Program-made: the position numbers and the translations under genes
Shown here: in pieces, positions 1 to 64,000 of the stretch
How positions within the stretch are numbered: the stretch's first letter is position 1
Layout of the letters: each line of letters starts with the position of its first letter
NCBI GenBank assembly: GCA_964187785.1
Contig: OZ076410.1
Location: 86,490,001 to 86,554,000 of the forward strand
From: Amphiscolops sp. MND2022
Taxonomy: Eukaryota
Length of the DNA stretch: 64,000 bases
Direction of reading: 5' to 3'
Notes under the pieces: model-generated
Databases searched by the model: none
The model's input: the letters and a program-made list of their open reading frames with translations, nothing else
Told to the model about the DNA's origin: nothing

Positions 1-1551
1 TCAAATCTAGAGAACAAATCTTTCCATCTCAGCTTGTTTCAAAAGACACCGAAAAGACGAAGACAAAAGGGAAGCTTACGCTAGATCCAAATCTCCTCAA
101 AAATCATTTGTACAATACTTCCGTTCTCATTGCATTTATAGAACAAAACGCTATGATACACGATACCGAAGTAGAAGTACATCACGAAATAAATCTTACA
201 ACAACAACAATTCACAAAACAGATATCGCTCTACAACTAGAGATCGATTTAGATATGACAAAAGTACTACTCATCCACACTACACTAGATCACGATATGA
301 CAACTACCAAAGAGACTCGCGATCTTATCGCTCTCCTTATATATCCTCATACAGATGACCTTATAAACGTGACTCTCGTCACAGATACAGATCACGCTCA
401 TATTCAAGAGATAACAACAGATTTACATCTAATTTTCAGACCATCTTTCAGACCTAGAGATTCTTGGTTTTCTAGATCTCGCTCACATTCCAATACAAAA
501 AAAGCAACTCAATACAATTCAACCCAAATTGGCCCAATTAACTTTGAAGTACAAATGTATCACCCATTTGAAATGGGAAACGCTGTAACACCTACGAGTT
601 GGTTTTACTCTTTATATACCCATACTCCATCAAACCAAAACCAACGTGACTCCCTATATAGATTGGAAATTTCTTTCCTTTTGGATAGCGATGCTTCCAT
701 TTCTGTATTAAACAAACCTACCTATATTACAAGTGCAGATTTTCTTAATAATAAACAAAATACTACACTGAATGCTTCAAAAACTTTAACTGTTGCAAAT
801 CAAACTGAAGTTCCTTTTTTGCATTATGTGAGCGTAATTCTTAACACAATAATAGCAGACGAGTCTTGTCAATTTACAATACTTTTTGCAGTTGCTGACA
901 TGAAATACAACATTCTTGGAACACAATTCTTTGAAAATACAGAACATAAACATCCAAGATTTTACATTACAGTTCAAACACCAATTAAAAGTCTATCCAA
1001 ATTATACAAAATTTAAATCACTCTTATCCAAAGACTACCCATGTTTCTCATGTATACAGAATCAATTCTGAAACACAAATTCGTCTGAAACCTAACTCTT
1101 CCAAAATTGTAAACTTTTCAATAAAAAAAATATTTTAACCTTCATTTTACAACTTTGCCACAAATCAATTCTTTCCTACAATTCCACACACTTTTTTCTC
1201 TACTAAACTTTATACAAAGTTCAATTTTATTGAAGTTTTCACAGATGATAAACAAAACACTTGTGCGAAAAACATCCAAAACTCTACAAACTATGTTGCA
1301 ACAACCCCTACCGGTCCTATTGGATACATAGAAGTTCCAATTACGAACGAAAAACCTAAATATTACATAAATGACATTAACACTCTAATACACTATGTTA
1401 CCCATACAAACCATCCTGAAATCACAGAAGTTATACCACAAACAAATTACTCTTTACAATATACAGAAGACATAGTTCCTTTTCATCATTTTTCACTACA
1501 CCAAATATATATGACAAATTCTGACATACCACCAATAACTTCAGTCCTTTA
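1..1551 (+). mobile_element. Ty3/gypsy family A, first (partial) copy: gag 3' end (RS-rich) + aspartic protease + PR-RT linker
   Basis: Near-identical to 6985-8535 (offset ~6984 bp). Protease motif FLLDSDAS is present in ORF 108..1016. Similarity to the second copy stops at ~1551-1555. Confidence 0.9.
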
Positions 1552-2360
1552 CAACTGCATTACACATCTGCGGCCAACTGACAGCTCGCGAGACCATTTT
1601 CATGTAGCCCGTTAAGAGGATCAACAAAACTTCATATACATATGTTAAAGAAAATGCCAAAAATCACAACATACAGGGCAATTTCAGGACATTACCGTTA
1701 ACCACCAGGTGTAGAGCCTCAGATGACATACAAACAATGTAAAAAGTCTAGAACATCTCTGCGTAAACATCTCCAACCAGAGCCAGCTCGTTCTGGGCGC
1801 CAATCACCAGATGGTCGGCTCTATTAAAACCATTAAGGGAAGCAGTCCGAAGCGATCCCTCTGAGTTCGCCATGAAATGTGATTTCTCCATGTAAGGCCA
1901 AGCTGTCACCATTGCCGCTGCTCACTCAATAGAGATGGAGGAACACATGGCATGGTAATTTGCCCGGGAGAGTCGCTCATGGCCATGAGTTCATTCTGCC
2001 TCCCTCGCGTAAAAACTGTCCTGTCAGATGAGGATTCCGTTTCGTGTGGAGTGCTGAAAAGCCTGATCCAGTCTGTAATTGCTATCAGTAGCGTGAATTA
2101 CGCTTTTTCCTCGAAGCTACCGCTTAGATAGTAATATACCTATGGTTCATTCTTTATTCATCTTCCCCCTCCCATATATTGAATAACTACAATTGATTTA
2201 TTGAATTATTGAACTATGTATTTTGAGTTTTGATGTATCTAATTTTTATTCAATACTATATTTCATACTGTAACGCACTTTCTGATTTATACTACAACAC
2301 AGCGAAATAAAGTCTCCACTGTTCAGTTGCCTTCCCTTCAGACCTAATATCTGCAGCTCA
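1552..2360 (+). mobile_element. 5'-truncated LTR of gypsy family A
   Basis: Non-coding and more GC-rich than its flanks. AATAAA at ~2306, ends ...GCAGCTCA, followed 2 nt later by PBS-like TAGTGAC (TGGTGAC with one change). No second LTR in the window to confirm. Confidence 0.6.
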
Positions 2361-2362
2361 AT

Positions 2363-2369
2363 TAGTGAC
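2363..2369 (+). promoter_or_regulatory. Degenerate primer-binding site of gypsy A
   Basis: TAGTGAC directly after the CA end of the putative LTR. Confidence 0.4.
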
Positions 2370-2504
2370 TTTTTTCAAAGTACTTTCCAGCTTCAAAACA
2401 ATCTAACATCCATACGAGCACACCAAAACCAAGCACTTTAACTTGCGAGACCAAGAAAATTCTTCATTCCTTCATCTTTTCTACTGTAATAAAATCTTTT
2501 TTAG

Positions 2505-2820
2505 TTTCTGTACTAATCAGATCCAGTGGTACGATATTTCTCATGTCGGTACAAAATAATTCATTTCTTCTGTACAAATCACCATAAAAATTGATCGACC
2601 TCGTAGTCGGTACATCTTCAATTTCTCTGCACTAATCACAACAAAGTGGTACGACCTTGTAGTCGCTACAATGCTTCCTTCTGTAGTAATCCAGTTGGTT
2701 CGACTCCTGTTGGTACAAGTGAAGTACTGATCATCTTCGATTCGACATTTTTGTCGGTACACCCTTTTCTGTACTAACCAAAAATTTTTTTGGTTCAACA
2801 TCTCTGTTAGTACAACAAAC
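2505..2820. repeat. About 6 degenerate 45-60 bp tandem units (TTCTGTACTAATC...GGTACGAC...GTCGGTACA) in the gypsy A leader
   Basis: Paired GTAC-containing motifs recur, e.g. at 2507, 2569, 2627, 2680, 2723 and 2768. Confidence 0.65.
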
Positions 2821-3821
2821 ATTTCATCCCTTTTTATACCTTTTTTTGCCTTCTCTAAAAGATTCTGTTTGTCTTTCCATAATTTTGCTGTATTTTTGAG
2901 GCCTTCTCGCGATTGTTTTTCTTCTCGTCGACAAATTCATGATTGATTTTATTCCCCGATAACAATTTGAAATCTCACTTCAAATTTTACACTGAGAATT
3001 TTGCAACGATTTTTCTTTTTGCCTCATACATTTTTGCGATGCTCGTTTTTCTCACGCATCTGTGATGCCATGATGCATTTCCCCATTTTTTTTCGAATAT
3101 TTATCTAACCTTGAAAGGTACCCACTTTTCTTACGACAGATTGATGAAACTTGGTGATAACTTCATCTTATCAACTGTCACTTTAAAAGGATTAGCATGA
3201 TTGTAATCTTTTGTAATCATTGATGAGATTACTGAAAAATTATAAACAGAGAAATTAGAATCTGATCTACTGAACAGTCTTCCGGTAGAATAGACCTAAA
3301 CTGAGATCTCAGAGAAAGAATTGTGAAATAGCTATAGCTGGTAACTTAGACGATTTGCTGTTAGGATTCCAAGACTTCTTATGTACTCCATGAAAGATCT
3401 AAAACTAACAATACCACACATCTTATACAACTCAATTGGTGCGATCACGAAAATTTTTTTCTCTCTTCTCTGGTACCGCAAATCTACTCTTCTTGTACAT
3501 CTTTTTTCAACCTTGTCATCCGATATCTCTTTGTCTCATTGTTCGACGCACCATCTCTCCTCCTCTTTTCATCATCTACCGTTCATAACTTGACGTTCCA
3601 AACAGTTTTCTTCATCATTGAAAATTGATTCGTTTTGGTATGGTTCTGACTACGTCAACGAAAGTAATTCCTGTTTGTTGAAATTCCTTCCGTTCCAACC
3701 GCGCAGACGTGTGATACGTGTTGGTCTTTCTACAGTGCAATGCATTCATTCCTGCTAGTAAAAACACTTTCGTTCTAGCAGCTTCGATCAACTTTAACGT
3801 TGGCACACCTACAATACACAA
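2541..3821 (-). pseudogene. Probable decayed antisense accessory ORF in the gypsy A leader
   Basis: ORF pieces 3615..3821 and 2541..2822, plus a manually read frame ~3655-3060 (…KIFVIAPIELYKMCGIVSFRSFMEYIRSLGILTANRLSYQL…DYNHANPFKVTVDKMKLSPSF…EKWVPFKVR…EKKWGNASW) with several stops. The plus strand here is pyrimidine-rich, unlike the A-rich gag strand. Confidence 0.4.
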
Positions 3822-4052
3822 TACATTTCCAACAACACATTATTTTGATACACATCATCCTTTCTAGAATATCCAGTACATACGAACACTTTTTCTAAAA
3901 CAAAGTTTAACGGATCGAAATAAACATTTTACGTAAAATTAACAAACAAAAGACCTAACTTTCAAACCCTAAATAACATATTCAACAATTTTCTTTCTAG
4001 TACATATTATACTACAACTTTTAAAACATAACTTTTCACCTCAGATATATAA

Positions 4053-4430
4053 ATGCATTCAGCTGATGATATTGTAAAAATCATTATATGCGTTTGGATC
4101 TCTTTTGCACTTCTTGCTGGCCTTGCTCTTTTCTTTGACACTTTTTTGGTACCTTTTACACCTAAATTCCAGTATATAATGTTCTTCCTCTTTATGCTTA
4201 CAAGTATAGTACTACCTCTTTTTGGACTACTTAGTATCTATCATACCTTTTGTACACTTATTGCCTATATTCCTAATATATTTCTTCTCAACATTTCTTC
4301 TTTGTACAGTACTTACAATGTTTCTCCAAACTGTCTTTGTAGATCAAATAATACCATACAACTTTATTTTTCAAGTAAAATATCTTATTGTACAGTACAT
4401 CTATCCTCTATGACAAACCTATTATTCTGA
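4053..4430 (+). CDS. 125-aa hydrophobic ORF with two predicted TM segments immediately upstream of gag
   Basis: ATG start, uninterrupted. Hydrophobic stretches IVKIIICVWISFALLAGLALFF and YIMFFLFMLTSIVLPLFGLLSIY. Confidence 0.5.
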   Translation: MHSADDIVKIIICVWISFALLAGLALFFDTFLVPFTPKFQYIMFFLFMLTSIVLPLFGLLSIYHTFCTLIAYIPNIFLLNISSLYSTYNVSPNCLCRSNNTIQLYFSSKISYCTVHLSSMTNLLF

Positions 4431-4449
4431 TTAGTCATTAAAGAACACA

Positions 4450-7400
4450 ATGCTTCCTACACCGTTTTTATTATTATCTGACCAACGTCAAAAACGTTCA
4501 CTTACTCAAGATGTTGCACCATTTTTAAATAACATCATCTTTCAGCAGTACACAACCCTCTCTCTTTCGAATCAGAAGCCCATACAATACAAACCATTCC
4601 TTTGATTCGATAATATTGTGTCTCTTATCCGTAAGACACTAGAAGTAAGACAAACAGAAACTCCTTTTCAACTTACCTTTAACCCAGTCCAAGGTATAAA
4701 GACAGGAACATTTTATAAAACAATTCATCCACAAAAAAAACCTTATCTATACAAGATGTTTTAATTATTCATATGAACAAACGCATAGAAGACAATGAAA
4801 ATGTAGAGCCACCACTATACCTTCCTTCCCACTCAGAAAGTCTCAAAGAAAAACATGAACTTTTTGAAGTTCCAGATCTTGGAACAAAATTACAACGACA
4901 TGATAATCCTCACTATTGGGTACAACAAGAGATACTACAAATCAAACAATTCCAGTACAGACTCTTCCAGAGCATCATACTCAATGAAGATACAGTTCCA
5001 CAATTTGAAACACTTTCCGAATGTTTGTTAAAATTTCTTAGATTTAACTATCAGTTACTATGGGAACAACAAGATCAAGACGCATATATCAACTTTCCTC
5101 AAGTATTAACAGAAGTTGAACTTCTACAATTCGAAATCGTTGAAAGAAATAAACATTCACATTGCAGAGATCTTACATCCTTTAGCACAAATTACTTTGA
5201 ACTAATCAAATTTGATAATGATTTTAGAATAGAAAATTCTGAAACATCAGACAAAAGACCCCACACAACATCTACTTCGTTTGAAGAAAGTGATCACGAA
5301 ATTTCACAACTCAATCCAGATAATAACAAACAAATATCCCAAAATCAAGAACCTCAACAACTAAACATAGTACTACATTACAAAACTTACCAGATTTTTT
5401 TAATACTCTTACAGTTCAAAATGTTTCAAAACTCTCTGATACAAACACAAACAACCCACAACGTTTTACAATAACTAACGATTCAAACATATTACAAATC
5501 CCTGTGCGAAGTGCTACTCAGAACACAAACAATGACCAAAATCAAGATAATACGTCCACATTATCTACATCAAACACTACTGAAACTAAACCATTCCCAA
5601 CACAACAACCATCTCGAAACTATGACCCACCTCCTCTGCCAACACAATATTCTACTCAAACTACTCCATATAACTCTCCTCAACAACGTTCCTCCAATAC
5701 AAATGGCACTAATACCCTTCAAGTTCAATCTGAGACACAATTTTGCACTACTACTCATCCAAGACAACCAATCCTGCAAACTTTATTGTACACTCCAGCT
5801 CAAACCACACAAACTCAAAATATACAACCTGGTGTAACCATCAATACACCTCACTCAAGTATTTTATCTAACCATATTACCTCTAGAAATCTTTCTAGAC
5901 CTCCATTACAAATTATTCCTAGTAACCCATTATCATACAGTCTTACGAGTACAAATCCAAATAACACAAACCCTTTTCGACAGTTAATAATCAACAAAAC
6001 TTTATTAATCAATCCTCCACATCCTTCCTCATCCATATATTATATCACAAAAGATGACACAAAATACACGATCTCACACATCTAATCGTGCCTACACAAA
6101 TATAAGAAACAAATCCTCACATTAAGACTTAACCTTTTTTTACATACACTTAACCTTTTACAAATCCACAAAATATATATTGAAATACTTCCATTACACC
6201 TACCTACAATACTGTGTTTCCATCTACAAAACCCCAATATACAGTTTCAAATCCAACATATATTAACTCATATACATCAATTTCTAAACCTATCAAACCC
6301 TTTGAGAGTTTAGATCATAATTATACACAAGAAGAAAATTTACAACATATTGAGGCACGTGTTAGATTTTCACTAGGTTATCAACCTACGTCTGACATTG
6401 AATATAAATTTTGGCACGCTAGAAGAATGGTTTTTATACAATGTTTTCAACTGGTACAGTTCTTAGTTGGTACATTCGTTTACATAATACTTATAAACAA
6501 GATTGGCACGATTAAAAAAAACAATTTTCTTCTCAGAAAAACGCCGCCTACTATGCTCAAGTAGAAGCCCTTTATTTAATGAAAAAGGACAATGAAACAG
6601 TTCGCCACTTTGCACTCAAAGTTCAACAACTAGTTGAAAAAGGCTGGTGCAATGAAAATGTTTCCACAATTAACTTAAAATGCAACGAAAGCTTTACAAA
6701 AGGACTTCCGAAAAGCCTAAAAGGCTCTGCTAACAAAAGACAAGTAAACACGTCTCTACTTTTTTGAAACCCTCAATTCCATTCCATAAACTGGTCAAAC
6801 TTGTTGATGCGGAAGACATAGCAAATGATACAATTAGAACACATGATCTTCCTCTTGAAGTAAACAACATTGCAAAACAATGACAAACTCAAACTCTTGA
6901 TTCATCACAACAAAAACAACTTATATTTACACAACCTAAAGACCCAAAAAATAAAAATAAACCTGCATATAAAAAATATTGCTCCTATTGTCAGAGAACA
7001 AATCTTTCCATCTCAGCTTGTTTCAAAAGACACCGAAAAGACGAAGACAAAAGGGAAGCTTACGCTAGATCCAAATCTCCTCAAAAATCATTTATACAAT
7101 AATTCCGTTCTCATTGCATTTATAGAACAAAACGCTATGATACACGATACCGAAGTAGAAGTACATCACGAAATAAATCTTACAACAACAACAATTCACA
7201 AAACAGATATCGCTCTACAACTAGAGATCGATTTAGATATGACAAAAGTACTACTCATCCACACTACACTAGATCACGATATGACAACTACCAAAGAGAC
7301 TCGCGATCTTATCGCTCTCCTCATAGATCCTCATACAGATGACCTTATAAACGTGACTCCCGTCACAGATACAGATCACGCTCATATTCAAGAGATAACA

Positions 7401-7530
7401 ACAGATTTACATTTTTTTTCAGACCATCTTTCAGACATAGAGATTCTTGGTTTTCTAGATCTCGCTCACATTCCAATACAAAAAAAGCAACTTAATACAA
7501 TTCAACCCAAATTGGCCCAAATAACTTTGA
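4450..7530 (+). pseudogene. gag: Gypsy A gag (fragmented): N-terminal domain, Q/T/P/N linker, capsid, CCHC-like knuckle, RS-rich tail
   Basis: Capsid-like KPFESLDHNYTQEENLQHIEARVRFSLG…WHARRM and KKDNETVRHFALKVQQLVEKGW…FTKGLP. Knuckle CSYCQRTN(L)SISAC. RSRS/RY-rich frame ~7050-7450. Many frameshifts. Confidence 0.85.
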
Positions 7531-7537
7531 ATTACAA

Positions 7538-7999
7538 ATGTATCACCCATTTGAAATGGCAAACGCTGTAACACCTACGAGTTGGTTTTACTCTTTATAT
7601 ACCCATACTCCATCAAACCAAAACCAACGTGACTCCCTATATAGATTGGAAATTTCTTTCCTTTTGGATAGCGATGCTTCCATTTCTGTATTAAACAAAC
7701 CTACCTATATTACAAGTGCAGATTTTCTTAATAATAAACAAAATACTACACTAAATGCTTCAAAAACTTTAACTGTTGCAAATCAAACTGAAGCTCCTAT
7801 TTTACACTATGTGAGCGTAATTCTTAACACATTAATAGCAGACGAGTCTTGTCAATTTACAATACTTTTTGCAGTTGCTGACATGAAATACAACATTCTT
7901 GGAACACAAATCTTTGAAAATACAGAACATAAACATCCAAGATTTTACATTACAGTTCAAGCACCAATTAAAAGTCTATCCAAATTATACAAAATTTAA
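7538..7999 (+). pseudogene. pol: Gypsy A aspartic protease (active site DSG changed to DSD)
   Basis: FLLDSDASISVLN and NILG motifs. The same DSD is present in the copy at 1-1551. Confidence 0.85.
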
Positions 8000-8639
8000 A
8001 TCACTCTTATCCAAAGACTACCCATGTTTCTCATGTATACAGAATCAATTCTGAAACACAAATTCGTCTGAAACCTAACTCTTCCAAAATTGTACACTTT
8101 TCAATAAAAAAAAATATTTTAACCTTCATTTTACAACTTTGCCACAAATCAATTCTTTCCTACAATTCCACACACTTTTTTCTCTTCTAAACTTTATACA
8201 AAGTTCAATTTTATTGAAGTTTTCACAGATGATAAACAAGACACTTGTGCGAAAAACATCCAAAACTCTACAAACTATGTTGTAACAACCCCTACCGGAC
8301 CTATTGGATACATAGAAGTTCCAATTACGAACGAAAAACCTAAATATTACTTAAATGACATTAACACTCTAATACACTATGTTACCCATACAAACCATCC
8401 TGAAATCACAGAAGTTATACCACAAACAAATTACTCTTTACAATATACAGAAGACATAGTTCCTGTTCACCATTTTTCACTACACCAAATATGTATGACA
8501 AATTCTGACATACCACCAATAACTTCAGTCCTTTATATTGTACAACCTACTTCTCACACTTCAAAACCTCGAATTTTTCCCTCATTACCATACACTACAG
8601 AAAATCTCAAATTCAAAAACAAATGAAACTTCTACTTTT

Positions 8640-9505
8640 CTGACTTAACTGGTACTGAATATATTACACTTTGTAATTTGATACGCCAATGAAAAACATG
8701 CTAGGCTTCACACAAAAATGATGTTGGTAAAATTGCAACCCAAATTCGTTTTAGACTCAAACCAAACGCTCAACTTACTACACAACGTCCTTCTAAAGTA
8801 CCAATTCATTACCATGACAAACTCAATACTCTTTTTAACGAACTAGAAAAACAGAACGTTATCCAACAAATTGGTTCTTCTCCACAAGACAAACCAGCTT
8901 ATGCCACAACCTCTTTAAATCCCCTTATTATAACACCAAAAGGAGACTCTACCAAATGTGTATTAGACGCTAGACATCTTAATTCAAAAACAGAACAATC
9001 TGACGCATCTTGGCCTATTGAACCTCTTGCTCCTCAATTAGCACGCACAAACAAAAAATACAAGAGTGCAATAGATCTCATGTATGCCTACGCACATACA
9101 CCCCTTGATGAAAAAACAATCAAACTCAGAAGTTTCTCATCAGGTGATGAACTCTTCGTTTTTATACGACGGTTTTATGGTCGTGAAGGACTTCCAAATT
9201 TTACTACAAATCAAATGTTGAACTTCTTTAAAACTCCTCTTTTTGAACAAGGTTTTGCTCTTGTTTATTTTGATGATATTTTACTCCCGTCAAACTCAAA
9301 AGAACATATGTTTCAACTTTTTGAACAAACTACATATTATCAAATTAGCTCCTGAGAAATACTTATCATGCTTCTCAAAGTCAATTTTCTGGGACATGAA
9401 TTTGGTTACAATACAATGAAACCCATCCACTCCAAAATTGCAGCTTTTCACAAAATTCCTTCTCCTACTGGAAAAGTTGCTCTAATGAGTTTCATCGGCG
9501 CACTC
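8640..9505 (+). pseudogene. pol: Gypsy A reverse transcriptase; RNase H and integrase deleted after ~9505
   Basis: QRPSKVPIHY, CVLDARHLN, SAIDLMYAY, ALVYFDDILL, VNFLGHE, IPSPTGKVALMSFIGAL. The sequence then jumps directly to post-integrase tail sequence. Confidence 0.9.
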
Positions 9506-10260
9506 ATTGTACCTCAAGAATATCTCATCCAATTCGAAGATTTTTTGTTGTCTTGCAACATTCCTACCACAATCGTAAAACCTCTTACTGTTATCAAACC
9601 CCTAAATTTTTCTCCACTCAATCTTATTACACTGCTCTTTCAAAACAATTACATTCCTATAACGAACTGCTCTTCTTTTCTGCTAAAGTCATTTCCTTAA
9701 TGGTACAAACCGAAAACAAATCTGAACACAAACCTCCTCTTCTAGAACATACATCACCCATTCGTACTATTTTGACAAACACTCTTCTATACTCAATAGT
9801 CGTACGCTTCGTGATATAACACAACTGCTAGACCCATACAAACGAAACCCATCTGACTTGCATATCACCATTCTCACAAATCTCATTCACTGTCCTGAGA
9901 GAACACACAAATCTTACAATCCCTTGACTTAGATTCACAACGTATCACACAATCATCACAAACAATAAAATCTGCTCTTGATTATATGACTAGTCTTTTC
10001 AACTCAACTAATCTTCAAATCTCCACACAGGTATTACAAATTTCCTAATCTTTAACCCCCATGGAACACAAATGGACATTAAGGTTTTCCATGAATCCGT
10101 GAATGTTGTTTTACTTTTAAAAACCTATGGTACATACACTCTACATTCAAAACTTTTCCTTGGAACTATTCTATGTTGTTTTACTCCTAAAAAACCTATG
10201 GTACACGCCCTACACATCAAAAACTATTTCTACAAGAAAACTACAATACAAAATTAGCCC
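9506..10260 (+). pseudogene. Remnant of long post-integrase Pol tail of gypsy A
   Basis: IVPQEYLIQFEDFLLSCNIP aligns with CVPQQALNLDDDFLLPTNIP at 62834-62893 (11/20 identical). Confidence 0.6.
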
Positions 10261-10461
10261 GTTCTAACAATATATAGCACGAAACGTTTATAGTACAGAC
10301 ATTGATAAAAAACGAAGAATTTTTCTGTTCACAGAAGTCTTTTGTTATAGAAAAATCAATTCTTCTTCCTCCTTCTTCTTTGCCTCTTTGGTCGAAGCCC
10401 ACTACGGTGAAACTATATTATCAGGACTTCTCACAAACTCCAAACACATCGTCGTATTACA

Positions 10462-10840
10462 ATGGCTCCTCCAGATCCTAAAACAAATTCCAAATTCATT
10501 TCATCTAACAACGCCAACAGTTTGAAAGCAGCTATATTTCACACCATGGCGTTTAAAATGTCTCTGGAGATCAACAATGACACAGTTACATTTCCTACGA
10601 AAAGATCCTTCTTAAAGGTCTTCTACAACATCTGTAAAAGAAAGAAAAAGAATATAAAATTCGAACATTAAACTTCATCTCAAGGGCCCTGAAGTAGCCA
10701 TTTGTGAAACCGCATCAAATATGGTTTCCGTCTTGAACTCGTTCTTCACTACAAAAGACCATAACTTTCAAGTTGCAATCGCTGAAGCTTGTGAAGCTTT
10801 CAATAAATGCTGTCACATTTCGGGTACACTCAAAATCTAG
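10462..10840 (+). pseudogene. Extra 3' ORF of gypsy A (frameshifted)
   Basis: ORF 10462..10671 (MAPPDPKT…ICKRKKKNIKFE) continues in another frame as PEVAICETASNMVSVLNSFFTTKDHNFQVAIAEACEAFNKCCHISGTLKI*. Confidence 0.4.
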
Positions 10841-11140
10841 AATTTTATGACCCACAGACGCATCAAGTCAATCCTCCACAATCGCATCCGTTTTGCTGAA
10901 TAAAAAACATACTTACTTTCACTCTTATTGTTTCACTACTTGACTTTCTTTTTGATGATGATGTCTTTTTGATGATTGTAGTTGAACAAGTTGTTCACTT
11001 CCTTCAAACCTCCATACACGGGAAACTTTCTCTACTATGATGGACTTTCGTCTCATGCACTATCAACTCGTTTGTTCAACGCCATTCACCGTTCCTAACT
11101 GGTATTCTTCATCGAAACTCGACATCTACACCTTCAAACC

Positions 11141-11265
11141 CACTGGTCACTGGTCAATGGTCTTCTTGGTCACTGGTCATCTCTATCGTCAATGGACTTC
11201 TACATCTTCAAACTCACTGGTCACTGGTCTCCTACATCGTCACTGGTCTTCTACTTGTCACTGGT
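11141..11265. repeat. Seven CACTGGT heptamers in the gypsy A 3' region (copied at ~14072-14196)
   Basis: CACTGGT at 11141, 11148, 11171, 11215, 11222, 11241 and 11259. Confidence 0.85.
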
Positions 11266-11860
11266 CAACACCCCGTTCCTTCGCTCCAGAAAAACACTCC
11301 CAGGAAGGAGCTTTAAACTGACTCTACAGTATTTCAAACAATAACTAATTTTTTTACTCTTAAAACTTTTATTTCAATACATCCACCATAACAACCACAA
11401 TTTGGACCCATTATAACTTTAATCATTCAACCGTGTACTCGTAGTTACTTATTATAATTTTATAATGATGTTGATCGTAGTCTATAACAATAGCCGCATG
11501 TTAATCTAGCAACCACAAAAATTGAAATCTTATTACCCAATGTATGTTAATTTGTAACATTTGCAATGACAGAAATTGTACCTCTTAATAATCTTTCATT
11601 GTCATTGTGTAAAATTCGCAAATCATTCAATCCTCCATTGATAAACGTGCATAGTACAATATGATTCTACCTTCTTCTTACAGTACAAAAACCCTTCCTA
11701 TGATACAAAATGTCTTCTGTCCAAATAACACGAAAACGTTCATTTTACTTAAGAGTACAACATCTTTTACAAAAATTTGAAAAAAACTTCCAAGTAGAAC
11801 AAATTCTTTGCTTCCTATTTGCTAGTCACTTCTGTTGAAAATAAACTCGAATTAGAATCT

Positions 11861-13026
11861 TGAATTTTCAAAACTTCTTCATTCTTGGTTCAAAAACCCG
11901 CCACTGTTTGTTCACAACTCATTGACAAACTTTTAGAATAATTCTTCAACTCAAAAAGTTTTCAACTTTGAACAACTTATGCTGAAGAACACATACTTTT
12001 CAAACGAGCTGATGGCAGATACGAAAATTCACAAATAGTAGGAAACAAGTTGTCAATAAAAACTTGAACAAAAATGTCAGTCATTCCAAACTGAAAATTT
12101 TGCCTCAATTTGAAGTCAAATCGTCAAAGGTTGTTCTCACTCCCTAAGTAAGATACACTTCTAGAACAGGACTTATTTCACCTTTAGGTTTAGTATATGG
12201 AACAGTTCATTAGTTTTTATGAACAAAGTTTTTTTCCAAATTTGTCATCTGTGATGAACAAGTGTGTTTTGAATTTGACCATTTTTGACGTTAGTAGCGA
12301 GTACCAGGCTGAAGGGTGAGCTTCCTGGGACCAATTTAATTGACCAATCAGCTTTGAGCGCTAATATGCTAAGCAAGCTGTGTAGCCGTCTCCAGCATTT
12401 CACCAGTCGACTGAAGTTGAGACGACCTCCTAGTCACTCGACTAAATTACTAAATTATCTGAAAGTATTTAGTTGTTTAATACAATGTGTGATGTAAACT
12501 CCGGCCTAGAAGCGGTCTAAAAGGAATTACAATGAGTAAAAAGGTAATGACGATGATGTTTTGTTGCTATTTTAATTTTTGATGATTTTAAAGACTGAGT
12601 CAACAGCCAAAGCAGCATACGGAAATTATTCATTTGAGTCAATTGCTGGAACAATCTACTAGCAAATGTGAATAATCACGAACGGTAAACGTGCTAATGT
12701 ATTGTAAACTGCAATTTTGTACGAATGATTGAGTGCCGTTGCGGTATATTATATTGTAATGATATTAATCTAACTTCTTTAAAATTCTGAAATCAGTTTG
12801 GAATGACTGACATTTTTGTTCAAGTTTTTAATGACAACTTGTTTCCTACTATTTGTGAATTTTCGTATCTGCCATCAGCTCGTTTGAAAAGTATGTGTTC
12901 ATCAGCATAAGTTGTTCAAAGTTGAAAACTTTTTGAGTTGAAGAATTATTCTAAATGTTTGTCAATGAGTTGTGAACAAACAGTGGCGGGTTTTTGAACC
13001 AAGAGTGAAGAAGTTTAGAAAATTCA
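11861..13026. repeat. Long inverted repeat: 234-bp arms (11861-12094 / 12793-13026), 698-bp spacer
   Basis: The arms are reverse complements with about 5 mismatches seen. Outer ends are TG...CA. No TSD found. Confidence 0.9.
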
Positions 13027-14793
13027 CAGTGAGCATTGTGGACATTCTAAATAGTGAGCTGCCTGGGACACCGCATCCGAGTTCCAGTCGATTGAAGCTA
13101 AGGCAACAGAAGAACAATTAAATACATTCCTATAATTGAGTACTTTAGTCGAGTGACTGGGCGGCCGTCCCAGATTCAGTCGACTGGTAAGCGTCCTGTT
13201 CGTAATACACATTCAGGAGCCAAATTGAAAACAAACAATTGTTACAAGCATATTTTGATCACTAGAGATGGGCGACAACCGGCTGAGCCGCTGCCGCTGT
13301 TAACAATACAAGGTTATTAACCATTCTAAGAGCTATGGAAGCATAGTTTGGAGGTGTTTTTTACTAACGGTATGTACCATTTTTTTCAATCAAAGTCAAT
13401 CTGTTAATACGGCGTAAGCAAATCCAACTTTTGTTAATACTGTTGTAGAGGTTAATTACTCAAAACTTGTGCTTGCCTCATTTCAGTTGCTTTTATGATT
13501 GCATGATATGCATTCGTAATTATTTAGATTTGCTGGGAGACTGTCCCAACAATTGACAACATCTGTAAAAGAAAGAAAAAGAATATAAAATTCGAACATT
13601 AAACGTCATCTCAAGGGCCCTGAAGTAGCCATTTGTGAAACCGCATCAAATATGGTTTCCGTCTTGAACTCGTTCTTCACTAGAAAAGACCATAACTTTC
13701 AAGTTGCAATCGCTGAAGCTTGTGAAGCTTTCAATAAATGCTGTCACATTTCGGGTACACTCAAAATCTAGAATTTTATGACCCACAGACGCATCAAGTC
13801 AATCCTCCACAATCGCATCCGTTTTGCTGAATGAAAAACATACTTACTTTCACTCTTATTGTTTCACTACTTGACTTTCTTTTTGATGATGATGTCTTTT
13901 TGATGATTGTAGTTGAACAAGTTGTTCACTTCCTTCAAACCTCCATACACGGGAAACTTTCTCTACTATGATGGACTTTCGTCTCATGCACTATCAACTC
14001 GTTTGGTCAACGCCATTCACCGTTCCTAACTGGTATTCTTCATCGAAACTCGACATCTACACCTTCAAACCCACTGGTCACTGGTCAATGGTCTTCTTGG
14101 TCACTGGTCATCTCTATCGTCAATGGACTTCTACATCTTCAAACCCACTGGTCACTGGTCTCCTACATCGTCACTGGTCTTCTACCTGTCACTGGTCAAC
14201 ACCCCGTTCCTTCGCTCCAGAAAAACACTCCCAGGAAGGAGCTTTAAACTGACTCTACAGTATTTCAAACAATAACTAATTTTTTTTACTTTTAAAACTT
14301 TTATTTCAATACATCCCCCATAACAGCCACAATTTGGACCCATTATAACTTTAATCATTCAACCGTGTACTCGTAGTTACTTATTAATAATTTTATAATG
14401 ATGTTGATCGTAGTCTATAACAATAGCCGCATGTTAATCTAGCAACCACAAAAATTGAAATCTTATTACCCAATGTATGTTAATTTGTAACATTTGCAAT
14501 GACAGAAATTGTACCTCTTAATAATCTTTCATTGTCATTGTGTAAAATTCGCAAATCATTCAATCCTCCATTGATAAACGTGCATAGTACAATATGATTC
14601 TACCTTCTTCTTACAGTACAAAAACCCTTCCTATGATACAAAATGTCTTCTGTCCAAATAACACGAAAACGTTCATTTTACTTTAGAGTACAACATCTTT
14701 TACAAAAGTTTGAAAAAAACTTCCAAGTAGAACAAATTCTTTGCTTCCTATTTGCTAGTCACTTCTGTTGAAAATAAACTCGAATTAGAATCT

Positions 14794-15959
14794 TGAATTT
14801 TCAAAACTTCTTCATTCTTGGTTCAAAAACCCGCCACTGTTTGTTCACAACTCATTGACAAACTTTTAGAATAATTCTTCAACTCAAAAAGTTTTCAACT
14901 TTGAACAACTTATGCTGAAGAACACATACTTTTCAAACGAGCTGATGGCAGATACGAAAATTCACAAATAGTAGGAAACAAGTTGTCAATAAAAACTTGA
15001 ACAAAAATGTTAGTCATTCCAAACTGAAAATTTTGCCTCAATTTGAAGTCAAATCGTCAAAGGTTGTTCTCACTCCCTAAGTAAGATACACTTCTAGAAC
15101 AGGACTTATTTCACCTTTAGGTTTAGTATATGGAACAGTTCATTAATTTTTATGAACAAAGTTTTTTTCCAAATTTGTTATCTGTGATGAACAAGTGTGT
15201 TTTGAATTTGACCATTTTTGACGTTAGTAGCGAGTACCAGGCTGAAGGGTGAGCTGCCTGGGACCAATTTAATTGACCAATCAGCTTTGAGCGCTAATAT
15301 GCTAAGCAAGCTGTGTAGCCGTCTCCAGCATTTCACCAGTCGACTGAAGTTGAGACGACCTCCTAGTCACTCGACTAAATTACTAAATTATCTGAAAGTA
15401 TTTAGTTGTTTAATACAATGTGTGATGTAAACTCCGGCCTAGAAGCGGTCTAAAAGGAATTACAATGAGTAAAAAGGTAATGACGATGATGTTTTGTTGC
15501 TATTTTAATTTTTGATGATTTTAAAGACTGAGTCAACAGTCAAAGCAGCATACGGAAATTATTCATTTGAGTCAATTGCTGGAACAATCTACTAGCAAAT
15601 GTGAATAATCACGAACGGTAAACGTGCTAATGTATTGTAATCTGCAATTTTGTACGAATGATTGAGTGCCGTTGCGGTATATTATATTGTAATGATATTA
15701 ATCTAACTTCTTTAAAATTCTGAAATCAGTTTGGAATGACTGACATTTTTGTTCAAGTTTTTAATGACAACTTGTTTCCTACTATTTGTGAATTTTCGTA
15801 TCTGCCATCAGCTCGTTTGAAAAGTATGTGTTCTTCAGCATAAGTTGTTCAAAGTTGAAAACTTTTTGAGTTGAAGAATTATTCTAAATGTTTGTCAATG
15901 AGTTGTGAACAAACAGTGGCGGGTTTTTGAACCAAGAGTGAAGAAGTTTAGAAAATTCA
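14794..15959. repeat. Second copy of the 234-bp-arm inverted repeat (inside the duplicated unit)
   Basis: Offset 2933 bp from 11861-13026. Confidence 0.9.
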
Positions 15960-18532
15960 CAGTGAGCATTGTGGACATTCTAAATAGTGAGCTGCCTGGG
16001 ACACCGCATCCGAGTTCCAGTCGACTGAAGCTAAGGCAACAGAAGAACAATTAAATACATTCCTATAATTGAGTACTTTAGTCGAGTGACTGGGCGGCCG
16101 TCCCAGACTCAGTCGACTGGTAAGCGTCCTGTTCGTAATACACATTCAGGCACCAAATTGAAAACAAACAATTGTTACAAGCATATTTTGATCACTAGAG
16201 ATGGGCGACAACCGGCTGAGCCGCCGCCGCTGTTAACAATACAACGTTATTAACCATTCTAAGAGCTATGGAAGCATAGTTTGGAGGTGTTTTTTACTAA
16301 CGGTATGTACCATTTTTTTCAATCAAAGTCAATCTGTTAATACGGCGTAAGCAAATCCAACTTTTGTTAATACTGTTGTAGAGGTTAATTACTCAAAACT
16401 TGTGCTTGCCTCATTTCAGTTGCTTTTATGATTGCATGATATGCATTCGTAATTATTTAGATTTGCTGGGAGACTGTCCCAACAATTGACTCAAACGAAG
16501 AATTTCCGTATGCTGCCTGGGAAGTTGACCCGGTCTTTAAAGTTAACAAAAATTAAAACAGCAACAAAACAACATCGTCATTAGCTTTTTTCTCATTTTG
16601 ATTGCTAATTAGACCTTTCTGGACCAAGGTTTACCTCTCACATTGTGTTAAACAACAACTAAACAATTTCACTTTATTGAGTGTTTTAGTCGAGTGACTG
16701 GGCGGTCGTCCCAGTTTCAGTTGACTTGTAAGCGTTGTATTTGTATTACATATCCAGGCGTCAAATTGAAAACAAGTTTTTGTTTTATGTATGTAGTAAT
16801 CACTAGAGCTGCGCGCAGTTGTTAACAATACAAGGTTTTTAATAACCATTCTAAGAGCGATGGAAGCATCGTTTGGAGTTGTTTTTACTCACTGTAAGTA
16901 TCGAATTTTTCCTCAATCAAATTCAAACTGTTGATACAGCGTAAACAAATCCAACTGTTATTAATACTGTGGTAGCTGTTAACTACTCAAAACTTTTGCT
17001 TCCCTCATTTCAGTTGTGTTTGTGCTAACATGATATGCATTCGTAATTGTTTAGACTTGCTGGTAGATTGTCCCAGCAATTGACCCAAACGAAGAAGTTT
17101 CAAATGTTGCCTGGGCCGTTGACTCCGGGGTTTACCTCGCACATTGTGTTAAACAACAACTAAATACTTTCACATGATTGAAAAAATTAGTCGAGTGACT
17201 GGGCGGTCGCCGCAGATTCAGTCAAATGGTAAGCGTCATATTTGTATTACATATTCAGGCATCAAATTGAAAAGAAACATTTGTTACATGTATATAGTGA
17301 TCACTAGAGCTGCGCGCCAGTAGCATGAGCTGCTGCCGCTGTTAACAATTAACAATAAAAGGTTATTAGTTACCAATCTAAGAGCAATGGAATCATCGTT
17401 TGGAGGTATTTTTACTGTCGATGTGTATCAAAAACTTTCCTCAATCAAATTCAAACTGTTAATACAGCGTGAACAAATCTAACTGTTATTAATACTGTGG
17501 TAACTGGTATCTACTCAAAACTTTGCTTGCCTCATTTCAGTGTTTGTGCTGACATGAGATGCAATCAAAATTATTTAGATTTGCTGGTAGATTTTTCCAG
17601 CAATTGACTCAAACGAAGATTTTCCGTATGTTGCCTGGGCCGTTGACTCAGTCTTTAAAAATATCAAAACTTGAAATAGCTACAAAACATCATCGTCATA
17701 AGCTTTTTAATTCATTGTGATTGTTTAATATACCTCTTCTGAGGCGGGGTTTACCCCGCACATATTAAACAACAATTAAATACATTCACATGATTGAGTA
17801 TGTTAGTCGAGTGACTCGGCGGTCGTCCCAGATTCATTTGAGAGGTAAGCGTCGTATCTGTAAGACAAATTCAGGCGTCAAATTGAAAACAAAAATTTGT
17901 TACATGTCTATATTGATCACTGAAGATGCGCGCCAATCGGATGAACCGCCGCCGCTGCTAACAATTCAAGGTTATCAATAACCATCATTACGATACATAT
18001 GCCGCAACGAACTTGCGAAATCTTGCTAGTTGGATTACCAGCCAATAGAAACGCGTTATTATTTCTGATACGCGTTACGAGTTTTGCTCGTTACACTGTG
18101 TGATTTGGCGTTACGCGTAGTGATCAAACTACAGCAAATGACTACTTTACTCTCTCTACAATTACGTACTTTGACTGGTTTCCACTTAATAGAATGATTC
18201 TAAGAGCGATGTAAACATTGTTTCGACTTCTTTTTACTTTCGGTGTGTACCAAAAATTTCCCTCAATCAAATTTAAACTGTTATTACAGCGTAAACAAAT
18301 CCAACTGTTTATTGTTCCAGCAATTGACTCAAACGGAGAATTTCCGTATGCTGCCTGGGCCGTTGACTCAGTCTTCAAAATTATGAAAAATTAAAAAAGC
18401 AACAAAACAACGTCGTCTTTAGCTTTTTACTCATTGTGATTGCTTATAAGACCTTACTGGGTCGGGGTTAACCTCGCACATTGTATCAAATAACAACTAA
18501 GTACTTTCAGATGATTGAGTATTTTAGTCGAG
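15960..18532. repeat. Degenerate ~500-620 bp satellite array; further monomers at 13027-13557 and inverted at ~12380-12680 and ~15310-15610
   Basis: Anchor TTAGTCGAGTGACT(G/C)GGCGG near 13146, 16079, 16687, 17188 and 17804, partial at 18524. Shared GTTAACAAT…ATTCTAAGAGC and CAATTGACTCAAACG…GCCTGGG blocks. Confidence 0.85.
17986..18198. other. About 210-bp unrelated insert within a satellite monomer
   Basis: Splits the monomer motif AACCAT|TCTAAGAGC. No clear TIR or TSD. Confidence 0.5.
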
Positions 18533-18847
18533 CTTTCACCAGATATTTCCCAGCCAAGCAACAAAAGCAGAGTTTCAACGCGTGCTTTTCATATCGTGCT
18601 TGACAATTCATCTTCACAAACTTTTCACATTCTCTCAAAGGGTCTTTACCGTCTTTCAATGGACACTCTTGACCAGTCTTCTTGTCGGTATTGTCATCCG
18701 CAATATTTGAGATCGACTAGTTCTTTGGCTTGTCTTTAATTGTCCATTTCGATTTGCCGGCAATGGGATTGCCCGTATTGAGAACGTCTTCCTGCACGGC
18801 CGCTAACTCTTGAATAACTCTTGAAACCATGTACTGAACACTTCCAG

Positions 18848-19974
18848 CACCATTACGGGGCCAAACAGGGAAATGTTCAAGTTTTCAAGAATCAAGAAAA
18901 GTAGTTGTTTAACGCAGCGAAGTGATTTTTTTTTCGATTCTTGAAATTCGAACTTCGAAGGAATTGTTTATGCCGCCTATAAAAGTCAAGAATTGAGAAA
19001 ACAATAGTGCGCAGGTATTTCCACTAGTTTCAAGAATCGAGAAAAAAACATTCGAGAATCTAGACACTAATTTTAATACATGGAGATAATGTATTAACAT
19101 CAGTTTGTCGATTCTCGAAATTTTGTCGATTCTTGAACATTTTGTCGATTCATGGAAATTTTCTTGATGATATTTATTTAAAATTGATAATGAAATTGCA
19201 ATGAAACTTTTAGGAAAATCGAGAACGAAATTTATTTAAAATTGAGAATCAAATTTTGTTGCACTGGTTTGTTGGGGGAATGGGTTCTGATTTGTTGATA
19301 AGCAGGTTTGTTCATCGATGCCATTCGTGGACAGTAATGTCTGCCAGCAAAACCTATAATGTGTGTTTCAAGAATGACGGACAAACAGATAGCTTGAAGT
19401 TGAAAAGGCCTTGCGTTTTGATCCCAAGCCAGTCCGCAAAGTCCCGGGCATTGGCCAAAGCAGTAGAAAGTCCAATCACGCGAACCTGAAAAAATGTTTG
19501 ATTCAAAATTGAGAATTCAATTAAAATTGGTGTAAAAAAGGATGATATTTATATAAAATTGAGAATGAAATTGTTTTAAAACTGAGCATCAAATTTCAAT
19601 AACATGAAAAAGAATGGAATTTAGTATGATTAGATTAGCAAAGAATTGATGAAAAATTTTGAAGAATTGACAAATATTTTTCAAGAATTCATATAATTTT
19701 TAAGAATCAACGTAAAATTCGAGAATTGAGAAAGATTCAAGAATCGAGAAAAACAGTTTCTAGCTGTTTTTCTCGGTTCTTGAAACTTTTCGCGTTTCTT
19801 CCATGCTATGCATTATTTTTTTTTTCAAGAATCGAGAAAACTCCCCAATTGCTTTCGCTTAGCTTTTCTCGATTCTTGAAATTTGTATGTATTACCATTA
19901 GTTCAAGTATTCAAAAATTACTACAACGAAATCGTTGTAGTTCACGTTTTTCCTACTTTGGCCTCGTAATGGTG
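18848..19974. mobile_element. Non-autonomous TIR DNA element (1127 bp, CAC...GTG termini) inserted in BEL gag, carrying a host exon
   Basis: Left CACCATTACGGGGCCAAA versus reverse complement of right CACCATTACGAGGCCAAA (17/18). Subterminal hairpins built from TTCAAGAATCGAGAAAA. The BEL reading (…NANYYM|LEVFSTWFQELAAVQEDVL) resumes across it. TSD not clear. Confidence 0.8.
19262..19485 (-). pseudogene. ASCC3: Captured exon fragment of ASCC3 (Ski2-like helicase, C-terminal cassette), one 1-nt deletion
   Basis: Manual translation [35 protein letters not shown](P,-1nt)[39 protein letters not shown] matches the ASCC3 motifs [14 protein letters not shown] and [12 protein letters not shown] as I recall them, not SNRNP200. 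Preceded by acceptor CATTTTTTCAG. Confidence 0.9.
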
Positions 19975-21924
19975 ACCATGTAGTAGTTAGCATTTTGTCT
20001 CTTGTAAGTCAATCATTTCGTCTTGATGTTCGATGACAGCATTCTTGTCGCACAACTCAGAACGCATTCTGACTGCAAGTCTCCAACATTTTTCATCTGC
20101 GTCGGAACTTGTACACAACTTGAAACTACTCTCGAGTATTTGACCAATGATACAGAGTTGTACGCTTCCACGGGTGGAAAGGTGTAAATTCGTCTCAGTT
20201 GTGCGTTAACTACACAAAGCGCGCACACAAGTCATTCGAAGCAACATCATACATGTCTGCAGTGTATCCTAGTCCAGCTATTACTGCTTTTGCTTACACA
20301 GTGACCAGCGTTTTGAGGTGGTTCATCTTTAAACTGGTGTCAATGTTCGCAGCGTGTGCACTCGAAAGGAACAAGCCTGACCACTCACGCCATTCCTGAG
20401 AATTCTGTCAGCTTCAGTTTCTGTAGGCTGCTTCATTTCTTGTTGCCGCCAACTGACTCTGAATAGAGGCAGAGTAGTTAGCTGAGGATGCCACTGGTGG
20501 CGGCAATATACTTTTTCTCGTCTGGTTACTACTACCATGGTTGGTTTGGAGGCGCGAAGCTCTCAAACTGGAAGCACACGTTGTTGCACTGTCTTATTCA
20601 TGTGCATCTTCGCTGATGCAGCCTTTGGCGCGAATCGACTTGCCCCCGTACCATCCTGAACATTAGTCGGCGGCGCCATTTTATCAGCCAGGTGGGGCAT
20701 TTGTGTTGTTTGTGACAATGGGTCAGGTTGTGGTTGAATGGGTCTACTGTCCAACGCATTCCTGGCTAACTCACTGCCCTTCTTCGCTGCTTTGCTCTCG
20801 TAGTTGATCTGATCTAACCACGACGGAACTTTCTCAAGGGGATCGCTCTGGACGGTTATTGGAGAGACACTCCAAAAACTTGTGCTTGCCCGACTGCTGC
20901 CCGCTCGAGACAATTCTATTTCTTTTTCTGAGATTCATAAGTCTCTTGCCTTCTCCTCTTAGAGCTTAGCAATTTCGAGTTATTCTGTGAGTTTATCCAA
21001 ATCCTCGTGTTTCTTTCGGATCACTGCATGACGTTTCTTTGCAGCTAATTGTTCATCAATTTCTTCTTGTTTCTTCAATCCTTCTTGTTCTAGGAGCATC
21101 ACTTGCTTTGTAGTAGATGACTTTGAACAAACTGATGTTCTGTTGCTTTTGGTTCGAGGACGTTGTGAATGTGAGCACAGTCCTCCTATTGGCAGTGATT
21201 TAGGCACGCTTCTTGGCTCTTGGTAGTGGTCCGATTTCTGATCCTCTCGCTCCTTTTGTCCGCTTTTGCGGGACTTATCTGCTGTGGAGTTCAGACGAAC
21301 GTCTGCTAGTCTTTGTTCAGCGTCTCCCAGGCTTCGTAAAAGAAGTCGCGCGTTTATAAAAGTTAGCAGGGCTTCCACTTTTGTTTTGACATCGGACCTC
21401 TTTTTCGTGGACGTCTCTGCCGTTTGCGATTCATTATCCCGCAATTTTTCGTTGCTAACCATTTTTTTCATCATTTCTTCGCTTCCAGATCCAAATAGAT
21501 GTGAATCTTATTTTTGTCTTGCATTGCTGACATCAGCATTTTCAAGTGTCCAATGTCAGTGTTTCGTTGCTACAAGACCTCAAATTTGCTCTGAATTTCT
21601 CTGTTCCCTTGTGTGAACGCTTTGGGGATCTGAGGTTGATAAGAAGCCTTTATTGCATTTTGAACTGCCTGTATGAGACGCTCTCGGGTCTGAGCGGTGT
21701 CTTTTCTCCACAACAGTAATTCAGCTATTTGCTTGGTCATCATGGTCGTCATACAGGTTCTCGTCAATTTCTTTGATCGACTTACCATGATCGACAGCCG
21801 CATTCCAATAACTCAAAACTTGAGTTTTATCTGCTGAGTTCTACAAAAAGTTTTCAATTTTGTTGGGATCAAAACTTTTGGGTGCTGCCATCTTCTCACT
21901 TTGCAGTGGATCTCAATCTCCACA

Positions 21925-22110
21925 GTCACAATAACCCAAACACCCAGAGACACAATAGCCCAACCTCTCAGAATCACAGTAGCCCAAACTCCCAGAGACA
22001 CAGTATATACCCAGTAGATCCAGTGATCCCACTCCGAATACTATCTCCCAGAGTCTGCAGAAGTAGCCCAATCCCAGAGTAACCAATTCGCCCAGCAGAG
22101 CCCAGATGAG
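21925..22110. repeat. About 24-25 bp degenerate minisatellite (AGCCCAAACTCCCAGAGACACAGT) in the BEL leader
   Basis: At least four units visible. Confidence 0.7.
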
Positions 22111-22581
22111 TCCACTTTGCAGCACACACAGGTTCGTATGATTCACCAACAGTCGTCGTTCACTGTACAGGTTCACCTGTTGAAACAGTACTTTTCTGAC
22201 TGTGTACCAATTCAATTAGATGATCATCCAGTTGTCCGCCCAATTGATGATGTCCGCCAAAATGATGGTGTCCGCCACAAAAGTGAAGATGTCCAGGTCG
22301 GCTTACCAAAAGTAACGGCTGCTTGATCCCTTCTCTCAACCAAACGTTACGCCGCCCTGAATTCGGTGCTCGGCAATGCGGATCGTTACCGAACACTGCT
22401 TGCTTTTTAGATTAAAAGGACTGTATCTTGACTTAGTAGAATCCAATGATCCCGAATTGCACTTTTTGGTTGTCTCCTAACACGTCCAAATCTCCACAAG
22501 ATGAAGGTAACTAAGTTAGTCGCCCTTAGTCTTTGGCGAAAAGTCGAAAATTGGTGAAAAAATGAATTGAGAATTGATGTA

Positions 22582-22594
22582 GTCCGGAGACCCA
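22582..22594 (-). promoter_or_regulatory. BEL primer-binding site (TGGGTCTCCGGAC)
   Basis: Begins 3 nt after the CA end of the LTR. Decayed copy near 27447-27459. Confidence 0.5.
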
Positions 22595-22597
22595 TTT

Positions 22598-22794
22598 TGG
22601 CTATAGGTATTCAGTCGTTAAAATCCCTAACTAGTGATGGTATAATTCTGGTTACAATTCAACAGTAAATATACATCGAAATGTGTTGTATAACTAAATG
22701 ACATTTAAAGCATAATATGAAGGTATTGGCTAAGTAAACAAACAATGTGGTGGTTTTGGCATGTTAGTCAGGTGGGCTAGATAGTATGTTTACA
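22598..22794 (-). mobile_element. BEL 5' LTR (197 bp); duplicate at ~27463-27659
   Basis: On the minus strand it starts TGTAAAC and ends …TATAGCCA, adjacent to the PBS. Confidence 0.6.
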
Positions 22795-23309
22795 CAATAT
22801 AATTGATATTGATTTCAACAGAGTTACATTACCTTCAAGGTTATATGAGAAAATCACATAATAACTTGTATGGCAAAAACCGGTTTTCATGGGGTCCGTC
22901 CTAAATCACTTTGGGTTTTAATTGCTCGGAACCCAGGGGAGATACGGGGTAGGGTGTTTCAAGTGAAAAGTTAGGGTAACACCACTACTATATGTGTGTT
23001 AAGTTTCGAGGTGATTGAATGTGTGGTTCATCCGGACGGGGGTTGGCCAATTTTTGAGATGCCCTATTTCTGGTGAAACTTATAAAGTTTCCAACTTAAA
23101 TCTTGACAATTTTTCGAAGTGTTTTGAGTTATCATAGTTTTATCACAACTCCTAATAATCACCTTTAAATAATCCTCTCAATCACTTGTTTTCATCCTCT
23201 CTTCTTTTTCCACTGCCAATACGTACTTCATAAACTCCTCCGTGGTTTTCACCCACTTCATATTGAATATTCTATACTCCCTGATATAAACTTAGACCAA
23301 CTTTGGGTA

Positions 23310-25520
23310 ATGTTTTACACTGACCGCCACTCAAAACTACTGACCAACCTTCTCCTCTACTCCCACTTCCTTCTTTCTGATGATACTGATCATCGTCTGA
23401 ACACCGCTCAAATTTTCAGAAAAAGCCCTAAAAATCTTATCTATAACGAAACTGTTCCTCTTCGGTTTGAAACAAACACTGAAGATATTTATACAAAACC
23501 TCTCATACGTGAACATCACGACTCAAACTTTTACTACATTTACACACGCTCCTTAGCTGAAACTGCTGGTGAACACTCTTTTTCAATTCTTTTCACTTCT
23601 CTTCTTAATCCAAAAGGAACGTTTCGGAAAAACTTATCTGACTTTCTAATAATTTTATTCATATAGCTCATGTTTTCACCTCCTTTTTGTGCTTCCCAAT
23701 TTTGAACAAGTTCGAACTATTGAAGATAATCATCATCATTGTCTCATTACTGGTATTCTTCAAATTCACAACTTCCATTACCAATTCTTCCAAAACCTTA
23801 TCTTAAATAGAAACACCAAAGAACAAATTGGAATATACTCTCACTTTCTTAGAAACTATTTCGACATAACTACAAACTTGTTTGGGACTCCAGGTTCACT
23901 TGACGCTTGTATTAATTTCCCATTACAATTTTTTCAAGATGAGTTCCTACCTTTTCTTGCTACCTCTGACAATCGTCATCCTCATTTCTATAATCTTCTT
24001 GACTTCCCTGTTGCTCGTTTTACCCATCTCACAATTGATAATCATAGTATTGATAAAAGTCTTGCACTTCATCCATCTGTTAGACCATATGCAAAACATA
24101 CTCCACAACTTCCTTCTATTGACACTACTTCTGATGTTTCTTTACAAACTCATCCTTCCTCCTGTAATGTTTTAGTATATACTCACAAGAATGGTAATAC
24201 TCCTCCAAAGATTAATCCTCTCCTCCTCATTCTTTCAATAACCCCATTACTACTCAACCTTTAAATTCTCAATCACCACACCAATATAAAACTCCTTCTA
24301 ACACCCCTACCACAAATGCTATTACTACCCAACCCTTTATATCTCAAATTCATCAAACTATCCTCTATCTTCTTTCAACCCCCTACTCTCCCACCTAACC
24401 CTCTCACACCAACTACTTCTACCTTCCCTTTTCTTTCACCTTCTTCTCAACATACTTCGTCAGATTTTTAAATTACTCCATCTGTTTCTTTTGCCGTTCT
24501 CTCTGATCGCATCAAACGTTTTGATGGTTTATGTCACACTTGCATTCGTGAAGCGTTTTTAGCTCACCTCACGCGTAACTAATCAACTTGGACCTCAACC
24601 CCTTGATATTCAATCATATTTAACATGGCACTCAGGACGTATGTCTCTTCTTTGATAATCCCTCACAGAAACTGCTGCTAATAATTATGATCGCATTCCC
24701 CAAGTTTACAAAATTGATTGGTCTTTTTACCTCCAAGTTTCAAAAACAATTCTTTTCTCGAAAACATGCAAACCATGCTCAACTGGAAGCCCTTTCCCGT
24801 GATAAAAATATAAACTTCATTTTGAAAAATATTGTTCCTTTTGCCATAAAATATATCACACTGTTTCCACTTGTCATCGTAGACTCACTATGCCTAAAGA
24901 ATTTAAACCTCAATCAAAATCACCTACTCCCTCTTTCTATCAACATTTTAAAACACCGTCCAATAAATATAATCTTCAAAGTCCGCGTTATCGTAGTCGT
25001 AGTATCCACTATCGATAATTCTCTGCGAATCTCAATATAAACCTTGTTCTCAATCACGCTAAAATTTTCGTTCATAATATCCTTAAAAACACTCTCCTAT
25101 GAAATATACTCTTGTATGAGCGTAACCGACCTCGCTATATCCAAGAATATAGAAAATCTTCTTCACGAACATATGATCCTTCTCGCTCATTTTACAATTC
25201 TATATCCTCTCGTTGCCCATATAAAAATTACCCTCGTTCTCGTGAACGCTTCTCTAGTTGTAAAATCTCCTCTTTTAGACGATACAAATCATCATATAGT
25301 TCTCCTTCTAAATCACGTACTGATCGCTATAGAAGTCGATCAGACTCAAAGTCTAAAAACTACTCCAACTATTATTACAAACCCACTGTTAATCTCACTC
25401 AACAACCAACTTCACTAATTCACAGTCCCCCTCCTCAGAATCTAAATCCGAAATTAATATTATCACCCAAACCTCTCTTCCTGGTCACAATTTTCTACTC
25501 TTTCAACTATTCTTGCTAAT
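23310..25520 (+). pseudogene. gag: Gypsy B gag (fragmented), including RS-rich segment 25112..25519
   Basis: ILQIHNFHYQFFQNLILN is homologous to gypsy A ILQIKQFQYRLFQSIILN. RIKRFDGL…FLAHL capsid start, KFQKQFFSRKHANHAQLEALS, and YERNRPRY…RSRSDSKS. Confidence 0.8.
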
Positions 25521-26596
25521 GCTATCACTCCTTCTACATTGTTTCTTGTTCTATATATTTTCAAGTCACCTGAAGACGCCTCTTTACCCTCTAAATTAGA
25601 GTTTTTATTCCTGCTGGACAGCGGTGCCTGCATTTGTGAGTTATTTTTATCAACTTTTACAAATTTAGTGGATCACTTTCTTAAATGTTCAAAATCCACT
25701 CCCGAAAACAATGATTTCAAAACTTTAACTGTTGCCTTTAAGGCGGAAGTTCCTATATCATTTAATATGATTCTAACACTCCATACTTCCATCCAGGGCA
25801 GTACTCGCACACTTGTCATCCCGTTTACAATATTCTTCGAACTCCTATGAAATATACTCTTGTATGAGCGTAACCGACCTCGCTATATCCAAGAATATAG
25901 AAAATCTTCTTCACGAACATATGATCCTTCTCGCTCATTTTACAATTCTATATCCTCTCGTTGCCCATATAAAAATTACCCTCGTTCTCGTGAACGCTTC
26001 TCTAGTTGTAAAATCTCCTCTTTTAGACGATACAAATCATCATATAGTTCTCCTTCTAAATCACGTACTGATCGCTATAGAAGTCGATCAGACTCAAAGT
26101 CTAAAAACTACTCCAACTATTATTACAAACCCACTGTTAATCTCACTCAACAACCAACTTCACTAATTCACAGTCCCCCTCCTCAGAATCTAAATCCGAA
26201 ATTAATATTATCACCCAAACCTCTCTTCCTGGTCACAATTTTCTACTCTTTCAACTATTCTTGCTAATGCTATCACTCCTTCTACATTGTTTCTTGTTCT
26301 ATATATTTTCAAGTCACCTGAAGACGCCTCTTTACCCTCTAAATTAGAGTTTTTATTCCTGCTGGACAGCGGTGCCTGCATTTGTGAGTTATTTTTATCA
26401 ACTTTTACAAATTTAGTGGATCACTTTCTTAAATGTTCAAAATCCACTCCCGAAAACAATGATTTCAAAACTTTAACTGTTGCCTTTAAGGCGGAAGTTC
26501 CTATATCATTTAATATGATTCTAACACTCCATACTTCCATCCAGGGCAGTACTCGCACACTTGTCATCCCGTTTACAATATTCTTCGAACTCCTAT
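25094..26596. repeat. 748-bp tandem duplication (RS domain + protease)
   Basis: CTCCTAT at 25094, 25842 and 26590 is a 7-nt junction microhomology. The translated ORFs are identical between copies. Confidence 0.95.
25539..25850 (+). pseudogene. pol: Gypsy B aspartic protease with intact DSG (duplicate 26287..26604)
   Basis: EFLFLLDSGACI. Confidence 0.85.
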
Positions 26597-28923
26597 TTTT
26601 ATAAAATATGTAAATCCGCTCAAAATTGAACACATGTCTCTTCCATTTAATACATCACGTGACTCTCACGTCAATACCTTTCCTTCTACTGGGCTCACCA
26701 AAATTCTACCCTTAGTTCTCTTACATTTACACAATCAAATTTGAGAAGAAAATTAATTTAAACACAACGTTTCTCAAGTTATCCACTTTCCAATTCAAGC
26801 GACCCTTCCTTTAATTTTCAAAACTTCTGAGAATGAAATTATATTTCGTTCATTTCCACATCCATATTTTAACACTCGCTTTTACTCTACTTTTAACTTA
26901 TTCCAAGTTTTCCAAAAAACTAAAACTGAACCCAACGGTTGTTCTGTTATATTTCAACAGATTACTCATCACTCTGCCATCCTCAGGATACATTGGCTAT
27001 GTTGACGATGCTGCCACTAAAATTATACCACTACACTATAAAGTTAAATATGATAACTCTCTAATCCATACTGTAATTCATTCATACTATCCAGATCTCT
27101 CAGAACCCAAACGTCATATTCATAGTTCCTCACTCCAAAAAAAACAATATTGCAATGCTACTCATCGTAACGATGTTGGTAAAAGAGCCCTACCTTTTGG
27201 AATTCGCTTCAAACCTAATGCTAAACTCCAAACTTAAATGTCCACTAAAGTAACCGAACACTGCTTGCTTTTTAGATTAAAAGGACTGTATCTTGACTTA
27301 GTAGAATCCACTGATCCCGAATTGCACTTTTTGGTTGTCTCCTAACACGTCCAAATCTCCACAAGATGAGAGTAACTAACTTAGTCGCCCTTAGTCTTTG
27401 GCGAAAAGTCGAAAAGAGGTGAAGAAATGAATTGAGAATTGATGTAGTCCTGAGACCCTTTTTGGCTATAGGTATTCAGTCGTTAAAATCCTTATCTAGT
27501 GATGGTATAATTCTGGTTACAATTCAACAGTAAATATACATCGAAATGTGTTGTAAAACTAAATGACATTGAAAGCATAATATGAAGGTATTGACTAAGT
27601 AAACAAACAATGTGGTGGTTTTGGCATGTTAGTCAGGTGGGCTAGATAGTATGTTTACACAATGTAATTATTATTGATTTCAACAGAGTTACATTTCCTT
27701 CAAGGTCATATGAGAAAATCACATAATAACGTGTATGGCAAAAACGGGTTTTCATGGGGTCCGTCCTAGGTCACTTTGGGTGTTAATTGCTCGGAACCCA
27801 GGGGAGATACGGGGTAGGGTGTTTCTAGTGAAACGTTAGGGTAACACCACTACTATATATGTGTTAAGTTTCGAAGTGATTGAATGTGTGGTTCATCCGA
27901 ACGGGGGTTGGCCAATTTTTGGGATGCCCTATTTCTGGTGAAACTTATAAAGTTTCAAACTTAAATCTTGACATTTTTTCGAAGTGTTTTGAGTTATCAT
28001 AGCTTTATCACAACTCCTAATAATCACCTTTAAATAATCCTCTCAATCACTTGTTTTCATCCTCTCTTCTTTTTCCACTGCCAATACGTACTTCATAAAC
28101 TCCTCCGTGGTTTTCACCCACTTCATATTGAATATTCTATACTCCCTGATATAAACTTAGACCGACTTTGGGTAATGTTTTACACTGACCGCCACTCAAA
28201 ACTACTGACCAACCTTCTCCTCTACTCCCACTTCCTTCTTTCTGATGATACTGATCATCGTCTGAACACCGCTCAAATTTTCAGAAAAATGCCTAAAAAT
28301 CTTATCTATAACGAAACTGTTCTTCTTCGGTTTGAAACAAACACTGAAGATATTTATACAATACCTCTCATACGTGAACATCACGACTCAAACTTTTACT
28401 ACATTCACACACACTCCTTAGCCAAAACTGCTGGTGAACACTCTTTTTCAATTCTTTTCACTTCTCTTCTTAATCCAAATGGAACGTTTCTGAAAAGCAT
28501 CTGTCTTTCTAATAATTATATTCATATAGCTCATGTTTTCACCTCCTTTTTGTGCTTCCCAATTTTGAACAAGTTCGAACTGTTGAAGATAATCATCATA
28601 TTGTCTCACTACTGGTAGTCTTCAAATTCACAACTTCCAATGCCAATTCTTTCAAAACTTTATCTTAAATAGAGACACCAAAGAACAAGTTGGAAAATAC
28701 TCTCACTTTCTTAGAAACTATTTCGACATAACTACAAACTTGTTTGGGACTCCAAATTCCCTTGACGCTTGTATTAATTTCCCATCACAATTTTCTCAAG
28801 ATGAGTTCCTGCTTTTTCTTGCTACCTCTGACAATCGTCATCCTCATTTCTATAATCTTCTTGACTTCCCTGTTGCTCGTTTTACCCATGTCACAATTGA
28901 TAATCATAGTATTGATAAAAGTC

Positions 28924-31900
28924 TTGCACTTCATCCATCTGGTAGACCATATGCAAAACATACTCCTCAACTTCCTTCTATTGACACTACTTCTGATGTT
29001 TCTTTACAAACTCATCCTTCCTCCTGTAATGTTTTAGTATATACTCACAAGATTGGTAATACTCCTTCTAACACTCCTACCACAAATGCTATTACTACCC
29101 AACCCTCTAAATCTCAAATTCATCAAACTATCCTCTATCTTCTTTTCAACCCCCTACTCTCCCTCCTAACCCTCTCACACCAACTACTTCCACCTTCCCT
29201 TTTCTTCCATCTTCTTCTCAACATACTTCGTCAGATTTTTAAATGACTCCATCTGTTCCTTTTGCCGTTCTCTCTGATCGCATCAAACGATTTGATGGTT
29301 TATATCACACTTACATTCGTGAATCGTTTTTAGCTCACCTCACGCGTAACTATTCAACTTGGACCTCAACCCCTTGATATTCAATGATATTTAACATGGC
29401 ACTCAGGACGTATGTCTCTTCTTTAATAACTCCTCACAGGAACTGCCGCTAATAATTATGATCGCATTCCCCAAGTTTAAAAAAACGATTGGTCTTTTTA
29501 CCTCCAAGTTTCAAAAACAATTCCTTTCTCAAAAACATGCAAACCATGCTCAACTGGAAGCCCTTTCCCGTGATAAAAATATAAACTTCAATTTGAAAAA
29601 TATTTTTCATTTTGCCATAAAAAATATCACACTGTTTCCACTTGTCATCGTAGACTCACTATGCTTAAAGAATTTAAACCTCAGTCAAAATCACCTACTC
29701 CCTCTTTCTATCAACATTTTAAAACACCGTCCAATAAATATAATCCTCAAAGTCCGCGTTATCGTAGTCGTAGTATCCACTATCGATAATTCTCTGCGAA
29801 TCTCAATATAAACCTTGTTCTCAATCACGCTAAAATTTTCGTTCATAATATCCTTATAAACACTCTCCTATGAAATATACTCTTGTATGAGCGTAACCGA
29901 CCTCGCTATATCCAAGAATATAGAAAATCTTCTTCACGAACATATGATCCTTCTCGCTCATATTACAATTCTATATCCTCTCGTTGCCCATATAAAAATT
30001 ACCCTCGTTCTCGTGAACGCTTCTCTAGTTGTAAAATCTCCTCTTTTAGACGATACAAATCACCATATAGTTCTCCTTCTAAATCTCGTACTGATCGCTA
30101 TAGAAGTCGATCAGACTCAAAGTCTAAAAATTACTCCAACTATTATTACAAACCCACTGTTAATCTCACTCAACAACCAACTTCACTAATTCACAGTCCC
30201 CCTCCACAGAATCTAAATCCGAAATTAATATTATCACCCAAACCTCTCTTCCTGATCACAAATTTCTACTCTTTCAACTATTCTTGCTAATGCTATCACT
30301 CCTTCTACAATGTTTCTTGTTCTATATATTTGTGAGTTATTTTTATCCACTTTCACAAATTTAGTGGATCACTTTCTTAAATGTTCAAAATCCACTCCCG
30401 AAAACAATGATTTCAAAACTTTAACCGTTGCCTTCAAGGCTGAAGTTCCTGTATCATTTAATATGATTCTCACACTCCATACTTCCATCCAGGGCAGTAC
30501 TCGCACACTTGTAATCCCGTTTACAATATTCTTCGAACTCCTATTTTTAAAAAATATGTAAAATCGCTCAAAATTGAACACATGTCTCTTCCATTTAATA
30601 CATCACGTGACTCTCACGTCAATACATTTCCTTCTACTGGGCTCACCAAAATTGTACCCTTAGTTCTCTTTTATTTACACAATCAAATTTGGGAAGAAAT
30701 TAAATTTAAACACAACGTTTCTCAAGTTATCCACTTTCCAATTCTTGCACTTCATCCATCTGGTAGACCATATGCAAAACATACTCCTCAACTTCCTTCT
30801 ATTGACACTACTTCTGATGGTGCTTTACAAACTCATCCTTCCTCCTGTAATGTTTTAGTATATACTCACAAGATTGGTAATACTCCTTCTAACACTCCTA
30901 CCACAAATGCTATTACTACCCAACCCTCTATATCTCAAATTCATCAAACTATCCTCTATCTTCTTTTCAACCCCCTACTCTCCCTCCTAACCCTCTCACA
31001 CCAACTACTTCCACCTTCCCTTTTCTTCCACCTTCTTCTCAACATACTTCGTCAGATTTTTAAATGACTCCATCTGTTCCTTTTGCCGTTCTCTCTGATC
31101 GCATCAAACGATTTGATGGTTTATATCACACTTACATTCATGAATCGTTTTTAGCTCACCTCACGCGTAACTATTCAACTTCGACCCCAACCCCTTGATA
31201 TTCAATGATATTTAACATGGCACTCAGGACGTATGTCTCTTCTTTAATAACTCCTCACAGGAACTGCCGCTAATAATTATGATCGCATTCCCCAAGTTTA
31301 AAAAAACGATTGGTCTTTTTACCTCCAAGTTTCAAAAACAATTCCTTTCTCAAAAACATGCAAACCATGCTCAACTGGAAGCCCTTTCCCGTGATAAAAA
31401 TATGAACTTCAATTTGAAAAATAATTTTCATTTTGCCATAAAAAATATCACACTGTTTCCACTTGTCATCGTAGACTCACTATGCTTAAAGAATTTAAAC
31501 CTCAATCAAAATCACCTACTCCCTCTTTCTATCAACATTTTAAAACACCGTCCAATAAATATAATCCTCAAAGTCCGCGTTATCGTAGTCGTAGTATCCA
31601 CTATCGATAATTCTCTGCGAATCTCAATATAAACCTTGTTCTCAATCACGCTAAAATTTTCGTTCATAATATCCTTATAAACACTCTCCTATGAAATATA
31701 CTCTTGTATGAGCGTAACCGACCTCGCTATATCCAAGAATATAGAAAATCTTCTTCACGAACATATGATCCTTCTCGCTCATATTACAATTCTATATCCT
31801 CTCGTTGCCCATATAAAAATTACCCTCGTTCTCGTGAACGCTTCTCTAGTTGTAAAATCTCCTCTTTTAGACGATACAAATCACCATATAGTTCTCCTTC

Positions 31901-34387
31901 TAAATCTCGTACTGATCGCTATAGAAGTCGATCAGACTCAAAGTCTAAAAATTACTCCAACTATTATTACAAACCCACTGTTAATCTCACTCAACAACCA
32001 ACTTCACTAATTCACAGTCCCCCTCCACAGAATCTAAATCCGAAATTAATATTATCACCCAAACCTCTCTTCCTGATCACAAATTTCTACTCTTTCAACT
32101 ATTCTTGCTAATGTTATCACTCCTTCTACAATGTTTCTTGTTCTATATATTTGTGAGTTATTTTTATCCACTTTCACAAATTTAGTGGATCACTTTCTTA
32201 AATGTTCAAAATCCACTCCCGAAAACAATGATTTCAAAACTTTAACCGTTGCCTTCAAGGCTGAAGTTCCTGTATCATTTAATATGATTCTCACACTCCA
32301 TACTTCCATCCAGGGCAGTACTCGCACACTTGTAATCCCGTTTACAATATTCTTCGAACTCCTATTTTTAAAAAATATGTAAAATCGCTCAAAATTGAAC
32401 ACATGTCTCTTCCATTTAATACATCACGTGACTCTCACGTCAATACATTTCCTTCTACTGGGCTCACCAAAATTGTACCCTTAGTTCTCTTTTATTTACA
32501 CAATCAAATTTGGGAAGAAATTTAATTTAAACACAACGTTTCTCAAGTTATCCACTTTCCAATTCTTGCACTTCATCCATCTGGTAGACCATATGCAAAA
32601 CATACTCCTCAACTTCCTTCTATTGACACTACTTCTGATGTTTCTTTACAAACTCATCCTTCCTCCTGTAATGTTTTAGTATATACTCATAAGATTGGTA
32701 ATACTCCTTCTAACACTCCTACCACAAATGCTATTACTACCCAACCCTCTATATCTCAAATTCATCAAACTATCCTCTATCTTCTTTTGAACCCCCTACT
32801 CTCCCTCCTAACCCTCTCACACCAACTACTTCCACCTTCCCTTTTCTTCCACCTTCTTCTCAACATACTTCGTCAAATTTTTAAATGACTCCATCTGTTC
32901 CTTTTGCCGTTCTCTCTGATCGCATCAAACGATTTGATGGTTTATATCACACTTACATTCGTGAATCGTTTTTAGCTCACCTCACGCGTAACTATTCAGT
33001 TTGGACCTCAACCCCTTGATATTCAATGATATTTAACATGGCACTCAGGACGTATGTCTCTTCTTTAATAACTCCTCACAGGAACTGCCGCTAATAATTA
33101 TGATCGCATTCCCCAAGTTTAAAAAAAACGATTGGTCTTTTTACCTCCAAGTTTCAAAAACTATTCCTTTCTCAAAAACATGCAAACCATGCTCAACTGG
33201 AAGCCCTTTCCCGTGATAAAAATATAAACTTCAATTTGAAAAATATTTTTCATTTTGCCATAAAAAACATCACACTGTTTCCACTTGTCATCGTAGACTC
33301 ACTATGCTTAAAGAATTTAAACCTCAATCAAAATCACCTACTCCCTCTTTCTATCAACATTTTAAATCACCGTCCAATAAATATAATCCTCAAAGTCCGC
33401 GTTATCGTAGTCGTAGTATCCACTATCGATAATTCTCTGCGAATCTCAATATAAACCTTGTTCTCAATCACGCTAAAATTTTCGTTCATAATATCCTTAT
33501 AAACACTCTCCTATGAAATATACTCTTGTATGAGCGTAACCGACCTCGCTATATCCAAGAATATAGAAAATCTTCTTCACGAACATATGATCCTTCTCGC
33601 TCATATTACAATTCTATATCCTCTCGTTGCCCATATAAAAATTACCCTCGTTCTGGTGAACGCTTCTCTAGTTGTAAAATCTCCTCTTTTAGACGATACA
33701 AATCACCATATAGTTCTCCTTCTAAATCTCGTACTGATCGCTATAGAAGTCGATCAGACTCAAAGTCTAAAAATTACTCCAACTACTTTTACAAACCCAC
33801 TGGTAATCTCACTCAACAACCAACTTCACTAATTCACAGTCCCCCTCCACAGAATCTAAATCCGAAATTAATATTATCACCCAAACCTCTCTTCTTGATC
33901 ACAAATTTCTACTCTTTCAACTATTCTTGCTAATGTTATCACTCCTTCTACGATGTTTCTTGTTCTATATATTTGTGAGTTATTTTTATCCACTTTCACA
34001 AATTTAGTGGATCACTTTCTTAAATGTTCAAAATCCACTCCCAAAAACAATGATTTCAAAACTTTAACCGTTGCCTTCAAGGCTGAAGTTCCTGTATCAT
34101 TTAATATGATTCTCACACTCCATACTTCCATCCAGGGCAGTACTCGCACACTTGTAATCCCGTTTACAATATTCTTCGAACTCCTATTTTTAAAAAATAT
34201 GTAAAATCGCTCAAAATTGAACACATGTCTCTTCCATTTAATACATCACGTGACTCTCACGTCAATACATTTCCTTCTACTGGGCTCACCAAAATTGTAC
34301 CCTTAGTTCTCTTTTATTTACACAATCAAATTTGGGAAGAAATTTAATTTAAACACAACGTTTCTCAAGTTATCCACTTTCCAATTC
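28924..34387. repeat. 1821-bp tandem triplication (28924-30744, 30745-32565, 32566-34387)
   Basis: ORFs at 29883/31704/33526 and 30310/32131/33953. Junction CCAAT-TC-TTGCAC (2-nt microhomology) occurs twice. A few private SNPs per copy. Confidence 0.95.
30310..30561 (+). pseudogene. pol: Gypsy B protease lacking the catalytic DSG segment (75-bp in-frame deletion); also 32131 and 33953
   Basis: MFLVLYI|CELF versus MFLVLYIFKSPEDASLPSKLEFLFLLDSGACICELF. The deletion lies between ATTT repeats. Confidence 0.9.
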
Positions 34388-34739
34388 AAGCGACCCTTCC
34401 CTCAATTTTCAAAACTTCTGAGAATGAAATTCTATTTCGTTCATTTCCACATTCATATTTTAACACTCGCTTTAACTCTACTTTTAACTTCCTCCAAGTT
34501 TACCAAAAAACTAAAACTGAACCCAACGGTTGTTCTGTTATATTTCAACAGATTACTCATCACTCTGCCATCCTCTCACCAAGATACATTGGCTATGTTG
34601 AAGATGCTGCCACTAAAATTATACCACTACACTATAAAGATAAATATGATAACTCTCTAATCCATACTGTAATTCATTCATACTATCCAGATCTCTCAGA
34701 ACCCAAACGTCATATTCATAGTTCCTCACCCCAAAAAAC

Positions 34740-36860
34740 CAATAATGCAATGCTACTCATCGTAACGATGTTGGTAAAATAGCATTACCTTTTGGAATTC
34801 GCTTCAAACATAATGCTAAACTCCAAACTTAAATGTCCACTAAAGTAACCATTCACAATATAGAAAAATTAAAAAATCTACTCGATGAACTAGAAAAACA
34901 CAAAATTATTAGACAAATTGATTCCACCCCCTCAGATAAATCCATCTATGGTACAATTTTTTTGAATGCACTCAATCTTTTTCCTAAAGGTGATACCATT
35001 AAGGTCGTTCTATACTCTCGACATTTAAGCTGTAACACCAATCAATCTTTCGAATCCTGACCTATTGAATCTTTTGCTCCTCAACTCGCACACGGTAATT
35101 AAAAACTTAAAACTGCAATTGATCTCATGTACGCTTATGAACATGGCTTTTTAGATGAAGAAACAAATATCCTCACAAGTTTCTCACCTGGCAATAAACT
35201 ATATGCCTTTATTCGAGGTTTTTACGGTCTTGAAGGACTCCAATTTGTTTCACTAAAGAATTGTATTCCTTTTTCTCAAAACTCCTTGACCAACGCTTTG
35301 CACTTGTTTATTTTGACGACATCCTCCTCCTTGCTTATACCAAAAACATATGTTAGATTTGATTGAACAGTTTTATCAAATTTGTAGCTCCAAAAATCTT
35401 AAAATTGCTCCAAAAACATCATGTTATATCCTCCTCACTGTCAAATTTCTTGGACATGAAATTAGCAAGAATACTATTAAACCAATTGTTTTCTAAAATT
35501 GATGACATACACAAATTAAAACTCCTACTTCTAAAAAAGAACTAATGTGATGTATTGGTTCACTGAACCTCTACTCAAAATTTATAAATAAACTCCCCAT
35601 TTCACTCAAAGCGTTTTACACTTTCCTCCATGATGAAATTTCATTTGCATGGACTCCTGAATTAGAAAAACGATTCAACGAAATTAAAACCTCTCTCAAA
35701 ACATGCTGAACTCGCAGTTCCTAATACCTTTCACTCAAACCTTTCAACACACTCCTCTATGATGATATTTCATTTGCATCGACTCCAGAATTAGATAAAC
35801 CCATTATAGAAAATTAAACCTCTCTCGAAATATGATGAACCCGCAATTCCTAATACCACTCATCTTTTCTATATTACTGTTGACGCCTCTCTTATTGGTC
35901 TAGTTGCAATATTACTTCGACGCAACGCCGATTGCAAAATGCAAATTATATCTTATAACCCGTATTTTAACAACTCATGAATAATTTTGTAATCATTGAC
36001 GCTTTTAGTCATTTCGTTGTTACTAATTATGCACATCATATTTCCTCTAAATAAGCTTTTCAAACACTACTCCATCATTGGATCACTGAATTTGCCCTCC
36101 TCAATATCTCACAACTGATCGAGGTACTGAATATATTAACCAAGATATTGCTCATCTTTGTTCTCTCTAATTTTATTCATTATTCCATATTCACCTTGGA
36201 CAAATGGTTTAGTCGAAGAATAAAATCGTAATCTTGGAACTCATGTCCGCCTATTTTTACAACGTTCATCTGCTAATCGGTCTTTCCAAACCCAAATGCT
36301 TGTGCTCATAACACTACTTCTCTTTCTCAACCTAACATTTCTCCACATCAAATTGTTTTCCATACACAACTTCGTTTTTCCCTTAACTTTTTCTCTCAGT
36401 TTATAAGATGATTCTTCTAAAACTTGTATCGTGACTTTTTGTACTTCACTTCCACCTAATACTCATTATAGAAACCAAGATCTTAATCCTTTTTTCCACT
36501 CCATCCTCGATAAATCTATTTTTAAGGCTTTTAGCCGCTGAACATGCAATATTAGAAATATACTCAACTGTTCATCGTCACATAATTAACAAATTAATTT
36601 CACAAAACTCTACATTTGAAACAACTCATTTAAAACAACTCTTTCTTCAGACTTTTGTTGTTCACACTAACTTTAAACCTGTCTAATTTTTGAATATACT
36701 TGGCCGCTCCATCTTGGCCCATACAGAAATAATCAACATCTCTCAGATGTCACAAATGAGCTCATGTCACTAGATGGTTCTACTTTTCACACTCATCGCA
36801 ATCATATTTTGCCATACTACTTTAAAGTGCCTGTTATTGGTCCATATCTCGACATTATCA
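34740..36860 (+). pseudogene. pol: Gypsy B RT, RNase H and partly deleted integrase
   Basis: TAIDLMYAY and FYGLEGL…VYFDDILL (RT). YITVDASLIGL (RH). IIDAFSHF, TDRGTEYINQ and PWTNGLVE (IN core). HTHRNHILPYY at the end. Confidence 0.88.
35600..35857. repeat. Older, diverged 129-bp tandem duplication in the RT-RH connection
   Basis: TTCACTCAAA…CTAATACC repeated at 35601 and 35730 with many substitutions. Confidence 0.75.
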
Positions 36861-36869
36861 TTCCACTCC

Positions 36870-37091
36870 AGTAGTATAAAGAATGCCGATCCGTATCAAG
36901 TATACGGTTAATATAAGTAAATTTTCAATGCGAATCATCAAATATTAGCCGTTTTCCACGACCTAAAAACTTACTAACCTTACCTATTATTAACCTAACC
37001 TAACCAAAACCTAACATTTTTCTCGGACTAATAAAACTTAAAGTAGGCAATATTGCATGGCAAAACAGTCAAAATTAGTAATTTTACTACT
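36870..37091. mobile_element. 222-bp MITE-like insert with 7-bp terminal inverted repeat AGTAGTA...TACTACT and a TAACC run
   Basis: Termini seen directly. No TSD; the TIR is short. Confidence 0.35.
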
Positions 37092-37149
37092 ACAAATTAT
37101 CACACTTTAGCAGACAAACTAAAAATCGATAAGCAATTGTTTCCACTGA

Positions 37150-37570
37150 AAAATTCATCAACCAAGACATGTTCATGAAAATAACAACTAACAAATGAAA
37201 TACTTTGTTGTTGACAAATTTGAACTGAAAGATGCAGCAACTGTGAAAACAAACAAGAAAATTTAGTGTAAAAACAAGAGAAATCTTAGACATATTCAGA
37301 AATGAAATAAACACTCCGTATGGAGTGTACATGAGAAATGATCTCAATACCACTACTTCAGGTATAGTCATTTTTTCATCAAACTAAAGGAACACCCTGT
37401 GTTTGGTATACAAATAAATCTTCCTTCGATTCATATGGCTGCCCTCCTCCAGTAAACATAACATTAGCAGAGGCATTTATTCAGAATATCAAGTTTAGAA
37501 AAACGATAGTTATTGTGCGGCGTATTGTTTTGTATGTCTATTTCTATATCTATTAAACTTTGTAACCAAA
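37150..37570 (+). pseudogene. Polinton adenain-like cysteine protease
   Basis: TKGT(P)CVWYTNKSSFDSYGCPPP and SEYQV*KNDSYCAAYC. Catalytic His lost; Gln changed to a stop. Confidence 0.7.
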
Positions 37571-37588
37571 AATAAAAAAAAATCTCTT

Positions 37589-38547
37589 TTGCTGAGTATT
37601 GCTAAATCTAATCAAGTAATCGTTGAAAACACTTATTCGAAACCACAAGAAACTCTAGAATTCAAAATGAATAAACAAAACGAATCTTTTTCATTCGATG
37701 TAACTGTTAAAGTAAACGAAAAATGGATGATGGAGAACAAGTTTAGAAGTAAACACTACCGTTCACAATACAGCCCACACCAACAACGAACTAGAAAATC
37801 TTCTACCAAAACAACAACTAAAAGAACATGCCTGGAAATGACTGCATTAGTAGCAAGTATAACAAATTAGAAAAAAGATCTGATGCTAAATTTGTCGAAA
37901 ATGCTATTACATTTTCAAGTAACAGATTTTCTAGAGACAAAAAACTTACTGGAAAAGACTTTGACCTTTTGGGGGAATTAATTGAAGTTTTAACTATCCT
38001 AGTCAGTAATTAAACATGTCCTCCATTGAACTTGCACATGGTTCCTCTGGAATAGAACTACCAGGAGCATATGGTTTAGTTGCTAAAATGCCTCCATAAA
38101 ACAAAAAACTGCTGATTCTGATATTAAAATTGTTGTTACTGGGTTCGAACTTGAAATGGAAGCAGATACACTATCAATTAAATCAGTTTTAACAACCTCA
38201 AACCCGATTAATTTATATTAAATGAACTTCTAGGCTTTACATCTAAAATCTACTATAAACGAGCTCATAGATCAGAAAAACCAGTTATGATCTCGAGCGT
38301 AGACGAAATTCATCTGAAGTGTGACTATGTAGATTGCTCAATTGTTAATGGAATTAGAGAACAAGTCTTATTTAGTTTCAAACTTAGTGCTCCTCAAGGA
38401 AATACAATTGTAAACAATCCCACAACTGTTTCGTTAAAAAAAGATAAAGAAATCAAGATTAGACAAGATTCAATTTTTCCTGGAAGACTCCAACCAAAAC
38501 ACAGTAGATTTCAAAAACGAGACACTCACATTCACAGCTCAAATTAA
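37589..38547 (+). pseudogene. Polinton minor capsid (penton) protein
   Basis: KPQETLEFKMNKQNESFSF at the N-terminus. ISSVDEIHLKCDYVDCSIVNGIREQVLFSFKLSAPQG…FLEDSNQNTVDFKNETLTFT at the C-terminus. Confidence 0.7.
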
Positions 38548-38639
38548 GGTTTAATTTAATCAAATGAGCTTCAATAAACTTAAAAGTAATTCTTATTGTG
38601 TTGACGGTAAACACTATTCGTCGAGATGTAACTCAGAAC

Positions 38640-39190
38640 AAAAAAGAAAAGAGAAAACCCTAAAAAGTGTGGTCTGATAGAAGTAAAGAGTTTTAAACAA
38701 AACGATTTTAGATATTTTTATACAAGAACAAATACAAACTCTTTCAACCAATTCAGATTTAGAAGATTTTTTTGTTGAACGATTCAATAGAACATTTTTG
38801 GATCTTATAAAGGAACCATCTTATAAAGGATGTATATTGAAGGAACGGCTTGTTGGTTGAATCATCTTGATACTGCTTTGGAAAAGTATAACAATCGTGT
38901 CCATCATGCTATGACACCTTTCGAAACTAGTAATGACAAACCAATACCTAGTCTAATACCTAGTAATAACAATCGTAAAAATAGTTATCCTAAATTGCAA
39001 GTGGGAGATATTGTAAGAGTTCCGGATGAAAGGAACATTGTTGGAAAAGTAATCGAACTACAAAATGGAAAAGAGAACTTTTTAGAATACATAAAATTAT
39101 CCCAACTAACCAGTTACGTATACTTTAGGAGACGATGACAACAAACAAATAGAAGGAAAATCATATGAAAAAGAACTTTCAAGGGTGTAT
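38640..39190 (+). pseudogene. Polinton retroviral-type integrase, C-terminal half
   Basis: VERFNRTFLD, WLNHLDTALEKYNNRVH…MTPF and PKLQVGDIVRVPD. Confidence 0.8.
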
Positions 39191-39747
39191 TCAACTTTGA
39201 ATCTAATAACAGTACTTTAGAAAGTTTGAATATTTCCCATCAACAAGAATAAATATCTAAGTATGAACAACTTCAATATGTCAATACATAGGTTCCTTTA
39301 TAGTCCTAGAAGCCTGCAAAAAAGACAAGATTGAGAATTCGGAAAAAGAAGCCGAATTACAAACCAAATTGTTCAACATAGAACCTATGGATATATCTGA
39401 TATATTTGGCAGATATATTATTGAAAATAATAGACTTCATAGCCTAGAAGAATTTGAAATTAATAACGGCGAAACACAAACCCTAGTTAATGCAAAGTTG
39501 TTCTTAGACATAAACAAAAACATCGAATACATAAAAACAAAATTGAAAGATTAGAACAAGATATTAATTTTTTTTATTAAGAAATTATTTCGGAAGCTGC
39601 GAAGTTAGTAGAAGAACAACAAACCATTTTACGAAATCGAGTTAAACGAAACATTATTACGGAATTGGAATTTTGTATAAATGAAGCAGTCAAAGATGTT
39701 ACCCAATTACGACACAACAAAGTATTGTTTGACTCATTCGAAAAAAC

Positions 39748-42700
39748 TCTTGATTTCCAAAACGTTGTTTTGTTTTTAGAAGTGAACTGATTTTTGATGA
39801 AATCCACCAAAAAATGATACAAAAGTTTACAGTGAGGTAGTCATCACTTATTTGGCGCCAAAGCAAAGAAGATGTATTTCATGAGTAGTTCATATACTTG
39901 ACAGAAGAAATCTCGATTAAAAGTAGAAGATATACATGCTGTGACTTCTTGCTCAAGAAATATATACTTGATACTCCCACTTTTCATGAGCTGTAAATTG
40001 AACTCATGTCTAACGATTTAAGTTACTATTCTCTCTCTGGGTTGTTATACCACCAGCTATTTCCTTGCTGAACCTCTGAAACTTGACCCTCCCTAAGGCT
40101 TAGTCAAAACGTCCGCTGTCATATTTTCGGTTGGACAGAACTTGTTCTTGCAAGAAATGTAGCTTGATGGTGGCAAAGTAATTACTTTTTTGGGAATTGA
40201 CAGCGTTTTTAGTCAATGCTATACAAGCCTGATTGTCAATGAAGACAGAACTCGGTAATGATTTGCTCATACCAAGCTGTGCGCCTGGCTCTCTCAGAAA
40301 AACCAATTCTTGTGTTGCTTCAAAAAGAGCAGCAGCTTCAGCTTCGGCAGTAGACGTTGCTACTGTTGATTGCAGCTTTGAGTGCCAACCAATAGCAGCT
40401 GAAGTTAAAAAAACAGTAGCCACTAGTTGATATTCTTGAACCTATTCTACCTGCCCAGTCAGCATCGCTCTAGCCTATAAATCTCATTTAATCGACTTTC
40501 TCGTAAATCAACTTTCTATTCTTCGTAGCCTTCAAATATCGCAAAACGTGCCTAGCTTGATTCCAATGCTGCCGTCTAGGGTGTTGAACAAACCTAATCA
40601 GAGATCTTACTACAAAAGTTATGTCTGTCCTTGAAGTGTTGGTTAAGTAGTTGAGACTACCAATTAAGCCTCTGTAGTTACAACAGTTCGTTTCTTTTAC
40701 ATCTTTATTGCCCTTTGAAGGACAATCAACACTGCTGATAGGGACTTTTTCTAAAGCTGGCGTAAAAGCGGTTTTTCGCGTCAGTCATGCCAAAATTCTC
40801 TAGATGTTTTTCTATGTAACTTTTCTGTGAGACTTCGATTTTGTTAGCATCTCTTTTGATTTGCATACCTAGAAACCAATTGAGATCACTAACTTCACTT
40901 ACCAAAAACTTATTGCGAAGCGCTACTTCGAAGTCTTCGTAAAACTTTTCATCTCTGCTACTGCTACAGTAAACCAGATCGCCAACCCAACATGCAACAT
41001 AATCAGTGACACCCTTACGATGTCTCAAAAATAGGCAAGGATCACTTTTGCTCCCCTTGAATCCAATGCTTGTCAAAAAACCTCTTAAGGTAAAGAACCA
41101 ATTTCGTCACAATTTTTTAGTCCGTACAACGTTTTTTTTTTCAATTTGCAAACCAAATTCTTGCCGTCTTTCAACATTTCGAAACCTAACGGTTGTTGAA
41201 CAAAGATTTCTTCGTCTATCTTTGCGTTGAGATAAGCTGTCTTCACATCGAATTGCTTCAATTTCATGTCTCGTTGTACCGCAGAACTAAGTAAAATTCT
41301 AAGAGTCACCATTTTCACTGTGGGACTATAAGTTTCTTCGAAAACTACGCCTCGTTTTTGACTAAAGCCTCTGGCGACATATCGTGCCTTATACTTTATA
41401 ATTTTGCCGTTTCCATCTCGTTTTAAGGTGAAATGCCATTTTCCGCTAATAAATTTCTGTTCTTAAGAAGATTGGTTAACTCCCAAACTTTGTTTTTCTC
41501 AAGTGACTGAAACTCGTCCTTCATAGCTCCATACCAATCTGGAATGGAAAACGCTTCTTCAACGGTTTTCGGTACTTCGGGGTCTACGAAACTTGTGTGA
41601 AACGACAGTTGATTTTCGAGTTCAGACGAAAAATTTTGATTAGATGTCTCACTAGTACCTGGTTCGTATCTCTCAGGTGGTCTCAATTGCCATTCGTATC
41701 TGGTTCGATCCTCATTTTCTGCTGATTCTGTCAACACATTTCTAACATCTCACGCCACCTTTCGTCTATCTCGCAAATATTGTCTTCGTCGTTCGTAAAA
41801 CTTCGCCTATGAAAACTTTCCGATCCTGGAAAACTCTCTCGCTGAACTTTACATTTCGGGTTTGCAATGTCGCCAAAAATCCATTCTCAAAACTACCAAT
41901 CAGGTAAGTTTTTGAATTGCTACTATAACCTAGCAAAATCCCTGCTTCTGCTCCACTGTCGAACTTTTTTCGTTTCTCTTTCTCTACGAAGGCAATTGCT
42001 TTGCAGCCGAAAACCTTCAGATAGTTTAGATCTGGTGGTTTTCCAAAGAACTTCTCGAATGGTGTCTTACCATGTGAGGAGTGAATGCACATGTTTTTAA
42101 TGTGGAAGGCCGCCCTAATTGCGAAAGACCAAAACATTTCCATCAAGTTCGCAGTTTTTAACGTACATCTCACCATCGCGCCGATGGTACTCCATATTCT
42201 TTAAACTTTGGCATTTTCTTCGGGAGTGTACGTAGCGGTAAACTCTTGACGCATATGGTTTCTCAAACAAACTTCTGCAAACTTAAGAAACTCGAATTCT
42301 TTCGCGTTATCGCTCACAATTTTACGTGGCTTCCCTAACTCAGCAAGAGAAAGTTCTAGTTTCGGGCTAACTTCGTCTTTACTTTTCAGCAAATACACAG
42401 CACCTAACCGATTAAAACTATCAACAAAGGCCAAAGCATATTTGAAACCGTCGACTGATTCATTTGGCTCGGGCGAAATGTCAACATGAACTATTTCGAG
42501 TGGTTTCGATGCTCGTGTACCTACAGTTTTACATATAGGACTCCGTCTCGCTTTTTGAATTTTACAGACATCACACTCGTCGTCTCTGTCCAGAAATTTC
42601 AAACTTTCAGTCTGTTTTGTTGTTTACGAATGCCATAACTGCACTGTATTTTCAGCAGTGTTGCCTACTTCGAATTTTGTAGCGCGCAAAACGAACAAAT

Positions 42701-45001
42701 TATTCCGACTTTCTAAAAAAAACAATCATTTTCAATCTCAATTCTGGGTTTCTCATCAAATATTACTTTCGCCTCCGCGACGTTCAGTCTTTTGATTGAG
42801 TTTTTCGAAAACTGGGGGACATGCAGAGCATTTTCGAGAGCTACTTTTTGTAATGTTCCGCGACTGGTATTGACGAAAATCTGTATTTTACCTCTACCTT
42901 CAACGACGGACTCAGTGCCTTTAGCACAAGATACTTTTCCTTTCTGGTACGTTTCTAGATAACTGAATAGTTCTATATCTTTTATCATGTTTCTTGTGCA
43001 GCCACTGTCTATCCAAAGTTCGAAGTGAGAGTCGTCTTCTCGCTTATCGGACGCGTGAAAGGAAAATCCGTCCGTATCGTTGAGTTCGGTTGTCAAGTTA
43101 CATTCGTTCCGTTTCGTAAAAAACCTTTTTTGTGTTTCCTTATTACGCTTATCAAATGACTTTTTTTGACCTTTGGGACACGAATTAGCCTCGTGACCTT
43201 TCTCACCACATCCGTAACAAACGATCGCAACAGTTTTTGACCGACATTGCGCTTGCTTATGACCGAACGTGCCGCATTTGAACACTTCACATCTTTACAG
43301 AAATGTGAACTCGAACCTTGATCCGCACCTTTCAGAAAATCAAAATTGAAGAAATCTCTCTTTAAATCTAGGAAAGACTTTAGCTCGTGCGAAAATTTGA
43401 AAACAGTGACAAAGTTCATGAACTTTTGCGGAAGGCCTTTCAAAACTACTGAACAGGGCTTTTGGTCACTTACGTTTTCGTTCACTTCGCTCAAATTCCT
43501 CAGCTCTGACTTATTAGTCCCGAATACTTTCATTTGAATCGAGTTTCAAGTTTGTCAACTTGTTCAAAAGTTTGTGAATGCGCGGTCCTTCTTTGATCTT
43601 AAAAAAAATTTTGGGTTCACGCCAAGCTGCAGTGTCATTCGGTTTTAGGCACTTTGTAAGACTTAACGTCTTCTTATCTAAACATTGAACCAATTCGCAC
43701 CATACTTCGAACTGCTTTTCTTTCACTTTGTCACTCTCAGCGGCAAAGTTTTCGGCTTCTGTTGCCGGCAAAGTTTCAGTGTCCAACAACACACTTCTTT
43801 GCTTGAGCAAATGAAGCCGACCTTCAAATCGTTCCGCGAAATATTCAAAATCTTCATCCTTACCAGAAAACAATAAAATTTTGAGTTTAGAATGCACTGT
43901 CCTGGTCGAAGTGGCCATCTTCGCGGTAGTTTTCTCAACGTAACGTGAATTGTTCAAGCTTTTTCTCTAACAGATTTCTATACTCACCATTTAGTCCTTT
44001 CGCTAAACACCTAAACCTTGTGAATCCTGACACTCGTGAATTGTGTTCTAGTGGAATTGTTTCTAAGAAGGCGCTGCAATCACGCAAAAATGCCTTATCC
44101 GAAAATTGCAAGTGACAGACCTCCTGGAACCTATTTCAGAATCAGCTCATTCCAATACTGACTATTGGCCAAGCAGTGCTTTAGCTACAACAATTATCTG
44201 TGGAATACATAACTTTCGAGGGCAAAGCATCTTCAAAAAAGGAGTCAAACTGTCTGTCAGTAAAATATGGACTAAAGAAACTTTTCTGAGACGGTCCTAC
44301 TAAATGGATCTTAAATCCCCCGAAATTCCCTACTTTGAAAACTTGCTATGTGTTGTCTCTCAACTCAACTCCACTCTAACTTGACTCAGACTAGCAAAAA
44401 ACAGCAGCTGTAAATAAGAGCACCACAAAGAGAAAGGGAAGAAAAGAGGAGTTTGAGTTCAAGTTTTCAGAGTTACTTGTAACACTCGCAAAATTGCTTG
44501 CTCGAGGGCTGGTAACTTCTGCTGCAAACTGACACTGCCAAGAAAACGCCGTAGCCACGCTGAACCCACACTGGCACTCCACTGTAACTCAACTGCTAGT
44601 CCATTGCAAATTTATCTTCGTCCCACTTCAACATCTAGTGGTCATCGCTGTACAGCAAAAGTTGCACAACAGTCTACGTTGTTGGTCCCAGAGCGCACAA
44701 ATATTCAACTTCTTCGGCAAAGAAGTCTTGGTTATTTTTGTTGCAAGAAGCGTGACCGTTTTCCATTACCTCTTGATTTCCAAAACGTTGTTTTGTTCTT
44801 AGAAGTGACCTGATTTTTGATGAAAGTCAACAAAGTATCATACAAAAGTTTACAGTGAAGTAGTCATCAATTATTTGGCGCCAAAGCAAAGAAGAGGTAT
44901 TTCATGAGTTGTTCATAAACTTATTGAAAAAAGAAATTTCGATTAAAAGTAGAAGATATACATGCTGTGTAATTCTAGCTCAAGAAAATAAATACTTGAT
45001 A
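39748..45001 (-). mobile_element. Full-length Ty1/copia element 1 (decayed)
   Basis: Direct repeats 39748-39973 and 44771-45001 (roughly 10% diverged), PPT AAAAGTGGGAG, and gag-PR-IN-RT-RH order. Confidence 0.92.
40100..43957 (-). pseudogene. Copia-1 gag-pol
   Basis: LLFSGKDEDFEYFAERF (gag). Two CCHC knuckles CFKCGTFGHKQAQC and CYGCGEKGHEANSC. WIDSGCTRNM (PR). VHVDIS, SDNAKEF and PEENAKV (IN). QFDVKTAYLN and CWVGDL (RT). STAEAE and FIDNQAC (RH). Confidence 0.92.
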
Positions 45002-45282
45002 ACGACCAAATCTTTGAATCGCATATAACGTTTACAGATGAAGACTTGTTGGAAAAAAATGGACTAGAAACAAAAAACATCAGACGGTGCGTATTAAGAC
45101 AGCACTTCTTGTTGTCCCCGTAGCTAGTGGTATAGGTGCAGGTTTATGAAAACTCAGTAAAATTGCAAATCTTAATTAAAATCTGAAAAGCAAAAAAAAC
45201 AACACAATCTTAGGAAAAATACTCTTGCTGGTGGAACTTCAAACGATTTCCACAAACTACACGCGAAGTGTTTAGAAGACAA

Positions 45283-45408
45283 TAAAATCGATCTGAATGA
45301 ATATAACCAACTAACACAAACTTATACTACATATAAGTATACATATAAAATCGATCTGAATGAATATAACCAGCTAACACAAACTTAGATTAGATATGAG
45401 TATACATA
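45283..45408. repeat. 2 x 63-bp tandem repeat
   Basis: TAAAATCGATCTGAATGAATATAACC at 45283 and 45346. Confidence 0.85.
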
Positions 45409-45985
45409 TACTACACACAGAGGAAAAGAACTTAGTCAAACTTCTTGAGCTATCAAACTTAACTTTTGTATTATAATAGCTCAAAACCGAGAAGAAACAA
45501 ATTATCCTGATATGTTAGCAAACTTCAAGTTGTTCGAGCATTGAATTAAATGATGGTGCTAGCTGACTCGAATTATTTGTTGATGTTTAACCTTTCGAGT
45601 TCAACCTGTCGAAAGTATCGTAAATATCAATCATCTGACTCCGAACTTTGACCTCAAAAATGAATCTTGAAATGTTTCTGAAGTTCATGAATATTGCATT
45701 GAAGTATTACAATTATTCATGGTGGTGTGATGGAAAATTCCTTCCAGAATATTCGATTTTAAAAGTTAAGGAAATGCCCATCCGCCTTCTTCCAAATTGC
45801 CCCACCTTTAACAAACGTCATGTTTATTTTTGGAGTGTAAATACCCGGTGGTTTCCACAATTTTACACAGCGCTCATCAACTGAAATAACCTTCCCATCT
45901 AATAGTCAAATTGACTCCTTTTTCGAATTGTCTTTCTTGTGTCTGAAAGAAAGTCTTGACTCTTCAGCCACGTCCCAGCCTAATG

Positions 45986-45999
45986 GGTTATGGGCCCAG
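45986..45999 (+). promoter_or_regulatory. Copia-type PBS (internal tRNA-iMet fragment type)
   Basis: Exact GGTTATGGGCCCAG directly after the LTR. Confidence 0.85.
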
Positions 46000-46252
46000 T
46001 GAAAGGCAATTAAGATAAACATTTTTTTGGCTCTTGTTGTCGTGGAGACCTCTGATCGACGAAACCGCAACAATTCTAAGGGTGATTGCGAATGATCAAG
46101 AGTTTCTAGTATGTGTGTGGGTCATTTGAACACTTCTTTCGAACGGACTCTTGTGAGCTAGACTGTCTCAGGGCGGCACACTAAGAAGCCAAAGTTAAAT
46201 ACTGTGTGTGTCAGTGTAGTTTTTTAAGCAATCAGGCGTTTCAAAAGTCCAA

Positions 46253-49200
46253 AATGGAAGGCTCAAGTAATAATCTTAAATTGCTCTGCTTCTCGGAATT
46301 AACTGAGGACCCAATCTGGTGTAGCAGATTTCAAGCCCTTGCTCAAACGAAAGGCCTATTCGATACGCTCACTGGCGATGACCGACCACCAGCCCAACCC
46401 CGGGCTTGGGAATGACGCAACTGATGAGGCCCGCGGTGCTCACGACGCAGCTCAAGACGCATAGACGTGCTTTTGATGACATCGAGAAACGTAAAAACAC
46501 GCTGTGGTGTTACCTTGCGATGTTTCTTGACTCAACAAGCCTGATGTTGATCATGCATGATTGTGTTGACCGCAAAGGCCTCGGCGATGGCCACAAGGCA
46601 TGGGGCCGTCTGCAAGAAAGGTTCCGAAGCAATGAATTAGAGACTGTTGTCAGTGTGATGAGGCAACTGGCTCGCTTGAAGCTGAAAGAAGACGAGGCAC
46701 TCCACAATTGTTTCATTAGAGCCCAAGAGCTCCCAAATTGCCTGGAACAAGCGGGGGAACACCTATCGGGCCACTGTTCAATGCGATGGTACTCAATGGT
46801 TTACCTGAGCGCTATGAGCACTTAGTGGTGCAAGAGAGCTTCAATCCATCTGGTAGCTTCATGGAGATTCGAACACGGCTGACCAACTGCGAAGAGAGCC
46901 GTCCACACTGCGAGTTTGTGGATGAAGCGGATTCACATGTGGCGATGACGTCCAAAAAGGCCAGGCCAAAGCACAAGTCAAGTAAAGATAACGCGGCGCC
47001 TAAGTCAAGTTCAGGACGACTAACAGGCTACTGTTGCGGCATGAAAGGCCACATGAAACTGAGTGTTATAAGAGAAAAAAAAGCCGAAAAAACTTTTTAT
47101 AAGCAAAGATGCCATCTCGAAAAAGCATGTAACAAAAAGAGCTAAAAGGAGGCAAGCAACGAAGTTTTGCATCATGTCTCAAGTCAGAAGAAACGAGCGA
47201 GGCATCCGCTAAGGACCTAGTAGTAGACTCAAGAAGTACAGACCATGTAATAGTGAACAACAACTGGTTCAAAAACTTTAAAGAAGTAGATACTACAGTT
47301 ACCAATTCTGATGGGGGTAACACAAAAGTTCCTTGGCATAGGAGATATCGAGGTCCTAGCTCAAGACGTGAAAGGACGTACTAAGCCTTTAGTCTTACGA
47401 AAACCCTTATATATGCCAGGATACCGAACTATCTTGATCTCGGTATCCAGTCTTGTAGACAATGGACACAAGGTTGTTCATGACGCGAAAAACAGTTTCC
47501 ATTGCCTCAAAAGCAAAGAGTTATTCCACATCACAAGAAAAGGAAATCTTTTCTTCCTAAGTAAGACCCCAAAGCAAGGAAACCACTTTGCTAATTTGAG
47601 TGGGGGGTCAAACGAAGCACAACTATGGCAAAAACGTTTCGGACATGAAAATTAGAGGGACCTACAAAGTTCTCTGTCGAAAAACCTGATAGAAGTAGAT
47701 GAAAAATGCGAAACTTGCTGCTTAGCCAAAAATAACCAAAACGCCTGTCCCAAAACCAAATTACAATAAAGCAACAAAAACTCGTGAAAAGGTTATCAGC
47801 GATCTTGTTGGACCAATCACTCCATCAATCGAAGATGTGTTTAGATACTTCGTCACGTTCATTGACGAACACAGTTTCCATGCTTGTGTGAAGTTCATGC
47901 GTCACAAAAATCAAGTTCTGCAAAAGTTCAAAGAGTACATCGCTGAATGCGGTACGTCACGTAAACTCCGGTTTGACAATGGAACCGTTTATACTAACAA
48001 AATTCTCGCGACCTTTCGTACCAACATCAAAATCAAACGAGAATACACCGTTCCTGAAACCCAGGAACAAAATGGTGTCGCAGAGCGATACACCCGAGCT
48101 GCTGTAGAGACCGCTCGAAGTCTTCTAATTGAGTAAAAACTTCCAAAATGCAACTGGCTCAGAGCTGTAGATACTGCAGCTTATGTAAGAAACCTGTTCA
48201 AGAAGGACAAAGGAGAGAAGACTCATTTCGAAAACTTTTGGGGCAGAAAACAGACAGATCACTTGAAAGCTTTGGTTGTCTAGCATATGTGAAAAACCGA
48301 AAAAGTGAAAAATCAAAAATCGATTCGAAAGCACGAAACATGTTTTCCTTGGCTACGATGGCAACAGTACGGCCTACCTGTTGCAAGACTTTGAAACAGG
48401 AAAATTGACACGAGTTCGCAACGTTGTGTTCAAGGAAAAAAGAGTAGTTGGTTTCACCATCGAAACAAGGGAAGGCGAAAATGAAGATCTTCTCTTCGAT
48501 GTAACTTTCGACGATGAAATTGAGCAAAGCAATGCCGAAAATTTACAAAAAATAGGAGTGAAGGAGAGGGTCCGGAAATTGAAGTGAAAGTTGAAAGCGC
48601 CACTGATGAAGAAAACTCATCGTTTAGCGAATGTGGATTTTATGTTGACACTACTATCACGATACTTCCTAACTCAGATGTACAGGTTCAGGATGTAACG
48701 CGGAGTAGGTCAGATCAAGTATTTTAGGCACGACGGCCAAAAATTTCTGTCCTCAGGAACGCTATCAAACATCAAGTGATGTTCAGCAAACTCCTCAGGT
48801 CGTGAAACCAAAAATCAAAGTACCCAGTCAATTGAAACTAACTACAAAGAACAAAAATGTAATCCCGGGAATATGGGTTTACAAAGTCAAACTAAAGCCG
48901 ACGGAAGCCTTGAAAAATACAAGGCGCTTTATGTGGATAAAGGTTTTAAGCAAATTGAAGGCTTAGACTTTTCTGAAACGTTTGCTCCAACGAACAAACC
49001 AGAATCTCTTTGAATCATTCTTTCGTTAGCAACGAAAGAAAATTTTGGATGTAAAACTAAGGCAAATGGATGTAAAATCAGCCTACTTACATCAAGAAAT
49101 CAAAGTAGAGATATACCTCGTGCAACCGACTGGTTTCGATGAAACAGACAGCTCGGGAAACAAGCTTGTCTGTAAACTGAACAAGTCAATGTACGGACTG

Positions 49201-50256
49201 AAGCAGGGCGCTAAAAGTTGGTATGAGGAGTTAGCGAACTTACTCATAAATCAAAAATTTTGCCGTAGCAAAAATCACCACTGTCTTTTCATTAAAAAAC
49301 AAGACAAAAGAAAGTTGTATGTTCTAAGTTGGGTAGATGATCTAGTGATAGCAGGTAGCAACGATGGGGACATGAAAGAGTTAAAAAACTCTTGAAAGAA
49401 AATTCAAGATGGACGATCGATGAAAACTCGAATGGTTCCGAGGCATGCAAATAAGTCAGGGAAAAGACAAAATATCTCTTGACCAGGAAACATGTTTTGA
49501 AAGCGTCATAGAGAAATTTAGCATGCGAGTTAGCAATCCTTCGAAAACGCCAGCAGAGAACAACTTGAGAGTAGTTAAGTCCTTTGAGAGTGAAGCATCG
49601 GTTAATGAGAGGATCTACAGAAGTTTGGTAGGCTCCTTACTATAAATAGTCAAGCAAACTAGGCCAGATATAGTTTGGATGGTCAATGTGCTCTCTCGAT
49701 TCATGGACAAACCAACTAACACTCACTGACTGGCAAACGTGTCCTCCGCTATCTTCAAGCCACGAAGTCACTCAAACTGGTCTACTCACGAGACAGTGAC
49801 TCCAATCTACATGGAGAAAGTGATGCAGACTGGAGTGGCGACCATGATGACAGACGTTTGACCACTGGCTACTTTTTCAAGCTTGGATCAAGTGGGGGAG
49901 CAGTAAGCTGGCAAACTAAGAAGCAGCAGGCAGTGGCACTATCATCATGTGGAGCAGGACATCAAGGTCTAGCTGCTGCAGTGCAAGAAGCATCTTTCTT
50001 GCGATCACTCTTGTATGAAGTGGGCTATGAGCAATCACATCCAATCATCATTGGGGAAGACAATCAGAGTTGCATCAAGTTGGCAACTAACCCTGTGATG
50101 CACGAGCGATCAAAACATATTGATACGAAGTTTCACTTCATACGGGAGAAAGTTGATGACAATTCAATTCAACTAGTCTATACGCCAACTGATCATCTGG
50201 CAAAAGATCTGTTGACAAAAGAACATCCACAAGTTAAAGTGGAGTTAATTGCGTAA
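46253..50256 (+). pseudogene. Copia-2 gag-pol
   Basis: DGHKAWGRLQERFRS (gag). LVVDSRSTDHV (PR, DSG changed to DSR). SDLVGP, FIDE, FDNGT and EQNGVAER (IN). QMDVKSAYL and SWVDDL (RT). SDADWSGD and GEDNQSCI (RH). Confidence 0.92.
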
Positions 50257-53200
50257 ATTGCAGTTTTTTCATACGACAAACGGAACAATCTGAGTGGGGG
50301 TGTTGTGGAAAAAAACTTGAGATCTCTCTCTCAAATTTCTTGAGGTAATAAACTTAAACTTTTATGTTATTAATAGTTCAAAACCGAGAAGAAAAAACTG
50401 ACCTGATATGTTAGCAAACTTCAAGTTGTTCGAGCAAGGAATTAAATGATGGTGCTGCTGACTCGAATTTTTTGTTGATGTTTAACCTTTCGATTTCAAC
50501 CTGTCGAATGATTTGTAACTATCAATCATCTGACTCTGAACTTTGACCTCAAAATTTCATCTGGAAATGATTCTGAAGTTCATGAATATTGCATTGAAGT
50601 ATTACATTTATTCATGGTGGTGTGATGGAAAATTCCTTCCAGAATATTCAATTGTAAAAGTTAAGGAAATGCCCATCCGACTTCTTCCAAAGATCCTCAC
50701 CTTTAACAAACGTCGTGTTTATTTTTTGGAGAATAAATACCCGGTGCTTTCCACAATTTCACACAGTGCTCATCAACTGAAATAACCTTCCAATCTAATA
50801 GTCAAATTAACTCCTTTTTCTAGTTGTCTTTCTAAACGAAAGTCTTCACTGCTCAGCCAAGTCCTAGCCTGATCAAAACAATTAAACTAGTCAAAATCTG
50901 AGTTTAGTTTTTTTAGGATAAATTTGTATTGAAAAACGATATAAGTATAGTTTTCAGATCGTGAATAATTCTGATGAATCATGTCAATGGTTTATATTTT
51001 TTCTCTGATATGAATGAAATTATTTTCTTTGAAAGTGAATATGCCCTTGATAATTCTATTCCTTAAAATGATTGTTTTGAATACTCCTCAAAATGTTTAG
51101 CTACAATCAACAACAATGTTTCAAACACTTCAATCGGTTTCCCAAAAGAAGATGCATATATTTATCTACAGAATTCTTACTTGTCATATGACTTTGAAAT
51201 TCCTTAAAGTGATCACGCACGCTACGTAGACAACGATCTATTAGAATTGGTTAATTTTGGGACTTGCTTTAGTTAGTGAAACCATACTGGTGACAACTTC
51301 AGGCGAGCATCTAGAGAAAGGTGAAAACCTGCACCCGGTATGTTTAATAACCAAGCTTCTCACCACCAACCAACAAACAAGCCAACTAATATACGGATTT
51401 AAAGAGTCAGAAAACACTAGGCGACTAGTATTAACAAACCATAAAGTAGAAGAGGAACATTTCGGAGGGAATTTAATTAAAAGAATTGTTTGGATTTGCT
51501 TATGAAGAAAAAATTTCATAAATTTCATAAATCAAACATCAAGTGATGTTCAGCAAACTCCTCAGGTCGTGAAACCAAAAATCAAAGTACCCAGTCAATT
51601 GAAACTAACTACAAAGAACAAAAATGTAATCCCGGGAATATGGGTTTACAAAGTCAAACTAAAGCCGACGGAAGCCTTGAAAAATACAAGGCGCTTTATG
51701 TGGATAAAGGTTTTAAGCAAATTGAAGGCTTAGACTTTTCTGAAACGTTTGCTCCAACGAACAAACCAGAATCTCTTTGAATCATTCTTTCGTTAGCAAC
51801 GAAAGAAAATTTTGGATGTAAAACTAAGGCAAATGGATGTAAAATCAGCCTACTTACATCAAAAAATCAAAGTAGAGATATACCTCGTGCAACCGACTGG
51901 TTTCGATGAAACAGACAGCTCGGGAAACAAGCTTGTCTGTAAACTGAACAAGTCAATGTACGGACTGAAGCAGGGCGCTAAAAGTTGGTATGAGGAGTTA
52001 GCGAACTTACTCATAAATCAAAAATTTTGCCGTAGCAAAAATCACCACTGTCTTTTCATTAAAAAACAAGACAAAAGAAAGTTGTATGTTCTAAGTTGGG
52101 TAGATGATCTAGTGATAGCAGGTAGCAACGATGGGGACATGAAAGAGTTAAAAAACTCTTGAAAGAAAATTCAAGATGGACGATCGATGAAAACTCGAAT
52201 GGTTCCGAGGCATGCAAATAAGTCAGGGAAAAGACAAAATATCTCTTGACCAGGAAACATGTTTTGAAAGCGTCATAGAGAAATTTAGCATGCGAGTTAG
52301 CAATCCTTCGAAAACGCCAGCAGAGAACAACTTGAGAGTAGTTAAGTCTTTTGAGAGTGAAGCATCGGTTAATGAGAGGATCTACAGAAGTTTGGTAGGC
52401 TCCTTACTATAAATAGTCAAGCAAACTAGGCCAGATATAGTTTGGATGGTCAATGTGCTCTCTCGATTCATGGACAAACCAACTAACACTCACTGACTGG
52501 CAAACGTGTCCTCCGCTATCTTCAAGCCACGAAGTCACTCAAACTGGTCTACTCACGAGACAGTGACTCCAATCTACATGGAGAAAGTGATGCAGACTGG
52601 AGTGGCGACCATGATGACAGACGTTTGACCACTGGCTACTTTTTCAAGCTTGGATCAAGTGGGGGAGCAGTAAGCTGGCAAACTAAGAAGCAGCAGGCAG
52701 TGGCACTATCATCATGTGGAGCAGGACATCAAGGTCTAGCTGCTGCAGTGCAAGAAGCATCTTTCTTGCGATCACTCTTGTATGAAGTGGGTTATGAGCA
52801 ATCACAGCCAACCATCATTGGGGAAGACAATCAGAGTTGCATCAAGTTGGCAACTAACCCTGTGATGCACGAGCGATCAAAACATATTGATACGAAGTTT
52901 CACTTCATACGGGAGAAAGTTGATGACAATTCAATTCAACTAGTCTATACGCCAACTGATCATCTGGCAAAAGATCTGTTGACAAAAGAACATCCACAAG
53001 TTAAAGTCGAGTTAATTGCGTAAATTGCAGTTTTTTCATACGACAAACGGAACAATCTGAGTGGGGGTGTTGTGGAAAAAAACTTGAGATCTCTCTCTCA
53101 AATTTCTTGAGGTAATAAACTTAAACTTTTATGTTATTAATAGTTCAAAACCGAGAAGAAAAAACTGACCTGATATGTTAGCAAACTTCAAGTTGTTCGA

Positions 53201-54282
53201 GCAAGGAATTAAATGATGGTGCTGCTGACTCGAATTTTTTGTTGATGTTTAACCTTTCGATTTCAACCTGTCGAATGATTTGTAACTATCAATCATCTGA
53301 CTCTGAACTTTGACCTCAAAATTTCATCTGGAAATGATTCTGAAGTTCATGAATATTGCATTGAAGTATTACATTTATTCATGGTGGTGTGATGGAAAAT
53401 TCCTTCCAGAATATTCAATTGTAAAAGTTAAGGAAATGCCCATCCGACTTCTTCCAAAGATCCTCACCTTTAACAAACGTCGTGTTTATTTTTTGGAGAA
53501 TAAATACCCGGTGCTTTCCACAATTTCACACAGTGCTCATCAACTGAAATAACCTTCCAATCTAATAGTCAAATTAACTCCTTTTTCTAGTTGTCTTTCT
53601 AAACGAAAGTCTTCACTGCTCAGCCAAGTCCTAGCCTGATCAAAACAATTAAACTAGTCAAAATCTGAGTTTAGTTTTTTTAGGATAAATTTGTATTGAA
53701 AAACGATATAAGTATAGTTTTCAGATCGTGAATAATTCTGATGAATCATGTCAATGGTTTATATTTTTTCTCTGATATGAAAGAAATTATTTTCTTTGAA
53801 AGTGAATATGCCCTTGATAATTCTATTCCTTAAAATGATTGTTTTGAATACTCCTCAAAATGTTTAGCTACAATCAACAACAATGTTTCAAACACTTCAA
53901 TCGGTTTCCCAAAAGAAGATGCATATATTAATCTACAGAATTCTTACTTGTCATATGACTTTGAAGTTCCTTAAAGTGATCACGCACGCTACGTAGACAA
54001 CGATCTATTAGAATTGGTTAATTTTGGGACTTGCTTTAGTTAGTGAAACCATACTGGTGACAACTTCAGGCGAGCATCTAAAGAAAGGTGAAAACCTGCA
54101 CCCGGTATGTTTAATAATCAAGCTTCTCACCACCAACCAACAAACAAGCCAACTAATATACGGATTTAAAGAGTCAGAAAACACTAGGCGACTAGTATTA
54201 ACAAACCATAAAGTAGAAGAGGAACATTTCGGAGGGAATTTAATTAAAAGAATTGTTTGGATTTGCTTATGAAGAAAAAATT
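48764..54282. repeat. 2767-bp-period tandem duplication (48764-51515, 15-nt insert, 51531-54282): copia-2 RT-RH-3'LTR + Polinton capsid 5' part
   Basis: Paired ORFs 49045/51812, 49858/52625 and 50543/53310. Extra LTR at 53068-53642. Confidence 0.95.
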
Positions 54283-55010
54283 ACTTCTGGATTGGACTAT
54301 ACCAAAACACTAAAACGTAATAATAATAACGACCCTATTAGTCGTGACAACGGGGTAGATGCAGCAAAGGTAGATATAAAAGATATTGGCTGGTATATTC
54401 CACACTATGTTCCTTTCATGGAAGACAAGCAGCTTGTGATGAAACACATATTAGATAAAGACCCAACTGATTTGTACTACACTGAGTGAACTGAGTATAG
54501 AAAAGATGGTAATACTATTGATAAATGGCCATTTGAATTAGGAATTAGTGTAGAATTGACAATAAAATTTGTCATATTTGGATTTCAAGCTAGAAATAAC
54601 AATGATTCACAATTACATAACAACTCAACATTTGATCGGTTACGCATAGTATTGCTGTTTGTAAGACAGGATCAGAAAAAAGGCCCGATGCTTGAATAGA
54701 ATGTGATTACGATAGAGATAAAAAAGATCAGCACACCACGAAATCGAGAATGTTTATAACCTCGACGCCGAAACCAACCTACTTATTCCGTTTATTAGTT
54801 TGCAAGAATTCCGAACAGATTATACGTTCTACGTAGTTGACCTAAGTAAGCATAAACCAGCCATAGCATCTCAACTTATTACATTAGAATTTAAATTTAG
54901 CGCTGCTATTGGTGTAGCAGAATACACAGCGTATGCGCTCGTTCTAACATCTAAATTATTAAGTATTAATAGTGATGGGCAAAGACATTCTGATCTTTTA
55001 CAGACAAAAA
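53777..55010 (+). pseudogene. Polinton major capsid protein (double jelly-roll); 5' part duplicated at 51010-51515
   Basis: N-terminal EYALDNSIP. VDIKDIGWYIPHYVP. C-terminal FYVVDLSKHK…ITLEFKF…YTAYALVLTSKLLSINSDGQR. Confidence 0.75.
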
Positions 55011-55154
55011 AATATTATATATTCATAACATCAAAAAAAATATTTAAAAAAAAACTTTGCTCGATCACTTATTAATTTCACACGTTGTTGATGTGTTAGA
55101 TGTTTTTTAAATACCAAGTGCTTATAAAAATTTCTTCCTCTGTTTTGTTTTGAG

Positions 55155-58120
55155 TTATTTTTTTTCATACAATTGTATTAAATTCAAACAAAGCAAGCGA
55201 GGACAATCGCCTTTTGGTGTGTGTTTATCCTTTGGTAAACGTTTTATACTTGTAAGATACATACGCTTATCGTCAAAAGGATTCAAGGCCAGTTTGTTTT
55301 TTTCTTCTACAGTTAATTGATGTAAGTTGGATCGAATAGAATAATTTGTAGCTAGGCTTGTTTCAGAAATAATCAAACACCGTATGTAATGTTCACACTC
55401 CGGACTTTCTTGTATCACTTTTTGTTTTGCTTTTTGTGCATTCGAATATGAAAAGAAAACGACTTTGATAGTAAAGCTGTGAACATGTCAAGTTCTAATA
55501 CTCGACTAATTCCCACATTTTTTTCCTATAACTTTCTTTACTAGTATTGTACAGTTCACGGCTTGGGGGTAGTTCACTGAAAACAAATTCATTTCCCGTT
55601 TGTATCAAGACTTAACGCAAAGCTATCAGTGCCCATGTAGTGCAGGTGAATGTTTTGTTTCCAGTATTGTTGTAAAATATGAAAATAGAAATCTTACATT
55701 AATAACTTACCTGATTCTAGTACTGTAAAACCTAAATAAAATGGTTCATACACTAAACGTAGAATGTAGAATACCACTTAACAATGCATTTAAAACCAAA
55801 TTTCGATTATCTTTTTGTTATACGTTCTTTTTCATATCTTCCACCGTGGACATTTTCTATAGTTTTCCCATAAAACGAATTGTTCCGTAATGTAAACTTT
55901 TTTCCACGGTTTTTTGTTGGGTATTACGATCTATATATCCCCCTAAACAATTCTTTTCCTTGAATCGATATACCGAATTGATCTTGGTAAATTTCTTCCC
56001 CAAGTTGATCTTAAACTTGAACATACGGTAATGCATCGTGTATTTATATTTGTTTTTTAGGTCTAAAACTAACTTCGAGGTGGGTGTGTAATTCGGATGT
56101 TTAACAGAATTCATAAAATCTGAGAACAATTCAGAACTTGCTATAACTTGATATGGGCATAAAGGTAGAATTTTTATGGTTAGTTTGATGGTTAAGTTTT
56201 CACATCAGATTTTCGAATTCACCAGTAAGTAAAACCTGGCTCATTGTCCATCCGTACAAGTTATTGGCGTGTATATATAATATTTGCTATTTGGGCCTGA
56301 CTCGACATACCTGTCACCTAGTATTGTAGTTATTGCGCCGAGGATATTGTTTTCAAGTATTGACAGAAAGTGTTTATCTTTCAGGTAACCTAGTACGGCA
56401 TTAGTGTCTTTTAAACCTGACTTCCGGGTTTATCCCGGTACTGAATATCCATACAATGGATTTATTTTGTACTCTAGTGCAGATTTACTTCTAAAATTTT
56501 CAAAAACGTCCGCCAATAAATCAATGTCAAGTTTTAGATTGAACATAGGTAATTCTTGACCAGTTTCCCTTTTATATTTCATAAATATTTCATTAATTCT
56601 TTCTGTGTATTTGCAGAAGGATATGATTGAGTTAGTGTTGACCAGTAATCTTTTTAGTTAGGTTCAATGGTTCTTGGAAGTTACTAAGGTTCAATTTCTC
56701 ATGTGGGTAAGCTACTTTTTGGTTTATTACTTCAGCGTTTAAGTTGAGTAAATCCATAATCTTGAACTCGTTCAGTACGTTTTTACTAACTAATCTAAAT
56801 TAGCACCAAGGAATATATAGAAATCTAAAAACCTCAAACAACCCTCTTCTACGGATATATGATTTTCCATTGACTTAGGTAATAGTTTTATAATATATCC
56901 CCGCTTGTTTGCTTTAGTTAGGAGGGTTTCAATTATCAAATGACAATCCTAACTACTAAAATTGTGGAAAAAGATAGGGACGAAGTTTTTTGTTTACAAT
57001 TCAAGTTACATTTAATACAAGCTGCTCCTCGGTATTTGCACGTAAATGATCATGATCTCTATCTTTATCTTGTACTAGTTTTTCACACAGCCAGCACTTC
57101 TCGGAAAGTTGAAATTGGTCTTCTTTTCGGAGGAAATTTGTATTTCTAAGTTTTTTTCAAGTTTGTTGTAAAGTACTCACTAGATATTGTTTGTCATTCT
57201 AACTTTTGATTACCAAACCAATTTACACAATCTACTCCGAAACTAGACTTATATTCTTTTCCAAATGTTTGTATTTTTGTTATTAGATAATAGTGATTTC
57301 CACACAATAACAAATCAGTTTGTGGTTGATCATAGTTTCTGTTAATATGAGCTGGTACTAATATAGTTCTTTCAAGTTCAAAGACATTAATGTTCAAGTT
57401 ATCAGGTTTTTCAAACTTGGGAATATTTTAGCTTTTATAGGGAATTCTACGTTTTTTTGTGTTGAGGCGTTGAGTGTGTGTATGAATATGCATTGAATAC
57501 TTTGATGTTCTTTGTTCGTTCTTGTCAACTGGAACTTTGTAGGCTTATTTACACCAAAACACGAAGAGATCATTACTTTGTATATTTATAATTGACTAAT
57601 TCTTTTATAATTTTCTGGTAACTCAATGTATGAAGAAGCTTTCATAAGATTGACTTTGTATATCTCTGACACGAGGTGTTTATTACCTTGAAACACAAAA
57701 CCGGATCTTTCTTTTTGGATGTGGCCAAACTTGGCCATTAGTAATTGATGAACATCTTGATCGATGTGATCGTAAATAATTTATGAATTTATCCATTTGA
57801 GCAATTAATGCCTTCTCGATTGATCTGTTTTGTAAACTTAGCTAAATAACCTAATTGAAATATATATCGGGGGAAGTACCTGTTACTGAACAAATCAATA
57901 GTCTGTTCGTTGAGAATTTCAGTCGATTTTATTTTCAATTCTAGGTTTGTTTTTGCATTAACAATTATTACTACTTCTTGACCTTTCAAGATGTGAATTT
58001 CATATTCGAAACGTCTTGTTTTGTCAGATATATATTAACCACAATCATCACACAAATTATGTTGTTCTTTAGTGCGTTGTTTATGTTAATCCGAACTTAG
58101 ATGAGAATTTTCATCTGACA
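55155..58120 (-). pseudogene. Polinton protein-primed family B DNA polymerase (pPolB)
   Basis: Motif A YI(H)ANNLYGWTMSQ (~56260), motif B LRNNSFYGKTIENV (~55870), motif C HYM(G)TDSF (~55635), C-terminal KLALNPFDDKR. Confidence 0.9.
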
Positions 58121-58269
58121 GAGGCAAAAATAAAATGAAATTTTAAATTGATAATATTGGTTTATTCATTCTAATTGTTTCTTTAATTTTAGATGATCAG
58201 ACTTTTTAAATTCAGAATTACAAATTCATAAAACTCCTCTATTTGTAAAGAAAAACTTCTCAGCAGTGA

Positions 58270-58920
58270 CTCTCGAGAAAAAAGAAGAAACCCCTGTTTT
58301 CACACCTGTTTTTAAAACTAATCCGGATTGGATTCGAGTAGTGAAAAAATCGTTAAACAGAAAATATATGTTTCAATGTTATCTATAACTTTGGTCCTAT
58401 GAGTCGGTGTAGTAGGGTGACTCAGTTTCGATAAATTTAAGAAAACCCATTTTTCACACCTGATTCATCACCTGGTAGTCAATGGGACTTTAGTAACAAC
58501 ATGAAAATTCGTGGGTAGACTTATTTTCTGATACCCTACATTTTGATCCTATGAGTCATCACGCTAAAATGACGATTGAGCAAATTCCTTTGATCTGGTA
58601 AGATTCAAGATCAACCCTGATCTCAACACCTGTTTGGGTCACATACTAATTGAGTATACCATAATGTTGGTCGTATATTAGAGTGGACCTAATTTACAAC
58701 TGTTACTAGTTTTACTCCAACAATTTTCAAGGAAAATGAGAAAAACAACTTTTCACACATGTTTTGGCAGGTGCTCGTTGCTTGGTTCAAGCTACAGAAA
58801 ACTAAATTTGAAAAAAGTGTATCTTGTTGATGTAGACAACTTTGATCTTCTGTGTCATTGCGAGGGGATGAGTCAGTTTCGTGAAAAATGAAAAAACCGC
58901 ATTTTTCACACCTGTTTGGG
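58270..58920. repeat. About 150-bp degenerate tandem repeat, ~5 units
   Basis: CACACCTG-like anchor at 58301, 58455, 58625, 58754 and 58907. TTTG(G/A)TCCTATGAGTC recurs. Confidence 0.7.
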
Positions 58921-59280
58921 CACATGTTTATTACTGAGCCAATTGTATTACAGAACACAAAAAGTTTCTGTGTAACTTTTGGTTGTCTACAACTTTTGTT
59001 ACCAAAAATTTTCTCCATATTGATCTCCCGTTGAGATATTAGGCAAATAATATTTTCCCATTAATTAAGATTGGGAATAAAAAGTTTACATACTTAGATT
59101 TTTCATATACTATAATTTCTACTTATAGTAATTGAACTCTGTGTTTTATTTCATGTAATAAGATTGGCTATAAAACTTTTCATATATGGATTTTTCAGAT
59201 ACTCTAGTACCTACTTTTTGCATTCTCATTTGAGTTTCTCAATATATGGTGTTTTTAGATACTATAGTATCTATATTTTG

Positions 59281-59390
59281 CATTCTCAACTTTGTTTTTA
59301 CTGTATGCTGTATTTTTAGATACTACAGAAATCTACATTCTCAACTTTGTTTTTACTGTATGCTGTATTTTTAGATACTACAGAAATCTA
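59281..59390. repeat. 2 x 55-bp exact tandem repeat within a degenerate minisatellite (~59190-59470)
   Basis: CATTCTCAACTTTGTTTTTACTGTATGCTGTATTTTTAGATACTACAGAAATCTA twice. Confidence 0.9.
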
Positions 59391-59665
59391 CATTTTGCAT
59401 TCTCACCTAATGGCTACTACTGGTTCTGGTTTATACTACATATGGTGTTTTTAGATACTATAGTATCTACTGAACGATTTTGTGTTCTCAAATCATATTG
59501 AATGTCACCAGAACTGAAATATATGGTGCACAGCCAAATAAAAAAACTGATTTTAGTAAAACTTACTGTGCGCCGTTAATCTCGTAAACTGCATCAAAAG
59601 TTTGAAGAAATAAATAAACCCAAAAGTCAAAGTTTGATGACTTTCTCCTTCTTTTGTCCTGCTAC

Positions 59666-59764
59666 AGGAATAACTGTACGCCCAGGAAAATTCAGGAATA
59701 AATGTATGCCCAGAAAAATCCAGGAAAAATTGTACGCACAAGAATATCCAGGAATAATGGTACG
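59666..59764. repeat. About 28-bp tandem repeat x3-4 (CAGGAATAANTGTACGCCCAGGAAAATT)
   Basis: Seen directly. Confidence 0.75.
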
Positions 59765-59889
59765 ACCAAAAATACTCCGGAGAGAATAATCGTAATGGAA
59801 TATTGGTTACATACAGGTACTGAAAAAGAACGAAAATTGATATCTGTTTTACGCAAGTTTTTTATCTATGGGTTGAAAATTTGATTGGT

Positions 59890-62800
59890 GGTTATTCATC
59901 GAAATCTTGTGTTACCACTTTGATGCTCATAACTCGGTTTTTGAAATTTTTCTCTTCCTATCCTATCTTCCATACAAAACCTTTTTTTGGTTGCAAAAAT
60001 GGCCTTTATTTGATGATTACCTTGAAAATGTACCTATTTCAACAGTTTATCTGGTCCGTATCGGCATTTTCCGAACTACTCACTCCAGCACTCCTCAACA
60101 ATCCTTATACTGACTCCAATCAAGACACTCTGTCTTTCACAACCAAATGATTCCGAAACACCTTTTGAACGATTTAAGCCACACACGTTTATTAAAACTA
60201 TTGCACAAAACCCAACAGATTTACAATCCCCTCCTCCTTATCAAAATATTCCTGATTCCACCTCTATAAATGATAACTTCGAGAATACATTTGACTCAAT
60301 GGGGTCTGATTTTGGAATGCTTCAACGTCCTATTTATTATTCCACCTCCTCTAGCTCACCCTCTTTTCCTCAACCCTAAGCCCGTGTTGCGGACTCTCCC
60401 AATATCTCTTTTGAATCCTCATCAGATTCACAAACTTTACCCACTTATATTCGAGCTCCTCAATCGCCATATATTTTACGCCCTCTTCCACCGAATGACT
60501 ACCAAAACTCGAATCGTAATATTAGCTTCCCTAATTTTTAGTTCACTCCTTAATTACATTACCTTGACAGACTCTACTGGAATTGTCTCTTGTCTAGACA
60601 CCTAATTGTGTCTGACACCTGACGTTCACAATCTAATGATTAGCCATCCCTCTGAATACTTTCTGCTAATTTTGATCAAACCATTTGACCGAACAGTCGG
60701 TTAATCAACAAGGCTAATAACATCTCCAACTTTCTTCTGTGAATCTATCACCAATTGATGACGTAATAATTGAACATACTAACTCACGATCAATCACTAC
60801 TGTTTCCTAAACGACTTCTCCTGTTTCCATTCTGGGTCCTCCTGTTCCTTTATCCTCTTGTTCAACAGACTCCTAGTTCTGTTTCTTCCTCGGTTTCCAC
60901 CGATACGATTAACTCCTCTCAAACCACTTCTTTCATCTTACAACGTCCCTTTTACACCCTATACCTACTACTCCTTCTTCAAACACTACTCCTACTATAA
61001 CTGCTAAACACTCTCCTAAAACAACTCCTTTCTGAACTACAACACCAAACCTCTCTAACTTTTCCTCTTACCGATACTGAGGTTCCTTTAACTGCATTTG
61101 ATAAAACACCCACTCATTCTCTTCCTCCCCTCCCTCATTATTCTGATCATAGTGATGTTGACCCAGCACTCCTCCGGAATATTAACAAACCCGTACCTCG
61201 CAAATCAATATTCATCCCTTCTCTATTAAAGGTCGTCATAAACACTCTCAATTTGACCTTTCACTTCAACTTCCCAAATCCTTGTACTCAAATTCAACCT
61301 CAATCTTCGTTTCCACCCCGTAACCCTTCAAAAATCCCTGTTCTTGAATCTTTTGGCAGTCTCAGTGAAAAATACGCCCTAAGTGACGTTGACTCTACTA
61401 CCTTTTCTCTCATCTATCCCCTTCTCCCTCCTTCTAACTCCGCTTCTAAACATACCACTCCCACCATAGATAGTCTCTTAGAAACCTCTTGCGAATCCCT
61501 TAGTCGAAAACCCCTACGTCATAGATATAACCTTCGTCATAATCGTAACCCTACACCTTCTCTTGCAAGTACTAACTCCTCTTTATCGAGTCATCACGCT
61601 CAATCTCTTTCTTCTGAGTCTTTTTCCTAACACGAAAATATTCAAATTTTTGTTGTAGACCTTGCTTTGTCCCAACGCTCCTCCATTTCTTCTTCCTTTA
61701 GTCATGCCGGACGTCTTTTTTCTCGACCCACTTCCCAAAAACCTTGTGTTCTTTCTTCTGACAATCATCTTCTCAATATTGATCTTACACCTGATCAAAA
61801 CTCTACTCCTCCTATACCCAATCGTGTTGACTGTCCTTTAATTCTCAACGATAACCCCGTTTCTAGTCCTCGTCAAGATCATCGGTTTTTATGTCTTGCC
61901 ACTCACAAAAAAGTCTAATATTCATTTTTCAGACGAACGTCGTCGTAAAGAATTTTAAAGACTCAACACTACTAACCTTGAAATTAACTTTGAGATCAAT
62001 GCTAAACTTCATAACTTAAGCCCTCGCCCAATTCTTTCTCATACTTCTGTAAATTATAAATCTCTGTCACATCCCTTTAATGCAATCAACATTAATCTCT
62101 TTGTTAGTGACCATCATCCTTCACTTCTTCCGGTCGGTTCTATCACGTTTCTTAACACACGCACATTTTTTAAATACAGTGCCCAATTTTATCCCCTCTC
62201 CTGGTTAAATCTCAATCTCAACACTATTTTTTCTTCCTACTCCCTAAACATTTTGTTCTTCTCACAACATAACCTCCGTCAATTTAGCTTAACTCGAAAA
62301 CAATCTTGTGCTCATGCCCCTCCCTCTTTAGATAGCACTCGTGCTATCGCTAAAGTTTTTGTTCAAGCTAAAGCTAAAGGCCGCGAAGCTTGGGCCTGCG
62401 AAGTTTATGTTAATCCCGGAAATGAATACTGTCGCCATGATCGTACTGATTATCATCAGAATACCACTATTCGTCACTTAAATGAAACNNNNNNNNNNNN
62501 NNNNNNNNNNNNNNNNNNNNNNNNNNNNNNNNNNNNNNNNNNNNNNNNNNNNNNNNNNNNNNNNNNNNNNNNNNNNNNNNNNNNNNNNNNNNNNNNNNNN
62601 NNNNNNNNNNNNNNNNNNNNNNNNNNNNNNNNNNNNNNNNNNNNNNNNNNNNNNNNNNNNNNNNNNNNNNNNNNNNNNNNNNNNNNNNTTCACACACAAA
62701 ATTCACTTCACCTTTCTCCTACTATTCTTACTACTCTTTAAATCACCACTCTATTATCGGTACAATTCGTAACTAAGATCATGTCAAACAGTATTTTATT

Positions 62801-64000
62801 CTCGCCTCATACCATGATCCCACACGTCCTCTTTGTGTTCCTCAACAAGCTCTCAACCTTGATGATGATTTTCTTCTACCAACTAACATTCCTAAGAGTG
62901 ATCCTAATTACTTCTCAGAAACGAATGAATTCGTTGAAAATACACTTGATGACCACTCTCGCTCTCTTTACACCTCACTCGTAAATAAGCATTATTCTAT
63001 CGCACAACTCAGTTTCGTACTTGCAAAACTCTCTTCTTTCAATTTGAACGAAAAATATAAAAATTTTCCTGCTACTACTAATTTTCCAGATGAAATCAAG
63101 AAACTTTCTCACACATTCCTCCTTCATCCACAACTCCAGAAGTTCCACATGCATCTCCTCCCACTTTCACTCAAGCGCTCTCGTCTTCTTATGTATTACA
63201 AACTGCGAACCCTAATGTTTGTATTAACTACTTCTCTTGTTCAACTGACTAATTTGGTAATGAAATTCTAGATCTCCTCCGTCCACATATTGAACTCGCT
63301 CCTACTACTGTTCCCTGTGTACTTTTAACTCATGATTTTGACACCTATCGTACTCTTCAAAATCTTCTCCAACTCCATAGCAATCATATCCAAACTCTCA
63401 CTCTATCTAAAATTCACAATAACTACTTTCTTAAAAAAACTTGATCTCCTTGAAACTCCTACTCAAGTCACCAACTATTCTTGAATTCTCCTATATTTTA
63501 CCTCCACTCCTCCATTTTTAACCTTCACTCCTTTACAAATTCCATTCCAAACGTTTTCCAACCTCAGGTAACAAAAAAGTACTAAGAAACAAAACCAAAT
63601 TTAAATTCTTTTTCAAAATACTACAAAACAATTTTTCCTTTTCAAAAATTTCTTCAAAGTTTCTCTTTTCTCATCAATTGATCAACTTGTTAACTATTCA
63701 AATTGTGACAAAATCCTCATAGTGTTAACTTTTTCTCATCAAAACATAATTATTTTCCATTTTTTCACCTTAACTTGTTCCATGTTGACTCGTAATTTTC
63801 TCTAGTCCACTTATTCTGGGTTTCACAAAAAAGCGCTTTCGGTCAATCCAGTTGTATAGACGTCTCAATATAAAAGTCTCTAAATTTTCCCAAGATAATC
63901 AAATTAAAAAAGTCGACGACTTTTCTCAAGATGTCCTGCGACTCTTAAAACATCTCTTCTCATCTTACGATTCTCAAACTCCTTCTCTCAATAATATTAA
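59890..64000 (+). pseudogene. Gypsy family C: integrase C-end and a very long decayed post-integrase tail
   Basis: IHRNLVLP (cf. HRNHILP at the end of the gypsy B integrase), RYNLR, an S/P/T-rich spacer, and the VPQ-L-DFLL-NIP motif shared with gypsy A. Interrupted by the N gap. Confidence 0.6.
62489..62688. other. Scaffold gap (200 N)
   Basis: Exactly 200 N, probably an arbitrary gap size. True adjacency of the two sides is unverified. Confidence 0.98.

Follow-up and report, generated by a model that had tools for sequence, protein, structure and literature searches.

The locus analysed here raised the question of how kilobase-scale head-to-tail duplications came to be piled up in one stretch of an acoel genome, and whether the process responsible acts throughout that genome. 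The window, which is the whole 64-kb stretch analysed (C2:86490001-86554000), lies within a 1,067-Mb assembly of Amphiscolops sp., in which 13 contigs are of chromosome size and C14 measures only 17 kb. Self-alignment of the window recovered all six periods listed in a preliminary description made from the sequence, two of which (6984 and 4865 bp) had to be re-read as units of other lengths. Seven head-to-tail events of 0.75–7 kb touched the window, three of them nested within others, and eight events lay within 73 kb when the upstream flank was included. The copies in the window were 0–4% apart, in agreement with the earlier view that the events recurred over time. Positions are those of the window, with negative numbers upstream, and the features carry no strand.

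The period of 6984 bp reflected a real repeat (9–1551 versus 6993–8535, 98.0% identity), but not the length of a unit. The upstream DNA gave a 6970-bp tandem duplication, with copy 1 at -8053 to -1084 and copy 2 at -1083 to 8535 (1–8535 in the window; 97.2–98.4% identity), and a 2635-bp duplication nested in copy 2. The second copy of the nested duplication occupied positions 4–2638, and the first, which lies upstream of the window, had been hidden from the preliminary description. The two copies aligned at -2626 to 0 versus 9–2635 with 99.2% identity (0.84% divergence). An LTR pair was rejected as the source of the 6984-bp period because the match extended upstream to the full 6970-bp unit. 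The join of the 6970-bp unit, located upstream of the window, was blunt, and that of the 2635-bp duplication contained a 5-nt insert (4–8) that is found again 8 nt into the unit. A further 2576-bp duplication (-18907 to -13747, 95.8% identity), joined at TG, was found 14–19 kb upstream.

The 2931-bp tandem duplication (10625–16490; 99.1% identity, 0.82% divergence) spanned a retroelement relic and a 234-bp inverted-repeat element, as well as a portion of a repeat family of 500–600 bp, and its join was marked by AC (13556–13557). The apparent period of 4865 bp (96% identity) was also a real repeat, but its unit was ~4.1 kb, with a 748-bp doublet in copy 1 and three 1821-bp units in copy 2. This ~4.1-kb tandem duplication (22385–34850), joined at ACC (27253–27255), was the oldest event in the window, at ~4% divergence. 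The nested 748-bp duplication (25094–26596) had identical copies (100%) and the join CTCCTAT (25842–25848). The three nested 1821-bp units (28919–34387; ~99% identity) were joined at TC (30743–30744 and 32564–32565), and their divergence was 0.71% between copies 1 and 2, 1.21% between copies 2 and 3, and 1.15% between copies 1 and 3. Since both junctions were identical and copies 1 and 2 were the closest, the third copy likely arose later by unequal exchange. The 2767-bp tandem duplication (48764–54282; 99.6% identity, 0.40% divergence) ran from inside a copia pol through the copia LTR into a Polinton-like relic, and carried a 15-nt self-repeating insert at its junction (51516–51530). The structure and nesting of the units were directly visible, and the junction letters AC, ACC, CTCCTAT, and TC and the 15-nt insert read the same in the assembly as first described. 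The sole run of N in the window (62489–62688) was >8 kb from any junction, and no gap was found near any duplication junction in the assembly sequence, from which alone the junctions were read.

All units sat in transposon debris, and the window breakpoints fell inside dead transposons. This setting favours repeats made by the transposons themselves, through tandems that share an LTR or through unequal exchange between copies of an element, as does the third 1821-bp copy, which reuses an existing junction, and one duplication outside the systematic sample described below, which has 40-nt homology at its join. However, diverged relatives elsewhere in the genome aligned straight across the breakpoints at 8535, 10625, 22385, 34850, and 54282, and the overlaps were 0–7 nt, not LTR-length. 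The units therefore begin and end within elements and did not arise by transposition, as had been proposed. A transposon-made origin of the first duplication events was largely refuted, and this explanation is extremely improbable. The Pfam domains supported several of the element names given earlier, with copia RVT_2 inside the 2767-bp unit and BEL-type DUF1759 and a double-jelly-roll capsid in homologues of 21058–22830 and 54149–55372, but the gypsy label had only a weak RVT_1 match (E 0.002).

Units with identical copies (748, 1486, and 1224 bp), and several others <1% apart that could be allelic, would also fit an assembly artefact in which two haplotypes or overlapping reads were written in tandem. 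PTIP-like exons recurring 164 kb apart on C5 (94–99.5%) may likewise be a false duplication. In contrast, the joins were base-precise and gap-free, with non-random microhomology or novel inserts, and the nesting was copy-specific, each old copy having its private nested events, with divergence of 0–6%. Furthermore, the units were shorter than typical long reads, and a long-read assembly is suggested by the 13 chromosomes with 200-N gaps. An artefact is very unlikely.

The spread of the duplications was determined by self-alignment and hand check of a systematic sample of 30 blocks of 40 kb, placed at fixed 20, 45, and 70 Mb positions on all 13 chromosomes. Fifteen clean duplications of at least 500 bp (12 of them at least 1 kb) were observed in 12 of the 30 blocks and on 9 of the 13 chromosomes, and the process was genome-wide, as anticipated. 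The density was 12.5 per Mb (95% interval 7–21), or by extrapolation ~12,000 on the chromosomes. The median unit size was 1.9 kb, with most units at 1–3 kb and a large tail of 7.0 and 11.1 kb and a probable 10.2 kb, the 40-kb blocks under-counting large units. The duplications found across the chromosomes spanned 0.5 to 11 kb, and their copies were 0–6% diverged. The density left out a macrosatellite at C8:20M together with two tangled repeats from the same place, the C11:45M block, which was likewise tangled, two repeats running off their block (5.5 and 10.2 kb), a 252-bp pair separated by a 55-nt spacer, every unit <500 bp, and two events of a non-systematic C6 block.

Extra copies amounted to 32.2 kb of the sample, which was 2.7% on the strict count and roughly 4–5% with doubtful cases. 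The ~25% reported earlier for the window was a local extreme. Six young LTR elements, recognised by TG..CA termini and target duplications of 5 bp, spanned 67.7 kb in 21 sample blocks, and this total was at least twice that of the duplications. The other 9 of the 30 blocks, in which repeats were tangled, were skipped in this count. Retrotransposition was a larger recent source of DNA than tandem duplication. Tandem duplication is therefore not the main driver of expansion, and the earlier proposal that it may be driving genome expansion was overstated.

The window was ~10 times denser in duplications than the systematic sample. The counts per block were Poisson-like (mean 0.5, variance 0.47), and seven events in 64 kb had a P of 2e-5 for one window but were expected ~0.3 times over the genome's 15,300 windows. 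The window was therefore extreme, not proof of a hot spot. Its flanks, 81 kb upstream (-100 to -19 kb) and 180 kb downstream (54 to 234 kb), contained no duplication of at least 500 bp. Events piled up in the window, an extreme stretch of old transposon debris.

These counts are compatible with an ordinary background, in which repeat-rich animal genomes would gather POLQ-type duplications at like density in unconstrained DNA and purge them slowly, the RING-less BRCA1-like gene described below being coincidental and the window a random tail. Drosophila populations likewise carry many duplications with blunt, microhomology, or insert joins, according to passages of two population studies (PMC4069613, PMC4056370), but Drosophila is no control for the background rate because it is itself BRCA1-less. 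The passages cited for other species count against such a background, with 0 duplications in 240 generations of wild-type C. elegans (PMC7368036) and 1 duplication in 450 generations of Arabidopsis (PMC13031629). The near-zero wild-type counts indicate that such duplications are normally rare, as opposed to the ~12,000 estimated in this genome. An ordinary background was given an even chance.

The junctions provided the evidence for the mode of joining. Microhomology lengths were read by hand, and units of 444, 183, and 199 bp were included in the junction counts. All 13 sampled junctions that lacked an insert had microhomology of at least 1 nt (1–5 nt), compared with 45.5% of position pairs drawn at random (P 4e-5). 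When the six insert-free joins of the window region were included, it was present at 18 of 19 (1–7 nt, P 8e-6). At least 2 nt was shared in 13 of the 19 (null 17.7%) and at least 3 nt in 9 of the 19 (null 6.4%, P 9e-7). Two further threefold cases had junction microhomology of 3 and 2 nt. Six junctions contained inserts of 5–39 nt, the best match of each lying at most 23 nt from a breakpoint. The P values of these matches were 0.42, 0.39, 0.006, 0.20, 0.055, and 0.28 (one of six below 0.01; combined P 0.013). The inserts matched neither flank, one was a 21-nt patchwork, and they were likely templated from nearby DNA.

Taken alone, microhomology also fits slippage during replication, or a switch of template at the fork, between short stretches of microhomology (MTD or MMBIR), in which no POLQ-joined break is involved. 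The excess at the junctions and the 7-nt arm of the 748-bp unit favour this explanation, and MTD is reported to occur across the tree of life, with a link to Rad27 in yeast, in the sections cited (PMC13167724). However, the six joins with inserts, including the 21-nt patchwork, had these instead of arms, the overlap was only 1 nt in 5 of the 13 sampled insert-free junctions, and one window join was blunt. In addition, kilobase-scale units are longer than an Okazaki fragment, which speaks against this origin. Slippage or template switching is unlikely.

The duplications are probably inherited scars of replication-linked breaks, made by sister-chromatid copying and then joining by polymerase theta. 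One end of a replication-linked break would copy 1–7 kb from the sister chromatid, and the copied end would fail to re-anneal and be joined by polymerase theta instead. The excess of microhomology, the short inserts, and the presence of a POLQ gene were in keeping with the polymerase-theta type previously assigned to the junctions. The roles of aborted sister copying and POLQ are likely, by analogy with worm, plant, and mouse genetics. POLQ-dependent duplications with microhomology and templated inserts are described in C. elegans helq-1 mutants (PMC8654963), and the same POLQ-dependent junction hallmarks in brc-1/brd-1 (PMC7368036) and tnsl-1 (PMC13031629) mutants. In the cited parts of these C. 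elegans studies, the model is sister copying without re-annealing followed by end joining (PMC8654963, PMC7368036, PMC13031629).

The genes of this pathway were sought in the assembly. An open POLQ polymerase frame was read directly, with pol theta as its best match (E 3e-90) and helicase exons adjoining it. Disruption of POLQ by an in-frame stop was rejected because the stop that separates the long frames falls at an intron-like GT..AG. HELQ, identified as a second helicase of the POLQ family that lacks a polymerase domain, had an open 955-aa frame with its motifs (C26:34134-36998), and TONSL, whose named relatives are tonsoku-like, had an open 1161-aa frame (C1:25.25 Mb). Loss of HELQ or TONSL was rejected as a cause, since both have long open frames. 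A FANCM-type gene, whose presence had been left for checking, was found by a helicase exon matching FANCM (E 7e-35); the FANCM MHF-binding profile, which was uninformative, had no match in the genome. BRCA2 was present, as its OB1 was found, and CtIP, Ku70/80, and LIG4 were present at least as exons, LIG4 being named from the reading of its frame. Loss of CtIP, FANCM, Ku70/80, or LIG4 was rejected, since exons were found for each. Long open frames were read for HELQ, TONSL, and the polymerase part of POLQ, and the other genes were identified at exon level.

The integrity of BRCA1 and BARD1, also raised at the outset, gave a mixed result, with a BRCA1-type BRCT pair present, the RING absent, and BARD1 not found. 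The locus C6:20481750-20487862 encoded BRCA1-type tandem BRCT exons. P0001, the closest library relative of the gene, mapped to four exons at this locus and to no other strong locus, and its BRCT pair matched BRCA1 with E 9e-21 and BARD1 with E 3e-4. A single BRCT exon of the locus, taken alone, matched BRCA1 only (E 0.04). At the start of the first long frame of the gene there was a C2H2 finger instead of a RING. The gene was named BRCA1-like because the BRCT of BRCA1 is present but a C2H2 finger replaces the RING. No RING motif was found in the 41 kb upstream, and none of the 149 RING profile matches, obtained by scoring the best 150 of 678 candidates, lay near the gene. No longer relatives of the N-terminal frame were found. 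An acceptor-like AG precedes the ATG, and a coding exon may lie upstream of it.

A protein of the acoel Convolutriloba macropyga (XP_075245733.1, 1030 aa) had BRCT domains and a weak C2H2 finger but no RING, and aligned exon by exon, in order, to the C6 locus. On this one gene, the genome would likely be that of an acoel. The RING was therefore missing in two species, Amphiscolops sp. and C. macropyga, and its absence was not an assembly slip. In one survey, according to the part cited, the N-terminal RING of BRCA1 is kept in every orthologue (PMC8483008).

BARD1 was searched for with profiles, motifs, and TONSL ankyrins as queries, in searches that were exon-blind and scored the top candidates only. 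The RING profile gave two sub-threshold matches among 73 candidates, both of which were read as other RING genes. The BRCT profiles gave 37 and 150 matches, mostly of a transposon-borne BRCT gene, and none of the 25 and 8 loci read was BARD1. Two patterns for ankyrin motifs matched at 3 and 2 places, none BARD1-like, and the TONSL ankyrins gave 36 matches, of which the 22 and 5 judged by eye included none that was BARD1-like. Within the reach of these searches, BARD1 is likely absent from the genome.

Suppression of such duplications is attributed to BRCA1, BARD1, and CtIP in the passages cited, which also list the RING among the domains that resection needs (PMC13672311). Joint loss of the RING and its partner BARD1 would be coherent. 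The RING-less BRCA1-like protein and the apparently missing BARD1 would weaken end resection and would likely be a contributing cause. That natural BRCA1-BARD1 loss caused the duplications is a plausible but tentative proposal, of rather low probability. Equally speculative is the wider reading that, in this acoel lineage, a C2H2 finger took the place of the BRCA1 RING and BARD1 was lost, and that the lineage thereby became a natural and viable germline tandem duplicator with ~12,000 POLQ-sealed duplications. Dipterans lack the entire BRCA1 complex, as described in the cited part of one study (PMC6849265), and its loss can therefore be compensated.

The duplications were compared with known systems, as these are described in the cited parts of the respective reports. 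Those of C. elegans helq-1 are also head-to-tail and germline-inherited, with microhomology and templated inserts (PMC8654963). Their size of ~100 bp–10 kb, with a median of ~1 kb, is nearer to the 1.9 kb found here than the BRCA1 type is. However, HELQ is knocked out in that system, whereas an open HELQ frame with its motifs was found here, and fresh mutations are seen there, whereas the events here are old, fixed or assembled, and differ widely in age.

The Group 1 duplicator, known from BRCA1/BARD1-deficient tumours, mouse ES cells, and C. elegans brc-1/brd-1, shares dispersed, non-homologous duplications with microhomology or inserts and the presence of BRCA2 (PMC7368036, PMC13672311). Here the BRCA1-like gene was likewise abnormal, with a putative loss of function, and BARD1 was not found. 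The units are 10–20 kb in brc-1/brd-1 worms and ~10 kb in BRCA1 tumours, compared with a mode of 1–3 kb here (PMC7368036, PMC13672311). Furthermore, mutants are concerned there and a natural lineage here, in which the BRCT repeats are kept. The likeness to a BRCA1-deficient duplicator noted earlier held for the junction type and the dispersal, but not for size (median 1.9 kb versus ~10–20 kb). Duplication size is reported to scale with cell-cycle length in the passages cited (PMC13031629). Loss of TONSL/TONSOKU gives the same junction type, genome-wide, with DNA added each generation, but in units of 25–300 kb, and the TONSL frame is open here (PMC13031629).

The natural duplications of Drosophila are also found in wild, BRCA1-complex-less animals, are mostly young, and include many non-homologous joins (PMC4069613, PMC4056370, PMC6380325). 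In contrast to those here, they are population variants in a compact genome and are mostly removed by selection. BRCA1 is lost there as a whole, not the RING alone, and no link to BRCA1 is drawn in the cited passages of these papers. MTD shares microhomology at most joins and doublets that can grow to arrays, but is defined by pre-existing arms, leaves inserts unexplained, and includes no animals of this kind in section 9 of that source (PMC13167724).

The mechanism is already known from mutants and tumours, and POLQ-sealed tandem duplications are known. A literature search returned no report of an acoel or natural BRCA1-linked duplicator, or of a RING-less acoel BRCA1. A wild animal genome in which POLQ-type duplications can be counted genome-wide, beside a BRCA1-like gene that is RING-less in two species, appears to be new, and the RING-less BRCA1 is a new, testable lead. 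It raises the comparative question of whether BRCA1-BARD1 loss in a lineage predicts the density and size of POLQ-type duplications. If the proposed link is correct, loss of a DNA-repair gene would act directly on the architecture of a genome, and these worms would offer a living model for a BRCA1 that lacks its RING. The BRCA1 scar of cancer would then be written into the inheritance of a wild animal. If it is not, a first density figure from one genome (~12 per Mb, ~3% of the DNA) would still be provided, although the supplements of PMC13167724 and of the Drosophila papers may hold per-genome densities, and the 25% of the window would still be exposed as a local extreme.

The small doublets of 129, 63, and 55 bp of the preliminary description were likewise recovered by self-alignment, and all three were minor. 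The 129-bp doublet (35600–35857) was old, with 81% identity. The 63-bp doublet (45282–45410) had 92% identity and a 3-nt overlap, and the 55-bp doublet (59281–59394) had 100% identity and a 4-nt overlap.

The BRCA1-like gene of Amphiscolops sp. MND2022 (assembly G000), which carries BRCA1-type tandem BRCT exons, was located at G000:C6:20481750-20487862 (stretches L177 and L164). A C2H2 finger takes the place of the absent RING at its N-terminus, a feature common to this gene and XP_075245733.1 of the acoel Convolutriloba macropyga. No BARD1 was found in the G000 genome by RING, BRCT, ankyrin-motif, and ankyrin-similarity searches, which were exon-blind and scored the top candidates. The sole HELQ-like gene found in G000 was located at C26:34134-36998 (L188), on an unplaced contig of 154 kb, with a GC content of 39–40%, in line with other host genes.

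Upstream of the BRCA1-like gene, at a distance of 7 kb, lay an 11.1-kb tandem duplication (C6:20451995-20474224; L174-L176), whose copies were 99.8% identical with a 6-nt insert; two LINE elements were copied within it.

BRCT sequences also occurred elsewhere. Near-identical, high-copy open frames of 617 and 594–628 aa, with a BRCT domain at their end and no other Pfam match, were present at L215:1318-3168 and more than 100 other places, with related families in L157 and L264. Their carrier is likely a young transposon, and one copy lay downstream of the window (C2:86606918). PTIP-like BRCT exons were found twice on C5, at 67.50-67.53 and 67.67-67.70 Mb (L147/L148, L151/L152, L203/L204), 164 kb apart with 94–99.5% identity; haplotypes falsely duplicated in the assembly would account for this, as would a large duplication.

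Two triplications, C6:45001609-45010429 and C4:45013518-45018639, shared the odd layout A-B, A-C-B, A-C-B, the first copy lacking the middle part (C) in both. A macrosatellite at C8:20022370-20038319 (L047-L048), composed of ~1.4-kb units with 302-bp sub-repeats and 88–97% identity, apparently grew via repeated duplication.

Around the window, an 18-kb downstream stretch (window coordinates 69840-87998; L011-L013) recurred 75 kb further downstream (144622-163136; L019-L020) with 94–96% identity, not head-to-tail. Two satellites lay 40–60 kb upstream of the duplication cluster: a 10-kb array of a 5-bp satellite, bordering an assembly gap, at -49078 to -38587 (L006-L007), and a 220-bp satellite at -61236 to -57727 (L004-L005). 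Within the window, the coding strand of gypsy-like relics showed a very strong C-over-G skew of -0.3 to -0.5 (1-12000, 23000-37000, and 60000-64000).

What the first reader, a model, noticed from the sequence alone, without database searches (positions are those of the whole stretch)
18848..19974. Pack-type TIR transposon carrying a captured ASCC3 helicase exon with its splice acceptor
Seen: an 1127-bp element with 17/18-nt CAC...GTG inverted termini splits BEL gag. In its middle (19262-19485, minus strand) lie 75 codons reading [20 protein letters not shown]…[17 protein letters not shown]…HSPNKPV, preceded by CATTTTTTCAG, with one 1-nt deletion. The ORF track misses it. Known: these motifs belong to the C-terminal helicase cassette of ASCC3 (ribosome quality control and ALKBH3-linked dealkylation repair); gene capture by non-autonomous DNA transposons (Pack-MULE, Pack-CACTA, Pack-TIR) is common in plants but much less often reported in animals. 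Inference: the retained acceptor points to DNA-level capture, and the element moved after capture. It could spread an exon trap or produce small RNAs against host ASCC3.
Basis: partly seen in the sequence, partly recalled or inferred. Interest (0 to 1): 0.8.

Follow-up and report, generated by a model that had tools for sequence, protein, structure and literature searches.

The report
Mobile DNA transposon carrying one ASCC3 exon
A 1.1-kb non-autonomous DNA transposon picked up one complete exon of the host-type helicase gene ASCC3, then copied itself to at least three places in this animal genome; the exon now decays as a passenger, so this is a new example of a known and, in animals, rare phenomenon.

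Summary
Window 18848-19974 is bounded by a 26-nt imperfect inverted repeat, 17/18 at the tips. Each arm holds an array of a 17-nt motif. On the minus strand at 19485-19262 lies a 75-codon block whose best matches are the C-terminal helicase cassette of ASCC3, broken by one 1-nt deletion.

New evidence:
- The window is 100% identical to a contig of ENA assembly ERZ25074608. That assembly holds two more copies of the element at unrelated loci, L001 and L002.
- All three copies share the same exon/transposon junction, so there was one capture followed by transposition.
- L001 keeps the exon open. L002 is truncated inside it.
- The block starts and ends at intron positions seen in other eukaryotes' ASCC3 genes. 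It is edged by T6CAG and GTG, so it is one whole phase-0/0 exon taken from unspliced DNA.
- No other ASCC3 part lies in the 64 kb.
- All 10 codon differences between two copies are non-synonymous, which indicates neutral decay.
- An 8-bp target duplication (ACCATGTA) is likely, but 14 extra bases sit at one end.

Not shown: the host's parent ASCC3 locus, the transposon superfamily, the "BEL gag" identity of the flanks (no Pfam hit), and any function.

Verdict: a real multicopy Pack-TIR, a new member of a known kind.

The parts
18826..18833 (.). Probable target-site duplication, copy 1 (ACCATGTA)
   Evidence: It has the same 8-mer as 19975-19982. The background rate of such a match within 30 nt of an end is 0.11%.
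18834..18847 (.). 14-nt filler (CTGAACACTTCCAG) between the TSD copy and the left TIR. Origin unknown: flank carried over from a donor site, or repair filler.
   Evidence: It is unique in the window and absent from the paralogous copies. The L001 flank at the same end differs.
18848..18873 (+). Left terminal inverted repeat
   Evidence: (I6). Homology with L001 starts at this end.
18884..19156 (.). Left subterminal array: 7 copies, in both orientations, of the 17-nt motif TTCAAGAATCGAGAAAA (putative transposase-binding sites)
   Evidence: 12 of the 17 window matches lie in the element, against 0.82 expected for the whole window. See also (D2, D4).
19163..19256 (-). R2, the downstream copy of a ~90-nt direct repeat that brackets the captured exon
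   Evidence: Local alignment score 61 against 20.8 +/- 3.3 (maximum 33) for shuffles.
19262..19485 (-). Captured ASCC3 exon. It has 74 codons (VRVIGL...SPNKP) plus GTG, with a 1-nt deletion near 19380-19381. GC is 46% against 29% for the rest of the element.
19486..19507 (-). Upstream tail of at most 22 nt ending in TTTTTTCAG (3' splice-site form), conserved in all three copies
19509..19596 (-). R1, the upstream copy of the ~90-nt direct repeat
   Evidence: (D1, D3).
19718..19880 (.). Right subterminal array: 5 copies of the 17-nt motif
19921..19940 (.). 20-nt palindrome CTACAACGAAATCGTTGTAG next to the right TIR, invariant in all three copies
19949..19974 (-). Right terminal inverted repeat
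   Evidence: Homology with L001 and L002 ends here.
19975..19982 (.). Probable target-site duplication, copy 2 (ACCATGTA)
18510..18845 (-). Downstream flank: stop-free pieces of a decayed retroelement-like ORF, including a Cys-rich CFCCLAGKY stretch. BEL/Pao gag identity is not confirmed.
   Evidence: No Pfam hit.
19990..21507 (-). Upstream flank: stop-free pieces of the same decayed ORF region. The 164-aa ORF at 20983-21474 served to locate the window in ENA ERZ25074608.
   Evidence: No Pfam hit.

Best explanation
Window 18848-19974 is one copy of a low-copy family of non-autonomous, TIR-bounded DNA transposons of unresolved superfamily. An ancestor of the family acquired, once, a roughly 250-nt piece of unspliced genomic DNA. 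That piece holds exactly one phase-0/0 exon of an ASCC3 gene (the C-terminal helicase cassette) with only a few bases of intron on each side.

The piece sits in the A/T-rich middle of the element between two copies of a ~90-nt direct repeat. [quoted passage not shown]

A transposase supplied in trans, presumably recognising the TIRs and the 17-nt subterminal motifs, then moved the chimeric element to at least three loci of this genome. The window copy landed in a decayed retroelement ORF. It probably made an 8-bp target duplication and gained 14 extra bases at one end.

The exon now has no coding role and decays neutrally.

Shown: the anatomy, the ASCC3 identity, multiple copies with one shared junction, the coincidence with intron positions, and the absence of a resident ASCC3 gene.

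Inferred: the capture mechanism, the 8-bp TSD, trans-mobilisation, and neutrality of the passenger.
For: - TIRs are real and unique in the window.
- Subterminal motif arrays sit only in the two arms: 12 of 17 window matches against 0.82 expected.
- ASCC3 identity: E 1e-13 and 1.5e-14 to adjacent residues of human ASCC3, ahead of SLH1 and BRR2; E 4.5e-16 against 1.84 billion proteins.
- Only this one ASCC3 segment is in the window.
- Same genome: L008 from ENA ERZ25074608 is 100% identical to window 31474-10980.
- Paralogues come from the same assembly. L001 is 90-93% identical across both arms and the exon, with a nested 4.4-kb insertion. L002 is 85-89% identical, is truncated 16 nt into the exon, and lies in an intron next to a FYVE exon.
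- The exon/element junction is identical in all three copies.
- The L001 exon is an intact reading frame, P0158.
- Intron positions at both edges occur in other species' ASCC3 genes.
- Exon GC is 46% against 29% for the rest of the element. There are 13 substitutions and 1 indel between W and L001. All 10 differing codons are non-synonymous.
- A ~90-nt direct repeat brackets the exon.
- The 8-mer ACCATGTA flanks the insertion, with a background rate of 0.11%. The flanking stop-free pieces 20016-20231 and 18720-18845 have the same codon phase. This fits an inserted length of 1127+14+8 = 1149 = 3 x 383 and does not fit 1127 (coordinates).
- Pack-TIRs are documented in animals, and multicopy ones are rare: 4 of 281 unique cases (PMC8277862).
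Against: - The parent ASCC3 locus of this genome was not found. The closest real ASCC3 sequences retrieved are only 66-79% identical in protein. In-genome origin and the intron tail are therefore unverified.
- No exon-less relative and no autonomous partner were found, so the superfamily and the pre-capture state are unknown.
- The TSD is seen at one copy only and is offset by 14 nt. L001 shows no TSD and L002 is truncated.
- The terminal 2-3 nt differ among copies.
- Both capture breakpoints lie within 22 nt or less and 8 nt or less of the exon edges. Random DNA-level capture does not explain that.
- The copy search was indirect, through called ORFs, so copy number is a lower bound.
Confidence: 0.85

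Rival explanations
1. The exon was captured in another species, and the chimeric transposon reached this genome by horizontal transfer. On this view the host's own ASCC3 is not the parent.
For: No close parent (over 80% protein identity) turned up in three homology searches, although ORFs of this very assembly are in the database. DNA transposons are known to transfer horizontally (general knowledge).
Against: The searches only see called ORFs of 0.55-1.75 times the query length, so a host exon called differently would be missed. The copies differ by 6-14% and would be expected to have drifted from the parent as well. No foreign copy was found either; the JGI metagenome scan was empty.
Confidence: 0.08
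2. The ASCC3 block was acquired from spliced RNA or cDNA rather than from genomic DNA.
For: The block is almost exactly an exon, with very little flanking non-coding DNA: 22 nt or less upstream and 8 nt or less downstream.
Against: A cDNA piece would run on into the neighbouring exons, but similarity stops dead at both edges. The upstream residues match ASCC3 only at chance level and belong to the element's own repeat. Downstream, the translation reads QQNLILNFK where ASCC3 has LIFVSSRRQ. The edges carry AG| and |GT at positions that are introns in other species.
Confidence: 0.04
3. The exon is a functional cargo. It could be a splice-competent cassette that is exonised into host genes when the element lands in introns, or a source of small RNAs against ASCC3.
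For: The exon is symmetric (phase 0/0), carries acceptor-like and donor-like edges, and is intact in L001. One copy, L002, sits in an intron of a FYVE/SARA-type gene. A share of animal Pack-TIRs are transcribed as chimeras (PMC8277862).
Against: All 10 codon differences between two copies are non-synonymous. W has a frameshift and L002 has lost nearly all of the exon. The donor GTGCAA is weak. In L002 the exon remnant is antisense to the host gene. No expression data are available.
Confidence: 0.06
4. The block is a genuine exon of a resident ASCC3 gene or pseudogene, and the inverted repeats are incidental.
For: It has good splice-site-like edges and high similarity to ASCC3.
Against: No other ASCC3 segment lies in the 64 kb. 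The same block, with the same flanks and TIRs, occurs at two unrelated loci. It carries a frameshift.
Confidence: 0.01

Closest known systems
Pack-TIRs of animals (Tan et al. 2021, Nat Commun 12:4280, PMC8277862), e.g. Pack-hAT-N8_XT of Xenopus tropicalis carrying 291 bp of CAPSL, and Ssk-FB4 of Drosophila
   Same: A non-autonomous TIR element has a short host-gene fragment in its interior. The fragment is multicopy at unlinked loci, is more GC-rich than the element, and includes exonic sequence. Capture is best explained by template switching.
   Different: The parent locus is not identified here, so their criterion of a unique parent at 90% identity or more is untested. The superfamily is unresolved. 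The cargo is precisely one whole symmetric exon with both splice-site edges and almost no intron. The host is an unidentified metazoan outside their 100 genomes as far as I can tell.
Pack-MULEs, Pack-CACTA and Pack-TYPE elements of plants
   Same: The same principle of transduplication of gene fragments between TIRs, followed by amplification.
   Different: Plant elements are typed by Mutator or CACTA termini with 9-10-bp or 3-bp TSDs and often carry several fragments. Here the termini are CACC..., the likely TSD is 8 bp, and there is a single fragment.
ASCC3 / Slh1 (Ski2-like tandem-cassette helicase)
   Same: The 75 residues align without gaps, apart from the frameshift, to the C-terminal cassette (8alz_B residues 1088-1162).
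   Different: This is only about 3% of the protein. It has no start or continuation, carries a frameshift in the window copy, and evolves neutrally. It is a fragment, not a gene.
hAT and P superfamily non-autonomous elements
   Same: Short TIRs, dense subterminal repeats in both orientations, and a likely 8-bp target duplication.
   Different: The termini do not fit the hAT YARNG rule (here CACCA). No transposase relative was found. The TSD rests on one offset case.

Membership tests
Pack-TIR (transduplicating TIR transposon) | Two terminal inverted repeats of one element family bound the unit | tested here: met
   The TIR is 26 nt and 85% complementary, 17/18 at the tips. The same termini bound the L001 copy and the intact end of L002.
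Pack-TIR (transduplicating TIR transposon) | Internal segment of 100-5000 bp derived from a non-TE host gene | tested here: met
   A 224-nt block matches ASCC3 at E 1e-13 to 1e-16. Its GC is 46% against 29% for the rest of the element.
Pack-TIR (transduplicating TIR transposon) | Unique parental copy elsewhere in the same genome at 90% identity or more, not flanked by TEs (criteria of PMC8277862) | not testable with these tools
   The host assembly (ENA ERZ25074608) cannot be searched by DNA here. ORF-based searches found no close parent.
Pack-TIR (transduplicating TIR transposon) | Not a retrocopy: carries intron or splice-site sequence, or stops at exon borders | tested here: met
   The edges are T6CAG| and |GTG. 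They fall at intron positions seen in L003 and L004. There is no adjoining-exon sequence.
Pack-TIR (transduplicating TIR transposon) | Mobilised after capture (multicopy with a shared breakpoint) | tested here: met
   Three loci of one genome share the identical exon/element junction.
Pack-TIR (transduplicating TIR transposon) | Target-site duplication | tested here: inconclusive
   The 8-mer ACCATGTA flanks the window copy but sits 14 nt off the left TIR. None is seen at L001, and L002 is truncated.
hAT superfamily | 8-bp TSD | tested here: inconclusive
   One offset 8-bp repeat.
hAT superfamily | Termini fitting 5'-YARNG (rule recalled from the literature, not retrieved here) | tested here: not met
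   The termini read CACCA / TGGTG.
hAT superfamily | Related autonomous element encoding a hAT transposase | tested here: not met
   No transposase domain was found in the element or in the long L001 version; there are only weak C2H2-like fingers inside a nested TE. The genome-wide search was not possible.
CACTA/EnSpm and Transib (CAC... termini) | 3-bp (CACTA) or 5-bp (Transib) TSD directly abutting the TIRs | tested here: not met
   The flanks are CAG/ACC and TCCAG/ACCAT, which do not match.
Functional ASCC3 gene | Collinear set of ASCC3 exons with an intact reading frame | tested here: not met
   A single segment in 64 kb with a frameshift.
BEL/Pao gag (Pfam DUF1759) as the insertion target | Match to the family profile | tested here: not met
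   No Pfam hit for any of 12 stop-free pieces, even at E up to 10. Only my own by-eye motif reading suggests a gag. No pol lies downstream, where other repeats begin at about 18532.

The most novel reading that the evidence does not exclude
The family is a mobile exon cassette. It carries a complete, symmetric (phase 0/0) exon with both splice-site edges on an active transposon. Intact copies landing in phase-0 introns could then be spliced into host mRNAs, which would be transposon-driven exon shuffling caught in progress. The near-exact trimming of the cargo to the exon would then reflect selection or a splice-site-linked capture mechanism rather than chance.
Probability: 0.07. Interest if true: 0.7.

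Novelty: new member of a known kind. Interest (0 to 1): 0.4.

Why it matters
Gene-fragment capture by cut-and-paste transposons is well charted in plants and thinly documented in animals. The one broad survey found 370 Pack-TIRs in 100 genomes, and only four of them were multicopy.

This case adds a clearly mobilised example in another metazoan genome. It has three loci and one shared breakpoint. Its cargo is exactly one splice-site-bounded, frame-neutral exon, which is the kind of unit exon-shuffling models need.

It also matters for annotation. Stray ASCC3-like ORFs such as P0158 in this genome are transposon cargo, not helicase genes.

There is no sign that the cargo is used.

Tried and rejected
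- **Pfam on flanking pieces.** I scanned 12 flanking stop-free pieces for BEL/Pao gag and got no hit. 'BEL gag' is therefore left unconfirmed.
- **Non-coding RNA.** Rfam and tRNA scans of the window found nothing.
- **Exact look-ups of element ORFs.** These found no record or only the known contig, so there are no identical recent copies.
- **JGI metagenome scan.** A 22-mer invariant in all copies gave 0 hits. The genome is in ENA, not JGI.
- **Host ASCC3.** Three homology searches and one representative search failed to surface it. P0166 on a 374-kb contig looked promising but comes from a different assembly and organism and is only 71% identical.
- **Cluster look-up for organism names.** It gave only Entomophthora and Dicrocoelium ASCC3, which says nothing about the host.
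- **Extra upstream similarity.** The match (ILNQT against ISSQT) that let some tblastn hits run to 19509 is rejected as chance. That stretch is a copy of the element's own repeat.
- **The 4.4 kb inside the L001 copy.** I considered an autonomous core or a second capture. It is better read as a nested TE with its own inverted subterminal motif TATTTCTAATCCATGAGC and weak C2H2-like fingers.
- **Superfamily from termini.** hAT, CACTA and Transib assignments fail on the termini or the TSD.
- **Literature.** Searches for the ENA accession and for ASCC3 capture returned nothing relevant.

Full report
**1. The observation**

The sequence at 18848-19974 is as described.

- The repeat finder reports inverted arms at 18848-18873 and 19949-19974, 26 nt long and 85% complementary.
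Shuffles give 0.04 expected.
- On the minus strand, 19485 downward reads [35 protein letters not shown]. After a 1-nt loss it reads [38 protein letters not shown].
- The block is preceded by CATTTTTTCAG.

I searched the two pieces apart. Each hits human ASCC3 (8alz_B) best, at adjacent residues 1088-1123 (E 1e-13) and 1125-1162 (E 1.5e-14). Yeast Slh1 and BRR2/SNRNP200 score clearly lower. Against 1.84 billion representative proteins the second piece gives 307 hits, the best at E 4.5e-16. Those I inspected are ASCC3-type helicases or fragments of them.

**2. Not a resident gene**

tblastn with 19 full-length ASCC3 proteins from that search finds only this one segment in the window. Everything else has E above 0.08. 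The few hits that extend eight residues upstream of VRV fall on a copy of the element's own internal repeat (D3), so I treat that similarity as chance.

**3. Anatomy of the element**

- Twelve of the 17 window matches to the motif TTCAAGAATCGAGAAAA (3 mismatches or fewer) lie inside the element, against 0.82 expected for the whole window.
- Seven of them lie at 18884-19156 and five at 19718-19880, in both orientations. None lies in the middle. This is the usual layout of subterminal transposase-binding sites.
- A 20-nt palindrome sits next to the right TIR.
- The middle of the element is A/T-rich at 29% GC. The ASCC3 block is 46% GC.
- The block is bracketed by two collinear copies of a ~90-nt direct repeat, 19596-19509 and 19256-19163. 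The local alignment score is 61, against 20.8 +/- 3.3 (maximum 33) for shuffles.
- The foreign DNA is therefore at most 19257-19507: the exon, 22 nt or less upstream, and 8 nt or less downstream.

**4. Other copies, and the genome**

A search with the stop-free stretch over the exon found P0158, a 92-aa ORF that is 90% identical. It has the same non-ASCC3 head and tail but no frameshift. It lies on a 397-kb contig of ENA assembly ERZ25074608 (L001). A search with the ORF over the right arm found P0161 on a 378-kb contig of the same assembly (L002).

The 164-aa ORF from the window's flank (20983-21474) is on a third contig of that assembly. That locus, L008, is 100% identical to window 31474-10980 over 20,495 nt. 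The window and the two extra copies therefore belong to one genome.

That genome is a metazoan's. L002 carries a FYVE exon (E 3e-20) and SARA_C exons. Coverage of the three contigs is alike: 98x, 103x and 106x (contig names).

- **L001** matches window 19972-19155 at 90% and 19168-18851 at 93%. In between it has 4.4 kb with its own inverted subterminal motif, 190-bp tandem repeats and weak C2H2-like fingers. I read this as a nested transposon.
- **L002** matches from the right TIR inward at 85-89%. It has a 540-bp insertion and is cut off 16 nt into the exon, 155 nt from the FYVE exon.

In all three copies the junction ...TTTTTTCAG|GTTCG.GTGATTGGAC is the same. Homology with the surroundings ends at the TIRs. 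This is one capture followed by transposition, not segmental duplication.

**5. Which kind of capture**

I could not retrieve the host's own ASCC3. The homology tools see only called ORFs of similar length, and all three searches are spent. I compared the edges of the block with ASCC3 genes of other eukaryotes fetched as loci.

- In L003 a 113-nt GT...AG intron ends (...acgtag) immediately before VRVVGL, in phase 0.
- In L004 the exon ends AAGCCG|gtgtgt, directly after KP. In L005 an intron lies at or near KPV.

The window block begins ...TTTTTTCAG|GTT (V) and ends ...AAA CCA|GTG. It therefore equals one whole exon of 74 codons, phase 0 at both ends, with AG and GT just outside. A cDNA-derived piece would continue into neighbouring exons (LIFVSSRRQ follows KPV in real ASCC3), and this one does not.

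- At most 22 nt can be intron.
- A T6 run also follows another unit of the element's repeat.
- Nothing explains why both breakpoints sit so close to the exon edges.

**6. State of the cargo**

W and L001 differ in the exon by 13 substitutions and one indel, 94.2% identity, against 89.7% in the right arm (19486-19974). All 10 differing codons are non-synonymous and none is synonymous. At most differing sites one copy or the other keeps the residue usual in real ASCC3 (my reading). With the frameshift in W and the truncation in L002, this is neutral decay of a passenger.

**7. Insertion site**

The 8-mer ACCATGTA directly follows the right TIR (19975-19982) and recurs at 18826-18833. It is separated from the left TIR by 14 nt, CTGAACACTTCCAG, which occur nowhere else in the window or in the paralogues. 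An 8-mer recurring within 30 nt of the other end has a background rate of 0.11% in this window.

The stop-free pieces on either side, 20016-20231 and 18720-18845, share the same codon phase. This fits an inserted length of 1127+14+8 = 1149 = 3 x 383 and does not fit 1127 (coordinates). I did not build the joined sequence.

I take an 8-bp TSD with a 14-nt filler as likely but not proven. L001 shows no TSD. Its other flank is a solo TIR-like end of a related element in inverted, abutting position.

That the target is BEL/Pao gag is unconfirmed. Twelve pieces give no Pfam hit even at E up to 10. By eye the pieces resemble a gag with a degenerate Cys knuckle. Unrelated repeats replace any pol from about 18532 leftward.

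**8. Superfamily**

This is unresolved.

- CACCA termini do not fit the hAT YARNG rule.
- The 3-bp and 5-bp flanks exclude CACTA-type and Transib-type TSDs.
- An 8-bp TSD would fit hAT-like or P-like elements.
- No transposase was found.

**9. Comparison with what is known**

Tan et al. 2021 (PMC8277862) defined animal Pack-TIRs.

- They found 370 cases in 55 of 100 genomes, mostly hAT and Tc/mariner.
- Only four of 281 unique cases were multicopy, plus Ssk-FB4 in flies.
- Exonic sources were enriched, and multicopy cases tended to capture GC-rich DNA.
- They proposed gap filling or FoSTeST template switching as the mechanism.

The present element fits that kind in structure, in multicopy behaviour and in its GC contrast. 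The R1/R2 duplication around the insert is compatible with template switching. Their criterion of a unique parent at 90% identity or more could not be tested.

I found no report of ASCC3 capture.

**10. Verdict**

This is a real, mobilised Pack-type TIR transposon carrying one complete ASCC3 exon. It is a new member of a known kind. Interest is moderate, because multicopy animal cases are few and the cargo is a clean, symmetric, splice-site-edged exon. No function is indicated.

Noticed in passing
window 22385-34400 (+): A tandem array of ~1.82-kb units with strong C-over-G skew on the + strand. It repeats a 135-aa ORF at 25112, 25860, 29883, 31704 and 33526. The units are 95-99% alike, and no Pfam domain was found.
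   Followed up: partly
window 12400-18532: A family of ~220-790-nt repeats, 79-99% alike, in both orientations. It abuts and truncates the gag-like region at about 18532. It could be SINE-like or satellite-like. No tRNA or Rfam match was found.
   Followed up: partly
window 41766-43957 (-) and 46406-53023 (+): Copia-type retroelement remains: rve, SH3_retrovirus, Pol_BBD, zf-CCHC and Retrotran_gag_2. A 132-aa ORF is duplicated at 49858 and 52625.
   Followed up: partly
window 62489-62688: A run of 200 N, an assembly gap or masked stretch.
   Followed up: no
L001 10344-14700: A nested ~4.4-kb element inside the paralogous copy. It has its own inverted subterminal motif TATTTCTAATCCATGAGC, 190-bp tandem repeats at 12247-13031, and an ORF at 11976-12293 with two sub-threshold C2H2-like fingers.
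   Followed up: partly
L001 9497-9546: A solo TIR-like end (CCATTACGACGCCAA, minus strand) abuts the 5' TIR of the L001 copy head-to-head with a 7-11-nt spacer. It looks like the end of a related element, and no partner end lies within 9.5 kb.
   Followed up: partly
L001 20026-20279 (-): A called gene that runs off the locus end carries a precomputed Pfam hit to Monjiviricetes_fusion. It may be an endogenous fragment of a negative-strand RNA virus glycoprotein gene.
   Followed up: no
L002 8792-9004 (+), 16367-19800 (+): A host gene of the FYVE + SARA_C type (like ZFYVE9/16). The truncated transposon copy lies in its intron 155 nt past the FYVE exon, and the exon remnant is antisense to the gene.
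   Followed up: partly
L002 9267-9802: A ~540-bp insertion inside the L002 copy that is absent from W and L001. Its nature was not determined.
   Followed up: no
P0001 (ENA, 159 aa): An ASCC3 fragment from another sample in which MNKPAFQAIQQHSPNKPTLIFVS occurs twice around the same exon region. It could be a local duplication or an assembly artefact in an unrelated organism.
   Followed up: no
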